A stretch of DNA of 64,000 nt, taken from IMG/VR virus record IMGVR_UViG_3300045988_162176, positions 128,001 to 192,000 of that record. The stretch is one strand, 5' to 3'. Positions 1 to 64,000 of this stretch are shown here, one piece after another; positions within the stretch are counted from its first letter, which is position 1; the number at the start of each line of letters is the position of its first letter. A program made the translations under genes and the position numbers. The DNA is from a virus. Under the pieces are notes generated by a model. That model was given only the letters and a program-made list of their open reading frames with translations, was not told the origin of the DNA and made no database searches.

Positions 1-1007
1 GTCCTTAATCGTTCATTGTATCTTAAATAGTTGTCATATAACAATTTGTCAGCTTTATAAACTTCTTCATATTTATCGTCAAAGTCTTTATCAAAACCTA
101 AATAAACTGTATCTACTCCAAGTTTTTCTAAAGCTCTAATTTGCCAATCTGAAACATTAAAGCCGCAAGTTGCCACTACGCAACTTTTACCTTTAAAATA
201 AGTGTCTGCTTTTAAAACACTCTTTTCTCCCTCAACTATAACTGCTTTTTTAAATCTTTTTATGTTTTCTTTATTCTCATAAAGTCCATACAAATTTAAT
301 CCGAGAGGATGGTCAAATTCTTTGCCAGTCATAAATAAAGGCATATATTTTCTTTTAGAATCTTCTGGTTGTAAACTTCTTCGTCTAATACCAACCAAAT
401 GACCATCTATATTATAATGAGGAATAATTATATATTTTTGGTATTCGTACCATTCAATACCAAATTTTTCCATAGAGGGAATGCTAATCCCCTCATCAAT
501 CCAACCCTTATAAAAAGTATTACGGTCAAAATAATTAAAAAGACATTTATAATCATCATAAAACTTTGTAATTTTAGCTTCATGGAATTGTTGTCTTCTT
601 TCAATATCTTCTGACTGTTTTATCATATCAGATAATTGTCCACGTAATTCTGGTGAAACATCATTTCCAAAGCCTACACGACTTCGAGATAATGATTTTC
701 CAACCTTTTTTGCTATGTAAACAATTACCTTACTATAAAACTCTCCATCTTTAGCATTACGAATTCTTTTTATAAATTCAAAAAAATTCATTCGCCCACA
801 ATTCGTATAGCAGAAAAAGTCTTTGCTTTCTGTAAAGAAACATAATTTATGACTGTCTCCACCATGACAAATTGTTTTAAACCAAAGACATTTTTGTTGA
901 GTTCTTCCATCTGTAGAAGTTGAGTATAAAGGAGAACCATTTTCTTCCATGATGTTAATAACTACATCTTCTGTTACCAACTTCAACAGTTCATCTTTAT
1001 CTATCAT
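1..1007 (-). CDS. DNA primase, DnaG-like (Zn finger + TOPRIM); C-terminal end lies beyond the window
   Basis: The minus frame is open from ATG 1005-1007 to the window edge. It is missing from the ORF track because there is no stop in the window. Hand translation gives MIDKDELLKLVTEDV.., a Zn-finger-like CHGGDSHKLCFF..FFCYTNCG, and TOPRIM-like VIVEGEKSVLK and YLGFDKDFD. A GAGG SD lies upstream. No in-frame TAG. Confidence 0.8.
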   Translation of the reverse strand, partial: MIDKDELLKLVTEDVVINIMEENGSPLYSTSTDGRTQQKCLWFKTICHGGDSHKLCFFTESKDFFCYTNCGRMNFFEFIKRIRNAKDGEFYSKVIVYIAKKVGKSLSRSRVGFGNDVSPELRGQLSDMIKQSEDIERRQQFHEAKITKFYDDYKCLFNYFDRNTFYKGWIDEGISIPSMEKFGIEWYEYQKYIIIPHYNIDGHLVGIRRRSLQPEDSKRKYMPLFMTGKEFDHPLGLNLYGLYENKENIKRFKKAVIVEGEKSVLKADTYFKGKSCVVATCGFNVSDWQIRALEKLGVDTVYLGFDKDFDDKYEEVYKADKLLYDNYLRYNERLR

Positions 1008-1019
1008 AACCAACCTCTG

Positions 1020-2147
1020 TTAATAATCTATTTCTTCTTCCTCTTTAGATGAAGCCTTTTTTTCTTCTTCGTCTTCATCCTCTTCTACCATTCTAAATTT
1101 TCTGCTTTCGGGAGATTCTAAGAATGGTTCTTCTTCGTTATCCAAAGTTTCCTTTATCCTTTTAACAACATCTTCTGTATCTTCAAATACATCAAAAGTA
1201 CCTTCCTCTTTTGCCGTTTCTGCAATATCAACAGCATCACTTATTATCTGTCCACGAATAGCATCTTTATCATTAGTGAAAATTACTTTCTGGTCTTCCT
1301 CGACACGAGTAAATGTTTGTGGAATATCTAATAAATCATAATCATAATCAGTACAGAATAAATCATGGACCCTCATTGTTGCATAATCAACGTATAACCA
1401 AATTTTACATTTAGTATATTCTCCACCACGATTCTTATACACAGATATACATCTATTAGGTTTATATTTTAAAAATCTATTTTTGATAATCTTCTCTAAA
1501 TACTTTTCTTCTTTTTTAGATACTTCTGATACAATAGAAGCTGTATCAACCTTATCAATGATAGCTTTAGCTCCACGAACAATGGTTTGGTCACGATTTT
1601 GCTCATTTTTAAAATCACCAGAAACCTGCGTCCAAGTATCTATACTAATATCATATTTTCGGGTAAGCTCTTTTAATTTTAAGCTCAAATTAGCAAGAAC
1701 TTGGTCTTCACGAATTTGCATCCTTGCTTTGGCGTTAGCTTGGAATTCACTAATTAAATCAGTGGTTACATGAATATAATCAAAGAAAACATTTCTTACT
1801 CCATGCTGAAGAACATGCTGTTCAATAATATTTTCTAAAGTACCAATATCATAATCAGGTACATATTCAAGATAAATATGTCCTTCTTCATTAAGAATTC
1901 TAATGGCTTCATCCACACGCTCTTCTTCATCCCCATAATACTTACCAGTCATAATGTGCTCTTGAGGAACATCAGCAATATAAGCCCATAAGATAGGCTC
2001 AATTTCTGTGATAAGTTCCATTTCTGTTCCAATATAAAGAGCAGCATTTTGAGTGCCATTTGGATTCTCTACAAACTCCATCTTATTAGAATCCCAATAC
2101 TTCGGAGTAAAAGAATGACAAAGATTAGCAATTGTTAAACGGGTTTT
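1020..2147 (-). CDS. DnaB-like (SF4) replicative helicase, exon 2
   Basis: Track ORF 1020..2081 extends upstream in frame to 2147 (KTRLTIANLCHSFTPKYWDSNKMEFV..). It contains ALYIGTEMEL and VFFDYIH motifs typical of DnaB-family ATPase cores. Joined to exon 1 it completes the Walker A GTGVGKT. TAA stop. Confidence 0.75.
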   Translation of the reverse strand, partial: KTRLTIANLCHSFTPKYWDSNKMEFVENPNGTQNAALYIGTEMELITEIEPILWAYIADVPQEHIMTGKYYGDEEERVDEAIRILNEEGHIYLEYVPDYDIGTLENIIEQHVLQHGVRNVFFDYIHVTTDLISEFQANAKARMQIREDQVLANLSLKLKELTRKYDISIDTWTQVSGDFKNEQNRDQTIVRGAKAIIDKVDTASIVSEVSKKEEKYLEKIIKNRFLKYKPNRCISVYKNRGGEYTKCKIWLYVDYATMRVHDLFCTDYDYDLLDIPQTFTRVEEDQKVIFTNDKDAIRGQIISDAVDIAETAKEEGTFDVFEDTEDVVKRIKETLDNEEEPFLESPESRKFRMVEEDEDEEEKKASSKEEEEIDY

Positions 2148-2415
2148 CGATTTGTTATCGTAAAGTTTTTTATCTTTACTTCTGCAACATTACATTGCAG
2201 TCCAGCATAACTTTTCACGCTTAATGTCGATGCGTGGTGCGGCCTCGTGGTAGGATTATATCTTTTCACCTACTATGCGTTGCCCCTGACTATATTTAAT
2301 ATAGCCTTCGGTTCTGATTGCCTTTATATACGGTTTTCCAGCTTAATTCCGCACTAATAATATTAAATCTTCAATCGACTTGATTTAACACGGCATTTCT
2401 AATTTATTAGAGTTT
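2148..2415 (-). ncRNA. Group I intron (ORF-less) inside the helicase P-loop codons
   Basis: 268 nt with no ORF, GC-richer than its flanks. The minus strand carries core-like elements GGAATTAAGCTGGAA (P), GGCAATCAGAAC (Q), CGCATCGACATT (R) and AAATATAGTCAG (S). The upstream exon ends in U (GGU) and the intron ends in G (..AAAUCG). Boundaries are inferred. Confidence 0.65.
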
Positions 2416-3099
2416 ACCTACACCCGTTCCAGCAGAAGAAACAGCAAATTTTCTTGGCTGAATACCTTTTGTTATGGTAGTCATATAGTTACTTGCATAA
2501 GACAAACCATAAGCAGGAGTTTTCTTCCATTCTTCTTTTTGCTTTCGAGCCTCTTCACTACCAGCTTTAACACTATCACGCCCAACTTTAGGGCTATATT
2601 CCTGAGTGATATTAGACACCTTTTGTCTAAAATGATTTAGTATATCATCAATAGTCATTTGACTAAATTGATATCTTTGTTCATCGGCAATTTCAGGGTC
2701 CTCTTCATTCGGGTCAAAAATTTCATCTACATCAATGCCAGATTTAAGATAAGCACGAAGCAAAGAGAACTTTTTCATTTCTTGATAATTAGTATTAAAA
2801 TTTTCTGGCGTAGCTAATTCTTTCGCTTTTTCAACATAAAGATTGCCATTATTTCTCGTATAAATATTATATAAAGACTGCAAATTGTTTTTTAAGTAGT
2901 CATCAATAATATATTGGTCAAGCTTTACCGCGCCTTGCGAGAAAAGATTGTTTATCGCTACAAATAAAAGCTGATGGAAAGCTTCAACAAAATCTTTTTT
3001 GTCAATCTTGTTACTTGCTAATAAAGTTGGATTCTACAGTAAACAACCAAGAACTTCTTTAATTGCAGATTTGCTTTGATAGTCTCTATAATCCGCCAA
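2416..3099 (-). CDS. DnaB-like replicative helicase, exon 1 (N-terminal domain to first half of Walker A)
   Basis: TTG start at 3097-3099 behind a GGGAGGG SD. This is track ORF 2407..2883 plus an upstream extension through one in-frame TAG (3034-3036). Sequence ..SAIKEVLGCLL[TAG]NPTLLASNKIDKKDF.. resembles the DnaB N-terminal domain and ends ..SSAGTGVG at the splice site. Confidence 0.7.
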
Positions 3100-3100
3100 G

Positions 3101-3802
3101 TTAACCCTCCCATTCTTCAGGATGTTCAGACATTATTTCCTGAATATCTCTTTGTAGTTCTGATAAATACATATTATCTTTTCCTCTTTGCTTTTGAACT
3201 TCTCGTCTAAAATTATAATCTCCAATAAAATCTGTATTAACAAGACCATCATCAACGATATCATCCGCAGAAATTTCTTCTTTATGATTTCGTTTATCTC
3301 GTTTTTCATCATCCTCTTCTTGTTTTTTAATAATTTCAGAACGAGCAACATCTATTGCCACAGGTGGTTTTGTTAAGATATACTCAATAAATTCAGATTT
3401 AGTCATTCTCGTTTCTTTGTACTTTTGCCAAAATTCTCTTGATTCAGCAAAATAACGCACAACCATGAAAATGTCTGATTCTGTTTCTATTTTAGGAGCT
3501 GGATTATCAGCATACTCATACATGTAATATAAAGTATAAAGAATTTGAGAATTAGTTAAACCATATTTTTCTTTTATCTTTTTTATATGAGAAGCTATAA
3601 GAGGAGCATTAACCCATTCTCTCATACCTAATCCATCCCAAAGGTAATCGGTCAAAAGCCTATAATCTTTTGCATCTTGCGCTGGCTATTTCCCACAAAT
3701 AGGGCAATAATTTTTACCATTTACAGTAATAATTTCCTCAGTAGGAAACATTTTACCACAAACACTACATTTTCTATTTTTCTTTGGCGCTATAATCCTC
3801 AC
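3101..3802 (-). CDS. Zinc-ribbon protein, possible replication organiser or helicase-loader
   Basis: Track ORF 3101..3655 extends upstream through an in-frame TAG (3686-3688). The N-terminal part has CSVCGK..CPICGK. It sits between the ATPase and helicase genes. The start (GTG 3800-3802 or a nearby codon) is uncertain, and the function is inferred from position only. Confidence 0.35.
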
Positions 3803-3874
3803 TCCTTCCTTAAAAATATTAAAACGGAAAATAAAGGGGAATAGTAATCAGTTTTACTATTCCCCAATAATTGT

Positions 3875-4894
3875 TTATTCTACTGTAATATTATTTTCAG
3901 TACAGTAATCTTTCAAATCATCGAGAATAAGTAAAAGCATATCCAATTGAGATTCATCGCAATCTTTTACACTCTTACCCTTTCCAAGATACTCTGCAAT
4001 AATCTTCTTATATTCCGTACTACCAGTGTTATGAATTGCCTTTACATAACTACCGATTTCAGCAATAAGCTCATCAACGCTCTTCTTTTCATCTTCGGTT
4101 ACTTCGTTATCCTTAAAAAGATTAACCTCGTTATCAACAACTGTAGCACCGTGAGCCTTTTGTTCATCAATAGCCTTTGCCATATCATCACGCAATGCTT
4201 CATAAGTAAATGGAATGCATTCAGACATATAGGGGCTACGAGAACCAGCCTCAAGATGTTTGTTACCTCTCATCGTAAGCATAGAATGAACATTACCCTG
4301 TTCATCAGTTTCATAAGAAGCATAACCAGTTACGTCAACAAGACGAGAAACAACAAGGAATCCACGGTCAGGTACAGTAGGAATAGTCTTATCATACTTC
4401 TCGCCGTTTTCCTTAATCTGCTTAGTGGTGGCATGAGAAATACAAATCAAAGTATAACCAGCTTTAACAATCTCTTGAAAGAACTTATCATACTCACGAG
4501 ACAAAGCACGATAACCACGCATCTTTTCAGTCTCGTCAAGATAATCTACACCTTCTTTGTCTACGATATACTTTTCACAAAGGTCGTAGGCAATATCAAT
4601 AGTATCAACAATTACCGTTTTAAAGATTGTTTCTCTATTTTCCTTTTCAGCCGCTTCTGCATCTTTAAGCAACTGCTTCTTTACTTCAAGAGCTTCTTTC
4701 CAAGTGTTAATTGGCTGTGCAATAATGCCATCCAAGAAACCATAACCCTTTTCAAAGCCTAGCAAAATAGGCTTGGGGAATTTACAAGCGTTTGTAGTTT
4801 TGCCACTTTTTCTTTCTCCATAAATAAGAAAGCTCTTACCGCTAAGGTCACGAGTGACCACATTAGGCTTAATGCTAAAAATATCAATACCCAT
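3875..4894 (-). CDS. RecA-like / AAA_24 (Sak4-like) ATPase
   Basis: 339-aa track ORF with Walker A GERKSGKT near the N-terminus. It lies in the replication module next to the SSB. No TAG, TAA stop. Confidence 0.6.
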   Translation of the reverse strand: MGIDIFSIKPNVVTRDLSGKSFLIYGERKSGKTTNACKFPKPILLGFEKGYGFLDGIIAQPINTWKEALEVKKQLLKDAEAAEKENRETIFKTVIVDTIDIAYDLCEKYIVDKEGVDYLDETEKMRGYRALSREYDKFFQEIVKAGYTLICISHATTKQIKENGEKYDKTIPTVPDRGFLVVSRLVDVTGYASYETDEQGNVHSMLTMRGNKHLEAGSRSPYMSECIPFTYEALRDDMAKAIDEQKAHGATVVDNEVNLFKDNEVTEDEKKSVDELIAEIGSYVKAIHNTGSTEYKKIIAEYLGKGKSVKDCDESQLDMLLLILDDLKDYCTENNITVE

Positions 4895-4950
4895 TATTTA
4901 AATGTCTCCTTTTAAAAATTTTGAATTATTTTTAGTTGTCGATTAGAAAA

Positions 4951-5898
4951 TCAGAACGGAATATCATCGTCATCATCAACAACAGGAGACATCTTTCCAG
5001 AACCCTTCTTACCAAAGCCTGTAGGGGCAGAAGAACTACTACCACCCTTAGAACCCTGATATCCAGCTTCCTCAAGTTCCTTCAAACGACTTGCTCTCTC
5101 ATTGAGCATAGCCTTACACATCTGAGGAGTGATAATCATATCTTCCTGCTCATCTTCATCATAAGCAATATCACCACCCGTAAGAACCATTTCAAGATAG
5201 CTCTTACCCTCAGTCACTCTCTGCTGACCAAAACCCTTGGTCTTAGGTTTTGCTTCACCCTTTTCATTAGGCTTCCAACTAACGTACATCTTGGCGGTAG
5301 CTCCCTTAACATAACCGTTATCTTCAAGAGCATCCACAAAATCTTTGGGAATAATAATGTTCTTAATATCAAGAGCGTTATGATAAAAGTCCATACTAAT
5401 AAGATTAAGACGCTTTCTACCAGTAGGCTTCTTGTCATCTTCTGGGCCACGTTCTTCATCAGTAATACTCTTAATATATCCCTCGATATCAAGGTCGCAA
5501 GCAAATTCATCAAAATCATTAAAAAACTGCATAGAGGCAATAGTACCTTCGTGAAGCTGTTCATCAGACCCAACGTAATCATTTGCACTAAGAGAACCCA
5601 CAAGCTTTACCATGGTAGCGTTTTCTTTATCCTTAGTAAGAGGAACAGCCGTCTTCAACCAATTCAAAACCTTTTCATAGTTTTCGCTATCAGTTCCATC
5701 AGCCTTCTTTGCCTTAATAAAAGAGGAAAACTGTCTGGTCATTAAACTATCTTCGCCACACTGGATTTGTCCACGAATACGAATATAGTCAACGCCATTT
5801 TTGTCTACGCCCTACTTGGACTCAATATCAGCGAGATAACCCGCAAGAGTCACACTATTTGCCAATCTACGAATTTGGTCAGTATTTTTTGTAGCCAT
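4951..5898 (-). CDS. Single-stranded DNA-binding protein
   Basis: Track ORF 4951..5742 extends to ATG 5896-5898 through an in-frame TAG (5812-5814). The acidic C-terminal tip ..VVDDDDDIPF is the classic SSB tail. TGA stop. Confidence 0.6.
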
Positions 5899-5933
5899 TA
5901 TTTTTGTACTCCTTTAATTTTGTCTTTTAATTT

Positions 5934-6113
5934 TTAGTCTTCATTTTCATTGTTATCATCGTCATCGTCAATAGACTTGTAATCATTACAAGCATCAAAC
6001 GTCAAAGTAACGCCCAAATCTCTTCGAGCATCCTCAAGAAAAGGCTTAAGCTTTGCATACGCCGAGCACTTCACTAAAAAACGACAATCTTCACACGCAA
6101 GATTATTAACCAT
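5934..6113 (-). CDS. Small acidic-tailed hypothetical protein (59 aa)
   Basis: Below the track size cutoff. ATG 6111-6113 follows an AGGAG SD. Translation is MVNNLACEDCRFLVKCSAYAKLKPF...DDDDDNNENED, with a TAA stop. It is the first gene after the predicted promoter. Confidence 0.45.
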   Translation of the reverse strand: MVNNLACEDCRFLVKCSAYAKLKPFLEDARRDLGVTLTFDACNDYKSIDDDDDNNENED

Positions 6114-6164
6114 TTTACTATCTCCTAATTATTTAAAAAATCAACCTACCTTGGTTGTGAATAA

Positions 6165-6193
6165 AATATAGCATAGTTTTTTCATCTTGTCAA
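6165..6193 (-). promoter_or_regulatory. Sigma-A-type promoter for the replication module
   Basis: The minus strand reads TTGACA, a 17-nt spacer, then TGcTATATT (extended -10), about 50 nt upstream of the 5934..6113 gene. Confidence 0.55.
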
Positions 6194-6238
6194 GCATTTC
6201 TAAAAAATTTTTTCTTGAGGGCTCCCAAGTAATTCATC

Positions 6239-7189
6239 TTATCCTTCCCATTCAGAAAGAGGCTTTAGCGTTATATAATCTAAACCCGTAAGTTCATCAA
6301 TTATTTTTTTACAATCAGTGTAAACGATTTGTGGATAAGTTGTTAAACTGTCCCAACTACCTTTATAATTGCTTTTACAAAATTCTTTCGATATTTTTAT
6401 ATCTTCATTCACAGGATGTAAAAAAACACAATTTCCCGAATAATATTTTGTATTATCTCCATCTTTATAACTATCCCCTTTTGTCCAAACAGAACCATTT
6501 TGTATTTCCTTTACACTGGCTGAAAAAATTATCGTTTTATATTTTCCAGCTCCTAATTGACTATCATCTGTCACCCCTGCAAAAATTCCATTTCCCGTTA
6601 TTGTTTGCTCTTGTCTATCACCATTATATTTCCAATATGTTTCTATTCCACAAACATTTGGCGGTAACTCTTCTATATCAAGTACATCAATGTTTTTTAA
6701 ACTGAAAGCTATAGAGGATTTCTTTGCATATTCATATTCTTGGTATGAATGTACATTCAAATAAAAACAATTTCTGCCATTTGAAGTAATTAATCTACTA
6801 CCAGTAACTCCATACCCCGAACTTCCTGCTGTATATTTCATCACAGACCCATCTGGTTTTGTAAAAGTCGCAATATCATCATTAAATTCTAATTTAATTC
6901 CAATCGCCTTAAATGCCTCAACCAAAAATTGTTCCCCCGGCTCACCCGAGCCGATATAGTGTTGTAAAGCACTTGAATAATACGCATCTCGTTTTGCAAG
7001 TGCAACAGCATTTACATCCATAGCATGAATAAAACCGTTAAATGATTCTTCGTTAACTATAATAGAACTATCCAATAATTTATAAAAAAAATCGTATGTA
7101 TATGCCCTGTCATAATTATTTCCCATTGATACCATTCTTTGTAATAATCGGACCAAAATATATTTGTATTGTCCAGAAGTGTAAGACAT
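6239..7189 (-). CDS. Hypothetical protein, translationally coupled to uppS
   Basis: 316-aa track ORF whose ATG overlaps the uppS TAA (TAATG). No TAG codons and no motif I recognise. Confidence 0.5.
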   Translation of the reverse strand: MSYTSGQYKYILVRLLQRMVSMGNNYDRAYTYDFFYKLLDSSIIVNEESFNGFIHAMDVNAVALAKRDAYYSSALQHYIGSGEPGEQFLVEAFKAIGIKLEFNDDIATFTKPDGSVMKYTAGSSGYGVTGSRLITSNGRNCFYLNVHSYQEYEYAKKSSIAFSLKNIDVLDIEELPPNVCGIETYWKYNGDRQEQTITGNGIFAGVTDDSQLGAGKYKTIIFSASVKEIQNGSVWTKGDSYKDGDNTKYYSGNCVFLHPVNEDIKISKEFCKSNYKGSWDSLTTYPQIVYTDCKKIIDELTGLDYITLKPLSEWEG

Positions 7190-7848
7190 TAAGATACACC
7201 CCCATATTTTCTTTTTATACCCTGAAATGTTTTAACTGCGTGCTTAAATTCCCCAATAGATAAATCTGGAAATAAAGTATCTGTGAAATAAAGTTCAGAA
7301 TAAACAGATTGCCATAATAAGAAGTTGGACATACGATGATATCCACCAGTCCTGATAATTAAATCTGGTTCGGGAAGATTTTGATACAAAGCAGCAGTAA
7401 TCTCATCTTCTGTTCTCGCTCCCTTAGCAATAGCATCAACAATCTCCATTCGACCAGAGTAATTACAACATAGATTCAATATCATACCATCACAATCTTT
7501 CGTCTCATTTTGAATTAAATCCATTTTAGACAAATTTTCTTTTGGAACTCTCTCTTTCGTTCCTGATATTAAAACACGAATATTGTTTTGTTTAAATTCT
7601 TCATATCTATCAAAATATTTGTTTGCCATTTCAAATAATTTATCAACTTCCTCCTTGGGGCGATTCCAATTTTCCCATGAAAAGCAGTAAACAGATAACA
7701 CAGGGATATTTAATCCTACACACCAATGCGTCATATCCTCCAACTTTTTCAGACCTTGCTCATGCCCTGCGGAACGTTCTAAGCCACGTTTTTCCGCCCA
7801 ACGTCCATTCCCATCTGCGATAACCGCAACGTGTTTTAATTGATTCAT
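7189..7848 (-). CDS. uppS: Undecaprenyl-diphosphate synthase (cis-prenyltransferase)
   Basis: The track ORF carries UppS hallmarks: HVAVIADGNGRWA, FSWENWNRP and RTGGYHRMSNFLLWQSVYSELYF. It is collinear with E. coli UppS as I recall it. GGGAGG SD, no TAG. Confidence 0.85.
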   Translation of the reverse strand: MNQLKHVAVIADGNGRWAEKRGLERSAGHEQGLKKLEDMTHWCVGLNIPVLSVYCFSWENWNRPKEEVDKLFEMANKYFDRYEEFKQNNIRVLISGTKERVPKENLSKMDLIQNETKDCDGMILNLCCNYSGRMEIVDAIAKGARTEDEITAALYQNLPEPDLIIRTGGYHRMSNFLLWQSVYSELYFTDTLFPDLSIGEFKHAVKTFQGIKRKYGGVS

Positions 7849-7863
7849 AGTCTTCCTCCCTTG

Positions 7864-8859
7864 TTATTCCGCTGCCGTCTTAGGAAATGTTACTTGAACA
7901 ATCCCACTGTTTGCCTGATTTGTAATTGTTGTTGCACCATTAAGAGTAAAGAAATTTTCAGGTACGCCGTCAAGCTTGTATCCCCTTTTTGGGGTAAGAG
8001 TAATAGTGGCAGAATAGCTTGTATTTGCTTTGAAACTACTGTCTGCTGGGTTCCAAACAACAGTTGCATCATATTGCTCATTTTCATTTGTTTTCTTAAC
8101 AGCAACCTCCCCTTTAACTGGCGCTTTAATTCCAAGTATATCATTTTGAGTAACAGTTACTAATATATCACACTCATCAAGTCCGTAAAGTGCTATAGTT
8201 ATATCATTCTTGGGAACATCAACACAAGAAATATAAATCGTTGTATATCCTGCAATATTCTTTTTTGTGTCAGGCGCTACATAGTTGATATTAGGCAACG
8301 TTAAAGCAGAATCTATAACTTGCTGAGTATTAACATAACTATCATTGTTTTTTGGTAGGCCTATTTGTACCCCATATTCCCCTGGTTTACTTCCATTTAC
8401 TTTTAATACATAAGTATGTCCGTTTTCAACTGCGTCCCAATTAGTAAGGACAAAATCAAGGGGTTCTCCAACAACATAAATGATTTCTGAAGGCCGTGGT
8501 AAAGAACCTCCATCACCATTACTAATCCTATAATTACTAGGAGCAATATTTTTAAATGTTGTTTCATGTTTTGCTGTAACCCAGCAATTATTAAAACTTC
8601 CTGTTTTAAGCATTATTTCAACAGAATCTCCTTCTTTTAACTCAAAAGGTGTTTGATTTTGAATCCTTGTAAATTTAGATTCTTTCTCCCGAGGTAGCAT
8701 TACATCCACAGTACCATCACTATTTACATTTGCAACAACTGCGCTTTCTATTTTTGGAGAGGTCTTTTTTATTTCTTGTTTTACGCATAAAACAATTCTA
8801 CGCAGCATTTCATCTGCATATTCATCATAGTTGTCGTTAAATTCATTATTTTCATTCAT
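7864..8859 (-). CDS. Tail or baseplate protein with C-terminal Ig-like beta-sandwich repeat
   Basis: 331-aa track ORF directly after the baseplate-like genes. The C-terminal ..YDATVVWNPADSSFKANTSYSATITLTPKRGYKLDGV.. resembles surface-protein Ig-like repeats. No TAG. Confidence 0.4.
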   Translation of the reverse strand: MNENNEFNDNYDEYADEMLRRIVLCVKQEIKKTSPKIESAVVANVNSDGTVDVMLPREKESKFTRIQNQTPFELKEGDSVEIMLKTGSFNNCWVTAKHETTFKNIAPSNYRISNGDGGSLPRPSEIIYVVGEPLDFVLTNWDAVENGHTYVLKVNGSKPGEYGVQIGLPKNNDSYVNTQQVIDSALTLPNINYVAPDTKKNIAGYTTIYISCVDVPKNDITIALYGLDECDILVTVTQNDILGIKAPVKGEVAVKKTNENEQYDATVVWNPADSSFKANTSYSATITLTPKRGYKLDGVPENFFTLNGATTITNQANSGIVQVTFPKTAAE

Positions 8860-8863
8860 ATAT

Positions 8864-10090
8864 TTATTTTTCTCCTTGACTTTCCTTTTGACTTGTACTA
8901 ACAGGTAAATCAGAAGTATTACAACAACTTAAACTTATCTACCCATTTTCGGCAGTATAAGAAATAGAAGTTATAAGTAGTTTTTCTCGTTTTAACTAAA
9001 GAAAACCATCTTCTACCTCACATAAATTATTTACTGTTAAAATTGGATTGAAACTTACAGTCATAGAAAAAGAAACCCCAACAAAACTAGCCTATCTTAA
9101 ATAATAATTTGCCAAATTCCTTGCTAAATCTTCATTCCAAATCTAAGAAGATGTATATGGAGCATCCATCCTTCTACCAATTCTTTCGACACAAATTGGA
9201 GATGCAGGGTTATTATTTTCAACAATAGCAGCACAAATAGAAGAATCTATACCATCACCAACAACCTTAACACAATTAATAACATTTTCGTTTTGATATT
9301 GTAAATTCATATTATGCAAATCTTGACCTATCTCTTGATATGTCCAAATAATAGGTTTTGTTGAATCGTCTACAGTTTCATTTAATGGATAAAAACACAA
9401 ATTACCAACTGTATTATAATAATATTCTGCCGATAGCTATGTTGCCAAAGATTCAATTATTACACTTAAATTCTCCCGCTATTCTGCCCTAATGGTTTGT
9501 TGAGTTTTCATCCGAACAAACGAAGGGTCGAAAATAGGTTCTTTATAATCTAATATATAACCATTTCCTTGTGCAAAATTAAGAACGCCATTTACAGCAT
9601 CTATTATATCACTGCCAAGTTTAACTTCATACGCAGTTTCTAAAGTTCCTGTCTTTCCTTCAAAAATTGCGTATTTATCAGACAATTGAAGTTGAACGGT
9701 CTTATTAGCATCCCCTCTGGATAAATCTATTTCTCCCATTATATAAACCCGTTTGGGAAACCAAATTATTTGCCGTTCATATTCTATTCCCACATCAAAA
9801 CTAAACCTAGTATTAATCCATAACCCGTTCATATTAGGAGTATATTGACCTTTATCATTTATTAAAGTAACGCCAATACTTCTTCTCTAACCATTCTAAT
9901 AGTTTTCAGTGTAATTTAAACCATTAAGAACAATATCTTTTTCTGGTATAATATACTATATTTGTTCATCAGGGGTTAAAACAGATAATCTAAAACGAGG
10001 TTTAACAACAGGTCTTTCTAATATTTTTTTTAATACATAAAAAGGAATTGCATTCTCTTCTCTTAAAAGAATATCACCAAAAATACTCAT
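8864..10090 (-). CDS. Baseplate / tail hub-like structural protein
   Basis: ATG 10088-10090 follows an AAGGAG SD. Track ORFs 9479..9832 and 9143..9400 share its frame, and all gaps are bridged only by TAG (about 9). TAA stop at 8864-8866. Function is inferred from position. Confidence 0.5.
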
Positions 10091-10101
10091 TGCAATCTCC
10101 T

Positions 10102-11109
10102 TTATCTATCACTAGAAACAATACGAATTTTATCTATATCTATCGCTTCCTACCACTCAAAAGAAACAACAGTCTACATTAAATTGCTCTACATATTTAT
10201 TCCAGCAGTCGGGTTAGATACAATCTAAATAATCCATGCATTTCCCTTGTAATCTTTAAGTAGCTTCAAATTACCATTTCGGACAAAATTTTTCCAAGAT
10301 TCATATTTTTCTACTTCCCTAGAATATTTATTCTTCTTATTAATACGTTCAGTATATCCTTCTACTTCTTTAGCCTTTACAAAAGTCTATTCTTTTTTAG
10401 GAATTAATTCACCTTCTATATATTCACTAATATCTCCCAAACAACAAGACATACTACCACTAATATAATTTTTCTTTCCATAAGAAAATTTAGGAAATTG
10501 TCCTAAAGTGTCCCAACTAGTAGTGTTTAAATTCTATACCAAATCTCCATTATCTAAATTATAAGCAAGTTTCCAAACAGAGCCACTTTTCTCATATAAG
10601 CCCTCTTCTTCCGTTTCTTGTATATCACATATTGTCCAAAAATCCCATTTAGTAGATGCATAAGCTGGAGAATAAGTACCATCTTCGTTTGTAAAATTAT
10701 CTTCGTATATTTTGTAACTTCCTACTCCTTGACGATAAGCTATTAAATAATGATAGAAAGCATTAGCTTTTACTCCATAATCTATCATAGAATAGTTACC
10801 ATGCATATCACACAAATAAGTATAAAATTTATCATCTGGCTCTTTTCTATATACAGAAAATACCCGTTTAGTTTGAGGAAAAGACTAAAAATAATAAGCT
10901 AAAATCTAAGTGCCAGTTCCCTAATCCTTTAAATTGAAATTATTATAAAGAATTAAATCAGAAGATAGAGGAGAAAGATAAGGGTTAATTTTTAATTTAT
11001 CTTCTATTTCTTTGCGAATTGTATTAGGAGATTTATTAATGTCTGTTCCAACCCCAGTATCACGCACTTCAAGCCGTGATGCCATATAAATATAACTACT
11101 TATATTCAT
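10102..11109 (-). CDS. Tail structural protein (distal-tail candidate)
   Basis: Track ORFs 10921..11109 and 10534..10815 are in one frame. About 9 in-frame TAGs and no TAA or TGA occur until 10102-10104. A GGAGAG SD precedes ATG 11107-11109. Confidence 0.5.
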
Positions 11110-11124
11110 TTAACTCTCCTTTCT

Positions 11125-14100
11125 TTACTGGTCAGTCAAAACGATATTACTTAAAACAGGATTCTATTCTTTACTGTTATCAACAGTTAAACTAAAATCA
11201 AACCATTTCTAAGCAATTAAAGTTAAATTAGTCTGTCTGGCTGCGTAAGCATTTGGCATCCAAATAAAATCTTCTTCTACCTTATTTTTAGTAACTTTGT
11301 CATCTGGCCCCCATCTAAAATTTTCAATCTAAGGATTATTCTCTTGTGCTTCTGTTAAAGAAGGGTCGATAACAATATTTAAAATGTTACCACTTTCATC
11401 TCTATAATCTCCTCCTTCATCTAAATACATATACTCTGTATCAACCTAAAGAATCCAATCTCCATTACCGTCTTCATTAATAATATATTTATATTCTCCA
11501 ATATAATAATTTGTCGGCTCTTTCCAAGCGGGCGCAAATACTATATCTTTAGTTAAAATATAAATAATATCCCTATTCATGTATTCTGCTTCTTCCTTAA
11601 ACTCTTTAACCAACTCATATTTTTTTTGTTTTTCTCCAAGCCCGTTTACTATTGGAGTTCCATCCTCGTTTGTTTTATATTTGTATTGTAAAGCGAACCC
11701 TATTTTACTAGATACCTCAATGCCAGAACTAGTCAACAAATCTTCTAAATCATAATAATCAGAAGTTCCTCCATTAAAACAATGTAAAGGAATAGAACTA
11801 TTGTTTTTAAAAATTCTTATTTTTAAAGCATTAGAATTTTTACGGATTATTTTATTTTCAGTATCAACTGCAAACATGTCTAATCCACCTACTTTTACTG
11901 TATATAGGTCTCCTCCTAATGTAATAACTCCCTCTGTCCCAGATGGTAAAGGAATAAAATTATTTTCAGATTTTAAGGTATATGCTCTATAACTAAGATT
12001 GTTGTAACTATCTAAAATCAAATCATCCTAAATAGTTACTTCACCTGTATCTTTATTGTAATATAAAAGACGTTTCCTAGTATCAGTTAAAGTTTCGTCA
12101 GTAAAAATAGATAAATAAATCTCTCGTCTCTTTAATCCCGCTTCTGTTAAAGAAGTAGAAGAACCTATCTCTTGTTTGTTGAGTTTATCATAGTAAACAT
12201 AATGATTAAAATCCATTACATAAGTATTTAATTTTGATTCTAAAACAATTTTTGCAGAAGGAACATTATATTCTTTCAATTCAAAATAAATCATTTCTCC
12301 ATTTTCATCTACCAAAGGGGTGTTTTCATTAACATACAAGCTCAATAAAACTCCATTAGGATGAGTATTTATTGCTTCAGTTAAATATTGATTTGGCTAA
12401 ACTGTATATAAAGTAGAATACAATTCATTATATAAAACATCATCAAACTCATGTAAATATAATTCTGTATAATTTGAATGAGCCACTTCCATCAATGTTT
12501 TTAATTCATTCCCCTAAATATCATTAAAAAAGCCAATTTTGTTAGGAGTTTCAGAATTAACATATGGGAATCTAAATTTTGTAAAAAAAGAAAAAACCTG
12601 TGGAAATTGAATCGGTGTATTTTTTATATCTGTAAGTTGTGTATAATTTAATATTTTACCTTCAGTTGTATCAAGATAATAATATTCTGAATCATTACTT
12701 AATTTCACATCAGAAGAAGTTACTGTTTTTTCTTCTCCTTTGTCTGTAGAAGTTACATAAACAGAGCCAATAGATTCAAGTTTAATTCCCTATTCTTCAC
12801 ATATTAATTGAGTACTTAAAGGAATAGTTGATGTATATATTCTATATTCTACATAAAAAAGCTTTTCGTTAAAAAAATAATTTCCATATTTGTCACAAAT
12901 TGACAACTTTACTTTGTAAAATTTATTTGCATCTAATCCTTTAAAATCCCATGCAAAAGAATAATTATACAAATCTGAAGATTCAGCAATTAAAATTTCA
13001 TTATTATAACTATCCACCTAATATAAATAATAATGATAATATTTTGCTTCTACATTATCTTCACTAATCCATTCTCCAATAAAGGCTATATCTCTCCAAG
13101 GAGCAGGAACAGAACTATCTATCTCCACAAAATCTACATTTTCATCTTCTAATTCCCTAAAATCTTTATATTTTATTTTTATAGTGGGAGTGGTTCGAGC
13201 ATAAAAAAGACCGTTTGGGATAGAATCCATAAAATCTGTAAACACTGTATAATTACTTTGGGGTACAATAATATCTTGTACTTCACCATTACTTTTAGCA
13301 TCAATAGTGCAATTGTTTTTTAATAACCACTAAGTATTATCTAATTTATTAAAAGTAATATCACTTTTTTTACCAACAACATACTAATCATAATCACTTA
13401 TTTTCTAATTAATATTCAAACGGACTCCATTATCATAAACTATCTAATCTTGATTATTTTTATCAGATTTAATATTAATATTTGGCTAAATAAACAATTG
13501 ATGGTCAGAATCTCCGTTCCAATAAGAGGTCATAATTTTAAAACTGTCATTAGTCACACCTGTGCCACCAATAATCCTATCAACAGTTGATTCGTATTTT
13601 TTTTCTGTAAGGGATTCTTCACTTTTTTCCCAAAGCCTGTATTTTTCTCCTTGCTTTGGAATAGAATCTAAAGCTTCCTATAATCTTATTTCACCAGTTG
13701 ATTGCCCATAACCGATAATTTTTTTTGCCTTATCAGAAGTAGAAGTTTCTCCTATCGAAATATAATCGCCAAGAGAAATATCATCATTTGGTTCAACATA
13801 AAAAGAAGTGTTAGTGTGCTAATCAGAAACAGAATATAATGTAAAAGGTTTTCCATTTTTATAATTATAAGTGAATTTTTCAGTTAATTCTAACTTAACA
13901 ATATCTTTATCCAAACCCAAATCCGTATAAACCCAATTTATTTGTCTTCTTTCTTTATGAGGCCATATTTTAGGGTAATCAAGATTGTCTTTGTTTGGTA
14001 AAATTAAAGGCATCATTAAATCTTCTTTGTTCTAAGAGGTAATTTCTATCCATTTGTCATATTTTAACAAATCTTTTACTTTTTGTTTTTTTTCTTCTGA

Positions 14101-14577
14101 CTCCAAACCACTCAAATCCACCCAAATAACAGAAGTGGTAGAACCAACCGTAAATCCAGAGCATACTTGTGTAATTGGTAGTTCATCTTTTTCTCTCGGG
14201 GAATGATTTTCGTACATTCTAATATTCCACTAATAATTTTTACCGTTTTTAAATTCTTGCCCCTTTTCTGTGATACAGGTTAAACTACTTTCTTTTTTAC
14301 TAACTTCTTTAAAAGTAATTATATCATTTTTCCGACTACCACTCGATGAAACCTTTGCGTTTAATGTTAACTATTCTTTGTTTTGAACTTCGACCCCCAA
14401 ATTCTAAGAATTCCGAATTAAAATATCAGCAGCCCCATCCCGAGATATAATATTCACTGAATATGCCTTAACACTATTTCCAAGAGTGTTAGCCTACGCC
14501 TAAAATTTGTTTCCTTCGGCAGATAAAATATCAATTTCATTTAGGTTCGGCAAAAGCTGTGAAGGTTTATAAATCAT
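11125..14577 (-). CDS. Large tail / baseplate structural protein (~1150 aa)
   Basis: Nine track ORFs from 11446..12021 to 14032..14217 all have ends congruent mod 3. Pairs such as 12790..13017 and 13018..13245 abut with only a TAG between them. I walked the frame codon by codon from ATG 14575-14577 (AAAGGAG SD) to TAA 11125-11127 and found about 20 TAG and no TAA or TGA. Confidence 0.7.
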
Positions 14578-14713
14578 GTTTTTGTAACTCCTTTCCAATG
14601 TTTTTTAAGAGGTGAGGTGTGGCGAGTTTTATTCCACACCACACCCCTTTATCAATTTTAATTTTAAACTATTTTTACTTAATTGTCAACAACTTTCTCA
14701 AACAATTTTTAAT

Positions 14714-15775
14714 TTATCCTTTTATTTTTTTGGTTACATTCCATCTAGACCCCATTGCAGTTGTTACTCCGCTCCAGAACTTTGCAGGGTCATTAACTCC
14801 TTCAAGTACAACGTCACCCTGAACAATATATTGTGTACCACAATTATTATCTGTTCCAGTACGTTTCATTTCAGGTAATCTTGTAGTTGCCATATTACGT
14901 AATAAATTGTAAGCTTGGTCACTGTTTAAAACATATTCAGGTTTGGAAACTGAACCGTGTAACATTGCAAGACCTGTATAAGTTACTGGACCTTGTTCAA
15001 TACCTGTGGAATAACTATTATTACCCCAGTATTCAGCTCCTGTTGCTTTGTTTCCCTTCTTTTTCCATTCTTTTTCTATTTCTGCATTACTTTTATATCT
15101 GAACTGCTTACCAGAACTATCCAACCGCATCTAAGCACCATTTAAATTCATATCGTGACGAAGCATTTTTTCTTCTCTGTATTTAGCCCATTTATCAAAT
15201 TCTTCTTGGGTTTTAGCATTAACCATTAATTTAGCATAATCTACTCCATCCTTCAAATCTCCAAAGTCTTTCATATTTGGAATATATTTATCCGGTTTAA
15301 GTTCGTCAACCATTGTATCGTTTTTACCCATAGCATCAGATGCATTTAAAAGAGACACTCTTTCTCTGAGAAGTTCAGCAAGTTTAATATTAGCTTCTTT
15401 ATAAGGAGTTAACAAATTATCTTGGAAAATAGTATTATAATTCTAATAATTGTTAGCAAGGTCAGAATTAAATTTCTCCATATCCGTAGTTAACAATTCT
15501 TTAATTTTATCTTCAGAATCTACTCCCATAAGAGCCTTGAGAATACGCTCGTTTTCCATGCGTTCGTATTCTTTATAGTCCCAATCAAGCTATTCAAGAT
15601 ATTTATCCCACGCATCAATCTTCTTTTGAATTTTATCTACTTCTGCATCTTTGGTCTTGCCCAAATCATTAATTTTATCTTCACGATAAAAAGAATCTAA
15701 ATCTTTTTGAGCTTGTTTTTGTTTGGCCCGATTGGATTCGTATACCCATCCTATCGAATCTGTTACTTTTGTGAC
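14714..15775 (-). CDS. Giant tape-measure-like virion protein, exon 3 (C-terminal 353 aa)
   Basis: Track ORFs 15590..15778, 15131..15415 and 14714..15130 are in one frame joined by TAGs (15131-15133 and 15590-15592). TAA stop at 14714-14716. The segment begins VTKVTDSIGWVYESN after the intron omega-G. Confidence 0.65.
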
Positions 15776-16996
15776 CATAATTAAAATTATGGCGGCAAGG
15801 CATTTCTACCTTGCTCTCGTGTTTCATTTTTAGATTATAGCACGAGTCCAGACTGTATATTATATTATTTAATAATATTATTTAAATAATACGATAGCTG
15901 AACTCAATATGTTACCATATTAAGTGTGACAGTCGTTCGAGTTTCTGTTAAAATTATTAAAAAAATCATCCAAGATTTCAGTAAGCCTTTTCTTATCCTT
16001 GTAAGAAATTTCTAAGAGACAAATTCCTTTTTGCTAACAATATTCTTTCTTTATTTTATCCCTCTTTTGTCCATCTTCAAATCTTTTTGCAGCTTTCTAT
16101 TTAGATTCTTCTGTAGGAGTGTAAGAAAAATCTACTGGTTTATAATGTTGTTCTCCCTAATATTCTATACATACATTATAGTCTGACAAATAAAAATCAA
16201 ACGGAAGAAGCTATTTATATCTACAATCATCAAAACGTTTCTATGGAGTAAAATTTACATTGTGGTCTTCTAAGTAAGTATAAATAATACTTTCTCCGAT
16301 AGACAATTTACAAAAATGACATCCTGTTTGTAAAGTTACAAATTTATCTGCTTTTGTAGTAGTTAGTCTTCCACAAACTTTGCAGCGACAAGTTACATCT
16401 TCTTTTATACCATTATATTCTCCAACTACTTCCAAGGAAGGGTTAATTTTTGTTAACTTTTCTTCATACCATTTTTTATCTTTAATAAAACGTTCCCTCA
16501 ATTTTCTTTTCTTGCATTCTGGACAACCTTCTCCTCTTTTTATTTTATTTGGTCTTGCAGAAAAAATGTGCCGATATTTACAAACAAATTCTGTTTTTTC
16601 GGTATCGTTCTTATATTTACCATAAAGTTTAATTTCTTTATCAGCAATATCTTCTATAAAATCTTCTTCTGTATAACATTTTAATCTGCATCCACAACTT
16701 TTAGCATGTAAAAAAGCATACGCATAAGAAATTCTATCAGGTTTATTTGGATGATTTAAACAATGAAAAATTACAAGTTGCTAATTTTTATCGTTTCTTT
16801 TTGTACCAACAATTTCAACATCTAAAAATTTAGCTTGTTCTAAATATTTATCTGTTAATTCCCATTCAAAATTATTCTCTTCCATTTTATCCTCCTTTCT
16901 TTAATAATATATAATAATTTTAACAGTCTTACTTCGGTCTCGACCTTCTCAGGCTATTAACCGATATAGCTATCTTTTACGAGGGCATTGGTGTTC
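15776..16996 (-). mobile_element. Group I intron carrying a homing-endonuclease ORF (distinct subtype)
   Basis: 1,221 nt. The upstream exon ends ..CGU GAG GGU and the intron ends ..AUUAUG. R-like UCGAACGACUGUCAC pairs with S-like AUAUACAGUCUGG, giving P7 GACUGU/ACAGUC. The ORF sits between the 5' and 3' core halves, and its last codons overlap the R element. Confidence 0.6.
15920..16885 (-). CDS. Intron-encoded homing endonuclease, Zn-ribbon + PD-(D/E)XK-like (FDFYL..IEYxGEQHY)
   Basis: ATG 16883-16885 follows a GGAGGA SD. Track ORF 16241..16501 is its middle piece. There are six in-frame TAGs. Motifs include CPECKKRK, CRCKVCG..CHFCK and LLPFDFYLSDYNVCIEY[TAG]GEQHYKPVDF. TAA stop at 15920-15922. 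Confidence 0.6.
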
Positions 16997-19900
16997 ACCC
17001 TCACGGTATACTCTCTCTTTTTCTTTAGCGGCATTCTTTTTCGCGGCAAGCAAATCTTCAAGCTGTATCTAACGTTCAAGCTCATCATTAATATCCTCAA
17101 GAGGTTTAACTTCTTTTTCATAAGCCTCTTCAATAGCATCTATATCTTTTTGCAGTTCATCTTTATAAAGATTAACTCTATAAACAATGGCATCATATTG
17201 CTTCTCTTGAAGTTCAATTAAATCTTTTTGCTAGTCTATTTTAGCTTCTTGAATAGATACAATAGCATTATTTAAACCATTAACAAGCTCTTTTATTTGC
17301 TCATCAGTATATCTGGAGGTATCACTCAAAGCCTATTTATATGTTTCCACTTGCTTTTGCAATAAATCTATCTTACTATTATAATAATTATTGATATCAT
17401 CAGATTTTATCCATTCTTTTGGAGCAGATTTTTCTAAAGTACTTAATTTATCTTCAAGTTCCTCAATCTAATCTTTAAATTTCTCAAAAATAAGTTCTTC
17501 TTTTTTCTAAATAAGGCTAAACAAACTTGATATACTATCTCGATAAGCCTGAGAATAATCATTGTTTCCTTGAGGAGCAAAAGCCTAAGCTTCAGTTAAA
17601 GACATACCATCTTTCATATATGCTTCAACTGCCTTATTAAAATTATATTCAATAGATTCCTTTGTAGCTTCAATTTGTTTTTCAATTGCTTCAATAGAAG
17701 AATTTAAAACAGAATCATACAAAGATTCATTGGTATAAGCAGTGCCTTTAACATACTGCATCTGAATATCATTTAACTCTAATTGCCATTCAGCTACTTT
17801 TTTACGTAAATCAATTTCATCTTGAATTAAACTATTAAGTTCTTTTTGACGTTCAAGTTTTTCTTCATAGGTATCAGCAGTTTTCAAGTGAGCTTTTTTT
17901 ATTTCTATTAATGCTTGGATAGATGCTCCATATAATTCAAGAATCTTATAATTATCTTCAACTTCTTCATCATCAAGATTATTAATAGCTTTTTGATTCT
18001 CAATGTAGTTCTTTTCTGCATCTAATCTCTCTTCTTCAGTGAGATTGGCATTTTGCATTAAACCTTCATAATATCCAGCTAATTTTTCGAGGCTTGCTCT
18101 CTTCTTTTCAAAATACGCCGTGTATCCAGTAGGTTGTAAAGTATTTTCATCAAATACTTTCATTGCTTCCCATTCTTTGTCAATAAGAGAATCATAAGCT
18201 TTGAGAAGGTCAAGAATTCCATCTTTAGCATCTTTTGCAGATTTGCCCAAATCTTTCATCGGGTTTCTATAAGCTTTTTTCCAACTGTCTTGTGTCAATT
18301 TTCCAGAATCGAGGATATCCTAAATCTTATAACCTAAATGTTCCCATGTAGCAATTTCGCCTTCGTCAAAATGTAATTGTCCATCTTCTCCAATATGAGT
18401 TTTACCAGTCCATTTCCGACTTTTTGCATCATAAGTCATACCACCAGATAACTTATCAATTTGCTCCTGCAAGGTATTCATTTTTTCTATTCTTTGTTCT
18501 TCATTAAGAGTAATTGTCTTGGTTTCAACTTTTCCCTCATATTTTTTAGCTTTCTAATTACCAAATTTAACTTTGCTTTTAGCTTCTTTATATTGTTCAG
18601 GAGTAATTTCTCCCATTTTTGCTTGATTATAAAGAGCCCACATCCGAGCAACATATTCAAGATTATTAGCTTGATTAATTAAAGCATCGCTTTCTTTTTG
18701 CAAAGCATCAATTTTTAGATTTGCAGAAGTAACCGTTGCATCAGCCACTTCTTGATAAGTATTACCAGCCGCTAATTGTGCATATTGATTTTGAAGAGAA
18801 GCTAAAGTATTTTTCTTTTCGGCAATCGTTGCCTATATACTAGCCTAAACAGCAAGTAGTCTTGCCCTTGCCATTGTCTCCTCAGCATCAGATTTTAATT
18901 TGATAGAATCTCCCTCAAAATCTAAAACATTAATATAATCTTCATTCGCTGCTAAAAGGTCTAAAGTAGTTTCTAAACTCAAATGACCAGAAGCATTTTG
19001 TTCTTCTCTAGCAGAAGACAACTAATCGAAAATTTCATCAACACTCTCTAAAGCCTCTTTTAATTCAGAAAAAGTGTTAATAATACCATCTTCACCAAAA
19101 TCCATTCCAGCAAAAAGATTTTCAAGGTCATATGACACAGATTTTATATCATAGTTTAAATGGTCTTTTATAGGGGCAAGATTAAGTTCTTCTTTTACGC
19201 CATTATTAATAGCCTCATTAAAATGCTTTCCAAAATAAGTTCCTGCTTCCTCAAAATCTAATTGCATAGCATCATCTATTATTTTTTGAGAATTTAGGAC
19301 GGAATTCCAAGTCTCTTCGTCATAGTCAGAAAAAGTTTCTGCAATAGCAGCCTTGTTATCAAACCTAGCCCCACTTCGCCACATCTAAGCCGCTTTACGA
19401 TAAAGAGCAGTATTCCCATTTTCATCTAACGAATCACGTTCAGTCATTCGTTGTGACGCCTATTGTCTTAAATAGGAATCTTTACCAGAATAATACTCAC
19501 CATTAACCATATTCATCATGGCTTGAGGATTATTAATAATATTACTACCCATCCAACCATTTTGAGCAAGACTAAACGCTCTCTTATATTGGTCTTGAGT
19601 CATTCCATTTACAGCATTGGCGAATTCTTCGGAAACCATTTTTGTTATGGTGTTAGAATCGAGTCCCATAGCTTCCAACAACTCATCCAAAGGAGTAGAA
19701 ACATGAACGGATTCAACGCCCTTAAATTCAGCATCAATCTTATAACCCATGCTTATAAGCATAGTTTTACCATCAGCAGAAAGCTCTCCATTTTCATCCA
19801 TAAGAGCCTCTACCAATTCTTTTCTATACTTTTCTTTCCACTCAGCAGATTCACCAACAGTTTTAAACTCCCCAGTACCATAGTAAACATCTACTATTGC

Positions 19901-22570
19901 TGGATTGTTTTTAACTATTTCTGTCATTTCTTGAGAAATAGATAAAATCTGAGTTTTAAAATCATCCATGTCAGTATAATCAATATCTTCTCCACGAATC
20001 TTTACCATGGCATTAATAAATGTTTGTTCATCTTCATCCATAGCTTTAATTGTAGAACTAAGTCCAGAGAATTTATATCCAACATCAACTATACCATCAG
20101 CAGTTGCCGCATAATCAATTAAAGCATCTGTATATTCCAGTATGTCTTGTTTAGAGTCATGCACTACTTTTTGATATGCTTCTTGTTCTTTCTTTAACTC
20201 TTGCAATTCTGAGTAGGCTTTCTCATACTCTTCTGTTCCTTTAGTTAAAGAATTAACATAGTCTTCTTGTTCTTTTACTTTGGTATTTAACCCTTTTGTT
20301 GTAGCATCAAAACCAGTGCCGGTAATTGTCGTTTCATCACCTAATTTACCCCCTGCTTTGGAAATATTTTTAACCGCATCATCCCATTGTTGACCAAAAA
20401 CACTTAAATCAGAATCAGTAGGATTTAACCATTGATGAACCCAATTAAAGAACCCTCCACCATTATCAAAGAATTTCGCAGTTGCAGTCTCTTTTAAAGA
20501 TTGTACCATTTTATCAACCGCTTCTGTTACTTCTCCAACTTTGCCAGCAAGCCCATCAGGACCAACTAATTTATTTCCATATTCATCTGTACGAACAACT
20601 AACTCAGGGAAAGCTTCTGCTAATTTATTAGACAAATCTAAAAATTGTTGATATTCTTCGCTTGTAAGAGAAATATTATTACCTAAGTAATCTACTCCTT
20701 TGGCAAGTTTATCATATTCAACAGTATTGGCAGAAGAAGACAAAGCATTGCTATAAGCTTCAGAAGCTTCATTATAAGCTTCCTGTAAATTTTTCTTAGA
20801 ATTTTCAATGCCCTGTGCAATTCCTGCAACTACTGCTGCACCAACCATTATTCCTAACCCAGCTAAAGAAGAAGGCTTTATTGTAGTTGTAAATTCTTTC
20901 CATGCGCCACTCAACCGCGCACTCAATTGCTCACTTGCTTCTCCACCTAACATTTTAGTGAGTTCTTTATTAAATAAAAACTTCTTTCTAGCTTTTACAA
21001 GAGCATTGCCAAACTCGTCTCCAAATTTAGAAAGGGTTTTACCACCAAGAGAACCTCCCAAAAGCATTCCAATTGTTTGTCCTCCTGTACCTCCAAGGTT
21101 TTTACCTATTGAAGACCCAATCCAAGTTCCTCCAAGCATACCAAGTAATCCACCAATACCAGAAGCAACCATTCCAACACCCGTTTGATTAGAAGACTAA
21201 CCAACATTAACACCCATCTAATTAAAAGTACGTCTATAATTAGGGTCGGCGTTTCTACCACTTAATGCTCCACGGGCAAAGAAATTTTTCTTCCGAGCGT
21301 CATATTCAGCTTCTCTTGCTCTATATTGCTCTTCTGTCATACCCATTTCTGCTATTGCTTTTCTCTTAGCTTGTTCGTATAATTCAGAAGCATTTTGCTC
21401 ATCTTTATACTAATCTTTCAAATTTCTTATGGCTACAACATCTTCATACCTTGCATTGTATTCTTCTTGTAAGACTTTTAAAGTTTCAGCTTTTAAACTG
21501 GAAATTAATTTAGTTTTTGTTGTATCATCTAACAATGCTACAGTTTCATCAGAAATATTACCATTTAATAACTCTTCGGCAATTCGTTTTCTATCAGTTG
21601 TTTCTTGGGCTAAGAAAGTGGATTGAATAATTTTATAAGTGGCTTTTTCTTCATCTGACAACGCCGCCGCTGCACGATTCAAAGCACTACTATAAACTTC
21701 TCCAGCAACACTATCCATGCTTGCAGAAGTTTCTGCCCACATTCTACTCCAAGCAGCTTTTGCATATTCTGCGTCAGCACTTTGATTGGCTGTGCCACTG
21801 AACACCTAACCCATATTACCTAAGAATCCAGCAACTTTTCCTGCTCCACCAACAACGCCAGACACAAGTGTTCCTTTTCCTACAATTCCAGCAGCAGCAA
21901 GTAAAGCAGCCCCAAATAATGTCAAATTGTCGGCTACAGCAGCCAAGCCATTATAAACAGTTTCAAGTACGCCACTACTATTAAGCATTAAAGCCCACTT
22001 TTCTAAGCTAGCAGTTAAACGCTTTTGAGCAGCTTCAACTCCACTTGTATAAGCTTCCATCTTCTTAGCAGCAGTACCAGCAGATTCAGCAGCAATCTTT
22101 TCATACTTAGCTACCAAATCCATGTTCTCCATAAGGATTAAGAAGTTTTCACGCTGTCTCGTACCAGCCACAGCAGTAGCAATACCAGACTTTTGAACAT
22201 CACTAAAGGATGTCCATTTTTCAGAAATATCATCAATGATATCATCAACATCTCTGAAATTATCAATAGAATCTCTAACACTAATACCAACAGCTTTTAA
22301 TACCTGTTCAATTTCATTCAGGTTAGAGAAATCTTCTTGGGATAACCCCTCTTGTTCAGCTTCCTCTTGGGAAACTTCAAATTTTGTTGCGGCAATTTTT
22401 TGGAATCTTGAGTACAATGTCTTGAAGCTCTCACCAACAGTTTCAGGTGTCTTCTGAGAAACTTCCGAAACTGTCGTAATCATTGCCATGTATCTATCCA
22501 AACTGGAACCCGCCAATTGCGCTGAGACGTTCGCACGACTCATTGCAGCAGCTAAGTCACCAGCACTAAT
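16997..22570 (-). CDS. Giant tape-measure-like virion protein, exon 2 (1858 codons)
   Basis: Track ORFs 21806..22543, 21410..21805, 19460..21172, 19022..19384, 18554..18748 and 17585..18298 share one frame and are separated only by TAG. The segment contains the second half of a TP901-type TMP domain (ISAGDLAAAMSRANVSAQLAG..) and Gly-rich hydrophobic stretches (GIGGLLGMLGGTWIGSSIG..). Confidence 0.7.
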
Positions 22571-22895
22571 CTGTTATGTTTAAATGATTCGCTAAATCAT
22601 TCGAGAAAATTCTCCTCATACTTTCATATGAGCACTGACTATATCTTCACCCTTATTATAAGGGGCGTACTTTTTCGGAAAATCAATCGCTTATTTCCCT
22701 ACTCCTTTTTAGGATAGTCGATGGACATTATTCTATTCAAATCTTCGCTGCTGATTATCTAATCTTTATATTTTTTTAGCATTCACATTTAAGTTTATTT
22801 CATCTTTATGTTGTAGCATATAAAGCTCTAAAGATTTCCCAGCAATTAAATACGTTTTCACTCACATATTACTATGTTTGCGACCTATTTTATTA
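22571..22895 (-). ncRNA. Group I intron (ORF-less) in the tape-measure domain
   Basis: 325 nt. Minus-strand elements are P TTAATTGCTGGGAAATC, Q AATCAGCAGCGAAG, R TCCATCGACTATCC and S AAGATATAGTCAG. The exon ends GCU and the intron ends ..AACAG. Splicing gives ..LTAVDMAAA|ISAGDLAAAMSRAN.., restoring a continuous TMP motif and accounting for the frame change (325 mod 3 = 1). Confidence 0.75.
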
Positions 22896-25800
22896 AGCCG
22901 CCGCCATATCAACCGCAGTTAATTTATCAACAACTTCTCCCACTTCATCAACAGAAAGTTTCCAACCTTTAAGAACAGAAATTAAATATTCCGTAGCTTT
23001 GGCGGAATCAATCATACCAAGAACGCTAAGATTCATGGAATTTTCAACAAGCTGAGAAGCTTCTTGTCCTTCGTAACCAGCACGAAGCCAATCGTTAGCT
23101 GCCGTGGCAACTTCTTCTGTACTCTTACCAACTTTACGAGCTAATGTATTAAAATCAAGCATCATGCTTTGAATCTCTTTATAGCTGTAACCACTTGCAA
23201 TCTGCAAGTCAACCATTACTGCATTAAGAGACTTAGCACTATTCATGATTTGATTAAACATATTTCTAACAGTCATTGCCAATTGATTAGCAATAACATC
23301 AATACTTACTAATCTTGCAAAACTGTTAGTAAACGTCTTTCCTATAGTTTCAAGAACACCTTTTTGCTCTCTATAAGTAGCATTAATTTTAGTAAGCTTA
23401 ACTTGATGTTGAGCTTGCAAATTAGCTTCCTGTTGTTCGAGCTTATTAATGGCTTCTTGACTATAGCCCATTTCTTTAAGTTCTTTAACTCTTTCTGCAT
23501 ATACAGTACCCTATTGCTTTAACAAATTCAATTGTTCACTTAAAGCGGTACGAATATTTTCCTGCTCAAGTTTTTCATATCCTGAAGAATTACTGACTTT
23601 TAAATCTGTTCTTTGAATCTCTTCTTGCAACTTCATCTGTTGCTTAAGATTATTAAGATAATCCTTAATATCTTTATTACCTTGAGAATTTTGGAAACCT
23701 GTATTCCTGTTCATTCTATCAGTAATAAATTGAGGTCTATTATTTAATTTTTCACCATTCTGATAGTAACCAGTGGTAGCAAATTGAGATTCAGCAAGAA
23801 TTTTATCCTGTTGAATACCTTGTCCTTTAGAGCCTCTTTCAAGACCTTCGGCAACAGTTGCCATAGAAGCAGCTTTACCCTTAGTTGTTTCAACAAAAGA
23901 TTGACCATCCTTTGTAAAGCTTCTAATAATTTGCACGAAAGAACGAGCAAAAGCTTCAACACGAGCTTCACCATCTTCAATAATAGCAGAAATATCTCCC
24001 GCCCCAGAGTCTTTATCAAAGCCTTCGAATCCGAGTTCAGCAACTCTTGTCTTCAAATCACTTGATAAACTATCAAAAGATTTACCTTCAGATTGAGCTT
24101 GCTTTAATTTTTCAACAACCTGACTGTATTCAGATTCAGCCATCCTAAGATAAGTACTTGCTTGTAAAACACGAGCGGCACGCATCCGTGGGTCATCTTC
24201 TCCACCACTGTTAGAGAATTTCCAGTCTGCAACAGTTACATCTGCGTATTTACCATTAACTTTTTGACCAAAAGTCAAAGCATCCGCAGTACCAGCAAAA
24301 GCACGATTACCAATAACTCCACCAAGCTTAAGCTCTTTGAGTGTGGAACTATTTAACGCACCAGATGTTCTTGCAGCATTAACAACATCACGGGCTCTAC
24401 CCTGTTGGCGTTGCAAATCTTCCGCTGTTACAGATAAACCAGCGCCTCCAAGTTGAGGCGATTTTCTAACTTCATCTATTAATTGCTCCATTAACTCATC
24501 AGTCATATTGTCGATGTTTTCAACAATAGCATGAGCAAATGTACCCAACGCAGAAGCTTTATTACCAGATTGAGTAGTATTCGGGAATTTACTGTAATCT
24601 TCATAAGGCGCAGTTGTCACTTGAGTAACAGACCTAAGATTTCCGCCCTCAGAAGAATAAGTCTTATCACCGACCTTCATAGTTCTGGAATGACCTTCAC
24701 CAAGTTCACTCACAACATCAGCCGCAATAAATTTAGCCCATTCGCCACTTGCGTCTTTCAAATTAGCCGCTTTATCAATAGAATTAGTCTGAGAAGCTGT
24801 TTGATTTGCTTGAGCAACAGGAGCATTTGCTTTTACTTCAGTAGCACCATTTACATCAATGTTACCAGTATTAACAATAACTTTACCATTCTGAGCATTA
24901 ACAACAACATTACCCTTAGCATTAATAACAGAACCTTCAACAGTTTCTTCTGTGCCATCTTCAGAAACTCTTACCCATTCGCCATTGTCATTAAGATAAG
25001 TCTTATCTTTTCTTAATTCACCATTAAAGGTGCGATAAGGGTCTAATGCTTTAGAATAATTAGTGGCGTCCTTAAGAGAAAGACCCATTGGTTTAAGATA
25101 AGCTTCAAAACTATTAAACGCTTCAATAAGATTTTCCATGGTCGCGCCCTTAAAGGATGCAAATTTACCATTCTCATCAACGGTAGCAATTCCCATCTTT
25201 GTAAGAGCATCAATCTAAGCTTTATCTCCACTTGCAATTATTTGAGAAGCAACAGTTTCAAACTGCTTACCGTCCATTATACTGCCAAGAACATTAAGGT
25301 CTTTAGCAATACTTAAGAAGCCCTTTTGGTCATCAGTATCAGCAAAACGTCCTTCATGAATTGCACTAACCAAATCTTTAACAGCTAATAAAGCTTGGTC
25401 TTCACTCATTCCTTCTTTGCCGATTAATCTTGCGTAAATCTTTTTAGAAGAAATCGCATCCTGTTCAAAAGATTCCATGGTGGCTCTAATAATAGCAGAT
25501 TGCACAGCAGAAGTTGCACCATTATTGTCGGCAAACCCTGTTTTGTACATAGCTTCTCTTGCTTTAGTGTCAGCATCAGAGAACAATCCGACGTTTTGGA
25601 ATGCCATTTTAGCCTGTTCAGATGCATCTTTATTTATCCATTTCTTAGATAAATTTTTAGCAATCGTATTCCAGCTATCATCTATATCGACTTTTTTATT
25701 TTGAGCTTTTTGCTTTTGAATCTGATTCATAATACTTGCAACAGTATCATTGTATTTTAAGATATAATCCTCTGCAAGTTTTTCATCTTCACCATATTGT

Positions 25801-28800
25801 TCATATACCTTAAGAGCCATGCGGAATTTATCACCGTCAAAGTCTCCTCGGAACAATTCAGCCAAACCAGCACTAACTCTAATTGTATCGCCAGCAGATT
25901 CGTCCAAACCAAGTCTTGCAGTATATCCTTCCATACCTTGAGTATAAGGATAACGACCCACTTCTGTAGTAAAAGTGTTATTGCCGCTCTTTATCTCACC
26001 AATAATAGCGCCAATAATTTCTTCTTCAAATTGATTTATTTCATCTTCCGAAAGTTTATTGGTAAACTTTCCATCTTCAAACCGAGGTCTTAAAGACATC
26101 GAAGTAATAACTCTTTGTCCACTCTCTTTAATAGATTTTGCTCTTAAAGTAGAAAAGAGTCTGTTAATATTTTCAAGCCTGTCTTGTTTAGTAGCGGAAG
26201 ATGTACTGCTCATTAATTCTCTTAAACGCTTAGAAGAAATATAAACCGTATTAGCTTGTTCATCTGTTAAATCAGCCAACTTAGAAGTACCCGCCGCAAC
26301 AGAGAAAGCAGAATAAGGTACATAATTATGAGTAGCTTGTTTTACCAACTCGGAATCTTTTGTATTGCCAAGTTTATGATAAACATCAGCCGCATATTGC
26401 TTTGCTTTCTCAAAAGCTTCTTGGGATTCTGTAGCAGCTTGCAGTAATGCAGAGTTAGCACTATCAATAGCGCCAGAATAATATTCTCCATCAGGAGACA
26501 TTGCTGCACCAGCATCTCCAAGCAAATATTTCTTTCCACCAATGGCAGAATCAGAAAGATTTAATACAATATTACCACGAGCATAAGCTTCACCTTCAGA
26601 CCCTTCTAAAGCAGAAAGTTCTTTTTGAAGTTGACGTGCTCTTTCCATAGCGAAGTTTTGGTATTCCTCCGCACTTATCTTACCAGAATGTCTTAAAGCA
26701 TTGATGTCAGTAAGAATATCAGAATAAACCTAATCACCAGCTTGAAGAACTACTTGACCATCTTGAACTCTAAATTCAACATCTTTTGTTCCTTTGGCAG
26801 TGGTATAATCTGTAACATTATTAAGAGATTTGTTAGCTGCAATTAAATTCTTGCGAACTTTTTGAGCCTCCAAACCTTTTTTGCCATATGTATTATCTTG
26901 TTTTTCTTGTTGAGCTTTTAAGCTCTTCAAACCAGCAATAACTTTTTCTCTATCTTTAAGATTACTTTGACCAGCAGCAGATTTAGTAATATAATCTAAA
27001 CTTCTTTGTCTTGCATTTCTTACTTTCCAGTCATCAGTAACACGTCCATCTCTTTCAAGTGTATTTGCACTACCATAACCAGAAGCATTAGAATAAGGAT
27101 AAATATTGTGCTGTCCAATGCCAAGAGAAGCTAATCCTTTAATAGAATCATATATTGCCTATGCTTCAAAAGCACTCTTACCAATCCGTTTAAAGATTGC
27201 CAATGCAGATTGTTCGATTCCCTTAAAAGAAGCTAACGTTTCCTCTGGATTAGCAAAAACATCTTCGCCTCGCTTGTTTGTAACAACACCATTTTTCTCA
27301 TCGGTAATATCAACAAGTAATTTCTTTTCTTCTCCATTCTCTCCCGTTACAGTTTGAATTTCAAACATCTTCTAAAGGAGAGGAGGTAAATTACTATAAA
27401 TGTTTTCAAGAGAAGAGCCTTGTTCCAAAGCCTTATCAATAATGGTGTTTATTTGACCCATGAACTCAGAATAATAATTACGTTCTTTTACATCATCATT
27501 CAGCAAAGTCAAATAATCAGCATCAGCAATAGCATTCTTACCTCTTGCAGCCCAAAACTGTTTAACAAAATCAGCTTTACTTACTCCATGTTGTTTTTCT
27601 GCATCAGCAGTTAAACGTCTACCACCTTCATCAACAAGCTTTACACCTTGTTCAACTTGTCTAAGTCTGTCAACCAGTAATTTCCAACCGTTATCAGTTT
27701 TCTCAAGACCAACCAGTAAATCCCCCTCATTTACAGAGAAATCTTTAGAGAACATCTTAAACTGGTCTTTGCCAACTGTTTGATTAATATCAATAACTGA
27801 ACCAGTTTGATAATCGCCAGAAGCAAGACTATCAATATCTACACCAAACTGATTTAAGAAATCTAAAACAATATCTTCAGTATTGGTAGCCTTAGACACA
27901 TTCCTTTGAATACTTTCAGTTTCAGCAATAATCTTGTCTGTAACTAAAGCAACATCGGTCATATCTTTCAACATAGAATCTATTCTATGTGTATAATCTT
28001 TATCGCTTTCACCAGCCATTTGAGGATTGAAAGATTGATAGTACGCTCTTTCAGCTTCATCAAATTCTTTTTGAGTTAAACCATAACTCTTATATCTCTT
28101 ATGTGTGATATCTGTTCTATCAATACCAGCATCCAAAGCTTGCTGAGTAGTAGTAACAACTTGACTCATGGCATCAGAAGATGCTTCTCTACTTGCAAGA
28201 GCTTTTTCAGATAATCTTAAAGTATCAAAAGCCTGAGATAAACTTCTTTGAGTTGCGTCTATACCTTGACCAAAAGGAACATATTGTCTTGAAGATACGG
28301 TGTAATTTTTACCAAGAGCAAATTTACCCTCGGATTCACCAGTATAATCGCTTGGCATCGCCGCACCAATTTCTTTAGCCGCTTTTCTATAATATTTAAA
28401 AGCATCACTGGTCATAATGAATTTAACCAGTTCATCAGCTATAGTATCTGGGTCTAAATTTTCTTTCATAGCCAACGCCCAAGCATTAGCCATAGCGTCA
28501 GTTAATTCTTTACTTGGGTCAAAAGCATTGTAATTTGCTTTATACCCTTCGTTATTTCCTGTAAAATAGCCACTTAATGCCTCTTTAACATCTTTTTGAT
28601 TAAGAGTAGACTGAATTTCTCTAGCGATACTATATTGAGTAGAACGCATAGCTTCTAATTCGGTTAATTTACCAGAATAGCGAGTATTAGAATCTTGAAT
28701 GTCTTCTCTTGCTTCAGAACCCATCGTAACAGAAGATACTTTGTTAATAGCTCTGTTTGCCCCTGATTGCAAACGACGAGAAATTTGGTCGGAAGAATAT

Positions 28801-30302
28801 TTAGTAAAATCTGTATTTCTTAAAATAGAAGTCGCATCTTTAACCTGTAAAGTTTCTGCCGTTTCCATTACTTTGACACCCTTTACTTCAGGAGTGCCAT
28901 CTTCTTTCAATTTTCCAGTGGGGATAAATTCTGTTGCAACTTCAGCTTGATTGATTCTACCACCAGCAATTCTACCAGTTTCATCACCAACTGCAAAAGA
29001 TACTTTTATATTATTCTCTTTTTTCCAATCTGTTGATTTGTATTCTTTATCTAAAGGAATAAGCATAGCCTGAATTTCAGAACCATTTCTTCTAAAATAA
29101 ACAGAATAACCTTTCTTTTCTGCTTCTTCAACAAATGTTGCTAAGGCATCACGAGTAGTACCATATCCCTTATTACCGCCACCCGTAATATTAGATACAT
29201 CTTGTCCAGCTCTACTTTTTTGTCTGTTCCTATATTCAGCACCAGTTAATGAAGCTTTCGCTCCTTCGTTAAAGCCATTAATTAAAGCATCTAAACTCTT
29301 ATAGACTTCAACAGAATGACCTTGAATATTTTCTTTGTCAGAAGCAAAAGTACCACCAAAAGATTCAATTTGCTATTTTGACAAAGCTCCAGAAATTCCA
29401 CCAGAATTTTTAGCAATTAAATTAAAACTGCTTCTGTATTTTTCTGCCTCTTTTTTAGCTGTTTCTTCAGTAACATTCCTCTAAGTTTGAATAGATTTGG
29501 AAAGCTAATTAATTATAGCCTCCACTCCATCAAAAGTATCAAAATCTTTAGAAGAAATAGCTTTTACAAAATCAGCTTTAACCGCACTATTAACCATTGT
29601 TTTTGGAGTTGTTGGCATTTTAACTGTTTTGCTTTTTGTGGCTTTTGCAACAGTTGGCTTTTTTGTTCCTATGTTGGTAATCCCCTAATTCAAAGACAAA
29701 CCAACATCTACAGCCATTTTTTGAACAGCAGTAGCTAATTTGGCTTCTTCTTTAGAAGTATCAATAGGCGTAAAACCAGATTTCTTTTCTTGAAGTCTTT
29801 TTACTCTATATATAAGCTCTTGACCTCTTTCTTGTGCCTTTTGTGTCAAAGCTTGATAAATAAATTCATAAGCTTTCCTTTGCTCGTCTACACTTCCTTG
29901 AAAATTTTCAGCTTGTTTTATCATATCAATAGCCATATCAGCTTGCTAATTGATATAATCAATACCCTGTTGTTCTAACTATTGATTCTTAGCATCATTT
30001 ACAGCTATTTTCTTTTTGTTCTTGTTGTTTTGCCCTTGTCTACTAGCTTTTAAAGTCTCCGTAGACTTTTTCATATTAGAAATTTGTTGCTCTCTTTGAG
30101 CATTCAACATATCAATAACATCGTTAGTTTGAGTGCCATTATTAATTAGACGCTTAGTAGCTTCTTGGGCTTTCTTTGTATCTATAGCCTAACCAGTACT
30201 CTTACCTTTTTCATCCAAGCCATAAGTTTTTTTTATATCCGAATATGCTTTAGCTTGAATATCTTCTATTCTCTATTCTAAACTTTTCAGTAAATCTTCC
30301 AT
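22896..30302 (-). CDS. Giant tape-measure-like virion protein, exon 1 (2469 codons; includes DFDGD polymerase-like segment)
   Basis: ATG 30300-30302 follows a GGAGGA SD. Track ORFs 29685..29936, 27372..29066, 27159..27368, 26730..26930, 25215..26648, 23511..25196 and 22893..23471 all have ends congruent mod 3. The gaps contain only TAG. Confidence 0.7.
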
Positions 30303-30315
30303 GTATTATTCCTCC

Positions 30316-30966
30316 TTATTTTAATTGAATTCCATATTTTTTATAAATCATTGGCTTCAATTCAACCAAATACTATTTTTCATATTCTTGTTGAGCTCTA
30401 AAACGAGCTACTCTATAGGTTTCATCTATAGAAGGTAACGTACTTAAATCTATTCCTTGATTAATTGGATTAAAATTGTAATAATCCAATCTAACATCTG
30501 CAAGCACATCTTCTTGAGAATCTTCGTCCATTTTACCACCTGATGATAAAAAATCCTAATCGTCATCCTAAAAAAACTAATCAATAAATAATCCAGCAGC
30601 TTCGTCTTCACTTCTGAAATTCTTTACCGTGGATTCTGATACTGTATTTGGATTAAATTTTTTCTTTTCCCTATAGTTCTTATTGCTAAATTTGAACTTT
30701 GCCGTATTGTAGGTGCAATAAGGTGTAGCATCGCTATTTTGTCCAAAATACAAAGAAGACATTAAAGAATCTTCGTCATATAAATCTCCATAATAGTTAT
30801 CAAATACACTTTTAAACACACTTTTATATATTGCTGTATAACTATTTAACAATTCAATTTTAATTGCCATCACTCTACTTGGCAACATCTTTTTAGTTGC
30901 ATCTACAGTTTCTTTTATTTCTTTTTTTAATGCATTTGAAACTGCATTTGGTAACACTTGTTCCAT
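30316..30966 (-). CDS. Hypothetical protein upstream of the giant gene (tail chaperone candidate)
   Basis: Track ORF 30577..30966 ends in TAG and the frame continues through four TAGs to TAA 30316-30318 (..AAGLFID[TAG]FF[TAG]DDD[TAG]DFLSSGGK..ETYRVARFRAQQEYEK[TAG]YLVELK..). An AGGAGG SD is present. Confidence 0.45.
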
Positions 30967-31035
30967 ATATTAACCTCCTTATTTTATTTTAAAAGCTGCA
31001 CCAAAAAATGATGCAGCTTTATATTTCTTTTTATA

Positions 31036-31752
31036 TTAAGATTCTTTACTTTCCAGCTCCTTAGCACCTTCAGTATTAATTTTATCAATAACTGCCTTTT
31101 CAAGTGCGTTGGTAAGTTTTTTATTTTCTTCTGAAGTAGCTCCATAAAGCTCTTTAAGATGTTCAACCATTTCCTTGCTTTCTTTAAGAGCATCAATCAT
31201 CATTCTATTTTTATCAGCGACTTTCTGCAATTCCTTATAATCAAGATTTTCAAAAATATCACTAAAATTATTAAGATTGTTAAAATTAATAGCATCTCTT
31301 AACATCTCAACAAATTCATCATAATCCTTTTTGCAAAAACCTAAAATAAATTCAGAAAACAAAGGATACAACAAATCATAAGAAGTATAAGTACACAAAG
31401 ATTTTTCAGAAACATCTACCATTGCATACTGTCCAAGCAATACATCAAAGAACAAATGTCTCTTCATAATAATACTCTTAAGAGAAGCATCTTCAACATC
31501 TTCATTCTCAATAGTAAACACTAAAATCATAATGAGCTTCATCTTATCAAGAATTGGGAGATAACTTCTAATCGTCATCTTATCTCCAAGCTGACCAAAT
31601 TCTTCTGGGGTAATTTCACCGTCCAAGAACTTTTTCGTCTGTCGAATTAACTCAGAAACGGTAATTTTCTCAACTTTTTCCTCATTCTTCTGTTCATTTT
31701 CGGTCAATTTGACCTGTTTTTCACCAGATAAAAGTTTGTTTTCATCTGCCAT
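31036..31752 (-). CDS. Hypothetical protein (tail chaperone candidate by position)
   Basis: 238-aa track ORF with an AAGGAG SD, no TAG and a TAA stop. Confidence 0.4.
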   Translation of the reverse strand: MADENKLLSGEKQVKLTENEQKNEEKVEKITVSELIRQTKKFLDGEITPEEFGQLGDKMTIRSYLPILDKMKLIMILVFTIENEDVEDASLKSIIMKRHLFFDVLLGQYAMVDVSEKSLCTYTSYDLLYPLFSEFILGFCKKDYDEFVEMLRDAINFNNLNNFSDIFENLDYKELQKVADKNRMMIDALKESKEMVEHLKELYGATSEENKKLTNALEKAVIDKINTEGAKELESKES

Positions 31753-31767
31753 TTTTATTCTCTCCTT

Positions 31768-33267
31768 TTAATCCTTTTCCTTCTTTATTGGAAATTTACT
31801 TTTATTTTTAGGCTGTGATGGGTCATAACCTAAAATCGAATAATCTATTTCTTCTCCATTTTCGAGAAGATTTTTCAGCTATATTAAATCTGTCTAGGAC
31901 AAATCTCGCATCGGAATTATTTTGTAGCGATTTTGGAAAATACGATAATCTGAAAAAACAGAGGGATTATATTTTTCCCGCATTACTTTCTTCGCTAATT
32001 CTGACCTACTATGCCAACTCCACAAATACTATTCCTAAATTAAATCGTATAAGACAATAGGCACTTCTGGTACTGCACAACTTGCACAAGGTTGTCCATG
32101 ATTTATTTCAAAAAAGACGTTTTCCTTGCCATCTACATAGTAATAAAAGAATAAAGTTATTGGACACTTTGGCTCAAGTCTTTCTTTCTTCTCATATGAC
32201 CATAAATGATTTAATCGGTACAAGCTGTTATTTTTTATAGCTTCGTTTATAGTAGAAGTTTCTACCCCATATTCAACTGCTACAGCTCTATGATTTTCCC
32301 ATTCTCTCTAATATTCTCCATTTAAGGAGTATTGATAAACAGGAGGCAAATCCTTATCCTTTTTTACTACTGGATAATCAAAGAAAGTAATATCTTTTGT
32401 AAGATGTTTCCAATTTCTTTTGTTCTTTATATCATGAATGGCAGCTTTGTCCACCCCATATTTTTTAGCAAGAAGAGGAATAGAAGTCCCTATTTTTAAT
32501 TCTTCAATAATTTCTTTTACCTGAACTAAAGTTAATTTCGAAGAAGTACTATTTTCTCCTCTTGAGGATGTATCTCTTTCTTTTATATCACATTTTTCTC
32601 TAATTTTACTAAGCATGTACCGTTTATAAAAACGTAACGTTGTTCCCTTTTTTACCCCAACTTTGGCATCTATATCAATACAGCGCATTGGAGTGTTTAA
32701 TAATTCAATTATTTCTTTTAGCTATTCTACTGTAATATTAGTACGTTTTTCTAAAGTGTTCCATGTTACATCATTAAATCCTCCGTGGGCATGGTCAGCT
32801 TGATTAAAACCTGTATTTTTTCCTCTAGCCCCCAAAGTGTCAATATAATACTGCTCTCTTTTTTCAATATAAGATTTATTTTCGGCTATGCTTATTTCTG
32901 GTTGCCATTTATAAAATTCAATAATCTAAAAATCAAAATTGTTTAATCCATGCTTATTATAACAACGTTGCAAATGTGAATTAAAATGAATTCCTTTTTT
33001 TAAATCGTTTAAATGACGTTTTAGCCTTCTAATTAACCGACCATTGCTTCCAGTTGACCCAACGTATATTCTATTATCAGTCAAATCTGTAATTTTATAT
33101 ACCCCTTTAGCTTCTCTGTATATCTTAGCTAATTGTCTTGTTTCATCCTTTTTAGAAACAGAAGTAAAATCTTCTCTGATTATTTTATTCAAATGTTTGT
33201 TTAGTTCATTTAAATCATAATCTTCAAAATATTCTAAATCGTATTTAATTGAATTACTATTATCCAT
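31768..33267 (-). CDS. Free-standing GIY-YIG homing endonuclease with NUMOD1-like HTH repeats (~499 aa)
   Basis: Track ORFs 32926..33267, 32308..32688 and 32035..32223 share one frame joined by seven TAGs. The N-terminal part has GVYKITDLTDNRIYVGSTG..R..H..FDF[TAG]IIEF..EQYYIDTLG. The HTH-like parts are LLAKKYGVDKAAIHDIKN and AVAVEYGVETSTINEAIKN. TAA stop at 31768-31770. Confidence 0.7.
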
Positions 33268-33288
33268 CGTTTCAAATCTCCTTTATTT

Positions 33289-33483
33289 TCAAATCTTATT
33301 ATTATTATTATTATTATTATTATTCTTCCAAATAGATAAAGCTTTTCTCACTGCGTTGGTATTATCAAAACGAACATATAAATCACCCATCTTGCCTAAA
33401 CCAATGTCAAAAGAAAAATCTTGTGTCTCTTTAATAATAAATTTTGCTTGGGCGATATTGTAAATGTAATAACTATCGTTCAC
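33289..33483 (-). CDS. Small hypothetical protein with poly-Asn tail
   Basis: 64-aa track ORF with a GTG start after an AAAGGAG SD and a TGA stop. It ends ..SIWKNNNNNNNNNKI. Confidence 0.4.
   Translation of the reverse strand: MNDSYYIYNIAQAKFIIKETQDFSFDIGLGKMGDLYVRFDNTNAVRKALSIWKNNNNNNNNNKI
33298..33324 (-). repeat. (AAT)9 trinucleotide microsatellite inside a CDS
   Basis: Nine uninterrupted ATT units on the plus strand encode the nine Asn residues. Confidence 0.9.
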
Positions 33484-33518
33484 TTTTCAAATCTCCTTTT
33501 AATTCTTTAAATGTTATT

Positions 33519-34517
33519 TTATTGCAACTTAATACCAAAAAGGTCTTCAATATCTTTATTTTCATCCTAATTAGAGTATTTTAATGTTGTATCAGAATTT
33601 TCATGATGAGCTAAAACTTTAACTTTTTCAAGAGGGACTGACCCTAAATTAAGTTCTTTGCATAAATAATGAGTCCCCTTCAACAAATTGTCTATATAGC
33701 AATGTCTTAATGAATGACAAGTAAGCCCTCTATAGTCTTCTCCTGTTATTTCTGTTAATTCGTCTCCCCATTGTTTAATCCAATCATATATGTTATTTGC
33801 TGTCGCTGGTCGCCCCTCCGCATTAATAAATAAAGCTTCCACATTATCTGTTCTTGTAGCTTCATATTTCTTAAAAGCCTCTTTTGTTCTTGAGAAATAA
33901 ATCACTTTAAATTTTTTAGAACGTTTACCTACGACTACCGTATCGGTACAATTCTTATCATCGGCTATGTCAGTTCGCTTTACTTGTAAAACCTCATTTC
34001 GTCTTACACCAGAGTCATATAAAATTCCCAGTAAGGTTGCTTCTTTATATCTTTCTTCTTTCATTAACTTATCATACAACATTTTTATATGTTCATCAGA
34101 AACAAAAGTAATTTCTCTTACAGGATTCTTTGGAACACCCTTTATTTTCTCACTAGCATTTCTATCATAATCCTCATATAAATCATCATCATCTGAAGCC
34201 ATTTCTAACATCATATGAACAGCAGAAAGCATTCTATTACAACGAGCGGCGCTTAAATTCCACTCATCCTAACAATAAATCATGAATCTACGAAAATCTC
34301 TTTTATTCAAATCTAAAAAAGATTGATTGTCACAATTTTCCAAAACCCAAATTGCCACCCTACGCAAATCCGCAAAATACTATTTTTGAGTGCCTTCTGA
34401 CCTACGTTTTGCCTTACACTCGGTAATGAAATCAGTTATTAATTCTTTATTTTCTTTGTTTACTTGCTCCCATTTTTCAGGCGTGTAAATTTTATTATAA
34501 GGCTGTTTATATGCCAT
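33519..34517 (-). CDS. Tyrosine recombinase / integrase family protein
   Basis: ATG 34515-34517 overlaps the upstream TAA. Two in-frame TAGs lie in the N-terminal domain (..SEGTQK[TAG]YFADLRR.. and ..FMIYC[TAG]DEWNLSAARCNRMLSAV..). The catalytic region has ..TCHSLRHCY.. and LAHHENSDTTLKY. The track ORF ends in TAG at 33567 and the frame continues 15 codons to TAA 33519-33521. Confidence 0.7.
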
Positions 34518-35053
34518 TACTTAATTTCCTCCTTTCTAATATCTTCAAGCATTTTCTTTATATTATAAGTATAATGAGTCCTCTTTATTTTTTGCTCAAT
34601 TATAATTGCTCCATATTGAATACAATCTAATTTATTAATAGACTGTTTATCGTTCTCACATAGGAATCTACTAAAATTCTATATAGACAACCAGTAAGTT
34701 ACATTATTTGTAATATCTTCATCGTCTCTAAAGTTGAACAAAAATCCAGCAAATACACCTTCTTGTTGTGCAAACTTTACCAAACTATTAATCTGGTGAG
34801 CCTTAATCATCTTAGAAGTCTTATCTTTAATATCTCTCTATATAGTTAAAGATTTATAGCAAGTGCTTTTACACTCAATAGCAAATAAATTAGGAAACTC
34901 ATATACCAAAAAATCGCAAGGATTTTCAGGCTGAAATCTTGAAGTCTTTTCATGCTACCAAGATAAAGAAGTATCATGCAACCTTAATACAAACAGTTCA
35001 TCATTCTTAGCAGCCTCTTGAAAGTCTTTTTCGAAAGCTTTTCCTTTATTCAT
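34517..35053 (-). CDS. RecU-like Holliday-junction resolvase (PD-(D/E)XK)
   Basis: Not in the track because three in-frame TAGs split it. Hand translation is MNKGKAFEKDFQEAAKND..PCDFLVYEFPNLFAIECKST..AHQINSLVKF... ATG 35051-35053, TAA 34517-34519, 178 codons in frame. Confidence 0.5.
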
Positions 35054-35083
35054 CTTTCACCTCTTTTAAACCTTTTTTGGAAT

Positions 35084-35128
35084 GGGAAAAAAAGAGATAG
35101 CCCAACCTTACTTTAGTCAAGCTATCTC
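35084..35128 (-). terminator. Rho-independent terminator
   Basis: The GAGATAGC / GCTATCTC stem (35094-35101 and 35121-35128) is followed on the minus strand by TTTTTTT. Confidence 0.55.
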
Positions 35129-35256
35129 CTTTCCATGAACGTTGATTATCCAGTTCAATCATTCAAAACTTTTTTAAACCACAAACTTTAAGTAAGGGCA
35201 ATAATTTCTTCGGTTTTTTGTTACAGGTGCATCCGACAAACCCCTCTTAATTTCAA

Positions 35257-35481
35257 TCAATTCCAACCGTCATAGTAGTCATCATCTTCGTAATGCTTCT
35301 TTTTCTTTTTACGGTTTTCATATCTATTTCTATTTCGAGTCTTTTCGTAATCCTCTTCGAATTCAAAAATCTCTTCTTCTTTTTTCTTCTTCGCTATCTA
35401 TTTTTTCTTGACTGGCTTTCTCTCTTCAGATTCATCATCTCTGTACTAATCAAAAGCCTAATTTTTATTTTTCTTACCCAT
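35257..35481 (-). CDS. Small highly charged hypothetical protein
   Basis: Hand translation is MGKKNKN[TAG]AFD[TAG]YRDDESEERKPVKKK[TAG]IAKKKKEEE..YEDDDYYDGWN. ATG 35479-35481, TGA 35257-35259, in frame. Low-complexity composition lowers confidence. Confidence 0.3.
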
Positions 35482-35501
35482 AAATTCTCTCTTATTTTTA
35501 G

Positions 35502-36812
35502 TTAAACATAATAGAACTTGATATCACTAAGTCCTTTATCATAATCAAAAACAAAAGCAATGCATCCAGCATCAGCCATAGTATATCCACTCTTTGTAGT
35601 CCAATTATCCATCTTTGTCATGGCGGAAAGAGTGAAAACAGAAACACCATAATTTTCTCTTAAAGCCCAATCATTATGATGCAAATGACCACAAAGCCAA
35701 TAATGATAAGAAGTCTGTCCCCAATCTTCCTTAGCTTCAGTCTGCATTAGACCATTAATGCGGTCTTTTTCATCACTACCATGAGTCAAACCCAAAAGTG
35801 TCTTGCCAACTCTAATATACTTTCTTGGGAACGGACTTGCATCAACCTTAACTTCTTCTACATTTCTATAATATGCTTCAATTATCTGCATTAACGCAAG
35901 TTCTTCAAATCTAGAGTGATTACCTGAAACAAATACAACCTCTACCTGTGCAACCCTACTAAGCATATCTATAACTTCAATCAAAGCTTCTATGCCTTTT
36001 TTGAAGATAGTATTAAAAGTTCCTTCGTTATCCTGCATGTGAGATTGACTTGTTGTGTAACCAGTAAAACTACTGTTAAGATAATCGTTACCAACCATAT
36101 AAATAATCTTTCCCACATTATTCCAATGTATAGAATCTATCATCTTCTTAGTGGTAGAAAGCATATTCTGTCTTGCAATTTCCATATTATACTCAACTCC
36201 TGTTTCATAGGGCTGAGAAATTCTACCAAAATGTACATCAAGATGACTGAAGAAAACTACATTGGGCTTGTTACTAATATCTCCTCTAATATGTTCTGTC
36301 TTACGAGGAGATTTAAAACCTTCAAAATATTTTCTTAGCTCTTCTAAATCTAAGCCACAATCGGTAGGCTTTACAGTAATACGAGAAGAATAAAGATTCT
36401 TCAAACCACCTTTGCCATCACCTTGTTGCCAAATACTATTTTTAGCATTAAGCAATTCAAACTGAACTGGATTATACCCGTGTGCTTTTAAAAGAGCTGT
36501 TTTATCCGTAAGCTCATCTTCTGACAAAGCTACGAATTTTTCACTTGTTCTCACACCGTTACTATCTAAAGTAGTAGTATTCTTAGTAGGAATGTTTTTA
36601 TTAACAGGTTCGTTAACCCATCCTGAAGCATTAAATTCAGAATAAAGCAACGCACCTCTACGAATTGTATCAATAGTCAAAGAAGGCAAACCATATTTTT
36701 TACGAATATCGTTTGCATTACTCCAAGTTGCGTCACCATTTGAAATATCCATCATTAATTGACGCATTTCACGAAGATAACCTTCGGGTACTTTATCTGT
36801 AACTAAAGCCAT
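35502..36812 (-). CDS. Calcineurin-like metallophosphoesterase domain protein
   Basis: 436-aa track ORF with the motif series LDVHFG, GNDYLN, GNHSRFEE and GHLHHND. AAGGAG SD, no TAG. Confidence 0.55.
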   Translation of the reverse strand: MALVTDKVPEGYLREMRQLMMDISNGDATWSNANDIRKKYGLPSLTIDTIRRGALLYSEFNASGWVNEPVNKNIPTKNTTTLDSNGVRTSEKFVALSEDELTDKTALLKAHGYNPVQFELLNAKNSIWQQGDGKGGLKNLYSSRITVKPTDCGLDLEELRKYFEGFKSPRKTEHIRGDISNKPNVVFFSHLDVHFGRISQPYETGVEYNMEIARQNMLSTTKKMIDSIHWNNVGKIIYMVGNDYLNSSFTGYTTSQSHMQDNEGTFNTIFKKGIEALIEVIDMLSRVAQVEVVFVSGNHSRFEELALMQIIEAYYRNVEEVKVDASPFPRKYIRVGKTLLGLTHGSDEKDRINGLMQTEAKEDWGQTSYHYWLCGHLHHNDWALRENYGVSVFTLSAMTKMDNWTTKSGYTMADAGCIAFVFDYDKGLSDIKFYYV

Positions 36813-36823
36813 TTTAAATCTCC

Positions 36824-37480
36824 TTAATTAAGAATCTGTGAAATGTCATCAACAATATGGTCAACCAAAGAATACTGCAACTATTGAGCGTCATCCAAAT
36901 ACCAATCAGTCTTAAGCTTCTTAGTTAAGGTAGACTTAGAAATAGTAGTGTTTTCTATAATATTATTATGAACTCTGGAAATCAAATTTTTATATTGTTG
37001 ATTTTGCTGCTGAACTGCATTAAAATCACCCCGTTGCATAGCACTGCCAGAATGCAGGAGTGCCGTAGAGTTCTTTAAACAATATCTATGACCTTTATGA
37101 CCATTAATAAGAATCATGGCACCGCAACTCATTGCACAAGCAAGATTAACCGTAACAATAGGAGTCTTAGAAAGTTTCATAACAGACAAAAAGCCCATCG
37201 CTGAATACAAATCTCCTCCGTAACTATGCACGTATATAAATATCTTCTTACGGTCTTCAACAGGAATATCTTTATCAGCATCTTCTTTGTTCCAGCGAAT
37301 AATTTGCTGCATTTCTTGAAACAAAGTTTCGTCGATGTCCTTGGTTATCCACAGTTCCCTATTTTTAAGTGACCTATATTTCTAAACTAAAATAGGGTCT
37401 GGAAGTTGTAAATTAGCTTCTGGACCAAGTTCTTCTAAACAAAACAAATCATCTAAAGTATCATTCTTAATTTTATCCAT
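36824..37480 (-). CDS. ClpP-like serine protease
   Basis: Track ORF 36881..37324 extends upstream through a TAG (37382-37384) to ATG 37478-37480. It also extends downstream through its terminal TAG to TAA 36824-36826. Motifs include VHSYGGDLYSAMG and LACAMSCGAMIL. The extension ..DDAQ[TAG]LQYSLVDHIVDD restores the ClpP-type C-terminal helix. Confidence 0.65.
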
Positions 37481-37559
37481 TTTAATACCTTTTAATCCTT
37501 TTATTTTATTAAAAAATATATTTGAAAGAACAGTAATTGTTAAACAAACAAGATTTTAA

Positions 37560-37995
37560 CAAAAGGTTAATTACTCCCTGTCCTGTTCTTCTTTGTTGCA
37601 TAAAACGCTAAAACTAAACTCTAACGTCTTAAGGAACTCCTTGTACACATGGTACATGAGATATGTGGCTCAGACCCGCTTTACGGACCCGTAAATTTGG
37701 TCTTCTTTAAGTCCTCATCCTATGCTCATGGACACCACATTAAAAAGCTACAAGACTATGCCTCGTAGCTGGCCTAAATATACAACATGGTATATAAGGT
37801 GATAAGGTTTATGCCGACACCTTAAAACGCCTTTCTCTTCCATTTGAAACCACGCATGAAAGTATGTTGGTTGGACAGTTTTAATTGCTACCCTGTGGAA
37901 ACCTGACAACCCTAATAAGCCTCCATTGCATCACTGGATGGTAGCCCAATATACAACTTCTCTGGCAACCCTGACCTCTTGTATCAATAGGTTTA
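37560..37995 (-). ncRNA. Candidate structured non-coding RNA(s), unclassified
   Basis: About 430 nt without ORFs between the MBL and ClpP-like genes, clearly GC-richer than its flanks. Minus-strand helices include GCUACC..GGUAGC, AAGGUG..CACCUU, AUAUAC..GUAUAU, UUUACGG..CCGUAAA, CAUGAG..CUCAUG and AGCUAC..GUAGCU followed by UUUUU. Coordinates are approximate. Confidence 0.45.
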
Positions 37996-37997
37996 TT

Positions 37998-38021
37998 TAA
38001 AAAGCTTTGTAAAGCTTTTTA
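37998..38021 (-). terminator. Hairpin terminator after the MBL gene
   Basis: Palindrome AAAAAGCTTT..AAAGCTTTTT lies immediately downstream of the 38035 stop. Coordinates +/- 2 nt. Confidence 0.5.
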
Positions 38022-38034
38022 TACAATTATTTAA

Positions 38035-39483
38035 TTACAATAAAATTTCTGTCGATTTGTTGGCTACAACAACCTTATCCGTCCTATTTCTTTTACTAAT
38101 AAGCTCCGACAAAGTTTTACTCAGTTCAACTCTGTCTTTCATATTACCATGCTGAAGAACAACTTTACCATAACCGCTAGTTCCAAACCCCCCACTGTAA
38201 TAATCGCAAAGTTCATCTCTTTGCATATGACTTGAAAAACTATTTAAATTAATTACTCTACAACGACTTGGAATTTGTTTACTATTAATAGCTACAGTCT
38301 TAGTCTTCTTTTGTTTAATCTTCCAAGCTAAAGAACCTTCAACAGAATAGCCAATAAACGCAATACCATTCTTGGCACTTGGAAGAAGTTTTTCAGCAAT
38401 ACCCACGGAAAAACCAGCATTTAACATTCCTGCGGAACTGATAAATATCACTGGGTCGGACTTTGCTAAAATTTCTTCTATTTCTTCATAATTACTAATA
38501 AATTTAACCTTGTCCCATGAAGAAGCTTCAATCCATCTCTTAAGTTGCTCGCCCTCTAAAATTTCATTAAAAATTTTATTAATTTTACAAGTTAAAGGAG
38601 AACCAACATAAACAGGAATATTAAAATTCTCATCATCTTTAAACATTTCGTAAAGAATAGTTAAAATTACTTGACTCCTCATTAAAGAGAAAGAAGGGAA
38701 AAGCAACTTTCCTTTTCCATCAATGCAAACATCATACACAAAAGCTTTAATCTTTTCTAAATCTTTTTCTCTATCTTTTGCTTTAGCACTTTTTTCTTTG
38801 CTGGCATAAGTAGATTCACCCACTAACAAATTTGCGTTTTGAATAGGTTCAAACTTATTTGCATAATAAGTTTCAGTTCTAATATTACCTAAATCACCAG
38901 TAAACGCTATTTTACGAGTAACGCTACCATTTTTGATATATAGAATCAATTGAGCAGCGCCGATAATATGTCCAGAAGGAATAAACTCAAATGTTACCTC
39001 ATCGTCTAATTTAATTCTTTGCTTAAAAGGATATTCTTCAATATGAGCAAGCATATCTTTTACATCAGACTCTTCATAAATTGGGGAATATTCCCTTTTA
39101 AGTTTTCGAGACAAATCTTCAACATCTCTTAACATAATCTTAGCACTATCTAATTGCAATTCTCGAATTAAATCTTTATTGCCATCAGGCACAATAATTT
39201 TTCCATCAAATCCTCTTTTGGTTAAAAGGCTTAAACGACCTGAATGGTCAACGTGCGAATGAGTCACAAATACATAATCTACATTCTTCTCTTTGAATGT
39301 AAATCTTGCACTATTAGCCTGATATTCTTTCAAAAGACTTTGATTACCTTGTACCAATCCACAATCGACAAGAATTGTTCGTTCTGGCTTTCCCCATGTA
39401 ATAACTGTACAAGAACCTGTTACATCTTCTGCTGCACCAGAATTTTTAAAACTTACTCTAATCTTGTCTTTGCTTTTACTCAT
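38035..39483 (-). CDS. Metallo-beta-lactamase / beta-CASP family nuclease (RNase J / CPSF-like)
   Basis: 482-aa track ORF with HSHVDHSG (the HxHxDH motif), later GDLGN and SSHMQRDEL-type motifs. No TAG. It is the first gene after tandem promoters. Confidence 0.65.
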   Translation of the reverse strand: MSKSKDKIRVSFKNSGAAEDVTGSCTVITWGKPERTILVDCGLVQGNQSLLKEYQANSARFTFKEKNVDYVFVTHSHVDHSGRLSLLTKRGFDGKIIVPDGNKDLIRELQLDSAKIMLRDVEDLSRKLKREYSPIYEESDVKDMLAHIEEYPFKQRIKLDDEVTFEFIPSGHIIGAAQLILYIKNGSVTRKIAFTGDLGNIRTETYYANKFEPIQNANLLVGESTYASKEKSAKAKDREKDLEKIKAFVYDVCIDGKGKLLFPSFSLMRSQVILTILYEMFKDDENFNIPVYVGSPLTCKINKIFNEILEGEQLKRWIEASSWDKVKFISNYEEIEEILAKSDPVIFISSAGMLNAGFSVGIAEKLLPSAKNGIAFIGYSVEGSLAWKIKQKKTKTVAINSKQIPSRCRVINLNSFSSHMQRDELCDYYSGGFGTSGYGKVVLQHGNMKDRVELSKTLSELISKRNRTDKVVVANKSTEILL

Positions 39484-39515
39484 ACTTTACCCCCTACGTT
39501 ATTATAGGAACTTAT

Positions 39516-39544
39516 ATTATATTTCTATAATACAAATAATACAA
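39516..39544 (-). promoter_or_regulatory. Sigma-A-type promoter (proximal)
   Basis: The minus strand reads TTGTAT, a 17-nt spacer, then TATAAT, about 30 nt upstream of the MBL start codon. Confidence 0.45.
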
Positions 39545-39601
39545 TTTTTTTAATTGTAGATTTTTGCCTTGATATATTTATAACATTATTATTTATATAC
39601 A

Positions 39602-39630
39602 TATAATAACAAATATTAATGTTTCTGTCA
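39602..39630 (-). promoter_or_regulatory. Sigma-A-type promoter (distal)
   Basis: The minus strand reads TTGACA, a 17-nt spacer, then TATTAT, within a ~270-bp AT-rich intergenic region. Confidence 0.5.
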
Positions 39631-39760
39631 AGGACTTTGAGAAAAATCTTTGTCAAATAAAATCTTCATCAAAAAGATGCTTTTCAAAATCCTTGATTTT
39701 ACTGGGGAAAATGCGCCTGTTTTACCAAATAAAAGTATCATTTTATTCTCTTTCGCGTCT

Positions 39761-39789
39761 AAAAAGAGGATGGGATTAACCCCATCCTC
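39761..39789 (-). terminator. Rho-independent terminator after the tail-proximal small gene
   Basis: The GAGGATGGG / CCCATCCTC stem is followed on the minus strand by TTTTT. Confidence 0.65.
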
Positions 39790-39806
39790 AGTTTATTTGT
39801 CATTAC

Positions 39807-40175
39807 TTACTTCTGTAAATCTTTGTACCAAGAAGGTAATTCAAATTCAACAGTCTCACCAATAGAATATTTTCCAAAATCTCTCATTGTAAGACCGTTG
39901 CCATTTTCAAGAATTACCCAAGCAGAAGTCTTCCACTTACTATGTACAACGCCTCTTGCCCAGCCTTCCTTTAATTTAGACTCTTCAACAACAGGCTTAA
40001 CTTCTTCCTATTCAGTGACACTTTCTAACTCCTGTTTAACAGGTTCAACAATTCCTTCTTTTACAATTTCCTTGTTGTTCTTGTTTTTGTCATACTTTTT
40101 ATATTGAATTTGCTTCTCCTTATTTTCTTTCTTAGGAGAAACTTCAATATCAAAAGCGCTGTTCATTTCATCCAT
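39807..40175 (-). CDS. Hypothetical protein (122 aa)
   Basis: Not in the track because one TAG splits it. ATG 40173-40175 follows a GAGGAG SD. Translation is MDEMNSAFDIEVSPKKENKEK..SVTE[TAG]EEVKPVVEESKLKEGWARGVVHSKW... TAA 39807-39809. Length is divisible by 3. Confidence 0.5.
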
Positions 40176-40358
40176 TTCTTAATCTCCTCTCACAGCTCGT
40201 CATGGCAGGAGAATTTTCCCATGCACACTTCTAATGACAATATTTTTGATAAGGACAGAGCCGATGAGGTTCTTTCCCATCGACTCTGCACATTATTCTT
40301 CCACCATTTTCTTGCTGTGCATTACTGCAAAGCATTTATTCTATTCTCCCAGCTTAAA

Positions 40359-41386
40359 TTACCGAGCAAGAGTAATGGTCATCTTATCAGTAAGGTTCTC
40401 ATTCAGATTAAAAGTAACAGTTACATCACCAGCAGCCTTAACAGTAAGAACACCATTAGCATAATCAGCAGCGGCACCCGCAGCAACTTCATACTGGTCA
40501 GCATTCAGCTTAATAGGAGCGCCATCAACAGGGCAAGCATAAACATTAAGTTCAATCTTATCACCAACTTTAGCAGTTTGATTCTTATCCTCGATAACAA
40601 TGCTAGCAAACATATCGGCAGCCGTTTTATTTTCGAGAACCTGAACGATTTCAGCGTAAATACCGTCACCATCACAGCCAGCACAACCAGAAGCAAGAGC
40701 AGAACCTTCGATAGCAGTATTAGAAACACCTGAAGCACTCATACTAAGTTCCTGAGAACCGTTAAGCATGAAACGAGGAACCTTGATGATAACCTTACCA
40801 GCGAGGGTAGAGGTCTCAACATCACAAGAACCACCATTGTAAAGGTTGGCTTCAAGAATGCAAGTCAAAGTCTTGGGAATGAAGTTAGCACTAATGGTAA
40901 TCTTAGAAGCGAGGTCATTGTGATACATGTAACGAACACAAACTTCGACATTCTTCATGGCTTCGCCAAGAGACACTTCATTTACACCATCACCAGCAAC
41001 AGCATAACGCTGATAACCTTCGTCAGTGCCAGACTTCTTAACATAAGCATAAACATTAGTATTACCAACCATAGGAACAGCCTTGTAAGATAAAGTAACC
41101 TTACCAGTAGCATCAGCAGTCAGCTTCTCATCCTTCATAGCATCGCCACCAAGTTCAACATCAGAACCAGTGTTCATAGCGAGATACTCAAGAGAGAACA
41201 TAGCATCGGTCAGCTTAAGGTCGAAAGTAGAAGTATGCGCATAACGACCATAAAGCTTATTCCGAAGGCCCGCACGGAGGTCTTCAAACGAAATCCGAAT
41301 AGTAATACTGGAATCAATCAAGGTATTTGCAGTAGCAACAAGGCGCTCGCCATCGAAAAGAGTGGCGCGGCCTACACCAGCTAAAA
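40359..41386 (-). CDS. Major tail protein candidate with C-terminal Ig-like (Big_2-like) domain, exon 2
   Basis: Track ORF 40359..41321 extends in frame to the inferred 3' splice site (..LAGVGRATLFDGERLVATANTL..). Codon usage is C/G-ending like the capsid gene, and there is no TAG. The C-terminal ..YEVAAGAAADYANGVLTVKAAGDVTVTF is Ig-like. Confidence 0.5.
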
Positions 41387-41750
41387 CATTTTAATTTAAA
41401 ATAAGACGCTACTCTTATTTTGCTTTCGCCTTATATTTTCATATAAGATTAGACCATATCATTACCTTTTATTAAAAGGCAGTCTCCACTTCTACCACCA
41501 ATCACTTGTGGTATACTTCCTTTCGGAATGGTCGTTGAACTTTTCTTTATTCAAGACTTAGCGGCTGATTACCCATTATTCAATACTTAGGATTTAACCA
41601 TATATCATCTGTTTATTTCTTTTTACTTTCATAGCATTCACAATTAGGCATATTTCATCCTTTTGTTGTAGCATAAACAGCTTTAGGGAATTCCAGCAAT
41701 TCAAAGACTATTTTTACATACACATCACTGTATACGGTTACTCTTTAGCC
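41387..41750 (-). ncRNA. Group I intron (ORF-less) in the major tail gene
   Basis: About 364 nt. Elements are P GAATTGCTGGAA, Q GTAATCAGCCGC, R GTTCAACGACCATTCC and S AATGATATGGTCT. Its P7 (GACCAU/AUGGUC) covaries relative to the TMP and capsid introns. A terminal hairpin AATAAGA..TCTTATT is followed by ..AAAAUG. Boundaries +/- a few nt. Confidence 0.65.
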
Positions 41751-41781
41751 AAGCAAATGCGGACTCGGCATCCGATAACAT
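41751..41781 (-). CDS. Major tail protein candidate, exon 1 (about 10 codons)
   Basis: ATG 41779-41781 lies 8 nt after GGAGGA. The peptide MLSDAESAFA.. then runs into the intron. The exact 5' splice position is inferred from the U-before-intron rule and frame restoration. Confidence 0.4.
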
Positions 41782-41851
41782 AATATATATCCTCCTTATT
41801 TATTTTAATCATTTTTTCCTGATTTAAATCAGTTGGAGAAATTAATCCCCA

Positions 41852-42859
41852 TTATGTAACAGAAGCGAATTTCTTTTGGAAATCATTCATCGTCATAATT
41901 TCCTTAGACATATCCTTCTTGTTATCAGTAAATATCCAATGGTGAATGTCTCCATCCTTGAACTAAACTAGCCGAGACATAGCACCCTAAATCTAAGCGT
42001 AATAATACCCCTTGGCATCAATGGTTTTTAGCATTAAAGAAAGTTTTCTCAAACTTACTTGTTCTTTTAACATCTCCATGGTGTATGGAGAACTAATGGA
42101 TATACAAACAAGCTATTTTTCCAAACTTGGAGATGTGTAATTCTTGTTCTGCATCCTCGCCTTTAATTCCATCTCTTCTCTTAAATTGGGGTCAATATAC
42201 TTATCTCCATCATAATCTAAAATGTTTTGATGAGTAATAATAGCTATAAATTCATCAAGTTCTTTTGGTTCTAAAACTATATCGTATATATATAATTTTT
42301 TCATGCCATTAGCACCCGTTTGAATTCCATAGATATCTCTCATTTTGCTTTTACATTCTGGACATATAGCATAATTATTAATAAACTCAAGAGCTTTAAC
42401 TTTCTTTTCAGTTTCGCTTAAATTATCAGGTAATGTTTCTTGGAATTTAGCATATTCTTTGATAACTTCAAACTAAGTTCGTTTGAATCCACAATGAGGA
42501 CAAAACAAACCATTTTTTTCATGGAGCACAAGTTCGAACATATTAATTACCTAAGAAGTAACCATAGGTCCATATTCTTGGTTTTCCATATTCTATATTA
42601 AATATGCCATATAAGACATGCCAATACCTTCAGGATTAGCCACTTTTTTAGTGGTTTCTATCCCATTTTCATCTACCACTTTTATTTCTTTAATATTTTT
42701 ATCTTGAGTAAAACAAGATAAATTGGCATAAAAGTTGTAGTAATCTTTCGTTAAAACTGGATAAATTAACAAGCCTTTAAATGGCACTGGTAAATCCAGA
42801 CCAAAATAAGCTTGCTCATACATCTCCATTTTTGCTTGTAACTCTTTAGAAATTGCCAA
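41852..42859 (-). CDS. Hypothetical virion-module protein with CPHCG..CPECK zinc ribbon
   Basis: Track ORFs 42593..42859 and 42113..42343 are in the same frame, joined by about 7 TAGs. TAA stop at 41852-41854. It sits immediately upstream of the major tail gene. Confidence 0.45.
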
Positions 42860-43516
42860 TTAAGACACCCCACTCATATAGCATCCTAACACAACTTTAA
42901 TTCCCTCAAAATTTCTATTATTCCAAATTCCATATTGAGCTTGTTGGAATCTGCTCATCATTGTTGAAAACTCTAAATTGCCGACACCCTGTACATGAGC
43001 GCCATTAAGCAAAAACAAAACCGCTTTCACTAAAGTAGAAACACGACTCTTACCAGTAATGGGAATTTCAACTCCATCAACTATATCAACAGGATAAACT
43101 TTATCATCATCACTTGGATTGATATTAACACATTTATTATGAGTAATTATATCAATACCAAAATTAACAACGGCTTTATATCTATCTGTAGGAATAATTT
43201 GGTCAATATAAATCTTTAATAACGTACTTTCAACTGTCCAAGCATCTTCGAAATGAGGACTTCTAAAAATACGTTTATCGGTCTAAGTTATATCATCAGC
43301 ACATATCAAAGAAGTAATCTATTGATATGTAGGCAATTCTCTATTAAGAGCATCTGCATCATTATAATATAAAAGTTTCCAAATAATATGAGTTTGTTCT
43401 AATTCTTCAGGAGTTTTTTTATTAGGAGACAATAAATAATAAATTATTCTATCTTCCACTCCATCTAAATTTACAAAACGGTTAAATGCAGACGGTGCAT
43501 AACTACTATCTAACAT
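42860..43516 (-). CDS. Neck / tail-completion candidate
   Basis: Track ORF 43319..43519 ends in TAG and the frame continues through two TAGs to TAA 42860-42862. The ATG overlaps the upstream TGA. Confidence 0.4.
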
Positions 43517-44739
43517 CAATAAAAACCTCCCAGCTTAAAACTAAAAGTCTCACTAATAGTAACCCCTGCAATATCAGGGTCGGCACAAATAGCAGTTACG
43601 TCTAATGTACCTCTATTGCAAGCTTTCAAATTTTTAATCCTAAAGGTGTTATCACCAGTTTGTTTAAATTCATAATATTTAGACCAATTTTCTTCTTTTA
43701 TACCATTTAAAACAACTTTATACTCGAAGTGAGTGGGAAGTGTACCACCTTTGAAACTTAATTCAGTTTCACATTCTTTGCTATTGCCAAGAATTATTTT
43801 ATAATCGTCACAATCTTTAAGAGTAATATGATACTCCTCATCGTGAAGGTCTTCCTTTTTTGGAATAAGATATAAAGGAGCATTATTAGCGACACGTGTT
43901 ACAGCATCGTCATTAGCGCTCCATAAATCTTTATCCAACGCCAAGACCACGAAAGGTATATCTTCTAATCCAGTAAAACCACTTTTTGCAAAAGTTTTGG
44001 TGGATGTACTCTTTATAACAGCTTTAACTTTATATATAGCATTATTTTCAATGTCGTTCTAATCTGTGCCACCGAGAATAACTCGGCTATTAATTTTAAC
44101 AGCATTTGAAAAATAATTTAATTGCATCGTGACATACCACTCAGCTTGAGGTATTACCAAAGTTTTGTTATAATACTGGTTCATATATTTCAATTCGTTT
44201 TCCAGTACAATAGGCTCATACCTTATTTCAGTGGCATCTGTTTGACTGTTTGTTGAAGACCCAAGTAATGCAATATTAGCATTACATCTACGAATTACAC
44301 AAGAATTCCGTGGATTTATAGGAGAATTATTTATAGCAATCCAAACACTCGTATTATAATGTTTTTCTTCCTCTGTCATAACGCTTAAATCCTGAAATTC
44401 CAAAGAAAAACGATATCTTTTTCCAAGAGGATTTGAATATTTCAAATCTCTAAAAGAAATTTCTGCCCAATCTGTACCTAAATCTTCACCACGTTCACCC
44501 TTAACACTTCTTATAACAACCGTTTCAAGAGGCGTATATTCAGGCATTTTAGTTGTGTATTCAATTTGTCGGTCTTTTTCTTCTTCTATGTCAACAGTAT
44601 TATATCTATATTCCCAATCCTAATTGCGTTTATATTGCAGATTTTGAATATAATAATTATCTCCAACCATATTATGTTTCAAACGAGCTTTGAGCATGAT
44701 ACTGCTATCAACGATATCAGTAGTATTTAAAATCGCCAT
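43516..44739 (-). CDS. Virion structural protein (~407 aa)
   Basis: ATG 44737-44739. Track ORFs 44059..44547 and 43516..43950 are in the same frame. Two in-frame TAGs, one at 44059-44061. TGA stop. Confidence 0.45.
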
Positions 44740-44756
44740 TTTAATCCATAATCTCC

Positions 44757-45092
44757 TTAGCCTTCATTTTTGTATTTCTTTAATAAATACTCTGCATAAT
44801 TGATTGATTCAAATATTAATTTCTTAATCTGTCCTTTATCTAATTGATTCGTTAAAATAGCATTGATATTAATTATAATGCTTACTAATTCACCATCAAA
44901 AAGAATATTACTTGACGAAACATACATCATTATTCCACCACAATACACACGGTAATTATAAGTGGAATCGGGTTCTTGAGATTTGTCATATACATAAAGA
45001 ACTTTCTTCAATTTTGAAATTATTTCTTCTAAGCATATAATTTTCTCGTTAATAGATAAAACTACTTTGAAGTTCTTTGCTTCTTTATCCAT
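44757..45092 (-). CDS. Hypothetical protein (111 aa)
   Basis: Track ORF, tightly packed in the head-tail joining region. TAA stop, no TAG. Confidence 0.4.
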   Translation of the reverse strand: MDKEAKNFKVVLSINEKIICLEEIISKLKKVLYVYDKSQEPDSTYNYRVYCGGIMMYVSSSNILFDGELVSIIININAILTNQLDKGQIKKLIFESINYAEYLLKKYKNEG

Positions 45093-45094
45093 CT

Positions 45095-45802
45095 TTACCC
45101 CCTTCCTATAAACTTACTACCACCCATAAAACGGATTTGCCACGCAAGTCTATTTTGATAATTGTATATTTCTGAATCAAGTTGGTCTATCCATTCATTT
45201 TTCGCTTTTAAGATACGGTCATTAGACATAAGTTTGAAATCGCTGTCTTGCATTAAATTGCGAATATCTAATAACAAATTGCGTTCTTCTTCTCCCCATG
45301 CCTTTACAAGCAAACGAGCAAGAATATCTTTAACATAACCTACCACTAAACTTGTACCATTTACATTTTTGTTAGTTAAGCCTTCAAAATTGTCAGTAAA
45401 TTCACCAACATAATATTGCTCAACTGCATATTGCTTGCCTTCAGGTAACACATCAGGGAATTCTACAGTGTGAGCTTCTTTATCAATCGAGCCTTGCACC
45501 AATAATTCTCCTTCAATATAATTATATATTGAATTATCCTGAATCTCAAACTCAGGGTCAAGTTCGAATTTATTATTCTTACCATCCCCTTCAAAAACTT
45601 GCATGATACCTTTTGGTTCTTTATATTGAGATAAACGTAAAGAAACGCTTAGAGGGTTGTTAAACATAGATATTGCATTTTGCAAATAGGTGTACATTAT
45701 CTTATTAAATTGCAAAGGATTAGTTTCATACGCTGTCGTAATCCTTGGGTCATCAAATAAGGCTATTGCTTTTCGATAGACATCACTAAACAAAATGCCC
45801 AT
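45095..45802 (-). CDS. Head-tail connector / adaptor candidate
   Basis: 235-aa track ORF. The call rests on its position two genes after the capsid gene only. Confidence 0.35.
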   Translation of the reverse strand: MGILFSDVYRKAIALFDDPRITTAYETNPLQFNKIMYTYLQNAISMFNNPLSVSLRLSQYKEPKGIMQVFEGDGKNNKFELDPEFEIQDNSIYNYIEGELLVQGSIDKEAHTVEFPDVLPEGKQYAVEQYYVGEFTDNFEGLTNKNVNGTSLVVGYVKDILARLLVKAWGEEERNLLLDIRNLMQDSDFKLMSNDRILKAKNEWIDQLDSEIYNYQNRLAWQIRFMGGSKFIGRG

Positions 45803-45821
45803 TTAAACCCTCCTTATTTGT

Positions 45822-46670
45822 TTAATGTCTTATTGAATCAAAATTCATTTGAGCCAACAGATTGTCAAAAACACCCTTGTTAGAAATTCTGTTCAGAAGC
45901 TCAACTTTACTTCTAACACGATATTTAGCATCATTTTCATAGCACTTTCCAAGCCAGTAAGAACAAATAAAGTCTTTATCAGCTTCAGTCAAAGAATTCA
46001 TGTAATCCTCAAGTTCACGCTCACTCTTCTTGTAAATATTTACGAGGTCTCCCTTCGTAACAACAGCATGACCCTCTCTTTTCAAACAAGATACATTATA
46101 ACGTTCCGCAACATCGGCGAATTCGGGAGCCAAAAGAATAATTTCTTTATCGAACCACTTACGATATTTGGAAACACATTCCTCGAACTGTTGCCAGCTA
46201 AGAACACGCTGTTCACCGAGAGTATGGAAATTAATAGTCAAACCAGTAAGCTGAATAGCGGTTGAAAGCCCACCAAGCAACTCACGATTATGAACAATAA
46301 CAATTTCCTTGTCACTCTTTCTATTGCCAAGAATTTCCAGAAGTCTTTCTGTTGTATTAGAAGTATTATCCTGTACTTCTTTTGCCTTAAAAGAACTTTC
46401 TGTATCGCCCTCTCTATCATTCAAAGTAGATTCTTTGATTGCTTCTGCCAACTTTTCGTTCTTTGCTTTCTCTTCCTTGAGTTCACTACTCAAAGATTCA
46501 ATTGTAGACTGGAACTTTGCCATCATAGCTTGAATATCTTCTAACGAGATAGAAGACTGAGTAGCAGGAGACTCCTTAACAGAAGTCTCCGCATTCTCAG
46601 CAATTTGTTCCTTATTAGTTTCGTTTACAACTTCTTCTGTATTTTTAATAGTTTTCTTATTTACAGCCAT
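45822..46670 (-). CDS. Hypothetical protein following the capsid gene
   Basis: 282-aa track ORF with an AAAGGAG SD and a coiled-coil-like N-terminal half. No TAG. Confidence 0.4.
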   Translation of the reverse strand: MAVNKKTIKNTEEVVNETNKEQIAENAETSVKESPATQSSISLEDIQAMMAKFQSTIESLSSELKEEKAKNEKLAEAIKESTLNDREGDTESSFKAKEVQDNTSNTTERLLEILGNRKSDKEIVIVHNRELLGGLSTAIQLTGLTINFHTLGEQRVLSWQQFEECVSKYRKWFDKEIILLAPEFADVAERYNVSCLKREGHAVVTKGDLVNIYKKSERELEDYMNSLTEADKDFICSYWLGKCYENDAKYRVRSKVELLNRISNKGVFDNLLAQMNFDSIRH

Positions 46671-46778
46671 TTTTTACAATCTCCTTTTAAACCTTTTAAA
46701 CATATCTGGAGCAACCAGAATTTACGAAATCAACTAATTATTATAATTAATTATTTATAATTAGATTATAATTTGATA

Positions 46779-47401
46779 TTAGTTAAGAGTAATAGCACCA
46801 ATCTTGCTACCTACAATAGCGTCCATACCCATACGCATATCAACGGTAAAACCGTAAGTATGGTCAGCAGCAAACAAGGGGTCCTTCTCAACAGAAACGG
46901 TATTACCTTCCATGACAACCTTGATAGGCTTATTCATACCAAGAGGAAGCATGTAAATAATATCATCAGGAAGAACGACTTCAGGCTCACCATTGATGGT
47001 GTTAGGAACAAGAGCGTTACCCAGTTCAATCATAGGAACATTCTTGTAATCAGGCAGGAAGCCATCTCTAACGATAGCGCTATCCTCGCCATAACGGAAG
47101 CCCTTAGCACTGTCGGGAAGGACAGAAGCGAGAGCAATAGAAGTACCGAGAGCATAAACATCAGCACCGCCATTAGCAAGTTTTACCAAACGTGCAACTT
47201 TGAGCCAGTTCTCATCAGTGAGACCGTTAGCCATATAGCCAGCGATACCATCCTGATTATTAGTAGCAACGTCAGTGTTGTTGGTAATGATAGAAGCCAT
47301 TACCTTAGCAAGACGAGCTTGAATATAAGCGGCAAAGGAAGCACCAATCTTCTGGAGGAGTTTACCCCAATCCTGCCTTCCCGATGCCACGTGGTCAGTT
47401 A
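46779..47401 (-). CDS. Major capsid protein, exon 2
   Basis: Track ORF 46779..47390 extends to the inferred 3' splice site, giving ..YVDW|LTDHVASGRQDWGKLLQKIG... Codon usage is C/G-ending and there is no TAG. It sits after the scaffold and decoration-like genes. Confidence 0.65.
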
Positions 47402-48841
47402 CATTAAGAGTTATTTAGTGTTTTTAGCTTTTTGCTATTCATAATCTTTTAAAATTATTTCAGTGTAATAATTACCATCTTTTAATAACCAATTTATTTT
47501 GTCAATTATTTCTTGCTTCTCTGGAATAGAATGGTCTCCTTTTATTCTCAAAACTTTGTAGCCCATTTTTTGAACTACTCGGTCTCTTTTAATATCTTTC
47601 TGTTGGTCTTGATGCCAATACCAACCATCATATTCCAAATCTATTCTGATATCCCTAATAAAAATAGCTACGTCTAAATTAAGTTGACTTAAAGGGTAAT
47701 TCAACTCTACTTTATATTCATCTTGAAGCATTTCATAAATTTTTAATTGTTGTGAAGAACATGGAATTAATTCTCTTTTATTAGCCAATGCTTCTTGCAT
47801 CCTTTTTCGTATTTCTGGATTTTGTACAGGGTAATCACAGCCGTATTTTTCCTTGCAAGTATTGACAGCTTTAGTCCTTACTTCTTTATTCGAAAAAGGG
47901 TTTACATCTCCATATTTTTCCAAGCAAGTTTTAATAGCTTTTTCTTTTGCTTCTTTTGTTAAAAATGGATATTCAACTCCATATTTTTCCAAACAAGTCT
48001 ATTTTGCTTTTTCTTGACTTTCCCTAATCTACCGAGGACTATCCACTCCATATTTTTCCTTTAAAGTTTTCTTAATTTTTTCTTGGATTTCTTTGCTCTT
48101 AAGTGGACTATCTACACCATATTTTTCTAAATTTGTTTTTACAGACTTGTTATTTCTTTGAGCTATTAATTCTTTATTCTTTCCCCAACAATCTTTACAA
48201 CAATATTTACCATCATGCTTTTCTATTCTTTTTAAATATTTTTTATATTGAACTGTTATTTCTTTACCACAAAAATCACAAATAGCCACAACATCTCTAT
48301 GGCTACCTTCTGGCAATTCTTCTGGTTTAACTTGAATAGTCTCCCCTTTAAAAAGACTATAACCTTTTTCATTGAAATATTTCTAAGCGGTTTGTGTCCA
48401 AGGAATTTCAATTAATTGATTTTCTTTTAACATACAAACCTCCTTTTTATTTTATTTAAACACTAAATTTTTCGAATCGTCAATTCGCTCTAACCCTTTC
48501 GGATTCTTATGTTTTCACATAAGCTTAGACTATATCTTCATCCCAATAGGATGTCCACCATTTCGGAATAATTTATTGACTATATTCCTACTCCTCTTAT
48601 GAGGATAGTCGTTGAACCTTCTTCTTTTCGAAGCTTGGCTGCTGATTACCAATTCTAAGATACTTAGGGTTTAACCTTATATCATACAATCAATTTTTTC
48701 TGCTTTCGCAACTATCACGATTAAATCTATTTCAATTTTGCGTTGTAGTTTGATTGTCTTTATGGTATTCCAGCAATTAAATGGAAATATTTTTACGCAT
48801 ATTGCTATACGCCCTAGCTATTTATAAATTGCTTATATTTA
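47402..48841 (-). mobile_element. Group I intron with homing-endonuclease ORF in its 3' tail
   Basis: The core lies at about 48434-48841 with P TTAATTGCTGGAAT, Q TAATCAGCAGCC, R GTTCAACGACTATCC and S GAAGATATAGTCT, plus a CGAAT..ATTCG terminal hairpin. The ORF follows. The intron ends ..CUUAAUG at 47402. Confidence 0.7.
47411..48433 (-). CDS. Intron-encoded homing endonuclease (KYG-repeat DNA-binding region + Vsr/DUF559-like PD-(D/E)XK)
   Basis: ATG 48431-48433 follows an AGGAGG SD. Track ORFs 48029..48316 and 47435..47992 are in one frame. Four TAGs are present, including the standard-code stop at 47435. There are five xEKYGVxxP repeats. The nuclease motif is LDVAIFIRDIRIDLEYDGWYWH..KRDRVVQKMGYKVLRIKG. 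TAA stop at 47411-47413. Confidence 0.65.
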
Positions 48842-49337
48842 ACCAGTCAACATAGAGAGAAATCTGCTCTCTCTTAGCAGCAATAGTATATTCAGTGTTG
48901 GAAGCAGTCTGAACGCCACCACGAGCAATACCTTCAGCAAGGCTATTCACAATGAAGAGCTCATTGCTATCGACTTCATACTTAGCGACATCACCGAAAC
49001 CAACCTGAGTGACATCATAAAGCTGTTCATAACCAGCCGCAGCGACGGTAGGAACGACAGGAGTGATAGCACCAGCAAGGATGGTATCGAAGGTCTCAAG
49101 GAAGCCACTCTTCTTGTAGACCATAGGATTCTTAATCATATCGAGACCACTCCACTTCATGCCAGCGTTCTCGACACAATACTTCATAAACTCTTGGTTA
49201 AAGGTCTTATTAGCCTCAACATACTCAGGGGTGTTGTTCTTACCCTCAATGGACTTCTGAGCCAAAGAATAGCAAGTTTCAACGAGACCATCAGCGACAT
49301 CTTCGTTGAATTTGTTATAACTAAAAATTTGTTTCAT
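48842..49337 (-). CDS. Major capsid protein, exon 1
   Basis: This is track ORF 48822..49337 trimmed at the inferred 5' splice site after ..REQISLYVDW(U). GGAGGA SD, high C/G third positions, no TAG. Confidence 0.65.
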
Positions 49338-49399
49338 AATAACAAAATCCTCCTTAATTAATCTATAAAAATCATAAAGTAAATATCAATATTTATTTT

Positions 49400-49451
49400 A
49401 AATTATTCAAATTATTCAAATTATTCAATGATAATTATTCAATGATAATTT
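49400..49451 (-). repeat. Tandem repeats between the decoration-like and capsid genes
   Basis: AAATTATTC x3 at 49400-49426 is followed by AATGATAATT(ATTC) x2. Confidence 0.8.
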
Positions 49452-49455
49452 AAAA

Positions 49456-49983
49456 TTACTCGTGGATAACGGTGCAATAGAACTTCTTACCCTCGTTCTT
49501 GACACCGATAATCTTATCCTTACCAAACTCAACCTTAACGCAGAGCTTATCATCAGCAGCAGCAGCAGCGGGAGCCCACTGACCATCAGAGCCAGCAACA
49601 GCATACTGACCAGCAGTAGGAGCAGACTCAAAGTTGTCTTCGCCGAGATAGAACTCATCACCGAGCTTGAGGCAACGAACGCGAGTATGAGCACCAGCAG
49701 GGCAGGGAAGACCGCAAGTCTTAACACCTTCGCTGTAGATAACGCCCATGATTTCGCCCTTAGAAACGCCAACATAGTCAACGATACCAACACGACCAGT
49801 GCCAGCATAGGGCTTAATTTCACGAGTATTCATATCCTTCAGACCCTTATAAACCTCATGGTCGATAAGGTCGCCAATTTCAACCAAAGAACCATCAGCG
49901 AGTTCCTTGTCTTTGCAAACGCCAGAAACCAGATAGCTTTTAACATCTTCAGAAGCCATCAAAATCTTCTCAATAAATTTCAT
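49456..49983 (-). CDS. Capsid-associated protein (decoration or auxiliary scaffold candidate)
   Basis: 175-aa track ORF between the scaffold-like and capsid genes, with capsid-like codon usage and no TAG. Confidence 0.35.
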   Translation of the reverse strand: MKFIEKILMASEDVKSYLVSGVCKDKELADGSLVEIGDLIDHEVYKGLKDMNTREIKPYAGTGRVGIVDYVGVSKGEIMGVIYSEGVKTCGLPCPAGAHTRVRCLKLGDEFYLGEDNFESAPTAGQYAVAGSDGQWAPAAAAADDKLCVKVEFGKDKIIGVKNEGKKFYCTVIHE

Positions 49984-50007
49984 AATAAAGTTATCCTCCT
50001 TTTTTAA

Positions 50008-51915
50008 TTAAATCTTGTTAAGATTTTTCATTGCATTTTTAAGGTTATTTGCGCTGTCGTTCACTTCAGTAACAACAGGTTTATCCTTAACGATATCAGC
50101 AGAGAACTCTTTCTCCTTAGCTTTTCTACTAAGTTTCTTCTGAGCATAAAGAGCATCTGCAATTTTATGGTCAACAGCCTCATTAAGTTCCTCATCGGAA
50201 GCATAAGTACTGTTATCACAATTTTCTTTCATAAATGCCTTAATATTAGTAGCATTTTCCTCAGTCAAATCTTCTTCAGAATCAACTAAAGAGCAAGCCA
50301 AAGCATAAAGTTCAGCATTTTTCTTTGCGTTAAACTGAGCATTAAGAGCATTATACTTTTCAGTCAGTTCAGCGAAAGAGGCATTAAGAGTATTGAATCT
50401 CTCATAAAGTTCATCGGCAGTAAGTTGTTCATCACCGACAGCATAGTGGGTATCCTGAATAACATTACTTTCACCAGAAGGTTGACCGATTAAAATACTG
50501 CCATCATCGTGTTCTTTGAGGATATCAGTATCAACTTTAGGAGAACCAAGCTCTTCACCTTCAATCTGTCCATGGTCAGCATGAGATTCATCGACAGTTA
50601 CATCAGTAGCAGCAAACTGAGCGGGGTCTTCGCAATTTTCAACTTTCTTTTCACCATCGTTATCCTCAGCCTCGGTTTCCTTTTTGCCATCATCATCGTC
50701 GTTATCATCATTATCATCATCATGGTCATCATCATTTTTGTCATCTTTAGACTCATTCTCTTTATGACCATCATCCTTATTACCATCGTCATCTTCGTGC
50801 GCACAAGTGCAAGGGTTGTTACCGCAGACTTCGCACTTGCCGTCTTCAGATTCACATTCCTTGGATTCAGTCTCTTTACCACTCTCATCTTCAGGATTTT
50901 CATCCTTAGAGAGTACAATCTTTTCTTTAGCGTCCATATCAATATTAGCGACATTTTCTTCGTTGATGCTATAAGTAGCCTTAAAATTTTCATCATCAAG
51001 GCTAAAGCAAACAACATTATCGTTAATTTCCGTGACACTATAATGAGAAGCATTCTCATCAAGACCGCTATTCAGAAAAGATTCGAGAAGTTGTCTTTTC
51101 TCTTCATAGGTCATTGTTTTTGGTTCCTCCCCTCTTTGTTCATTATCCATTGTGATTTCGTCCACTTTTTCATTAACAACTCCGTTATCAGGAATAGTGG
51201 AATCGAAATCCTCGTTTTTATTATCTGTATCAGAGCCAGAATTTTTATCTTTATTGTTATTATCTTCCAACTCTTTATAAGCAAAAGATAAGCATTTTTC
51301 CTGTTTCTGATAAACAGCGTCATTAATTTTATCAAGAATGGTTAAATGTGCATTAGGGATAGCTTCAGTAACAGCAGAACCAAGAATAGTAAATCCATCA
51401 AAAATGAATTTATCTATTACTTCGACTTTATTTTCATCTATATGACTTTCAAGGACTTCTATTTCTACAGAAATTTTCTTTTTAGTATCCTTAAGCAATC
51501 TTTTAACTTGTTTATAAGCATATTTAGCCCAAAGAACGCAAGTAAAATGCACCCAAGTTTGACCGTCATGTTCGACAATTTCAACCAAATCTTCGCCACG
51601 AATTACGCCAAGTGGGACTTCACATTTACCATTAGTAAAGTCAAAGTAATCTTGTTGTAACTCATTATCCCACCTATATTCCATTTCATGAGCTTTAAAA
51701 TCATCATGAGCGACATCAAAAGCGCCGAGAGCGGGTTTATTATAAAAGGTAGGTTTAGCGTCTTGCATAGCAGACACAGGGAAATAGCTGTTATTTCTAT
51801 TAGGGTAGATATCAGAAATTGCATAAACGTCGATAGCAATAAAGTCATTTTTTAACACATTCTTAATTTTCAAACTTTGCGGAGAAAGTTCAAATTTCAG
51901 AACTTTTTTATCCAA
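50008..51915 (-). CDS. Scaffold / prohead-protease-like fusion with hyper-acidic insert
   Basis: 635-aa track ORF with a TTG start after an AGGAGG SD, positioned between portal and capsid. It has a long D/E/N-rich tract (..HEDDDGNKDDGHKENESKDDKNDDDHDDDNDDNDDDDGKK..) and a coiled-coil-like C-terminal third. The protease assignment is weak. Confidence 0.4.
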   Translation of the reverse strand: MDKKVLKFELSPQSLKIKNVLKNDFIAIDVYAISDIYPNRNNSYFPVSAMQDAKPTFYNKPALGAFDVAHDDFKAHEMEYRWDNELQQDYFDFTNGKCEVPLGVIRGEDLVEIVEHDGQTWVHFTCVLWAKYAYKQVKRLLKDTKKKISVEIEVLESHIDENKVEVIDKFIFDGFTILGSAVTEAIPNAHLTILDKINDAVYQKQEKCLSFAYKELEDNNNKDKNSGSDTDNKNEDFDSTIPDNGVVNEKVDEITMDNEQRGEEPKTMTYEEKRQLLESFLNSGLDENASHYSVTEINDNVVCFSLDDENFKATYSINEENVANIDMDAKEKIVLSKDENPEDESGKETESKECESEDGKCEVCGNNPCTCAHEDDDGNKDDGHKENESKDDKNDDDHDDDNDDNDDDDGKKETEAEDNDGEKKVENCEDPAQFAATDVTVDESHADHGQIEGEELGSPKVDTDILKEHDDGSILIGQPSGESNVIQDTHYAVGDEQLTADELYERFNTLNASFAELTEKYNALNAQFNAKKNAELYALACSLVDSEEDLTEENATNIKAFMKENCDNSTYASDEELNEAVDHKIADALYAQKKLSRKAKEKEFSADIVKDKPVVTEVNDSANNLKNAMKNLNKI

Positions 51916-51937
51916 TATTTTTCTTCCTCCTTTCTCC

Positions 51938-52276
51938 TCATGATGTAAATGACAATGACATAGAAGTCATAGCCATTACTTTGTCATTCCAAGCCTCGTT
52001 CTTCCGAACGTAGCAATTAGGAACAAGGTTAACTATATTAATATAGTCCAATATATCATCTGATGGCTCAAACCATTCTCCATTATTTCTAATTTTATAT
52101 TGCTAAAACTTAGAATGAAGGCTTTCCTCATCAGCCATAGTGCCTTTCATATATCCTAAGATATATAATTGCTTATCACTGCCAGTATTTAATTGTTTTA
52201 ATCTTTTCTGAACTGAATTTTTAGTATATCCTATTTTAATATTTTCCCCATTGGTTATAAAATAAACATAGCCCAT
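51938..52276 (-). CDS. T5orf172 / GIY-YIG-like domain protein
   Basis: Not in the track because one TAG splits it. Translation is MGYVYFITNGENIKIGYTKNSVQKRLKQLNTGSDKQLYILGYMKG..EESLHSKF[TAG]QYKIRNNGEWFEPS... ATG 52274-52276, TGA 51938-51940, 112 codons in frame. Confidence 0.55.
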
Positions 52277-52317
52277 TGTATAATATCCTATTTTGAATAG
52301 TTAACTTATTTTACAAA

Positions 52318-52830
52318 TTAGATTTTTGTAAATCCTTCGAATTCAGCGTCAAATAATTCAGGGGAAGTGCTGTACAGTTTAGCTTTTTGTCTCCAAATAT
52401 CACATTGATGGAGAAGAGAGCTAGCAACTTCTGCCATATTTTCCAGAACAATTACAAAAACCTTACATGACTTGTTGTAATCTAAAAATTCAATAGTATC
52501 AAGAATTTTTCTCTTCAAAGAATCCATTTCTGTGTAGGTATCATTAAACAGCAATTCGATATTTTCATAAATATCTTCATTACCATTAAGAGGTTTACGA
52601 ATAGGGCGAATACCTTCTTGAATCATTACTTCGCTCAATTTATCTGCGAAGGTATCACTTGGAAACACATGAGCGAATTTCAAGTGAAACACCTGAGAAG
52701 CGCAGGGGCAATTAAGCTCGCAATCAAGAGCATAAGCCATATTATCAGCGATAGAATTCATTTGAAAGAAGCTTCCTAACAAATCATTTAAAGCTTCGAC
52801 AATCTCTGGCGTATAATTATTACTTACCAT
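52318..52830 (-). CDS. Hypothetical protein (170 aa)
   Basis: Track ORF with no recognisable motif. Confidence 0.4.
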   Translation of the reverse strand: MVSNNYTPEIVEALNDLLGSFFQMNSIADNMAYALDCELNCPCASQVFHLKFAHVFPSDTFADKLSEVMIQEGIRPIRKPLNGNEDIYENIELLFNDTYTEMDSLKRKILDTIEFLDYNKSCKVFVIVLENMAEVASSLLHQCDIWRQKAKLYSTSPELFDAEFEGFTKI

Positions 52831-52854
52831 ATTATTGTCCTCTCACTTTCCTTT

Positions 52855-53115
52855 TTATAGTTTCTCCATAATTCCTTTGACATCTTTTTTGATATCTTGA
52901 ATATCAGATTTATTTTCTTCAATTTTCTGGAAAACAATTCCCATATTCTTTTCCAACTCATAGGTACGAGTAATTAGATTATTGTGAGCATCCACTTTGC
53001 GTTGCAACTGCTCGATTTTATAATTGGTTAATTTATTAGTGGTAATAATACCGCCAATAGTACCAACACAAGTTCCGATAAAGGAAATTATAGCAATTAT
53101 AATTGTAGGGTCCAA
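52855..53115 (-). CDS. Small membrane protein (N-terminal TM + coiled coil)
   Basis: 86-aa track ORF with a TTG start after an AGGAGG SD. The hydrophobic stretch is IIIAIISFIGTCVGTIGGIITT. Confidence 0.4.
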   Translation of the reverse strand: MDPTIIIAIISFIGTCVGTIGGIITTNKLTNYKIEQLQRKVDAHNNLITRTYELEKNMGIVFQKIEENKSDIQDIKKDVKGIMEKL

Positions 53116-53392
53116 TTTAATCGACCTCCTTTACGAAATACTGAAAAAAGGGAACAATCAAGCTTACTCAATTATTAATTCTCCCTTTTCGTCTGTATTA
53201 AAGACGAAACATTTTTGACATTGCGAACAAATGTAAAACTATTTATCAGGAGAAACCATTAATTTTTTTGTGCTTTTTTGCAACGTAGTATTAGAGTCTA
53301 AGGGATTATGATTACAACAAAGTTCAGAATTTATGTAGTTTTTTTTGATATGCCACTTTTTCTCTTTAAATGTTTTAATCAAATTCACACTT

Positions 53393-55288
53393 TCAATCCT
53401 TTACTTTCTTTGGAATCGTATGAGTAAACGTATTCATATCATTAATACGAGACTCATACATTTCTTCCAAGCATTCGTTACAAATTACATCTTCATCTTC
53501 ATTCAGTTCTTTTCCGCAAATTTGGCACTTTTTGATATTATATGAAAACTCCTTAATGTCTGAAACATTAGTTCCAGCATTGGAAGAGTTACCAGTATTA
53601 TCGTTGGTAATCTCATCATCATTCAATTTTGGTCTACCAACAGGGTTGGCGATTAAATTTTCTTGGTCTAAGACTTTTTCAACTTTAATATCTAAAGCTT
53701 TAAGATAAGCTTTAGCTTGTTGATAATCATCGACAGTCATGCCATTAGCTGACAAAAGTTTAGGGATAAAGCCTTCCAAACCAGACACGACTTGTTCTCT
53801 AAGAATTTTAATATCTTCACGAATATTAAAAATATCACCCCAAAGAGAGATTTTCCATTGGAATTTCAAATCAAAATTCTTATTAATCATTTCATTTAAA
53901 AAACTTTCGTATTGTCTGGTAAGGTAATCAATTCTAGCAGCCTAAATATATTGGGAAGCCTTAACAGAAGCGATAGAGGGTTTATCAGTAATACTCATAA
54001 GAGCAGAGTTGCCAGAAGTGGCGATTAAATCTCTAGTTCTATCATAAATGATATCCATTGCTTCGGGCTGATTTTCAAGTGTGTGCAACTCAAAATCATT
54101 AAACGGTGCGAAGAAACCTAAGATATTTCCAGAAATATTACTTTCAAAGAAATCTTGATAACCAAGAATTGTATCAGGGGTAATAATTGTAGCATCGGAC
54201 CGGGCCTTGGCATCCTTCGTAAGCGGAACTTCCGCAGTTAAAACACTATTAACACCTTTACTAAGCAAGCTAGCTTGCAACCATTTATAGTCATCCAAGT
54301 CTGTCAAATCATCAAACAGACCAATAGTATCAGGAAATGCATTAGGATGAGCGCCATCAAAATAAAATGTATAGCATAAATCTTGAGGAAGTCTTACCCA
54401 ATACATATAGTTTTCTCCATTACTTTCCAAAATGTGACCATCAGGAAGTTTAGCTTTAGGAGAAATTCTCTTTTTCTTAGTTTTCTAATCTATAATGACA
54501 ACACCTGTTTCCAACATTTGATTCCAGACATCCTGAATAAATTGAGGATACTGGCTAACATCATAAGCTGGTTGAAGGAAAATTGCCATATTAAAAGCAA
54601 TAGTAAACTGTTGCTTACTACCAAAGCCAATCAATTTAACCATATCGGTATTAAGTTTTTGCATGACAAAGAAATTAACAACATTCTTATCATAGCTTGT
54701 ACGAGGCAAGTAAGAAGATTTACCTTCCAAGCTCACCTAAGTAGTAATAGTTCTTAAGGTTAAATTTGGATTAAAAGCTTTTAAAATTTTATCCACTTTT
54801 TGACTTTCTTTTTTAAAAGCCTCTGTAGACATATCTTTTGAGTCAACATATTCTGGGATATAATAATAATTAAATAAGGGAGTATCTCTATTAAGTTTTA
54901 CTAAAATATTATAAACATAATTAGTATAATACAGCCACATACTGATTCTCTAAAAAGTCATTTCAGAGTTTTCAGGGTTATTCAGAGCGCTTTGTAATTC
55001 TTCTGCCTAAACTTTTTGAGCTTTAGCATTAATTTGTTTAATACGTTGATTTTGTAAAAACGGATTGTTTAATTGACTCCAAGACATAGCCCAAGCGCCA
55101 GCCAAATTATCAAAACCAGTAGAAGCGTATTTACCAAAAATAGTAGCCCATCTTTGCTGAATTGCTTTTAATGAGACATCTTCTTCAAGTTTATCTTGAG
55201 TCATAGTAATCATTTTAGCTTCTTCATTTACGACAGCTTTAGGCGATTCAACCTTTTTGGGTCTTCCTCTTTTTTTGGGACTATCCAA
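53393..55288 (-). CDS. Portal protein candidate (~631 aa)
   Basis: Track ORFs 55007..55288, 54737..54940, 54485..54736, 53942..54430 and 53393..53890 all have ends congruent mod 3 and are joined by five TAGs (54736 and 54737 abut). TTG start after a GGGAGG SD, TGA stop. Size and position upstream of the scaffold and capsid genes support the call. Confidence 0.55.
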
Positions 55289-55703
55289 TATTATTTCCTC
55301 CCTTCTTATTAATATTATCAGTCTCTTGAGACTTTTTAGCTTTTTCTTGTTCAGCTAAAATATGTTCGAAATTATCAAGAGCTTTCATAGTATCTCTCAA
55401 TTTCTGTTGCTTTTCTATTTCATATCTTTGTTTTTCAATAGCAACCAAATTGTCTCTACACCATTCGATAACGAAATCATTTTCATTCATAATATTTTTC
55501 TCATTGACTTCTCTGACAATAAAATTACGAGCTGGTTTTAAAGATTTTTTCAATGTTGCATAAGCTTCATCTCTAAATTTATATTGAGCCAAAGCAAGAT
55601 AAAGATTATCATCTTGATAAATAAATTTATAATACTTCCCAATTTTAGAAAGCATTGATTCAAAACTATCAGTATTAAAATCACCGATTATTTTATAGAC
55701 CAT
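55248..55703 (-). CDS. Hypothetical protein upstream of the portal
   Basis: Track ORF 55281..55703 ends in TAG and the frame continues 10 codons to TGA 55248-55250, overlapping the portal start. Confidence 0.4.
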
Positions 55704-55884
55704 TTCTATGCTCCTTATATTAAAATATGTCCTCTATAATGAATATTAACGAGATTGCTCTTATTAATATTCACTAACAAAACATATAAAAAACTATTTT
55801 AAATCTTTTTTAAATCTTTTTTAAATAAGCAAGACTAATCCAACCTCTACCATCAGCTAACTTACCCCAAGTTATACCAGAGAT

Positions 55885-56850
55885 TTATTCCTCGTCAACA
55901 ATAGTTACGACAGAATTATAAGTTACAGCTCCATTTTTATTGTAATTAATACCAGCACCAGTTCTTATGTTGACACCAGAAGATGCTGTAATTTTACCTT
56001 TGTAATTTTTAAAGGTCTTAACTGAAGTAGCACTCTTTTTAATATAAGTTAAACTTACCCAACCACTACCATCAGCCAACTTACCCCAACCATTATCTTC
56101 AAGAATAATAGAAACAACCGTTCCCTTTTTAAGAGTTCCAGCAATAGAAGAGGAAACAGAAGGCCCCTTACGAATTCTCAAAACAGAAGCGGTAACAACG
56201 CCAGAATAAGACACAGTGATTTCGGTATTAGAAGGCGCAACAGGAATTACCTTGCCCATCTTAGCAGCAACATCTTGTCTAAAAGTATCCATACTTTTAC
56301 CAAAACGAGGGAACCAATTACGGGGGTCAGCATGATTAGAAGCGATACCTCTTTGATGTCCTTCATAGTGGCCAATAATTACGCCATCTGCAAGTGGGTC
56401 AAAATTATAAAGCTGACAAAGATAAGCTGCAAATTCAACAGCTTCTTTGTAAACCTTGTTAAAATAATTTGTGTCGCTTAAGCTATCTTCGCACATTTCA
56501 AAACTGATATGCGATAAATTCCGACTTCCTTTATTTCCCTTGCCACAATGCCAACCTTTGTAATTCCAAGGCAATGTTTGCACCGTAGCAATTTCACCAT
56601 TAGCAAGTTTACCAATAAAAGCGTGAACACAAACATTCGTATTAGATTTATTCCAAGCAGTACCACCGTTATTCTTACCAAGCTGCGAAATCAAAGTATT
56701 ATAATTACTATCATTAGTAGAAGGCTGTACATATCTTTTCAAATTGGGGTTATTACAACCAGTACTATGAACCATAATCCCTTTTGGAGTAATTTTCACT
56801 CCATTTTTATAACATCTATTCTATGTAAAAAGACATTTTAATAATTTCAT
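55885..56850 (-). CDS. Endolysin: N-acetylmuramoyl-L-alanine amidase + SH3b-like repeats
   Basis: Track ORF 55885..56799 extends through a TAG (56821-56823) to ATG 56848-56850 (AAAGGAG SD). The amidase-like region has ..GIMVHSTG..GWHCGKGN..ISFEMCED..IGHYEGH..HADPRNWF. SH3b-like repeats end ..GWGKLADGSGWVSLTYIKK. Confidence 0.75.
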
Positions 56851-56871
56851 TCTTTTTCTCCTTTTAAATCT

Positions 56872-57213
56872 TTACTCCTAAATAATACTTTGAATAATAG
56901 GAGTAATGGCTTCTATACCATATTTATCTGCCAATTGATTTATAAATGACAAACTTATCTTCATTCTATTTTCCGCACGCTCTTTAAAACAATAGCACGC
57001 ATTATATACAGCGACCTCTCCCCAAGACAAACCTACAACAGTAGCAAAAGAAGCTGTATCAGCTCCAACTGGTCCAAAGAAAATAAAAATTATAAATAAT
57101 GAAGAAAGGGTAATGGTGGCAATCCAAGAAATAATTCCCCATTTTTTCATTGTTGGTGTATTCTCCATCATCCTTTTAAATTTTTCGAAAATAGAGATTT
57201 TCTGTTTACTCAT
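56872..57213 (-). CDS. Holin candidate (two TM segments)
   Basis: This uses the internal ATG of track ORF 56878..57264, preceded by an AAAGGAG SD (MSKQKISIF..). TM-like stretches are WGIISWIATITLSSLFIIFIFFGPV and ASFATVVGLSWGEVAVYNACYCF. The end reads TAG GAG TAA. It sits directly upstream of the endolysin. Confidence 0.55.
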
Positions 57214-57311
57214 AATATACTCCTTTCTATAATTATAAATTAAAATCTTTTTTAAATTTCTCAACTTTTTCTAATAATAAATTAAGGAACTTAAAACAAA
57301 TTTTAATTTAA

Positions 57312-57349
57312 CACACGCTCAAAAAGCCTTTAACTAATTTGAGCGTGTG
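57312..57349 (-). terminator. Strong hairpin between the fibre-module gene and the holin
   Basis: 12-bp stem CACACGCTCAAA / TTTGAGCGTGTG. The flanking U-run is weak, so its function is uncertain. Confidence 0.35.
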
Positions 57350-57376
57350 CATTTTAATAATATTTAAATTTATAAA

Positions 57377-57964
57377 TTACTCATCTAATTCATTAATTCC
57401 GTCAACTTTCAGATGGTGAACTTTATTATCTCCTTCTCCTCCGTCATTCTAAACTTGTTGTTCAGAGAAATTGCTTTCGCCACCATCCAATATAGAATTA
57501 GTATATCCACTATTCAACGATGCTAACCAAAGCTCTTGGAATTTTTCTTCGCTCCCCTTAAATCCAGCTTTTACAGCATAAGTGTATGGACTATCACTTT
57601 GCCCTACGCTCAAACTAAGATGCTGGTCTACAGGAACTCCACTTATTACTTTATAAACATCACCTGTAGTATATAAAATTAAATCTCCATCTGTACTACC
57701 TTCTACAGCAGACCGAGGTTTACCATCAGAAATGTACCATTGCGAAGATTTACCTTCTAACCCCCTAGGAATGTAAAAATCAAGTTGTACATCTTTTTCT
57801 GTACCTACGTTTTCTACTCGCGCTTCTTCTGTTGCGTCTATGGTGTAAGTAGCATGAACTTTTACAGATACAGTTCCACTACTTCCACCACCTGAACTTC
57901 CTTCACCAGATAGCGCCGCCATACTATACAGTAAAGCAATATTAGAGATAGCTTCATTTGCCAT
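57377..57964 (-). CDS. Fibre-module structural protein
   Basis: Track ORF 57449..57964 ends in TAG and the frame continues 23 codons (..SEQQV[TAG]NDGGEGDNKVHHLKVDGINELDE) to TAA 57377-57379. Confidence 0.4.
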
Positions 57965-57978
57965 AATTCAGCCCTCCC

Positions 57979-58263
57979 TTATAACATTACGCTAATTACT
58001 GGGTCAGTACCGCTATAAGATAAACGTATTTGATAATACCGAGCAACTTCAAAAGAAGTAATTCCTTGGGGAGCGACTGCCGACTTAGTTAAATCTGCTT
58101 TAACACCTGAAATTTGAACATAATCACTTTCTTTTGTTAAACGTCCTTCTACTTTTACACTTCCAGACTTAACCTCAAGTTTGACCATGTTAACTGAAGC
58201 AGGAACATGGAATTCACGCTCGCCGCCAGCGGTAAAGACTACTTTTTCTTTCCTAACTATCAT
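57979..58263 (-). CDS. Small hypothetical protein (94 aa)
   Basis: Track ORF with a TAA stop, in the fibre module. Confidence 0.4.
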   Translation of the reverse strand: MIVRKEKVVFTAGGEREFHVPASVNMVKLEVKSGSVKVEGRLTKESDYVQISGVKADLTKSAVAPQGITSFEVARYYQIRLSYSGTDPVISVML

Positions 58264-58374
58264 TAAAAGCTGTCACTCCTTTCTCTATAAATAAATATAA
58301 CTTCATGTAAACAATTAATTATATAATTGAAAGTAGAATTACATTTAATTATAGTAATGTCTTTTTAATTTGTA

Positions 58375-58977
58375 TCAAACTATTTGATACCAAAAATCTC
58401 CAGATTTCAGTCCACTTGGTTCATTTTTCGAGACAACAACATCAACTCCTGAACTAATAGAAACTGCTCCAGTCATTCCATTTACAGAAGTAACTGGATA
58501 AGGAGGCGGATTTGAAGAACTGTATTGTCTTTCGTTTGCGACACTTCCTAAACCAATATCCGACTTGATTTGAGCTGGAGTTCTACTATAAATCCAGCCA
58601 TTGTTAATGACAGCAATTTTGTCAGATGTTGAACTTAGGTCTGTATTTGCAGTTGTCCTTAACCATGTCCCTATAACATAACCATTCGTCTGAATTTCTG
58701 CGCTACCAACAGTAAGTGTACCGCTCATTGTATCGCCAGACTTAGATACCGCACCCACATCAGACGCATTTAAGGTAACATTTCCATCTTTTGAATTTAC
58801 TGAAGTTACTGGATAATTTACGCTAATAGTTCCATCATTAGTCACAGATATATTATTGCCTACTTTTACTATTCCTTTTTTAGTTTTAGTGGCGACATCT
58901 TCTTCGTGTATGGCACTAGAATCTACTATATCGTATATAGACTAATTCGGAAGTTTAATCTTTTTTATGTTAGCCAC
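58375..58977 (-). CDS. Tail fibre protein
   Basis: GTG 58975-58977 follows an AGGAGG SD, with one TAG (58942-58944). Translation is VANIKKIKLPN[TAG]SIYDIVD... The repeated PVTSVNSKDGNVTL and PVTSVNGMTGAVSI motifs are typical of phage fibres. TGA stop. Confidence 0.6.
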
Positions 58978-59161
58978 AATTTACCTCCTTTTTATCATAA
59001 TGTTTTATTTTGCTTTTTATTTTTATTCTTTTATTTTAAACACACTCCGAACTTCCACTTCCTGTTGCAATCTTAAAACGAATTGCTAATTCACCATTGA
59101 ATAAAAATTCTAAATTTGTTTGTCTCTTAACTTAATTTATAAAAACAAAATATTTTTAAAA

Positions 59162-59200
59162 CATACCAAAGAGTCATTTTTTATTTAACTCTTTGGTATG
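59162..59200. terminator. Bidirectional-looking terminator hairpin
   Basis: 12-bp perfect stem CATACCAAAGAG / CTCTTTGGTATG with an A/T-rich loop and flanks. Confidence 0.55.
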
Positions 59201-59252
59201 TTAATAATAAAAAATTTAGAATTTATTCGATAGTGAAATAACAAAACGCTCT

Positions 59253-59663
59253 TTGATTGCAACAGGAAGTTATATGGGAAATGGTCAATACGGGTCAACT
59301 CATCCCGTTGTAATTACATGTGGATTTAGACCGAAGGTATTTTGGGTATCTATCGAGTATGCACCAGCAGAAACTTATTATCCAAATCAATATTTTTCGT
59401 TTTCGGGTTTGTGTACGTTTCCTACAGGTTCTAGCACCATGGAGTCAAACGGCTCATTTTTGTTTATTGATAGTATGTCAATAACCGAATTTTTAGCGTT
59501 TCGCGGTCAATCTTCTTCTGAGCTATATTATTTTAATATTAAATCAATCGACACAGGGATATCCATATATTGCAACGCTCCTTCAAATTCTGATACGGCT
59601 ACCGCAGCGGGGATACAATTTAACTCCCAAAATGCGAAGTTTTATTACTATGCCATTGGCTAA
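59253..59663 (+). CDS. Inverted, N-terminally truncated paralog of the fibre / receptor-binding family (possibly a silent cassette)
   Basis: This is the only convincing plus-strand ORF. It begins at the family motif IATGSYMGNGQYGSTHPVVITCGF and ends ..IQFNSQNAKFYYYAIG, like its paralogs. It lacks the conserved ~45-aa N-terminal module, an ATG and an SD. Confidence 0.45.
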   Translation: MIATGSYMGNGQYGSTHPVVITCGFRPKVFWVSIEYAPAETYYPNQYFSFSGLCTFPTGSSTMESNGSFLFIDSMSITEFLAFRGQSSSELYYFNIKSIDTGISIYCNAPSNSDTATAAGIQFNSQNAKFYYYAIG

Positions 59664-59797
59664 TCACATTCATAACTTTTTTGTCCTTACTCCAAGCCCC
59701 TTTTAGTCATCACTTCAATTTCTAGGATGAAGCGAAAATATTATAACAGATTACAATATGAAAAATAAAAAAATTAACAATGAGAATGAATTAAACA

Positions 59798-60703
59798 TTA
59801 AGTGCCAAGGTATTTAATGTAGACAGCGCCGCGCCGTCCGATACCACCCCCACCGGCTCCGTACATTTTTGAAAGAACTCCTTTTCCGTAATTTATTACA
59901 TAATCACCGCTGCTTGATGCAACTCCGTCAGCGCCAAGATTTCCAGTGCCTTTTCCAGGTGTTGTTGCGTTTGTAGCATTTCCCCCATTATCTACCGATT
60001 TTGACCCAAAAGATGTTTTTGAAGATGAGTTCGAACCAATTACAACAGCAATAGAACTGCCCTTTGTCATTTGTACGTTGTCATAACTTTGACAAGAACT
60101 TCCTCCAGAAGCAAAATTACTATAATAATATTGACCGATTCCACCCATACCATACAATTCAATATAGTATCTGCCAGTATGAGGTGCAGTCCATGTTCCA
60201 GAGGAAGTAATTATCCATTCAGCCCCCCCGCCCATATCATATCCACCAATAGCAGCAAAGTAATATATTTCACTCTCCTTATTATACTGACTGGATACAG
60301 AATCTGAGGAAAATAACGAAAACGTTTTTCTATCAGTGGAACTTGTTATAAAGCACACCCCAGAAGCAAATGTATTATAAAATACACCCTATGATTCCGT
60401 AACCATATTAGCTTGAATAATGTCCCAACCACGATTCTAACTCGTCATATAAGCTGGCATAAAAATAATTATTGGCTTAAACGGAAACGTCAATGTCGTC
60501 GGATGACTTGCTCCATACGTTCCTGTTCCCCTATATGTCCCAGTATATAAATATAAATCAGTACTGGTTAATAAATTCTAAATTTCATCATATGTTTTGC
60601 CACCAAGCTGTTGACTATTAAGAGCATTATAAGCAAGAGGCAACAGACCATCATAATCTGTGCCATTGAATTTCTTCATGTTTATGTTGTAATTTTGTGA
60701 CAT
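59798..60703 (-). CDS. Receptor-binding / fibre family paralog B with Gly-rich C-terminal domain
   Basis: ATG 60701-60703. Three TAGs link it to track ORF 59798..60358. The N-terminal module is MSQNYNINMKKFNGTDYDGLLPLAYNALNSQQLGGKTYDEI. The C-terminal part has ..TSSGTWTAPHTGRYYIELYGMGG... Confidence 0.55.
60581..60693 (-). repeat. 113-bp perfect direct repeat, copy 1 (5' end of paralog B)
   Basis: By my alignment of the printed sequence it is identical to 61329..61441. Confidence 0.85.
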
Positions 60704-60965
60704 ATTTATCTTTTACTAAATCTAGAGTACAAGATAGAGTTACGTCTGATTAAATTTAATTTTTTTAATTTAATAAAAAAGTAAAAGTAAAAACAAAAGT
60801 AAAAATATTTTTTAAGAGCAAAATATTTTAAAAAGTAAATAAAAATGCATTTTAAAATTTTGAATTAATAAATTGAATTAATAAAAGAGAATCTGATTAC
60901 GCCATCTCATCCGCTGCTCTAATAGTTGACATAATATTAACTCCTTTTACATAATTAATATACAA

Positions 60966-61427
60966 TTAAGATTCTTGATATCCGAAAATGATATATGAAT
61001 AAGTTTTACCCATATCGTTAAATTGCATCTCGGCTGTGTTATACGATGTGTTGCTATTGACATTATACCAACTAATATATGTATCTCCCCAAGTCGTTTT
61101 GTTGTAACGTACTTGGTCAACAAAACTCATTTTATCTGATATAATAGCGCCATTTTGTGAGTAGTAATTCGAATAGCTGTCGTAAACATTCATGATATAA
61201 ACTGGTGTAAAGCCACACGTAATAACATTTGGATTCGACACACCGTATTTACCATTACCAACATAACTTCCCCATTTTGTTATAACATTTTTGCCACCAG
61301 TTCCAATTAAAGATTGCACATACTGGACAATTTCATCATATGTTTTGCCACCAAGCTGTTGACTATTAAGAGCATTATAAGCAAGAGGCAACAGACCATC
61401 ATAATCTGTGCCATTGAATTTCTTCAT
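60966..61427 (-). CDS. Receptor-binding / fibre family paralog A
   Basis: Track ORF 60966..61478 trimmed to the ATG that begins MKKFNGTDYDGLLPLAYNALNSQQLGGKTYDEI. It continues ..GSYVGNGKYGVSNPNVITCGF..MQFNDMGKTYSYIIFGYQES. The start choice is uncertain. Confidence 0.55.
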   Translation of the reverse strand: MKKFNGTDYDGLLPLAYNALNSQQLGGKTYDEIVQYVQSLIGTGGKNVITKWGSYVGNGKYGVSNPNVITCGFTPVYIMNVYDSYSNYYSQNGAIISDKMSFVDQVRYNKTTWGDTYISWYNVNSNTSYNTAEMQFNDMGKTYSYIIFGYQES

Positions 61428-61441
61428 GTTTATGTTGTAAT
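61329..61441 (-). repeat. 113-bp perfect direct repeat, copy 2 (5' end of paralog A)
   Basis: Identical to 60581..60693. It covers the start region and the first ~35 codons. Confidence 0.85.
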
Positions 61442-61484
61442 AAAAATGGAATTTTATTTGGCAATATATATAATACAATATAAC

Positions 61485-61527
61485 ATTCGAAATTCGTGCA
61501 AATTCGATACGAATTTTCGGAAATTGG
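61485..61527 (-). promoter_or_regulatory. Candidate operator: AAATTCG-type heptamers phased at 10 bp
   Basis: AAATTCG at 61490 and 61500, the inverted CGAATTT at 61510 and GAAATTG at 61520, upstream of paralog A. Confidence 0.25.
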
Positions 61528-61636
61528 CTCTAAATAAATGAACGATTTTATCAGGCAATTTTATCAATTTTTTCTTTTTTATTTGCTTTTATTCTTTTTT
61601 TTACTTTTAATAATTTATTTTTTTGTTTTTTTGTAG

Positions 61637-62298
61637 TTACGTTGTTGCTTCCGTTAAAGCATACCACTAATATGTAATACCAGATTCGTTAAATTGATAA
61701 GATGCATCGCGTCTGTCATACTAGCTATAAGCATTGGTATTATTAAACGATTCATACTGTGTCTGTGTTATAATAACACTTCCATTATTATAACTTAATG
61801 TTATACTAACATATTCGTCAAACTAGCCATAATCACCACTGTTTTTGTTAGCAAAAACTAAAAAAGTCTAATCTGGAATTAAATTAATAGCTATAAAACC
61901 TATATCATTATATGGTGAAAATGTTGTATTCGAACTCATTTGGGTTGAACGCATACAAGTGACATTAAATTTAGACCAGTTCTAAACTGTCCTGTTTACA
62001 AATTTTTTACCTGAATACGTTGGACTTACTGTAAAAAGTCCATAAAAAAGCACTAATTTAGGTTTGGCTCCAACGTAAAAAGTGGTAGGACTTGTGTATA
62101 CTCCGTTACCAACATAACTACCTGTAGCAATCCGACATAACCCTTCTCTAGCTTGGGTTATAATGTCAGATTTGCCCCCCCCCCTAGTTTTTCAGCGTTA
62201 TTTGCATTTGTAGCAATATCCGCTAAATAAGCATGAGGGAGGATATTATCATAATCAGTTCCATTGAACTGTTTAATATTAACATTATAATCACTCAT
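61637..62298 (-). pseudogene. Receptor-binding / fibre family paralog C, out of frame at a G10 tract (phase-variable or disrupted)
   Basis: ATG 62296-62298 after an AGGAGG SD gives MSDYNVNIKQFNGTDYDNILPHAYLADIATNANNAEKLGGG and then TAA after 47 codons. In the -1 frame the ORF continues KSDIITQAREGLCRIATGSYVGNGVYTSP.. through five TAGs to TAA 61637-61639. Confidence 0.6.
62175..62184 (-). repeat. Homopolymer C10 (G10 on the coding strand)
   Basis: Read directly from the sequence: tttgcccccc cccctag. Confidence 0.9.
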
Positions 62299-62318
62299 AA
62301 TTTAGTTATTAACCTCCT

Positions 62319-62960
62319 TTATTCAGTGATTTCTTTCCAACCAGCGGGATAAGCATCTGGACTATAAACATTAGAAGCAATTACGCTTTCATAAATTTTT
62401 CCGTTATAGCGTACCTTATCACCAATGGCATAAGCATCATGAGCCCCAGAGGGCTGCACAAAATCTTTTATTTCTTCGGTGGGAGTTGCAGGAGGAGTTT
62501 CTGGTTCAACTACCTCAGTACCACCGCTTTCAGTACTACCACCTGTATAAACTTCCCAACCATGTACGTCAGGAGCCCAAACATTAGCATCAATCGTACT
62601 AATGTATTTCTTTCCATTGTATTCAACAATATCGCCTTTGTTATATGCGTCAGTAGCACCAACAGGCTGTACCCACTTTGGAGTGCCATCTGCACTTACA
62701 CCAACACGTTTGTAAAGACTGGTAGCTGAATCTGGAGTCCAATTCGTTTGACTAGTATGGTCTTGAAGTACTTGATATAAACAAACATCTCCAACACTAT
62801 CATATCCATATCTAAGCCATGTCCCTGTTTTGTAACTAATTCCGTTACCATTCCATTCAGGGTAAACACTCGCAATTATTAAAGCTTCTTCTTCAGTTAA
62901 ATTGGCAGCATACATCTGAATAGCTCTTCTCATTTGTTCTGCGGCTTGCATACGGTTCAT
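62319..62960 (-). CDS. Protein with two CBM5/12-like carbohydrate-binding repeats
   Basis: 213-aa track ORF. It has repeated GATDAYNKGDIVEYNGKKYISTIDANVWAPDVHGW and GAHDAYAIGDKVRYNGKIYESVIASNVYSPDAYPAGW separated by a T/P/E linker. Confidence 0.5.
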   Translation of the reverse strand: MNRMQAAEQMRRAIQMYAANLTEEEALIIASVYPEWNGNGISYKTGTWLRYGYDSVGDVCLYQVLQDHTSQTNWTPDSATSLYKRVGVSADGTPKWVQPVGATDAYNKGDIVEYNGKKYISTIDANVWAPDVHGWEVYTGGSTESGGTEVVEPETPPATPTEEIKDFVQPSGAHDAYAIGDKVRYNGKIYESVIASNVYSPDAYPAGWKEITE

Positions 62961-63338
62961 TTATTTGCCCTCCTCTTCCTTTGCAACATTTGATTGGTCA
63001 CTATAGCCAATAAGAGCATTAAGAACATCGTCAGTAGTAGGTTCTGGTTCTTGAGGGTCAGGGTCAACTGGGTCAGGATGTTCCTTCTTCCATTTATCAA
63101 GTAATTCTTGATTACCTGTCATCTTTGTAGCTGTGTCCCCATCAATCTCAAGATTTACGAACCCCATGAAAGGAACATAAACATTCATAATATCTTCTTC
63201 GGTGGTCCAAACATAACCATCAGGGGGGAATAATCCACTCCAAGTTTGATTACTACGAGAACCAGTTTCATTGGCATCACGCTGAATAATCCATCTATTC
63301 ATACTTTTTTCTTCCTTTTTAAATTGTTTAAACAACAT
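62961..63338 (-). CDS. Hypothetical protein (start possibly at the internal ATG, MNRWIIQ..)
   Basis: 125-aa track ORF whose stop abuts the next start. An AAGGAAG SD precedes the second ATG. Confidence 0.4.
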   Translation of the reverse strand: MLFKQFKKEEKSMNRWIIQRDANETGSRSNQTWSGLFPPDGYVWTTEEDIMNVYVPFMGFVNLEIDGDTATKMTGNQELLDKWKKEHPDPVDPDPQEPEPTTDDVLNALIGYSDQSNVAKEEEGK

Positions 63339-63700
63339 AATTACAAAATAAATTATAAATCGAATAAATAATTACGTTGTGATGAATAAGAATCTTAGCC
63401 AGTAATAGCTATTTATTTGTAAACTCGTCCATTGTCTGCAAATAATTAATTTGGACGCTATCAATTATTCGCTCTCTTATTCAAATTTTTTATGCTTTTT
63501 TCATGCTATAATTGTATCTGTATATCACATTTTTCGTATTATAATTATACAAGTATAACACAAAAAGAGCATATTTATAAAATTTAATAATAATTTAATA
63601 ACAATATAATAATAGTTAGATTTCATAAATACAGCTCTTTTTGCTTTTTAGATTATTAAGTTATAACAACAAAAATTATTTTTTGTTCGGAAGAAGTTGT

Positions 63701-63740
63701 TTTAAAAAACCGAGAGAAAGACATTATATCTCTCTCTCGG
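63701..63740 (-). terminator. Rho-independent terminator
   Basis: The CCGAGAGA / TCTCTCGG stem is followed on the minus strand by TTTTTT, 50 nt after the TAA of the partial upstream gene. Confidence 0.6.
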
Positions 63741-63791
63741 TGTCGTATTAATTAAACTACTTTACAATAATTAATCTTATTCAGATTTAAA

Positions 63792-64000
63792 TTACTGAAC
63801 AGTAACTTCCTTAGCGGCAACAGCGATATCACCAACAGCAAGCTCAACAGCGTCAGCAGTAAACTTGGTACCAGCAGCATTAACAGTAGCCTTATCATAA
63901 GTAACACCAGAAACGACCTGAACTTCAGTACCCGTAAAGGCAGCATTGACAGTGTTCTTGTCACCAGTAAAGGTAGCAGTAAACTTATCACCAGTAAACA
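63792..64000 (-). CDS. C-terminal end of a highly expressed structural protein (Ig-like?), N-terminus beyond the window
   Basis: The frame is open from the window edge to TAA 63792-63794: ..FTGDKFTATFTGDKNTVNAAFTGTEVQVVSGVTYDKATVNAAGTKFTADAVELAVGDIAVAAKEVTVQ. Codon usage is capsid-like. Track ORF 63752..63991 is in a different, implausible frame. Confidence 0.5.
   Translation of the reverse strand, partial: FTGDKFTATFTGDKNTVNAAFTGTEVQVVSGVTYDKATVNAAGTKFTADAVELAVGDIAVAAKEVTVQ

Follow-up and report, generated by a model that had tools for sequence, protein, structure and literature searches.

In-frame TAG as a probable glutamine codon in the late genes of an SPbeta-like gut phage

Late genes and introns of the window

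The window, the 64-kb stretch of DNA analysed here, comes from a tailed phage of a gut metagenome with a genome of roughly 214 kb, and all 50 genes called in it lie on the minus strand. Its content is the late region (virion and lysis genes) and the start of the replication region of an SPbeta-like tailed phage. Among annotated phages, SPbeta-like phages of Firmicutes come closest, with proteins 23-32% identical; tblastn of the portal led to annotated portals of Mammaliicoccus phages, with about 23% identity to SPbeta-like portals, and a blastn search of 50,697 phage records with the tape measure region gave no match. The family comprises thousands of contigs of 205-228 kb. Host signals (an Amidase_2+SH3 endolysin and SPbeta-type proteins) point to Firmicutes, and the sole host link is one phage contig that was placed in the bin of an uncultured Clostridium MAG.

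With TAG read as a sense codon, a baseplate or tail-module gene of 408 aa (8864..10090) carries 9 TAG, 39% of its own Gln+TAG codons, and relatives show CAA, CAG or TAG at five of the nine sites. A tail-module gene of 335 aa (10102..11109) also carries 9 (69%), and the gene for a 1150-aa tail or baseplate protein (11125..14577) carries 22, with orthologs in 12 relatives that hold 15-18 TAG and neither TAA nor TGA. A late gene of 354 aa (14714..15778, 3 TAG) joins two ORFs that abut at 15131/15130, and the free-standing 321-aa gene at 15920..16885 (6 TAG, weak Pfam match to DUF723) is probably homing-endonuclease-like. Of the three group I introns in the window, one interrupts the tape measure gene (22571..22895; Rfam RF00028 at 22615-22905, 57.7 bits, E 5e-12), between exon 1 (22896..30302, 2469 codons, PhageMin_Tail, 13 TAG) and exon 2 (16949..22570, 18 TAG, frame open from 22573); the 3' splice site would lie after G22571.

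Upstream of the tape measure gene lie a 216-aa gene (30316..30966, 4 TAG); a GIY-YIG homing endonuclease gene (31768..33267, 7 TAG, domain match 54-151 covering codon 114) that is missing from relatives L001 and L003; a tyrosine recombinase gene of the phage integrase family (33519..34517, 3 TAG), whose Pfam SAM-like match (36-103) covers TAG codons 46 and 83 and whose catalytic match (142-319) covers codon 317; and a 178-aa gene (34517..35053) with 3 TAG, each kept as TAG in relatives. The ClpP-family protease gene (36824..37480), present as an identical copy in an independent assembly, has 2 TAG, of which codon 200 is covered by the Pfam CLP_protease match (38-211). Farther along are a 325-aa late gene (41852..42829) with 7 TAG, six of them kept in relatives, a YomW-family gene and its 407-aa neighbour with 2 TAG each (42860..44739), and the portal gene (53393..55213), all five TAGs of which fall inside a PHROG 2739 match (49-548). 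The lysis genes (55885..57213) encode the endolysin, with TAG at codon 10, and a 113-aa membrane protein, a holin candidate by its hydrophobic sequence, with TAG at codon 112 of 113. Variable late genes at 59798..61954 carry 3 TAG (59798-60703) and 4 TAG (61637-61954), and identical copies occur in two independent assemblies.

Other genes hold little or no TAG. The YomU tail-tube ORF (40359..41201) has none, and a group I intron lies immediately upstream of it (41430-41741). In the head-gene block (44757..51768) all host-type genes lack TAG, namely the two exons of the YonB/phrog_4088 head protein (48822-49337 and 46779-47300), a scaffold-like gene (50008-51768) and further genes at 49456-49983 and 44757-46670; TAG is confined there to an intron-borne DUF7487/DUF559 homing endonuclease gene (47411..48433, 4 TAG, DUF7487 match 95-229 covering codons 135 and 145). 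The same block is equally TAG-free in relative L001. The replication and other genes at 1..8859 (DnaB_C, AAA_24, YorF-like, UppS-like) hold only 2 TAG, at codon 22 of 3101-3751 and codon 29 of 4951-5898, and both are TAG in 17 of 21 relatives.

Open frames and stop codons

A sequence-only reading of this DNA had proposed that TAG is a sense codon throughout, with some 130-140 in-frame occurrences and every re-joined gene ending in TAA or TGA. We counted 134 in-frame TAGs, not a single in-frame TAA or TGA in the 17,913 codons of the called genes, and terminal stops that are TAA in 43 genes, TGA in 7 and TAG in none. The sense reading stands for the 27 genes that contain TAG. "Throughout" is too broad, as 23 of the 50, including the head and tube genes and most replication genes, have none and most of the recoding falls in a subset of the genes. 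In each of the four abutting ORF pairs on which attention had been drawn, the plus strand reads CTA between the two ORFs, hence TAG in the coding direction. Its long open runs, held not to be due to chance, were also recovered: with only TAA and TGA as stops, minus-strand frames are open at 22893-30305 (7413 nt) and 16949-22573 (5625 nt), which turn out to be the two tape measure exons, and at 11125-14604 (3480 nt), its 3.4-kb run. In 50 shuffles no stretch free of TAA and TGA exceeded 690 nt, the longest one seen, and the chance of a 2471-codon open run is about 1e-63, corrected for all start positions. Read in either of their two non-coding frames, these genes are full of TAA and TGA (515+268 and 1129+1148), and the lack of both codons in frame 0 is therefore selective.

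Coding density in the window rises under TAG-sense alone, from 57% under code 11 to 84% (58% when TGA is made sense), and in the tail block (8864-34520) from 53% to 96%. TAG is evenly spaced along genes, its 3' neighbour base is like that of other sense codons, and overall it makes up 17% of Gln-type codons. Alignments to relatives run through the TAGs instead of ending there, the orthologs have in-frame TAGs of their own and almost no TAA or TGA, and Pfam or PHROG profiles cross TAG sites in ClpP, both integrase domains, GIY-YIG, DUF7487 and the portal. The same TAG-bearing sequence is found, identical, in independent assemblies from other samples made with different assemblers, indicating that the TAGs are not an assembly artefact.

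The residue at TAG and the suppressor tRNA

The codons at 81 TAG sites were compared with those in the DNA of some 25 related contigs. TAG itself was seen at 47 sites, CAA at 41, CAG at 20 and GAA, the next codon, at 12, and log-likelihoods were -187 for Gln, -286 for Lys and -289 for Glu, which puts Gln ahead of every other residue by about 99 nats. Conversely, relatives have TAG at 8.7% of the positions where the window has Gln, and for every other residue the figure is 1.8% or less. Since two substitutions separate CAA from TAG, the pattern of exchange cannot be put down to closeness by mutation. Glutamine had been suggested from precedent (table 15), and this comparison bears that out; the earlier hint of polar residues (K/N/S/D) from internal repeats is superseded by the orthologs. 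UAG is therefore very probably decoded as glutamine (genetic code 15), with UAA and UGA as the sole terminators, a reading to which we give a probability of about 0.88.

Some TAG sites face Ser (TCA or TCG), Lys, Ala or Glu codons in relatives, which would be expected at variable sites, yet the Gln signal is impure. It is improbable, although the best placed of the alternatives, that UAG is sense with another meaning (Ser, Glu, Lys or pyrrolysine) or one that varies with the scaffold of the suppressor tRNA. Ser is the second commonest aligned residue (8%), with its codons opposite TAG at several sites; one suppressor scaffold (type C), once spliced in silico, shows a long variable region; in many Firmicutes Gln-tRNA is made indirectly, through Glu; and ARAGORN conventionally names CUA tRNAs "Pyl". 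However, besides the margin in likelihood, CAA and CAG account for 61 site-codon combinations opposite TAG against 12 for GAA and 9 for TCA and TCG, genomes with scaffolds A, B and C have TAG positions common to all with equally Gln-dominated partners, and no pyl genes appear in the annotation tables consulted for related genomes.

No tRNA was found within the window by ARAGORN, nor by Rfam at E<=1, in agreement with the sequence-only reading, which had seen no suppressor there. Related genomes of 205-225 kb, with 82-94% identity to this phage in aligned segments, have a tRNA(CUA) at one conserved locus, the end of an array of 14-18 tRNA genes, flanked by tRNA-Arg(UCU) and a conserved 151-aa gene. 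It is intact in ten relatives, and in an eleventh by position; eight others hold its 5' half, and removing the insertion in two of these (one example per scaffold) reconstituted the tRNA. Across all relatives examined it is either intact or interrupted and reconstructable. Some relatives' suppressor tRNAs are interrupted by introns. By analogy with these genomes, the phage's own tRNA(CUA) would lie about 40 kb past window position 1. The scan for decoding genes that had been advised, made on the relatives, yielded the CUA tRNA, and no release factor or aminoacyl-tRNA synthetase gene was seen in the parts of the related genomes whose annotation was consulted (all but about 40-50 kb of the genome). 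The suppressor tRNAs are 65-68% identical to phage tRNA-Gln, no closer than to other tRNAs, so the Gln assignment rests on the codon comparison and not on tRNA identity.

Uneven use of TAG and relation to known phages

TAG use varies between genes (chi-square p = 2e-12), from 39-69% of Gln codons in baseplate genes to zero in head, tube and scaffold-like genes, and the TAG fraction declines with GC3 (rho -0.37, p 0.013). One relative has TAG in 38 of its 120 genes, densely in the late region and rarely in the leftward block. We propose that UAG is read as Gln by a phage-encoded amber suppressor tRNA with anticodon CUA, found in relatives and presumed here. Genes required first (replication genes, and the leftward block of the relative) could be translated with the host's standard code, and completion of tail, baseplate, portal, lysis and homing-endonuclease proteins would await the suppressor, an early/late step suggested by the gene distribution and the published model for recoded phages. 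A few TAGs 2-10 codons before the TAA or TGA end (56872-57213, 55248-55703 and 16949-22543) could serve as stops early in infection. Avoidance of TAG in the most abundant virion proteins (head, tube and scaffold-like) suggests that UAG decoding is limiting or costly, presumably by competing with host release factor 1.

A refinement of this explanation, somewhat less probable again than a non-Gln meaning, is that UAG is only partly read and would work as a leaky stop, limiting or shortening late proteins, with full-length product in the minority. Proteins made in the highest copy number lack TAG, and it is enriched in homing endonucleases and in tail and baseplate proteins of low copy number; host RF1 presumably still competes, no release factor gene was seen in the annotation consulted for relatives, and the GC3 trend may be read in the same way. 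Against it, useful amounts of a 1150-aa protein with 22 TAGs, or of a tape measure protein with 31, need efficient reading at each UAG, and neither the spacing nor the 3' context of the TAGs is special. That the genes are broken, in a decaying prophage or by assembly or sequencing error under the standard code, fits the fragmented look under code 11 (57% density, median ORF 170 aa), but is very improbable and we regard it as refuted, as decay would also have added TAA, TGA and frameshifts, none of which occurs in the 17,913 codons, TAG positions are conserved in relatives whose same genes have their own TAGs, and both the independent assemblies and the size of the family speak against artefact.

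It is just as improbable that the host itself reads UAG as Gln and the phage matches it with no need of a switch; the only host link is the Clostridium MAG, and we know of no bacterium with this code. Phages that match a recoded host use the recoded codon in about 90% of their genes (Borges et al., bioRxiv 10.1101/2021.08.26.457843). The relatives encode their own tRNA(CUA), and replication and presumed early genes are nearly without TAG, a distribution to be expected of genes that have to rely on the standard code.

Code-15 (TAG to Gln) gut phages were reportedly described by Ivanova and colleagues in 2014. They are treated further by Borges et al. (crAss-like, Lak and "gemstone" clades; bioRxiv 10.1101/2021.08.26.457843, later Nat Microbiol 2022) and by Peters et al. 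2022 (PMC9523058). Like those of Borges et al., the present phage is low-GC, concentrates in-frame TAG in structural and lysis genes, keeps replication genes largely compatible with the standard code and has TAG opposite Gln, with a phage-encoded tRNA(CUA) in its relatives; as in Agate phages, homing endonuclease genes are strongly recoded. Its lineage is neither crAss-like nor Lak, and unlike in the published phages each lysis gene has only a single TAG, the bias is strongest in baseplate genes while head and tube genes avoid TAG, and no "code change module" of release factor or synthetase was seen in the annotation consulted for relatives. Alternatively coded clades have predicted hosts in Firmicutes or Bacteroidetes, and the Sapphire clade (about 201 +/- 22 kb, 26% of genes recoded) has a TAG-recoded representative (Borges et al., bioRxiv 10.1101/2021.08.26.457843). 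With its genome size range, TAG recoding, Firmicutes signals and about one third of genes recoded in a relative, our phage may plausibly be a member of that clade. The human gut phage phAss-1 (proposed Phassvirus) has TAG in 28% of ORFs, including terminase, tape measure and portal, and many tRNA genes including tRNA-Sup(CTA), without a dedicated synthetase (PMC10607447); it differs in size (136 kb), in having three suppressor tRNA genes and in showing no detectable DNA similarity (blastn, tape measure region).

With Bacillus phage SPbeta the present phage shares the YonB, YomW, YomU tube, YorF and YonG families. Other common features are the great length of the tape measure gene, a single long late operon whose genes all point the same way, and group I introns together with homing endonucleases. 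SPbeta uses the standard code, whereas the present genome, about 60% larger, has TAG as a sense codon and, in relatives, the array of 14-18 tRNA genes. Our data match the published code-15 phages and the early/late model (PMC9523058). The phage is a case of code 15 use in an SPbeta-like phage of Firmicutes, and its code change is real and of a kind already well documented.

Reading of TAG in the window

The G+C content of the window is 33.4%, and every gene lies on the minus strand. The sequence-only reading had proposed that TAG is a sense codon here, and the four pairs of abutting ORFs on which it drew are each parted by a plus-strand CTA, which is TAG on the coding strand. The long runs containing TAG were also recovered, as minus-strand frames with only TAA and TGA counted as stops remained open over 22893-30305 (7413 nt), 16949-22573 (5625 nt), and 11125-14604 (3480 nt). 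Gene calling from the first ATG to TAA or TGA, with nested ORFs dropped, yielded 50 genes and 17,913 codons, with 134 in-frame TAGs spread over 27 of the 50 genes and no in-frame TAA or TGA. As had been stated for the re-joined genes, all 50 end in TAA (43) or TGA (7), while the two remaining frames of these genes contain hundreds of TAA and TGA codons. The longest TAA/TGA-free run in shuffled sequence was 690 nt, and the probability of a 2471-codon run arising by chance is ~1e-63, corrected for all start positions. Re-calling genes with TAG as sense gave a coding density of 84% versus 57% under code 11, and reading TGA as sense gave only 58%. In the tail block (8864-34520), density rose from 53% to 96%, and the longest ORF grew from 586 to 2469 aa. 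TAG positions are evenly distributed within genes, and the base that follows them is like that following other sense codons. Because ORF-pair spacing, stop counts, shuffles, and coding density all agree, the in-frame TAG pattern is genuine, located where it had been described, and far beyond chance. Under code 11, 43% of the region seems non-coding and its biggest genes are shattered, whereas code 15 turns it into an ordinary late operon with tightly packed genes. Products of 2469 aa and of 1150 aa (11125-14577) are already listed here by the gene caller of the public collection, so automated pipelines already read through TAG.

Assembly artefacts do not account for the TAGs, as the same TAG-containing sequence is found in independent assemblies. 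By exact-protein match, the window sequence was found on ENA contig ERZ27296301:k119_55060 (214,176 bp), where it occupies about 1878-65877 in reverse orientation, and a 214,257-bp contig from a separate study (ERZ28621211 scaffold_4) is identical across an 11.9 kb overlap. Other samples, assembled with other programs, gave shorter contigs with 100% identity over TAG-containing genes, including those for the ClpP-family protein, the portal, and variable late proteins.

Glutamine had been suggested as the encoded amino acid by precedent from table 15. As public protein sets may render TAG as Q by fiat, we compared codons in the DNA of relatives, using tblastn of window proteins (with TAG as X) against ~25 related loci and recording the codon opposite each window TAG. 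Across 81 usable TAG sites, relatives show TAG at 47, CAA at 41, and CAG at 20, followed by GAA (12), AAA (9), and TCA (7). Simple mutational neighborhood does not explain this pattern because CAA is two substitutions away from TAG. For each of the 20 amino acids, an empirical substitution profile was taken from the same alignments and used to score the residues opposite TAG; the resulting log-likelihoods were −187 for Gln, −286 for Lys, −289 for Glu, and −290 for Ser, which puts Gln ahead by about 99 nats. In the reverse test, a TAG of relatives stood opposite 26 of the 298 Gln positions of the window (8.7%); for every other residue, the share stayed at or below 1.8%.

Homologs do not stop at the TAG positions either. 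Orthologs in relatives have in-frame TAGs of their own, 15-18 of them for the 1150-aa protein, with TAA and TGA essentially absent, and Pfam and PHROG profiles built from standard-code families match across the TAG sites. Pfam matches cover TAG codon 200 of the ClpP-family protein (36824-37480; CLP_protease, 38-211), codons 46 and 83 in the SAM-like domain (36-103) and codon 317 in the catalytic domain (142-319) of the integrase-family protein (33519-34517), codon 114 in a GIY-YIG match (54-151), and codons 135 and 145 in a DUF7487 match (95-229); a PHROG portal match (49-548) covers all five TAGs of the portal (53393-55213). Comparative sequence evidence thus shows that 27 window genes use UAG as a sense codon with the meaning of Gln, and it gives a clean demonstration, at the DNA level, of rapid swapping of TAG and CAA/CAG among close relatives. 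In crAss-like phages, Gln at UAG positions is described as established by proteomics (PMC9523058).

Suppressor tRNA locus in related genomes

The absence of a suppressor tRNA from the window was borne out, with 0 tRNAs called by ARAGORN and 0 by Rfam at E<=1, and none was found in the flanking 9 kb beyond either window end of the same genome. Related IMG/VR genomes, walked with chimeric protein queries, carry an array of 14-18 tRNA genes ~25 kb beyond the helicase that follows the window. At the end of the array, a tRNA with a CUA anticodon sits between tRNA-Arg(UCU) and a conserved 151-aa gene. The suppressor locus was occupied in 10/10 additional complete-length genomes (ENA, Logan, and JGI), and a tRNA(CUA) was found or could be reconstructed at one conserved locus in all related genomes examined there. 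We strongly infer, rather than observe, that the window's own genome encodes a suppressor tRNA, as the locus is known only from relatives, whose aligned segments share 82-94% identity with this genome. The annotation tables examined, with all but ~40-50 kb of the genome covered, list neither a release-factor nor a synthetase gene.

In otherwise similar genomes (L235-L257), three unrelated tRNA(CUA) scaffolds alternate at one position in a cassette-like manner. In type A, U1 and U72 are mismatched, position 73 is G, and CCA is encoded; type B differs in acceptor stem and backbone sequence; and type C is interrupted in all copies seen and followed by a GIY-YIG gene. TAG sites and their Gln-dominated partners are common to genomes of different scaffold type. 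A dependence of the residue opposite TAG on the scaffold was considered and rejected, as no difference was found and most TAG sites are shared. Likeness to other tRNAs was uninformative about amino-acid identity, the suppressors being 65-68% identical to several isoacceptors.

The suppressor tRNA is interrupted in the anticodon loop in eight related genomes, by ~210 nt in type A and ~265 nt in type C (L239 20019-20312; L253 9583-9880; L255 and L256 from 9582; L235; L236 18634-18945; L250 8573-8890; L252 from 8567). In silico removal of the insertion from one example per scaffold (L239 and L236) restored a tRNA(CUA) that ARAGORN accepted. One scaffold carries the insertion between U35 and A36, another before C34, and the CUA anticodon would form only after removal of a group-I-like intron in ~40% of the genomes examined. 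At normal sensitivity, Rfam did not call these insertions group I introns; the type A insertion gave an end-to-end match to Intron_gpI only when a 441-nt region was searched alone (34.9 bits, E 2.3e-7, below the gathering score of 50). A limited full-text literature search yielded no description of phage suppressor tRNAs split by an intron.

Other features of this region were observed in relatives. Two genes downstream of the suppressor tRNA, at ~11040-11470, all ten genomes L248-L257 (10/10) carry a gene with the Acb2/Tad1 hairpin domain, of an anti-defense signal-sponge family. Directly after tRNA-Thr, seven related genomes (L238 18099-18171; L240 17587-17659; L246 18083-18155; L251, L252, L255, and L256) have an ARAGORN call for a tRNA whose anticodon loop has eight bases and whose anticodon, 'ggta', has four; this could be a frameshift-suppressor-like tRNA or a mis-call. 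The array also contains Rfam tRNA matches of 122-157 nt that ARAGORN missed, which are tRNA genes with insertions of ~50-85 nt (L236 17640-17796 and 18291-18423; L239 14123-14244 and 19709-19841; L241 17412-17544; L250 2187-2324 and 8229-8361; L253 4295-4416 and 9275-9407).

Group I introns and uneven TAG use in the window

Three group I introns lie within the window. One of them (22571-22895, minus strand; Rfam 57.7 bits) interrupts the tape measure gene (16949-30302). The 7.4-kb and 5.6-kb runs of the sequence-only reading are open as described; they are not separate runs but the two exons of this gene, with exon 1 ending at 22896 and exon 2 starting at 22570. We infer that the splice joins ...VDMAAA to ISAGDLAAAM..., for a spliced product of ~4342 aa. 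A tape measure protein of this size is unusually long even among SPbeta-like phages. The second intron (48506-48865, minus strand) splits a YonB/phrog_4088 head gene, whose minus-strand ORFs 48822-49337 and 46779-47300 align to positions 27-140 and 176-330 of that family's profile, and it bears a DUF7487/DUF559 homing-endonuclease ORF with four TAGs (47411-48433). The third (41430-41741, minus strand; 57.5 bits) is located just upstream of the YomU tube ORF (40359-41201). This ORF has 280 aa in the window, whereas in relatives L001 and L003 the tube is 344 aa long and a LAGLIDADG ORF lies at this place; the first exon of the tube probably lies upstream of the intron. A motif common to the three introns has at least 120 IMG/VR matches among those listed, mostly in unrelated phages, so this intron type is widespread.

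TAG makes up 17% of Gln-type codons overall, and the fraction per gene ranges from 0 to 0.69 (heterogeneity chi-square p = 2e-12). It is highest in the three baseplate/tail genes at 8864-14577 (39-69%) and in two homing-endonuclease genes (41-50%), and lower in the tape measure exons (9-18%) and the portal (14%), and the endolysin and the holin candidate have one TAG each. TAG is absent from the YonB-type head exons, the tube, a scaffold-like protein, several other genes of the head block (44757-51768), the beta-CASP nuclease, and the exonuclease-like gene. The TAG fraction declines as GC3 rises (rho −0.37, p 0.013). The two baseplate genes at 8864-11109 (minus strand) have 9 TAGs each versus a median of 0-2 in relatives L020-L038 (41-76% identical), which mostly carry CAA at those sites, so TAG content shifts fast in these host-range genes.

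Replication genes (1-8859) are almost without TAG, the exceptions being codon 22 of 3101-3751 and codon 29 of the YorF-like 4951-5898 (both minus strand). Both codons are near the N-terminus and are kept as TAG in 17 of 21 relatives, a pattern that hints less at drift than at a purposeful delay of both proteins. Recoding is partial, with early and replication genes largely readable in the standard code and late genes recoded, and a relative shows the same split: in the 114 kb profiled of its 213-kb genome, 38 of 120 genes contain TAG, which is dense in the late operon, rare in the leftward-transcribed block, and mostly confined to endonuclease ORFs in the tRNA region.

Homing-endonuclease-type genes are among the most TAG-rich ORFs, with up to 9 TAGs in 207 codons. 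They include 31768-33267, 15920-16885, 47411-48433, and 51938-52276 in the window (all minus strand) and 15153-15773 in the related contig L215, and comprise GIY-YIG, DUF7487/DUF559, and, by motif, T5orf172-like and HNH-like types. L001 and L003 lack the GIY-YIG gene. The mobile genes have adapted to the code of the phage. Two further elements were seen in the window: an UppS-like (undecaprenyl-diphosphate-synthase-like; Pfam Prenyltransf) gene (7189-7848, minus strand) that lacks TAG and separates the tail module from the replication genes, and a drum sRNA match (37871-37967, minus strand; Rfam 44.7 bits, gathering 43) in the gap between the beta-CASP nuclease and ClpP genes.

Lineage of the phage and proposed timing of the code switch

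About 20 related IMG/VR contigs of 120-220 kb were found, and the conserved 151-aa protein beside the suppressor locus occurs on at least 1000 contigs of up to 228 kb, as well as in GenBank third-party annotations under 'Bacteriophage sp.' The tape measure region had no blastn match among 50,697 GenBank phage records, so there is no close annotated relative. The best protein matches share 23-32% identity with Firmicutes phages, including 134-kb Mammaliicoccus phages; by tblastn, the portal matches Mammaliicoccus phages of SPbeta size at 23% identity, and the exonuclease-like protein is closest to Bacillus, Lactobacillus, and Oenococcus phages. Precomputed Pfam matches on window proteins and their neighbors include the SPbeta-defined families YonB, YomW, YomU_Tube, YorF, and YonG_N. 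In common with SPbeta-like phages, the window's phage has a conserved late operon with these families of virion and replication proteins, and the kinship is distant, not at genus level. Membership in the Crassvirales is not supported, as the five portal matches by tblastn against the 50,697 phage records include no crAss-like phage. The endolysin has an Amidase_2 + SH3 architecture, and the GTDB genome search found no integrated prophage, its sole match being a phage contig in the bin of an uncultured Clostridium MAG. The host is likely a member of the Firmicutes.

Code 15 has already been described for crAss-like and Lak phages and several Firmicutes-infecting clades (PMC9523058; bioRxiv 10.1101/2021.08.26.457843), and also for phAss-1 (PMC10607447). 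The window and its relative match the partial recoding published by Borges et al. for phages of standard-code hosts (bioRxiv 10.1101/2021.08.26.457843), but here the strongest TAG bias is in baseplate genes and not in lysis genes. Agreement with the Sapphire clade of the same study is limited to size, codon, and fraction of recoded genes. The phenomenon is not new, and what is peculiar to this family is its lineage (SPbeta-like, ~214 kb) and the gene-level pattern.

Following the early/late order in the model of Borges et al., TAG-free genes would be translated first by the host machinery, the tRNA array including the suppressor would be expressed next, and completion of the tail, baseplate, portal, lysis, and endonuclease proteins would have to wait until then. 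UAG decoding seems to stay limiting, presumably through competition with host RF1, as the virion proteins made in the highest copy number avoid TAG.

A very common family (~214 kb, SPbeta-like, and probably Firmicutes-infecting) is added to the known amber-recoded phages, and the known mechanism of recoding is unchanged by this finding. The sole lead here that might alter it is the presence of intron-interrupted, interchangeable suppressor tRNAs in relatives. We consider it rather unlikely that the code switch of this family is gated and modular in an undescribed way, through exchangeable scaffolds at a single hot-spot locus and intron-split anticodons, with UAG, which is avoided in the highest-copy virion proteins and over-used in baseplate genes and homing endonucleases, acting as a dosage throttle besides a timer; if it were, self-splicing, beyond mere transcription, would time the code change in the intron-containing genomes.

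Follow-up and report, generated by a model that had tools for sequence, protein, structure and literature searches.

A single phage tail gene read through TAG codons and interrupted by two group I introns, with a candidate RNA-polymerase-like module fused to a tape measure core

A region on the minus strand of the 64-kb window (the whole stretch of viral DNA analysed) is interrupted by TAG codons and by two intron-like segments, and the question it raises is whether it is one very large gene or a row of smaller ones, and what its product would do. As read from the sequence, the region is a single phage tail gene that is read through TAG and interrupted by two group I introns, as the original prediction had proposed. 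The overall explanation, namely a late structural gene in which TAG stands for glutamine, two introns are removed and the product has a modular polymerase-nuclease-tape measure organisation, is given a probability of about 0.75. The features of the locus are collected in Table 1.

Table 1. Position of the gene, its exons and introns, and the domains and signals assigned to it; all lie on the minus strand of the window.
Feature	Coordinates	Strand	Basis or content
Whole gene, 3 exons and 2 introns	14714..30302	minus	No in-frame TAA/TGA; 33 TAGs; continuous ORFs in relatives
Shine-Dalgarno AAGGAGG	30311..30317	minus	Sequence read; 8 nt upstream of ATG 30302-30300
Exon 1, 7,407 nt, 2,469 codons, 13 TAG	22896..30302	minus	Frame scan
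RNA-polymerase-like enzyme module, ~residues 395-1750, boundaries approximate	25053..29120	minus	Shared block in giant homologues; model and Foldseek
DFDGD candidate catalytic metal-binding motif, residues 1487-1491, after GRYPYT	25830..25844	minus	Invariant in eight homologues
PD-(D/E)XK nuclease-like domain, ~residues 1865-2075	24078..24710	minus	Alignment to PF12705 region of homologue P0007
Tape measure core PF10145 PhageMin_Tail, residues 2386-2605, split by intron 1	22163..23147	minus	Pfam
Intron 1, group I, 325 nt, no ORF	22571..22895	minus	Rfam RF00028 match; exact absence in L020, L011
Exon 2, 5,574 nt, 1,858 codons, 17 TAG	16997..22570	minus	Rest of tape measure core, Gly-rich hydrophobic segments, long coiled-coil-like region
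Intron 2, group I-like, 1,242 nt	15755..16996	minus	Intron-less junctions in L001-L006; proposed P1-P9.2 core
Homing-endonuclease-like ORF, 321 aa, 6 TAG	15920..16885	minus	PHROG matches; in P6 loop of intron 2
Exon 3, 1,041 nt, 346 codons and TAA, 3 TAG	14714..15754	minus	C-terminal end of tape measure protein

Once both introns are removed, the frame that runs from the ATG at 30302 to the TAA at 14714 contains no TAA or TGA before the terminal codon, whereas the two alternative frames of the spliced sequence are interrupted by 185 and 615 of these codons, so that a frame open over 4,673 codons is far beyond chance. The in-frame TAG codons number 33, slightly fewer than the 35 or so first estimated, and the corrected coding sequence measures 14,022 nt (4,673 aa and a stop) in place of 4,680 codons, the change being due to a new boundary of intron 2. 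With this correction the lengths first given for exons 1 and 2 stand, while the 1,062 nt given for exon 3 do not; the claim that intron removal keeps the frame is true of both the original and the corrected boundary. The N-terminus is 92-98% identical across seven IMG/VR contigs, all with the same Met start. Uninterrupted ORFs in relatives reach at least 3,950 codons (L004-L006) and at least 4,320 codons (L020), and the alignment with L011 is unbroken over residues 1441-4305; the segments, for which separate genes in homologues had been envisaged as the contrary finding, are instead read straight through. Exon 3 is 52-64% identical to its counterparts and is contiguous with exon-2-like sequence in six relatives.

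At least 20 IMG/VR and ENA contigs, assembled independently and coming from several samples, have this unbroken architecture at 40-98% identity, and distant proteins in a library of 1.8 billion also have the fused arrangement. An assembly artefact that merged the genes of an RNA polymerase and a tape measure, to which the unknown and probably metagenomic source of the window might lend itself, is practically negligible in the face of this recurrence.

In the alignments with relatives, the TAGs of the window stand opposite CAA or CAG in 110 of 277 non-TAG cases, and the TAGs of the relatives stand opposite CAA or CAG of the window in 117 of 218; glutamine is the commonest partner in both directions and TAG is never aligned with TAA or TGA. 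Since TAG interchanges mainly with CAA and CAG, it most likely encodes glutamine. Were TAG a stop, the region would consist of about 35 short genes or of a decayed pseudogene, and the frame would fall under the standard code into pieces of no more than 667 codons; the fact that a suppressor tRNA was not found in the window would agree with this. Such a reading is nevertheless exceedingly improbable: conservation runs in the same frame across every TAG in many contigs, TAA and TGA are absent in frame over 14 kb, and, when these two are taken as the only stops, long ORFs follow one another closely along the minus strand of the window. In addition, TAG is frequent only in some genes, with many in the tail genes and none or one in the replication-type genes. 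As regards the suppressor tRNA (CUA anticodon), ARAGORN, applied to the 64-kb window and to 16 related loci, predicts no tRNA in any of them, and for translation a tRNA that decodes TAG would have to be encoded in another part of the genome. Glutamine coding by TAG would place this phage beside those that reportedly use a genetic code of type 15, with which it shares the concentration of TAG in structural genes, its absence from replication-type genes and the interchange with CAA/CAG; the difference is that no suppressor tRNA or release-factor gene is seen in this 64-kb window.

Intron 1 matches Rfam RF00028 (Intron_gpI) over model positions 1-253 with 57.7 bits (gathering score 50, E 1.3e-12), a match that was overlooked in the scan of the full 64 kb owing to a filter effect. 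Its P1 is formed by GCGGCU paired with AGGUCGC, with the U·G pair at U22896, and the last intron base is G22571. The intron-less relative L020 aligns to positions 30500-22897 of the window and then directly to 22570-17010, and its protein reads VVDKLTAVDMAAAISAGDLAAAM across junction 1, the same as the spliced product of the window; L020 and L011 are without precisely the segment predicted as intron 1, whose boundaries were therefore exact from the start. In relatives, as many as three insertions occur in a stretch of about 60 nt at junction 1.

For intron 2, the 5' boundary first proposed (after T16997) was right, while the 3' boundary, set at 15776, was 21 nt off the true end at 15755; both versions keep the frame, so the frame alone could not tell them apart. 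Intron-less relatives read KERVYREG directly followed by IGWVYESN across junction 2, and the DNA of L002 carries the exact junction, CCGTGAGGGT joined to ATAGGATGGGTATA. The guide sequence GCCCUC (16981-16986) pairs with GAGGGU, U16997 pairs with G, and the last base is G15755. The proposed core has the order P3-P4-P5-P6-P7-P3'-P8-P7'-P9 with a P3/P7 pseudoknot, in which P3 joins 16969-16974 to 15893-15898, P7 joins 15929-15934 to 15851-15856 and P6 is an exact 15-bp complement; it comprises 59 pairs, 97.2% paired. Covariation in this core amounts to 16 pairs altered on both sides, compared with 0-1 in slid controls, in a set of six sequences from two lineages from which the structure itself was derived and in which P7 is invariant. 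A scan of positions 14000-31000 gave no RF00028 match at intron 2 with E up to 10; the scan is insensitive for this intron group, as it also failed to find the intron 1 copy of L017, which is 95.6% identical. The assignment of both segments to group I is thus supported by Rfam for the first and by P1, the core and the terminal G for the second.

The ORF housed in intron 2 matches phrog_559 (1.6e-54), phrog_9084 'homing endonuclease' (6e-26) and phrog_7140 'intron encoded nuclease' (5e-19), together with weak Pfam matches to DUF2726 and a zinc ribbon, and its 3' end overlaps the 3' strand of P6 and the 5' strand of P7. At junction 2, a stretch of about 24 nt contains three insertion sites of homologous introns, and the guide sequence changes accordingly; in particular, the copies of the L008 type lie 12 nt upstream, where the guide GCUCUCU pairs with AGAGAGU and has changed with the exon. 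More generally, relatives carry introns at several sites a few codons apart, and both introns may be mobile elements that target conserved stretches of an essential gene.

If no splicing took place, the ORFs 22893-30305, 16949-22573 and 14714-15823 and the 321-aa ORF would be four separate genes with spacers between them. This is very improbable, since the relatives lack exactly these segments and the protein at junction 1 and the DNA at junction 2 are identical to those of the spliced window. It is true that a genuine TAA or TGA closes each ORF a short way past the proposed 5' splice site, that public gene callers end proteins there (for example P0002 and P0005, at AVDMAAA) and that Rfam has nothing at intron 2. 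However, intron 1 is a full-length RF00028 match that cuts a single Pfam domain midway, the start of exon 2 is without a ribosome-binding site in the sequence as read, both 5' junctions have the U·G pair of P1 and both introns end in G. A spliced gene is thus preferred, in which the primary transcript would carry two self-splicing group I introns and the removal of both would give the frame of 14,022 nt.

The domain divided by intron 1 is the tape measure core, and in the spliced product PF10145 is matched across junction 1 in one stretch (E 1.3e-27; 97.4 bits against a cut-off of 33.2; profile positions 2-201 of 201), in line with the TP901-type tape-measure motif split by the first intron that had been noticed earlier. 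Eight tape-measure PHROGs also match, the best at 2.2e-34. The core is followed by the predicted Gly-rich hydrophobic segments, which are of membrane type and lie in exon 2 (~20801-21928), then by about 1,600 aa of coiled coil and by a conserved C-terminus. As for the surroundings, phrog_1887, a family of tail proteins, is matched by the downstream gene 8864-10090, and portal and virion proteins are encoded upstream; the direct neighbours of the giant gene match no family, and genes for a tail tube, a chaperone or a sheath were not recognised. The genome has a GC content of 33% and the genomes of relatives are 120-220 kb long.

The N-terminal half is of a different nature, and the earlier idea that it is not a ruler fits its domain content, residues ~395-2075 being enzyme-like (RNA polymerase and nuclease). 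The N-terminus is poorly conserved, while a coiled-coil linker separates the nuclease-like domain from the PF10145 core. Giant homologues (2,166-4,071 aa) have RNA polymerase, nuclease and tape measure core in this same order; the fusion to the core is found in all the long homologues, and the architecture is conserved in P0004, P0007 and P0008. The enzyme module, of about 1,350 aa, forms a block common to the giant homologues at 23-36% identity. In the alignment A1 of eight homologues, R765, P767, D802, D804, G805 and D806 are invariant and GRYPYT...GDFDGDK is kept; R..P, D.DGD and many other columns are strictly invariant over ~1,000 aa at 23-26% identity to the first row, which argues for a conserved enzymatic function.

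The nature of this module is suggested by several comparisons. The A1 profile matches in the PDB only vaccinia rpo147 and phiKZ gp55 beta', both at NADFDGD (E 0.024, a weak match). The AlphaFold2 model of the module is of low confidence (pLDDT 58, pTM 0.33); its best 50 Foldseek matches in the PDB are all bacterial RNA polymerase beta' chains, with E ~1e-4 and TM-scores of ~0.09, and Foldseek against BFVD agrees, pointing to viral beta' and rpo147 proteins. Furthermore, hhalign places DFDGD on E. coli RpoC 444-470, weakly (probability 2.7%), and PF00623 is matched in one of the eight homologues (E 0.09); a Pfam search with the window protein returned no RNA polymerase family. The segment earlier described as polymerase-like thus resembles, by the A1 profile and Foldseek, the beta' subunit of multisubunit RNA polymerases, and the product would hold a candidate enzyme with the DxDGD metal-binding loop of a beta'-type double-psi beta-barrel. 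A strand-rich conserved block at about residue 892 (GxK...GGRxTA, with invariant G, K and R) is a candidate for the beta-type barrel region; a beta-like second barrel, which a two-barrel RNA polymerase requires, was not found, as the model of this block has no significant Foldseek match and hhalign to RpoB is negative.

The nuclease-like domain contains the sequence GTFAH...GTAD...VADWKFS...QAS, in which GTAD and VADWKFS are conserved. The window segment aligns with the PF12705 region of P0007 with E 4e-17; the window segment itself has no Pfam match at E 0.1, and PF12705 is reported in homologues P0004, P0007 and P0008.

Virion RNA polymerases fused to tape measures are described in gp96 of Thermus phage P23-45 and also in P74-26, G20c and TSP4 (Chaban et al. 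2024, PMC10770324), and gp96 appears to be the closest functional analogue of the present product, which likewise has an RNA-polymerase-like module and a tape measure core in one polypeptide. Both are giant single chains (5,002 aa for gp96 and 4,673 aa here), and both have a DFDGD-containing module of cellular type on the N-terminal side of a tape measure with membrane-type segments. As reported in PMC10770324 and the bioRxiv abstract, the 5,002-residue tape measure of P23-45, with its fused RNA polymerase, goes with a tail of ~800 nm, and for this reason the earlier argument that the whole protein would imply an implausibly long tail is weaker than stated; the product may in addition be processed proteolytically, as suggested earlier. 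No similarity between the two proteins was found in sequence or profile: hhalign of A1 with residues 1-1300 of gp96 gives a probability of 0.5%, and tblastn against a phage collection that contains the P23-45 record gave no match. The module spans residues ~395-1750 here and 327-1124 in gp96; a PD-(D/E)XK nuclease-like domain is added here, and a match to the metallopeptidase domain with which gp96 is annotated was not found; and the present genome has 33% GC, sense TAG and group I introns, while gp96 belongs to a phage of a thermophile.

In both systems delivery with the tape measure and transcription of the first genes at the entry pore are proposed, here as a prediction. The C-terminal half would act as the tail tape measure and be expelled into the host envelope at infection; the polymerase and nuclease of the N-terminal half would thereby reach the entry pore. 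There, on the model put forward for P23-45 gp96, the polymerase would transcribe the first phage genes during DNA entry. By this analogy, the RNA-polymerase-like enzyme and the nuclease fused to the tape measure probably enter the host with the phage DNA.

It is rather unlikely that the gene structure is right and the DFDGD module is something other than an RNA polymerase that is active and ejected, such as a structural or degenerate domain, another enzyme, or a part cleaved off and left unpackaged. In favour of this are the undetected beta-like second barrel, the marginal profile matches to RNA polymerase families, the low confidence of the model and the lack of similarity to the experimentally validated gp96. 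On the other hand, sequence comparison typically fails to detect divergent phage RNA polymerases, for instance those of P23-45 and crAss-like phages (PMC10770324), and every significant structural or sequence match among those listed is to the beta' catalytic region of an RNA polymerase. Moreover, R..P and D.DGD are invariant with many columns over ~1,000 aa, and the module is fused to the tape measure core in all long homologues.

There is an even chance that these proteins form a second lineage of virion-RNA-polymerase tape measures, with no detectable relation to that of P23-45, in large (120-220 kb), low-GC phages with sense TAG, that the polymerase and the PD-(D/E)XK nuclease are ejected, and that the gene is a repeated landing site of group I introns re-targeted by changes of the guide. 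The coupling of DNA entry to transcription by way of the tape measure would then be a recurrent solution in long-tailed phages.

Other virion polymerases are less close. The gp66 of the crAss-like phage phi14:2, a single-chain two-barrel enzyme with a DxDGD-type motif (see the discussion in PMC10770324), and the N4-like vRNAP are also large virion proteins with an RNA polymerase that is ejected and serves early genes, a role that is predicted here. In contrast, the crAss-like and N4-like phages have short tails, no known tape measure and no fusion to PF10145, and the N4 vRNAP is of the T7 type, with another fold.

The introns are comparable to phage group I introns with homing-endonuclease genes, such as that of T4 td with I-TevI and those which Cluster J mycobacteriophages have in capsid and tail genes (PMC3706429). 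These are self-splicing, as is predicted here, and likewise lie in essential genes, with the ORF looped out from a peripheral helix, present or absent among close relatives, and with a P1 helix whose U·G pair sets the 5' splice site and a terminal G. Here, in contrast, two introns lie in a recoded gene of 14 kb, sense TAG codons also occur within the endonuclease ORF, and the insertion sites are clustered, with a changing guide at junction 2 and, in relatives, up to three insertions at junction 1.

What is most interesting here is the apparent fusion of an RNA polymerase-like module, a nuclease-like domain and a tape measure in a single gene, together with a landing site for introns within it. 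The giant gene lies in a window of 33% GC, the minus strand of which carries almost all long ORFs; when TAA and TGA are taken as the sole stops, these sit nearly end to end. Its start ATG (30302-30300) comes immediately after the stop codon of the gene before it and lies 8 nt downstream of AAGGAGG. In the three exon segments as originally delimited (7,407, 5,574 and 1,062 nt, with 13, 17 and 3 in-frame TAGs) the final TAA is the only TAA or TGA, and both intervening segments are stop-rich. After correction of one splice site, the spliced frame of 4,674 codons contains no TGA and no TAA other than the single terminator, while the two other frames of the same sequence hold 185 and 615 such stops. 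The giant frame is genuine, its openness going far beyond what chance would give. In related loci from IMG/VR or ENA contigs, L004-L006 show unbroken ORFs of at least 3,945 codons, read through TAG and running off the locus end, and L020 shows one of 4,320 codons; the start is identical in seven contigs, in which the first 985 aa are 92-98% identical. To judge by these relatives, the gene is conserved as a single unit, as the original prediction of one gene read through TAG had proposed on a structure of which all but one splice boundary stands.

The meaning of TAG was considered by aligning the giant gene with 21 related loci. Opposite the TAGs of the window, the relatives carry TAG 98 times, CAA or CAG 110 times, other sense codons 167 times and TAA or TGA never; opposite the TAGs of the relatives, the window has CAA or CAG in 117 of the 218 non-TAG cases. 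TAG is a sense codon here, most likely for glutamine, and its recoding in phages is already known. Neither the window nor 16 related loci yielded a tRNA gene. Each replication-type gene at 1020-8859, those for a DnaB-like helicase and an AAA_24 protein among them, has at most one TAG, and the adjacent tail genes (8864-14577) have 19-27 per 1,000 codons, a contrast that fits suppressor-dependent expression of late genes.

The boundaries of the first intron are settled by relatives that do not possess it, since this comparative evidence is decisive. In the record IMGVR_UViG_3300045988_163058 (L011 and L020; DNA 84-90% identical) the counterpart of window 30500-22897 is joined immediately to that of 22570-17010, and the protein at this junction, VVDKLTAVDMAAAISAGDLAAAMSRANVSAQLAG, is the same as the spliced window product. 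The junction is read through in translation in L006 and L007 and crossed by an uninterrupted alignment in L004, L005, L009, L013, L014 and the homologous library protein P0007, so that the predicted intron is placed exactly; the tape-measure motif described as split by it is recovered on the spliced sequence as one stretch of Pfam PF10145 (PhageMin_Tail, profile 2-201 of 201, E 1.3e-27). Rfam Intron_gpI gives a full-length match at 22615-22905 when 14000-31000 is scanned (57.7 bits, gathering 50, E 1.3e-12), the P1 U·G pair uses the last exon base U22896, and the 3' end shows two more small hairpins followed by the terminal G22571. The gathering scan of the whole 64-kb window missed this intron, detected only in the 17-kb scan, and related loci gave hardly any Rfam hits; because a 95.6%-identical copy (L017 17786-18110) was missed at both 2.8 and 23 kb, Rfam negatives for this intron group are unreliable and were given little weight.

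Around the same junction, L017 (17396-19445) and L002 (2885-4934) carry three insertions of 368, 325 and about 1,321 nt within 60 nt, spaced by exon bits of 21 nt (AVDMAAA) and 12-13 nt (ISAG). The 325-nt insertion is 95.6% identical to the first intron of the window, the 1,321-nt insertion carries a 328-aa ORF, and the first insertion cannot be delimited in any way that leaves a U ahead of the splice site and also ends the insertion in G.

For the second intron, originally placed at 15776-16996, its presence and the 16996 end are upheld and the 3' boundary is corrected. Six relatives (L001-L006) align over the junction in a single piece; the protein of intron-less relatives reads KERVYREG/IGWVYESN (the slash marks the junction), and the DNA of L002 has CCGTGAGGGT followed directly by ATAGGATGGGTATA, namely the end of window exon 2 and the sequence from 15754 onward. 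With the 3' end at 15776 the protein would gain VTKVTDS, seven residues absent from every intron-less relative, and the 21 nt encoding them have their homologue in the 3' tail of the L008-type intron, where they are necessarily intronic; on these two grounds the intron ends at G15755.

Rfam gave no match at this intron in the scan of 14000-31000; despite this blank, its predicted assignment to group I is supported by several positive features of the sequence. In P1, GAGGGU pairs with GCCCUC and U16997 stands opposite G. A homologous intron lies 12 nt upstream, at KERV/YRQR, in L008, L010, L011, L013 and L014 (around 8514-10021), and the guide of these copies is GCUCUCU, complementary to the exon AGAGAGU. 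After removal of the ORF loop, alignment of the two variants gives a core with P3 (GAUAGC/GCUAUC), P4, P5 (GAGA loop), P6, P7 (GACUGU/ACAGUC), P8, P9, P9.1 and P9.2, in which, for a structure derived from these same sequences, just two lineages and an invariant P7, 97.2% of cells are paired. Changes on both sides occur in 16 core pairs, compared with 0-1 when the partners are slid by 1-3 columns (again between two lineages), and the observed score was reached by none of 500 shuffles. A GNRA-capped hairpin stands between P7 and P3', a position typical of subgroup IA. A 321-aa ORF (15920-16885), looped out from a P6 helix of 15 perfect base pairs, matches the homing-endonuclease families phrog_559 (1.6e-54), phrog_9084 and phrog_7140. 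An AGACUGU at intron position 68 was considered as the 5' strand of P7 and rejected, the homology with the L008-type intron favouring the copy at 15929-15934, 36 nt upstream of P3'.

Comparison of the loci indicates that this junction is a recurrent landing site of homologous introns, and the shifted introns with their matching guides would represent a clean natural case of group I intron relocation to a neighbouring target; for phage structural genes, introns of this group are already known (PMC3706429). Introns at REG/IGW are seen in the window, in L007 and probably in P0007, and those of L009 and L012 lie after IGWV; their endonuclease ORFs vary in length (321-325, 359 and 397 aa).

The polymerase-like segment occupies approximately residues 395-1750 of the predicted protein. 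A TAG-free stretch of 504 aa (residues 1192-1695), searched against 1.84 billion representative proteins, returned 16 homologues with E values no higher than 0.001; the long proteins among them measure 2,166-4,071 aa and show 27-36% identity. These share a common order: a variable N-terminus, a conserved block with GxK...GGRxTA, the motif (H/G)R(Y/F)P...(A/G)D(Y/F)DGD about 570-590 aa past this block, a PD-(D/E)XK domain about 470-540 aa past D(Y/F)DGD, and then the tape measure core. In an alignment of eight sequences, 23-26% identical to the first row, R765, P767, D802, D804, G805 and D806 are invariant, and its profile found two matches only among all PDB sequences, vaccinia rpo147 (E 0.024) and the beta' protein gp55 of phiKZ (E 1.2), both aligned at the NADFDGD catalytic loop. 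The AlphaFold2 model of residues 686-1765 of P0002, a homologue 93% identical to the window, has low confidence (pLDDT 58, pTM 0.33); with it Foldseek returned 73 PDB matches with E of 0.001 or less, and among the 50 of 73 matches listed all are RNA polymerase beta' chains (probability 0.93-1.0, for a low-confidence model). In BFVD the same model found viral beta' and rpo147 proteins, as well as fragments from 'Siphoviridae sp. ctLqe90' that carry the annotation uncharacterised.

Other comparisons gave little. The hhalign match of the family profile to E. coli RpoC is weak (2.7% probability) and falls on the right loop, NADFDGD, and RpoB gave none; Pfam found PF00623 in one of eight homologue segments (E 0.09). 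The putative beta-like region, modelled on its own as second barrel, had no meaningful structural match, and a second barrel was not recognised by these comparisons. Exon 1 matched no PDB sequence (phmmer), the GenBank phage collection gave nothing by megablast or tblastn, and a broad search for homologous proteins returned one close fragment. The profile and Foldseek matches to beta' chains agree with the polymerase-like segment first noted, and we consider the module to be probably a homologue of two-barrel RNA polymerases (probability about 0.8), and the strictness with which the motif is conserved suggests that the module is catalytically active. Elsewhere in the window, LDYDGDKY and two CxxC pairs occur in an ORF of 325 aa that has seven TAGs; the likeness of LDYDGDKY to the DxDGD motif may be a coincidence.

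The nuclease family PF12705 is found in the homologues P0004, P0007 and P0008, and the corresponding window segment (about residues 1865-2075) aligns with that part of P0007 (E 4e-17) and shares the conserved GTAD and VADWKFS. The N-termini of P0005 and P0008 resemble by eye a DEDD 3'-5' exonuclease (YFDLETAS..., LYFDTETTGL...HDASYDAE), a domain that Pfam at E 0.001 did not find there.

The C-terminal part matches tape-measure PHROG families (up to 2.2e-34), and direct reading of the exon sequence bears out the Gly-rich hydrophobic segments and long coiled-coil-like stretches noted before; by these matches it is a tape measure protein, the long-tail type of which excludes a crAss-like affiliation. 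With 1.5 Å allotted to each residue, the full-length protein would reach about 700 nm, and the part from residue ~2150 to the end about 380 nm. The original prediction regarded so long a tail as implausible, a judgement that is not retained: since the tail of P23-45, the tape measure of which has 5,002 aa, is described as about 800 nm long, a very long tail is conceivable and not to be dismissed. Family members of 2,000-4,700 aa could serve as a test set for how much of the tape measure sets tail length.

The fusion of a tape measure with a virion RNA polymerase has been demonstrated, in 2024, for the P23-45 group of Thermus phages alone (PMC10770324), and a full-text literature search found no other tape measure-RNA polymerase fusion. 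Their gp96 (5,002 aa; DFDGD motif; active core at residues 327-1124) transcribes the pre-early genes, and the authors propose that it acts at the tape-measure pore during DNA entry (PMC10770324). The overall logic of the window protein is alike, whereas its layout differs and includes the extra nuclease-like domain, and no sequence relation was detected by tblastn of the phage collection or by hhalign of the family profile; among other single-chain RNA polymerases of metagenomic siphoviruses in the supplementary survey (PMC10770324) none matched the window query. If true, a second, sequence-unrelated fusion family with a nuclease would suggest a repeated solution among long-tailed phages, the problem solved being transcription of the first genes without host polymerase. 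The standard code breaks the giant gene into dozens of fragments and each intron cuts it further; public proteins stop exactly at the intron sites. Because of this recoding and fragmentation, giant multifunctional virion proteins of this kind are largely invisible in current databases.

Coordinates of the giant gene and of other features of the window
Feature	Coordinates	Strand	Match	Remark
Tail protein	8864-10090		phrog_1887	Downstream of giant gene; replication-type genes beyond
ORF	10102-11109		No family match	Downstream of giant gene
ORF	11125-14577		No family match	Downstream of giant gene
Giant gene	14714-30302	-		
Intron 2	15755-16996	-		Corrected 3' end
Intron 1	22571-22895	-		
Two small ORFs			No assignment	Upstream of giant gene
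Free-standing GIY-YIG homing endonuclease	31768-33267	-	phrog_7168, phrog_314	Just upstream of giant gene
Integrase/recombinase-like gene	33519-34517	-		Just upstream of giant gene
Virion proteins				Upstream of giant gene
Drum RNA	37871-37967	-	Rfam RF02958, 44.7 bits (gathering 43)	
Virion structural gene	40359-41201		phrog_2729	
Third group I intron	41430-41741	-	Rfam, 57.5 bits	
ORF with LDYDGDKY	41852-42829	-	No Pfam or PHROG family match	
Second split gene	46779-49337	-		
ORF of second split gene	46779-47300		phrog_4088, positions 176-330	
Homing-endonuclease ORF	47411-48433		phrog_12131, 8.5e-30	After the intron
Group I intron of second split gene	48506-48865		Rfam, 60.1 bits	
ORF of second split gene	48822-49337		phrog_4088, positions 27-140	
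Portal	53393-55213			Upstream of giant gene
Amidase-type endolysin	55885-56850			Upstream of giant gene; C-terminal part also matches function-less PHROGs

No sheath gene was recognised in the window. The contigs of the relatives measure 120-220 kb, and in the ENA contig L024 the counterpart of the integrase/recombinase-like gene carries Pfam Phage_integrase. In the second split gene the intron and the endonuclease ORF part the N- and C-terminal halves of phrog_4088, and the third group I intron lies between the ORF with LDYDGDKY and the virion structural gene. The drum RNA has a counterpart at the equivalent place in a relative (L017 2931-3027, 43.6 bits).

What the first reader, a model, noticed from the sequence alone, without database searches (positions are those of the whole stretch)
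25812..25958. RNA-polymerase-like double-psi beta-barrel signature (GDFDGD) embedded in the giant tape-measure-like protein
The translated segment GRYPYTQGMEGYTARLGLDESAGDTIRVSAGLAELFRGDFDGDKFRMAL (DFDGD at 25830-25844) parallels the catalytic barrel of multisubunit RNAP beta-prime (..[33 protein letters not shown]..). It also parallels the DxDGD barrels of QDE-1-like and crAss-like or YonO-like phage polymerases: an R-x-P, a G-rich turn, a hydrophobic strand, then DFDGD. Virion-packaged and injected RNAPs are known (N4, crAss-like). Fusing one to a tape-measure-type protein, which exits through the tail first, would be an unusual delivery solution. This is inference from one motif block. I did not identify the second barrel confidently.
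Basis: inference. Interest (0 to 1): 0.75.

Follow-up and report, generated by a model that had tools for sequence, protein, structure and literature searches.

The report
RNA polymerase fused to tape measure
The front half of a giant phage tail "tape measure" protein contains a domain built like the catalytic core of cellular RNA polymerases, so this gut phage probably injects its own transcription enzyme with the tail protein, an arrangement shown so far in only one family of heat-loving phages.

Summary
DFDGD lies at 25830-25844 on the minus strand, inside a TAG-recoded giant gene. About 0.03 such motifs are expected by chance in the window's proteins.

All 14 homologues that span the site keep D-x-D-G-D, at 23-36% identity for the distant ones. 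The family consensus is HRYPSTSG...RG...NADYDGDK, which resembles beta-prime NRxPxLH...NADFDGD. The only RNA polymerases found by profile searches of the PDB are two catalytic subunits, aligned at this motif. An AlphaFold model of aa 1192-1695 gives 144 Foldseek hits, and the top 50 are all RNAP largest subunits.

The gene is one 4,342-aa protein, made up of:
- a conserved RNAP-like module (about aa 330-1770);
- a PD-(D/E)XK nuclease;
- a PF10145 tape-measure domain split by a group I intron (22571-22895);
- hydrophobic segments and a long helical tail.

The second barrel could not be located.

The idea is not new. Thermus phage P23-45 gp96 is a proven tape-measure-fused virion RNAP (Chaban 2024). 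This family shows no detectable sequence similarity to gp96 or YonO. It adds a nuclease and occurs in ~214-kb SPbeta-like gut phages. I rate it a new variant of a known kind.

The parts
22896..30302 (-). Exon 1 of the giant gene (aa 1-2469; ATG at 30302-30300). It has 13 in-frame TAG codons, read here as Gln.
   Evidence: Open frame under TAG readthrough. The 93-95% identical relative P0002 (2,473 aa) has Q at the four TAG positions in the first 130 residues that I compared.
22571..22895 (-). Group I intron that interrupts the tape-measure domain.
   Evidence: Rfam RF00028 at 57.7 bits, E 7e-14. A P1 U.G pair marks the 5' splice site and the intron ends in G. The joined peptide ...KLTAVDMAAA|ISAGDLAAAMSR... 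aligns without gaps to the uninterrupted P0007. The PF10145 score rises from 41.7 bits (profile 2-87) to 96.8 bits (profile 2-201) after joining.
16949..22570 (-). Exon 2 of the giant gene (aa 2470-4342 plus the stop codon). It has 18 in-frame TAG codons.
   Evidence: The C-terminal 700 aa align to P0007 residues 3367-4064 of 4,071.
24996..29318 (-). Conserved RNAP-like module (aa ~329-1769) shared with giant homologues.
   Evidence: BLASTP extents against P0004, P0006, P0007, P0008, P0012 and P0013. Alignment A1 has 50 invariant columns.
25218..26729 (-). Beta-prime-like segment that was modelled (aa 1192-1695). It contains the catalytic barrel.
   Evidence: AlphaFold2 model with pLDDT 63.7. 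Foldseek against the PDB gives 144 hits at E<=1e-3, and the top 50 are all RNAP largest subunits (AR9 7s00_d at 2e-5, phiKZ 8que_A, Rpb1, bacterial beta-prime).
25812..25958 (-). The motif block in the finding (aa 1449-1497): R-Y-P, then 34 residues, then DFDGD.
   Evidence: It fits the [RK]xPx{20,100}DxDxD filter used by Chaban et al..
25830..25844 (-). DFDGD (aa 1487-1491), the putative Mg-binding Asp triad.
   Evidence: Invariant D, D, G, D in A1. It aligns to NADFDGD of vaccinia Rpo147, phiKZ gp55 and E. coli beta-prime.
27594..27965 (-). Candidate second barrel (aa 780-903). Unconfirmed.
   Evidence: A beta-rich stretch with pLDDT 73-84 in model 2. Invariant D, G, K and R in 'GDxxxGxxKT...GSKLLxxxGGRxTAR'. 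No RNAP match by Foldseek or HMM.
24123..24569 (-). PD-(D/E)XK (RecB/Cas4-like) nuclease domain (aa ~1912-2060).
   Evidence: PF12705 at 25.5 bits against a cut-off of 22. The same domain is found in P0007, P0004 and the L002 ORF. The motifs GTFAH, GTAD, DWK and QxxxY are conserved in 9 sequences.
22896..23147 (-). Tape-measure domain PF10145, first part (aa 2386-2469).
22163..22570 (-). Tape-measure domain PF10145, second part (aa 2470-2605).
   Evidence: tblastn hits to annotated tape measure proteins of Enterococcus and Bacillus phages.
21848..21949 (-). Hydrophobic, Gly/Ala-rich segment (aa 2677-2710), membrane-like.
   Evidence: Kyte-Doolittle hydropathy scan.
20804..20881 (-). Second hydrophobic segment (aa 3033-3058).

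Best explanation
The flagged block is the catalytic, beta-prime-type double-psi beta-barrel of an RNA-polymerase-like module (aa ~330-1770). That module forms the N-terminal part of a single 4,342-aa tail tape measure protein.

The gene is read with TAG as a sense codon and needs removal of a 325-nt group I intron. From N to C, the protein contains:
- a poorly conserved, partly coiled head (aa 1-330);
- the RNAP-like module with R1450-x-P1452 and D1487/D1489/D1491;
- a PD-(D/E)XK nuclease (aa ~1912-2060);
- the PF10145 tape-measure domain (aa 2386-2605);
- two hydrophobic segments;
- about 1,300 residues of helical 'ruler'.

Most likely mechanism, by analogy with P23-45 gp96: the protein is built into the tail tube and ejected into the host envelope at infection. 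The tape-measure part forms or lines the DNA conduit. The tethered polymerase transcribes the first phage DNA to enter, independently of host RNAP, and may help pull the genome in. The nuclease is delivered together with it.

Shown here: the homology of the barrel, the conservation of the Asp triad, the fusion to a real tape-measure domain, the intron and the nuclease motifs.

Inferred: catalytic activity, presence in the virion, ejection, and a role in early transcription.
For: Sequence conservation:
- The motif and its coordinates are confirmed.
- D-x-D-G-D is kept in all 14 homologues that span the site. The full-length distant homologues are 21-25% identical over the module.
- The family consensus is HRYPSTSGxD...RGxAxxxNADYDGDK.
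- R, P, D, D, G and D are invariant in A1.

Matches to known polymerases:
- In PDB profile searches the two best hits are RNAP catalytic subunits aligned in register at NADFDGD. These are vaccinia Rpo147 (E 0.013-0.026) and phiKZ nvRNAP gp55 (E 0.065-2.6, aligned from HRxP to NADFDGD).
- hhalign and a local HMM place the motif on E. coli beta-prime residues 455-470.
- The AlphaFold2 model has pLDDT 63.7. Foldseek gives 144 PDB hits at E<=1e-3, and the top 50 are all RNAP largest subunits at probability 1.00 over about 270-330 aligned columns.

Evidence for the fusion:
- P0007 is a 4,071-aa standard-code ORF with the same order: DYDGD, then PDDEXK, then PhageMin_Tail.
- The 2,378-aa ORF in L002 has the same order.
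- The window's spliced protein matches PF10145 end to end and matches annotated tape measure proteins.

Precedent: P23-45 gp96 (PMC10770324).
Against: - No second (beta-like) barrel was identified. Model 2 is poor (pLDDT 54.5) and gives no RNAP hit in the PDB or BFVD. HMM and hhalign comparisons with RpoB, YonO, gp96 and gp64 give nothing in register.
- A bridge helix and trigger loop were not identified.
- Sequence similarity to known RNAPs is limited to about 25-55 residues with marginal E-values.
- Foldseek TM-scores are low (about 0.2).
- In this phage the residues before the triad are R-G rather than N-A.
- The Gln assignment for TAG is assumed, and no suppressor tRNA lies in the window.
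- Nothing here shows that the protein is in virions or that it makes RNA.
Confidence: 0.65

Rival explanations
1. The module is a real two-barrel-type nucleotidyl transferase but not an early-gene transcriptase. It might make primers, act on RNA templates like QDE-1, or work as a translocation motor that pulls DNA in without producing functional transcripts.
For: Only the metal-binding barrel is established. Two-barrel enzymes include RNA-dependent polymerases and the PolD DNA polymerase (PMC10770324). The adjacent PD-(D/E)XK nuclease suggests DNA processing.
Against: The best structural and profile matches are DNA-dependent RNAP beta-prime subunits, not QDE-1 or PolD. The only characterised tape-measure fusion transcribes pre-early genes.
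Confidence: 0.12
2. The RNAP-like part and the ruler are not one mature polypeptide in this phage. TAG may act as a stop or a regulated stop. The intron may not be spliced. A protease may cut the protein, so the polymerase would be a free, possibly non-virion, enzyme.
For: There are 13 TAG codons in exon 1 and 18 in exon 2, plus an intron. No suppressor tRNA lies in the window. A ClpP-like protease gene sits immediately upstream at 30316-30969. Public annotation calls only fragments, for example the 564-aa DAD56005.1.
Against: The frame contains no TAA or TGA for 7.4 kb and then 5.6 kb. The relatives P0007 and the L002 ORF encode the same order in uninterrupted standard-code ORFs. The predicted splice junction is exact.
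Confidence: 0.1
3. The domain is an exapted, catalytically dead RNAP relic that serves as a structural or plug domain of the tape measure.
For: No second barrel, bridge helix or trigger loop could be demonstrated. This phage has RG in place of NA before the triad.
Against: The Asp triad, the G between the aspartates and the upstream R-x-P are invariant across very divergent homologues. That is hard to explain without catalysis. About 1,400 residues around the motif are conserved.
Confidence: 0.08
4. DFDGD is a chance or calcium-binding acidic loop in a structural protein and has no relation to polymerases.
For: DxDGD alone is expected about 0.3 times per window proteome. Phmmer against the PDB, Pfam and PHROGs gave nothing for the single sequence. 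A second conserved DYDGD occurs in an unrelated small protein of the window.
Against: Family-wide conservation with an NADYDGD consensus and an HRYPS box. RNAP subunits are the top profile hits. All 50 listed Foldseek hits are RNAP largest subunits.
Confidence: 0.02

Closest known systems
Thermus phage P23-45 gp96: tape-measure-fused virion RNA polymerase (Chaban et al., Nat Commun 2024, PMC10770324; PDB 8H2M, 8H2N)
   Same: Both are giant tape measure proteins (5,002 aa in gp96, 4,342 aa here). In both, the N-terminal part carries a DFDGD two-barrel-type RNAP and the C-terminal part is the ruler with membrane-like segments. Both are single polypeptides in siphovirus-type tail modules.
   Different: There is no detectable sequence relationship. 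hhalign does not even pair the two DFDGD motifs, and the local HMM score is below zero at gp96 residues 765-785. 8H2M and 8H2N are not among the top 50 Foldseek hits. Here the triad lies at residue 1487 rather than 779, inside a module of about 1,400 residues. A PD-(D/E)XK nuclease follows the module, and no metallopeptidase domain was found. The host lineage, genome size (~214 kb), TAG recoding and the intron all differ.
Beta-prime / Rpb1-type catalytic subunits of multisubunit RNAPs, including the phage-encoded split enzymes (AR9 nvRNAP 7S00, phiKZ nvRNAP gp55 7OGP/8QUE) and vaccinia Rpo147
   Same: Both have an R-x-P box, a hydrophobic strand and N-A-D-[FY]-D-G-D. These subunits are the best profile hits and the best structural hits.
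   Different: Here the module is one chain fused to a tail protein, not a subunit of a multisubunit enzyme. No beta-like partner was recognised. Similarity outside about 55 residues appears only at the level of fold.
YonO of Bacillus phage SPbeta (single-subunit two-barrel RNAP)
   Same: The phage backbone is SPbeta-like. The relative L008 has YomU tube, YonJ-like exonuclease, integrase-like and ClpP genes next to the giant gene. Both phage groups encode a DxDGD polymerase.
   Different: YonO is a free 839-aa protein with DNDGD. hhalign of A1 against YonO finds nothing in register.
Virion-delivered RNAPs of crAss-like phages (phi14:2 gp66, PDB 6VR4) and N4 (vRNAP)
   Same: The concept is the same: a polymerase packed in the particle and injected to start transcription. 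gp66 is also a two-barrel enzyme embedded in a giant protein.
   Different: Those phages are podoviruses without a tape measure, and the polymerase is ejected from the capsid. N4 vRNAP is T7-like, not two-barrel. 6VR4 is not among the 50 listed Foldseek hits.
Canonical tape measure proteins with PF10145 (PhageMin_Tail / TIGR01760-type)
   Same: A full PF10145 match at 96.8 bits. Homology to annotated tape measure proteins of Enterococcus and Bacillus phages. Hydrophobic Gly-rich segments and a long helical C-terminal region.
   Different: About 2,200 extra N-terminal residues carry enzyme domains. The domain-coding sequence is split by a self-splicing intron.

Membership tests
Two-barrel (double-psi beta-barrel) RNA polymerases | Catalytic barrel (DPBB-A) carrying the DxDGD/DxDxD metal-binding Asp triad | tested here: met
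   DFDGD at aa 1487-1491. It is invariant in A1 and present in all 14 homologues that span it. It aligns to NADFDGD of Rpo147, gp55 and E. coli beta-prime.
Two-barrel (double-psi beta-barrel) RNA polymerases | [RK]-x-P box 20-100 residues upstream of the triad (the filter used by Chaban et al.) | tested here: met
   R1450-Y-P1452, then 34 residues, then DFDGD. R and P are invariant and the family consensus is HRYPS.
Two-barrel (double-psi beta-barrel) RNA polymerases | Beta-prime-like fold around the motif | tested here: met
   AF2 model plus Foldseek: 144 hits at E<=1e-3, and the top 50 are all RNAP largest subunits. Model confidence is only moderate and TM-scores are about 0.2.
Two-barrel (double-psi beta-barrel) RNA polymerases | Second barrel (DPBB-B, beta-like) with conserved basic residues facing the active site | tested here: inconclusive
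   There are two motif-level candidates, aa 780-903 and aa ~1255-1285. Neither is supported by Foldseek, PDB profile search, hhalign or targeted HMMs.
Two-barrel (double-psi beta-barrel) RNA polymerases | Bridge helix and trigger loop downstream of DPBB-A | tested here: inconclusive
   There is a strongly conserved helix, IRAFxESLEQDAISAKKVxARL (aa ~1604-1630). No alignment in register to the beta-prime bridge helix was found.
Two-barrel (double-psi beta-barrel) RNA polymerases | Template-dependent RNA synthesis that is abolished by Asp-to-Ala changes | not testable with these tools
   Needs biochemistry.
P23-45 gp96-type tape-measure-fused virion RNAP (Oshimavirus) | RNAP module N-terminal to the tape-measure part in one polypeptide | tested here: met
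   Standard-code relatives have the same order in one ORF.
P23-45 gp96-type tape-measure-fused virion RNAP (Oshimavirus) | Sequence homology to gp96 and its relatives | tested here: not met
   hhalign of A1 against gp96 residues 1-1200 gives probability 0.2% and the alignment is out of register. The local HMM gives nothing significant. tblastn of the core against 50,697 GenBank phage records, which include P23-45, gives no match.
P23-45 gp96-type tape-measure-fused virion RNAP (Oshimavirus) | Flat, clamp-less architecture and a metallopeptidase domain in the tape measure | tested here: inconclusive
   No peptidase domain was found by Pfam. The architecture cannot be judged from partial models.
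Tail tape measure proteins (PF10145) | PhageMin_Tail domain above the Pfam cut-off, and homology to annotated tape measure proteins | tested here: met
   96.8 bits against a cut-off of 33.2, covering profile positions 2-201 of 201 after splicing. 64 phage records matched, most annotated as tape measure.
Group I introns (RF00028) | Covariance-model score above gathering, a U.G pair at the 5' splice site, a terminal G, and restoration of the reading frame | tested here: met
   57.7 bits against 50. Splice sites were read from the sequence. The alignment to P0007 across the junction has no gaps.
PD-(D/E)XK nucleases (PF12705) | Pfam match above the cut-off and the motifs D...(D/E)xK with QxxxY | tested here: met
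   25.5 bits against 22. GTAD, DWK and QASTY are conserved in 9 sequences.
YonO-like single-subunit RNAPs | Sequence homology to YonO | tested here: not met
   hhalign of A1 against YonO finds no alignment in register.

The most novel reading that the evidence does not exclude
This is an independently evolved tape-measure-polymerase fusion, convergent with P23-45 gp96. A beta/beta-prime-type RNAP of the multisubunit lineage, rather than the YonO, QDE-1 or gp96 lineage, was collapsed into one chain. It was joined to a RecB/Cas4-like nuclease and grafted onto the tape measure of large SPbeta-like, TAG-recoded gut phages. The result would be an injected 'take-over cassette' that transcribes the entering genome while the nuclease attacks host or competing DNA.
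Probability: 0.3. Interest if true: 0.75.

Novelty: new variant of a known kind. Interest (0 to 1): 0.58.

Why it matters
Until now a polymerase tethered to the tape measure was known from a single genus of Thermus phages, and was described in 2024 as a previously unsuspected association. This finding adds a second protein family with no detectable sequence similarity to the first. It occurs in ~214-kb phages recovered from metagenomes (the nearest database relatives come from human faecal samples) and is currently annotated only as fragments of 'hypothetical protein'.

That suggests that coupling genome entry to transcription through the tape measure is a recurrent solution. It also offers a mesophilic system in which to test the idea.

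It matters for annotation as well. With the standard genetic code, and without removing the intron, the gene breaks into pieces that hide both the polymerase and the fusion. The embedded PD-(D/E)XK nuclease is a further injected activity that nobody has examined.

Tried and rejected
Searches that found nothing useful:
- Pfam, PHROGs and phmmer against the PDB with the single sequence found no polymerase signal. Pfam found only PF10145.
- The word-indexed homologue search found only one close relative. The exhaustive representative search was needed to find the family.
- tblastn of the core against GenBank phages gave no match. BK033905 is not in the collection.
- The genome-contig scan found only a 3-kb contig binned with an uncultured Bacilli MAG, which is too weak to assign a host.

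Second barrel, all negative:
- Model 2 gave nothing in the PDB or BFVD apart from two homologues of this family.
- The sub-profile A5 gave no polymerase hit in the PDB.
- hhalign against gp96, gp64, RpoB and YonO gave nothing in register.
- Targeted HMMs for aa 780-930, 1040-1310 and 1235-1300 gave nothing.
- My hand alignments to beta 'EDSILVSE', 'GDILVGK', 'GDKMAGRHGNKG' and 'PSRM' were not reproduced by any program. I therefore do not claim them.

Other ideas tested:
- A bridge-helix HMM for aa 1555-1650 gave nothing.
- I suspected that a further intron carrying the HNH endonuclease ORF (15920-16900) extends the gene. Rfam found none, and P0007 ends at the same point, so I rejected this for now.
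- I considered a DPBB-fold lytic transglycosylase, which is common in tape measure proteins. I rejected it because all 50 listed structural hits are RNAP largest subunits.
- I considered that the second DYDGD, in ORF 41852-42859, marks a non-virion RNAP. I rejected this because it is a stand-alone protein of about 330 aa with a zinc ribbon and full-length homologues.
Full report
**1. Observation**

Read on the minus strand, 25958..25812 encodes GRYPYTQGMEGYTARLGLDESAGDTIRVSAGLAELFRGDFDGDKFRMAL.

All long reading frames of the window are on the minus strand. With the standard code the block sits in a 504-aa open stretch (25215-26729). If TAG is read through, the frame stays open from 30305 to 22893 (2,470 codons, 13 TAG, no TAA or TGA). 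The total length of long ORFs on this strand rises from 3,891 to 9,075 aa. TGA readthrough adds nothing. I translated TAG as Gln. That assignment is an assumption, and no tRNA gene lies in the window.

Shuffling the window's roughly 20,900 translated residues gives 0.026 D[FY]DGD per proteome. The motif is therefore unlikely by chance, though that alone is not decisive.

**2. The gene**

Pfam finds only PF10145 (PhageMin_Tail) at the very end of this frame, covering profile positions 2-87 of 201. The rest of that domain opens the next long frame, 16949-22573.

Between the two frames Rfam finds a group I intron at 57.7 bits, E 7e-14. The P1 helix places the 5' splice site after U22896, which pairs with a G. 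The intron ends with G22571.

Joining the exons gives ...KLTAVDMAAA|ISAGDLAAAMSR.... This aligns without gaps, at 65% identity over 133 residues, to an uninterrupted relative. It also raises the PF10145 match to 96.8 bits over positions 2-201.

The spliced product is 4,342 aa. Its tape-measure part matches annotated tape measure proteins of Enterococcus and Bacillus phages. It contains two hydrophobic Gly/Ala-rich segments. Its C-terminal 700 aa align with the C-terminal end of the 4,071-aa relative P0007.

**3. Homologues and conservation**

The word-indexed search returned one close relative. The exhaustive search of 1.84 billion cluster representatives, queried with the TAG-free block (aa 1192-1695), returned 16 proteins. 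Seven of them are 2,166-4,071 aa long and 27-36% identical.

Every homologue that spans the site keeps D-x-D-G-D: four have DFDGD, nine DYDGD and one DTDGD. The family consensus around it is QxHRYPSTSGxD...RGxAxxxNADYDGDK. That closely resembles the universal beta-prime signature NRxPxLH...NADFDGD. The window protein fits the [RK]xPx{20,100}DxDxD filter used in the literature.

In the 8-sequence alignment A1 the residues R1450, P1452, D1487, D1489, G1490 and D1491 are invariant. Homology is not confined to the motif. It runs from about aa 330 to 1770, and again from about aa 1850 into the tape-measure domain.

**4. Is it a polymerase barrel?**

The A1 profile searched against all PDB sequences returned two hits at E<10. 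Both are RNAP catalytic subunits aligned at the motif: vaccinia Rpo147 (E 0.026) and phiKZ non-virion RNAP gp55.

A narrower profile (A4) again ranked these two first, at E 0.013 and 0.065. The gp55 alignment runs from the HRxP box to NADFDGD. hhalign and a targeted HMM place the motif on E. coli beta-prime residues 445-470.

An AlphaFold2 model of aa 1192-1695 was built from a 14-sequence alignment. It has mean pLDDT 63.7. In the PDB, Foldseek finds 144 matches at E<=1e-3. The 50 listed are all RNAP largest subunits: AR9 and phiKZ phage enzymes, cyanobacterial gamma, archaeal A', Rpb1 and bacterial beta-prime, each at probability 1.00. TM-scores are low, about 0.2, as expected for a partial model of moderate confidence. 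The uniformity of the hit list is still strong evidence. I regard homology of this segment to the beta-prime-type catalytic barrel as established.

**5. What could not be shown**

I could not locate the second, beta-like barrel.

- A model of aa 311-976 was poor (pLDDT 54.5). It does contain a beta-rich stretch with pLDDT 73-84 at aa 780-903, with invariant D, G, K and R.
- Foldseek found no polymerase for this model in the PDB or BFVD.
- Profile, hhalign and targeted HMM comparisons with E. coli RpoB, YonO, gp96 and gp64 gave nothing in register.
- The motif resemblances I saw by eye were not reproduced by any program, so I do not claim them.
- The same holds for a bridge helix.

This fits the published remark that two-barrel families share little sequence beyond the DxDxD region. 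Even so, a defining feature remains untested.

**6. Further content of the protein**

Between the polymerase-like module and the tape-measure domain lies a PD-(D/E)XK nuclease domain. PF12705 scores 25.5 bits on the window's own segment, and the same domain is found in three homologues. The motifs GTFAH, GTAD, DWK and QxxxY are conserved in nine sequences. No peptidase or lysozyme domain was found.

**7. Context**

- The exact 564-aa standard-code fragment is in GenBank as DAD56005.1, 'MAG TPA: hypothetical protein [Bacteriophage sp.]', on a 214,142-bp contig. Relatives lie on contigs of up to 218 kb.
- IMG/VR relatives lie on contigs of 104-217 kb.
- In the relative L008 the giant gene is flanked by YomU-type tube, YonJ-like exonuclease, ClpP, beta-CASP and integrase-like genes. 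This is an SPbeta-like backbone.
- The portal is closest to a record from human faeces and to 134-kb phages of Mammaliicoccus and Brevibacillus.
- The core has no match among 50,697 GenBank phage records.

**8. Comparison with what is known**

A tape-measure-fused virion RNAP has been demonstrated experimentally. In Thermus phage P23-45 the N-terminal ~1,100 residues of the 5,002-aa gp96 are a two-barrel RNAP, with DFDGD at 779-783. This enzyme transcribes pre-early genes, and its structures are 8H2M and 8H2N (PMC10770324).

The present family works like gp96 in its layout but is not a detectable member of the gp96 family. hhalign does not even pair the two motifs. gp96 is absent from the top structural hits. 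The module here is larger, with the triad at residue 1487. A nuclease is added. YonO, the free RNAP of SPbeta itself, also shows no detectable similarity. A literature search found no other report of such fusions.

**9. Mechanism**

Inferred by analogy with gp96: the protein is assembled inside the tail tube and ejected at infection. The hydrophobic tape-measure part forms the conduit. The tethered polymerase transcribes the first DNA to enter, and may help pull it in. The nuclease is delivered with it. Activity, presence in the virion and timing are all untested.

**10. Verdict**

The second barrel remains open. I rate this a new variant of a known kind and of moderate to high interest.

Noticed in passing
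window 41852-42859 (-): A second D[FY]DGD in the window: 'NILDYDGDKYID' in a protein of about 330 aa with a zinc ribbon (7 in-frame TAG). It has more than 245 full-length homologues, and about 105 of the 120 listed keep the motif. No Pfam or PHROG family matches. It is too small to be a polymerase, and its function is unknown.
   Followed up: partly
window 22571-22895 (-): A group I intron inside the PF10145 tape-measure domain. The close relative P0001 and the distant P0004 also break off near the same point in the domain (P0004 at profile position 84). P0007 and the L002 ORF are uninterrupted.
   Followed up: yes
window 41430-41741 (-) and 48506-48865 (-): Two more group I introns above the Rfam gathering score (57.5 and 60.1 bits). 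The genes they interrupt were not worked out.
   Followed up: no
whole window, minus strand: TAG is used as a sense codon very unevenly. Tail and other virion-module genes carry many (13+18 in the giant gene, 22 in 11125-14604). Several enzyme genes carry none (38035-39486, 35502-36827, 50008-51966). No tRNA gene was found in the 64 kb.
   Followed up: partly
window 24123-24569 (-): A PD-(D/E)XK (RecB/Cas4-like) nuclease domain lies inside the tape measure protein, between the polymerase-like module and PF10145. Its catalytic motifs are conserved in all homologues.
   Followed up: yes
window 15920-16900 (-) and 31768-33282 (-): Free-standing homing-endonuclease ORFs flank the giant gene. An HNH type follows it directly, and a GIY-YIG-like type lies upstream. 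No intron RNA was detected around the HNH gene.
   Followed up: partly
window 37871-37967 (-): A match to the 'drum' RNA family RF02958 just above gathering (44.7 against 43 bits), downstream of the beta-CASP/metallo-beta-lactamase gene at 38035-39486. The homologue of that gene in L008 carries a Pfam Anti-Pycsar_Apyc1 hit.
   Followed up: no
window 30316-30969 (-): A ClpP-like (head maturation protease family) gene lies immediately upstream of the giant gene. It could process the fusion protein.
   Followed up: no
window 27375-29066 (-); GenBank DAD56005.1: This phage, or a near-identical one, is already public on a 214,142-bp contig. With the standard code the giant gene is annotated only as fragments of 'hypothetical protein'. 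BFVD holds the same 564-aa fragment as A0A8D9UHY3 (98% identical), and a distant homologue is labelled 'Minor tail protein' of Siphoviridae sp. ctnpt50.
   Followed up: partly
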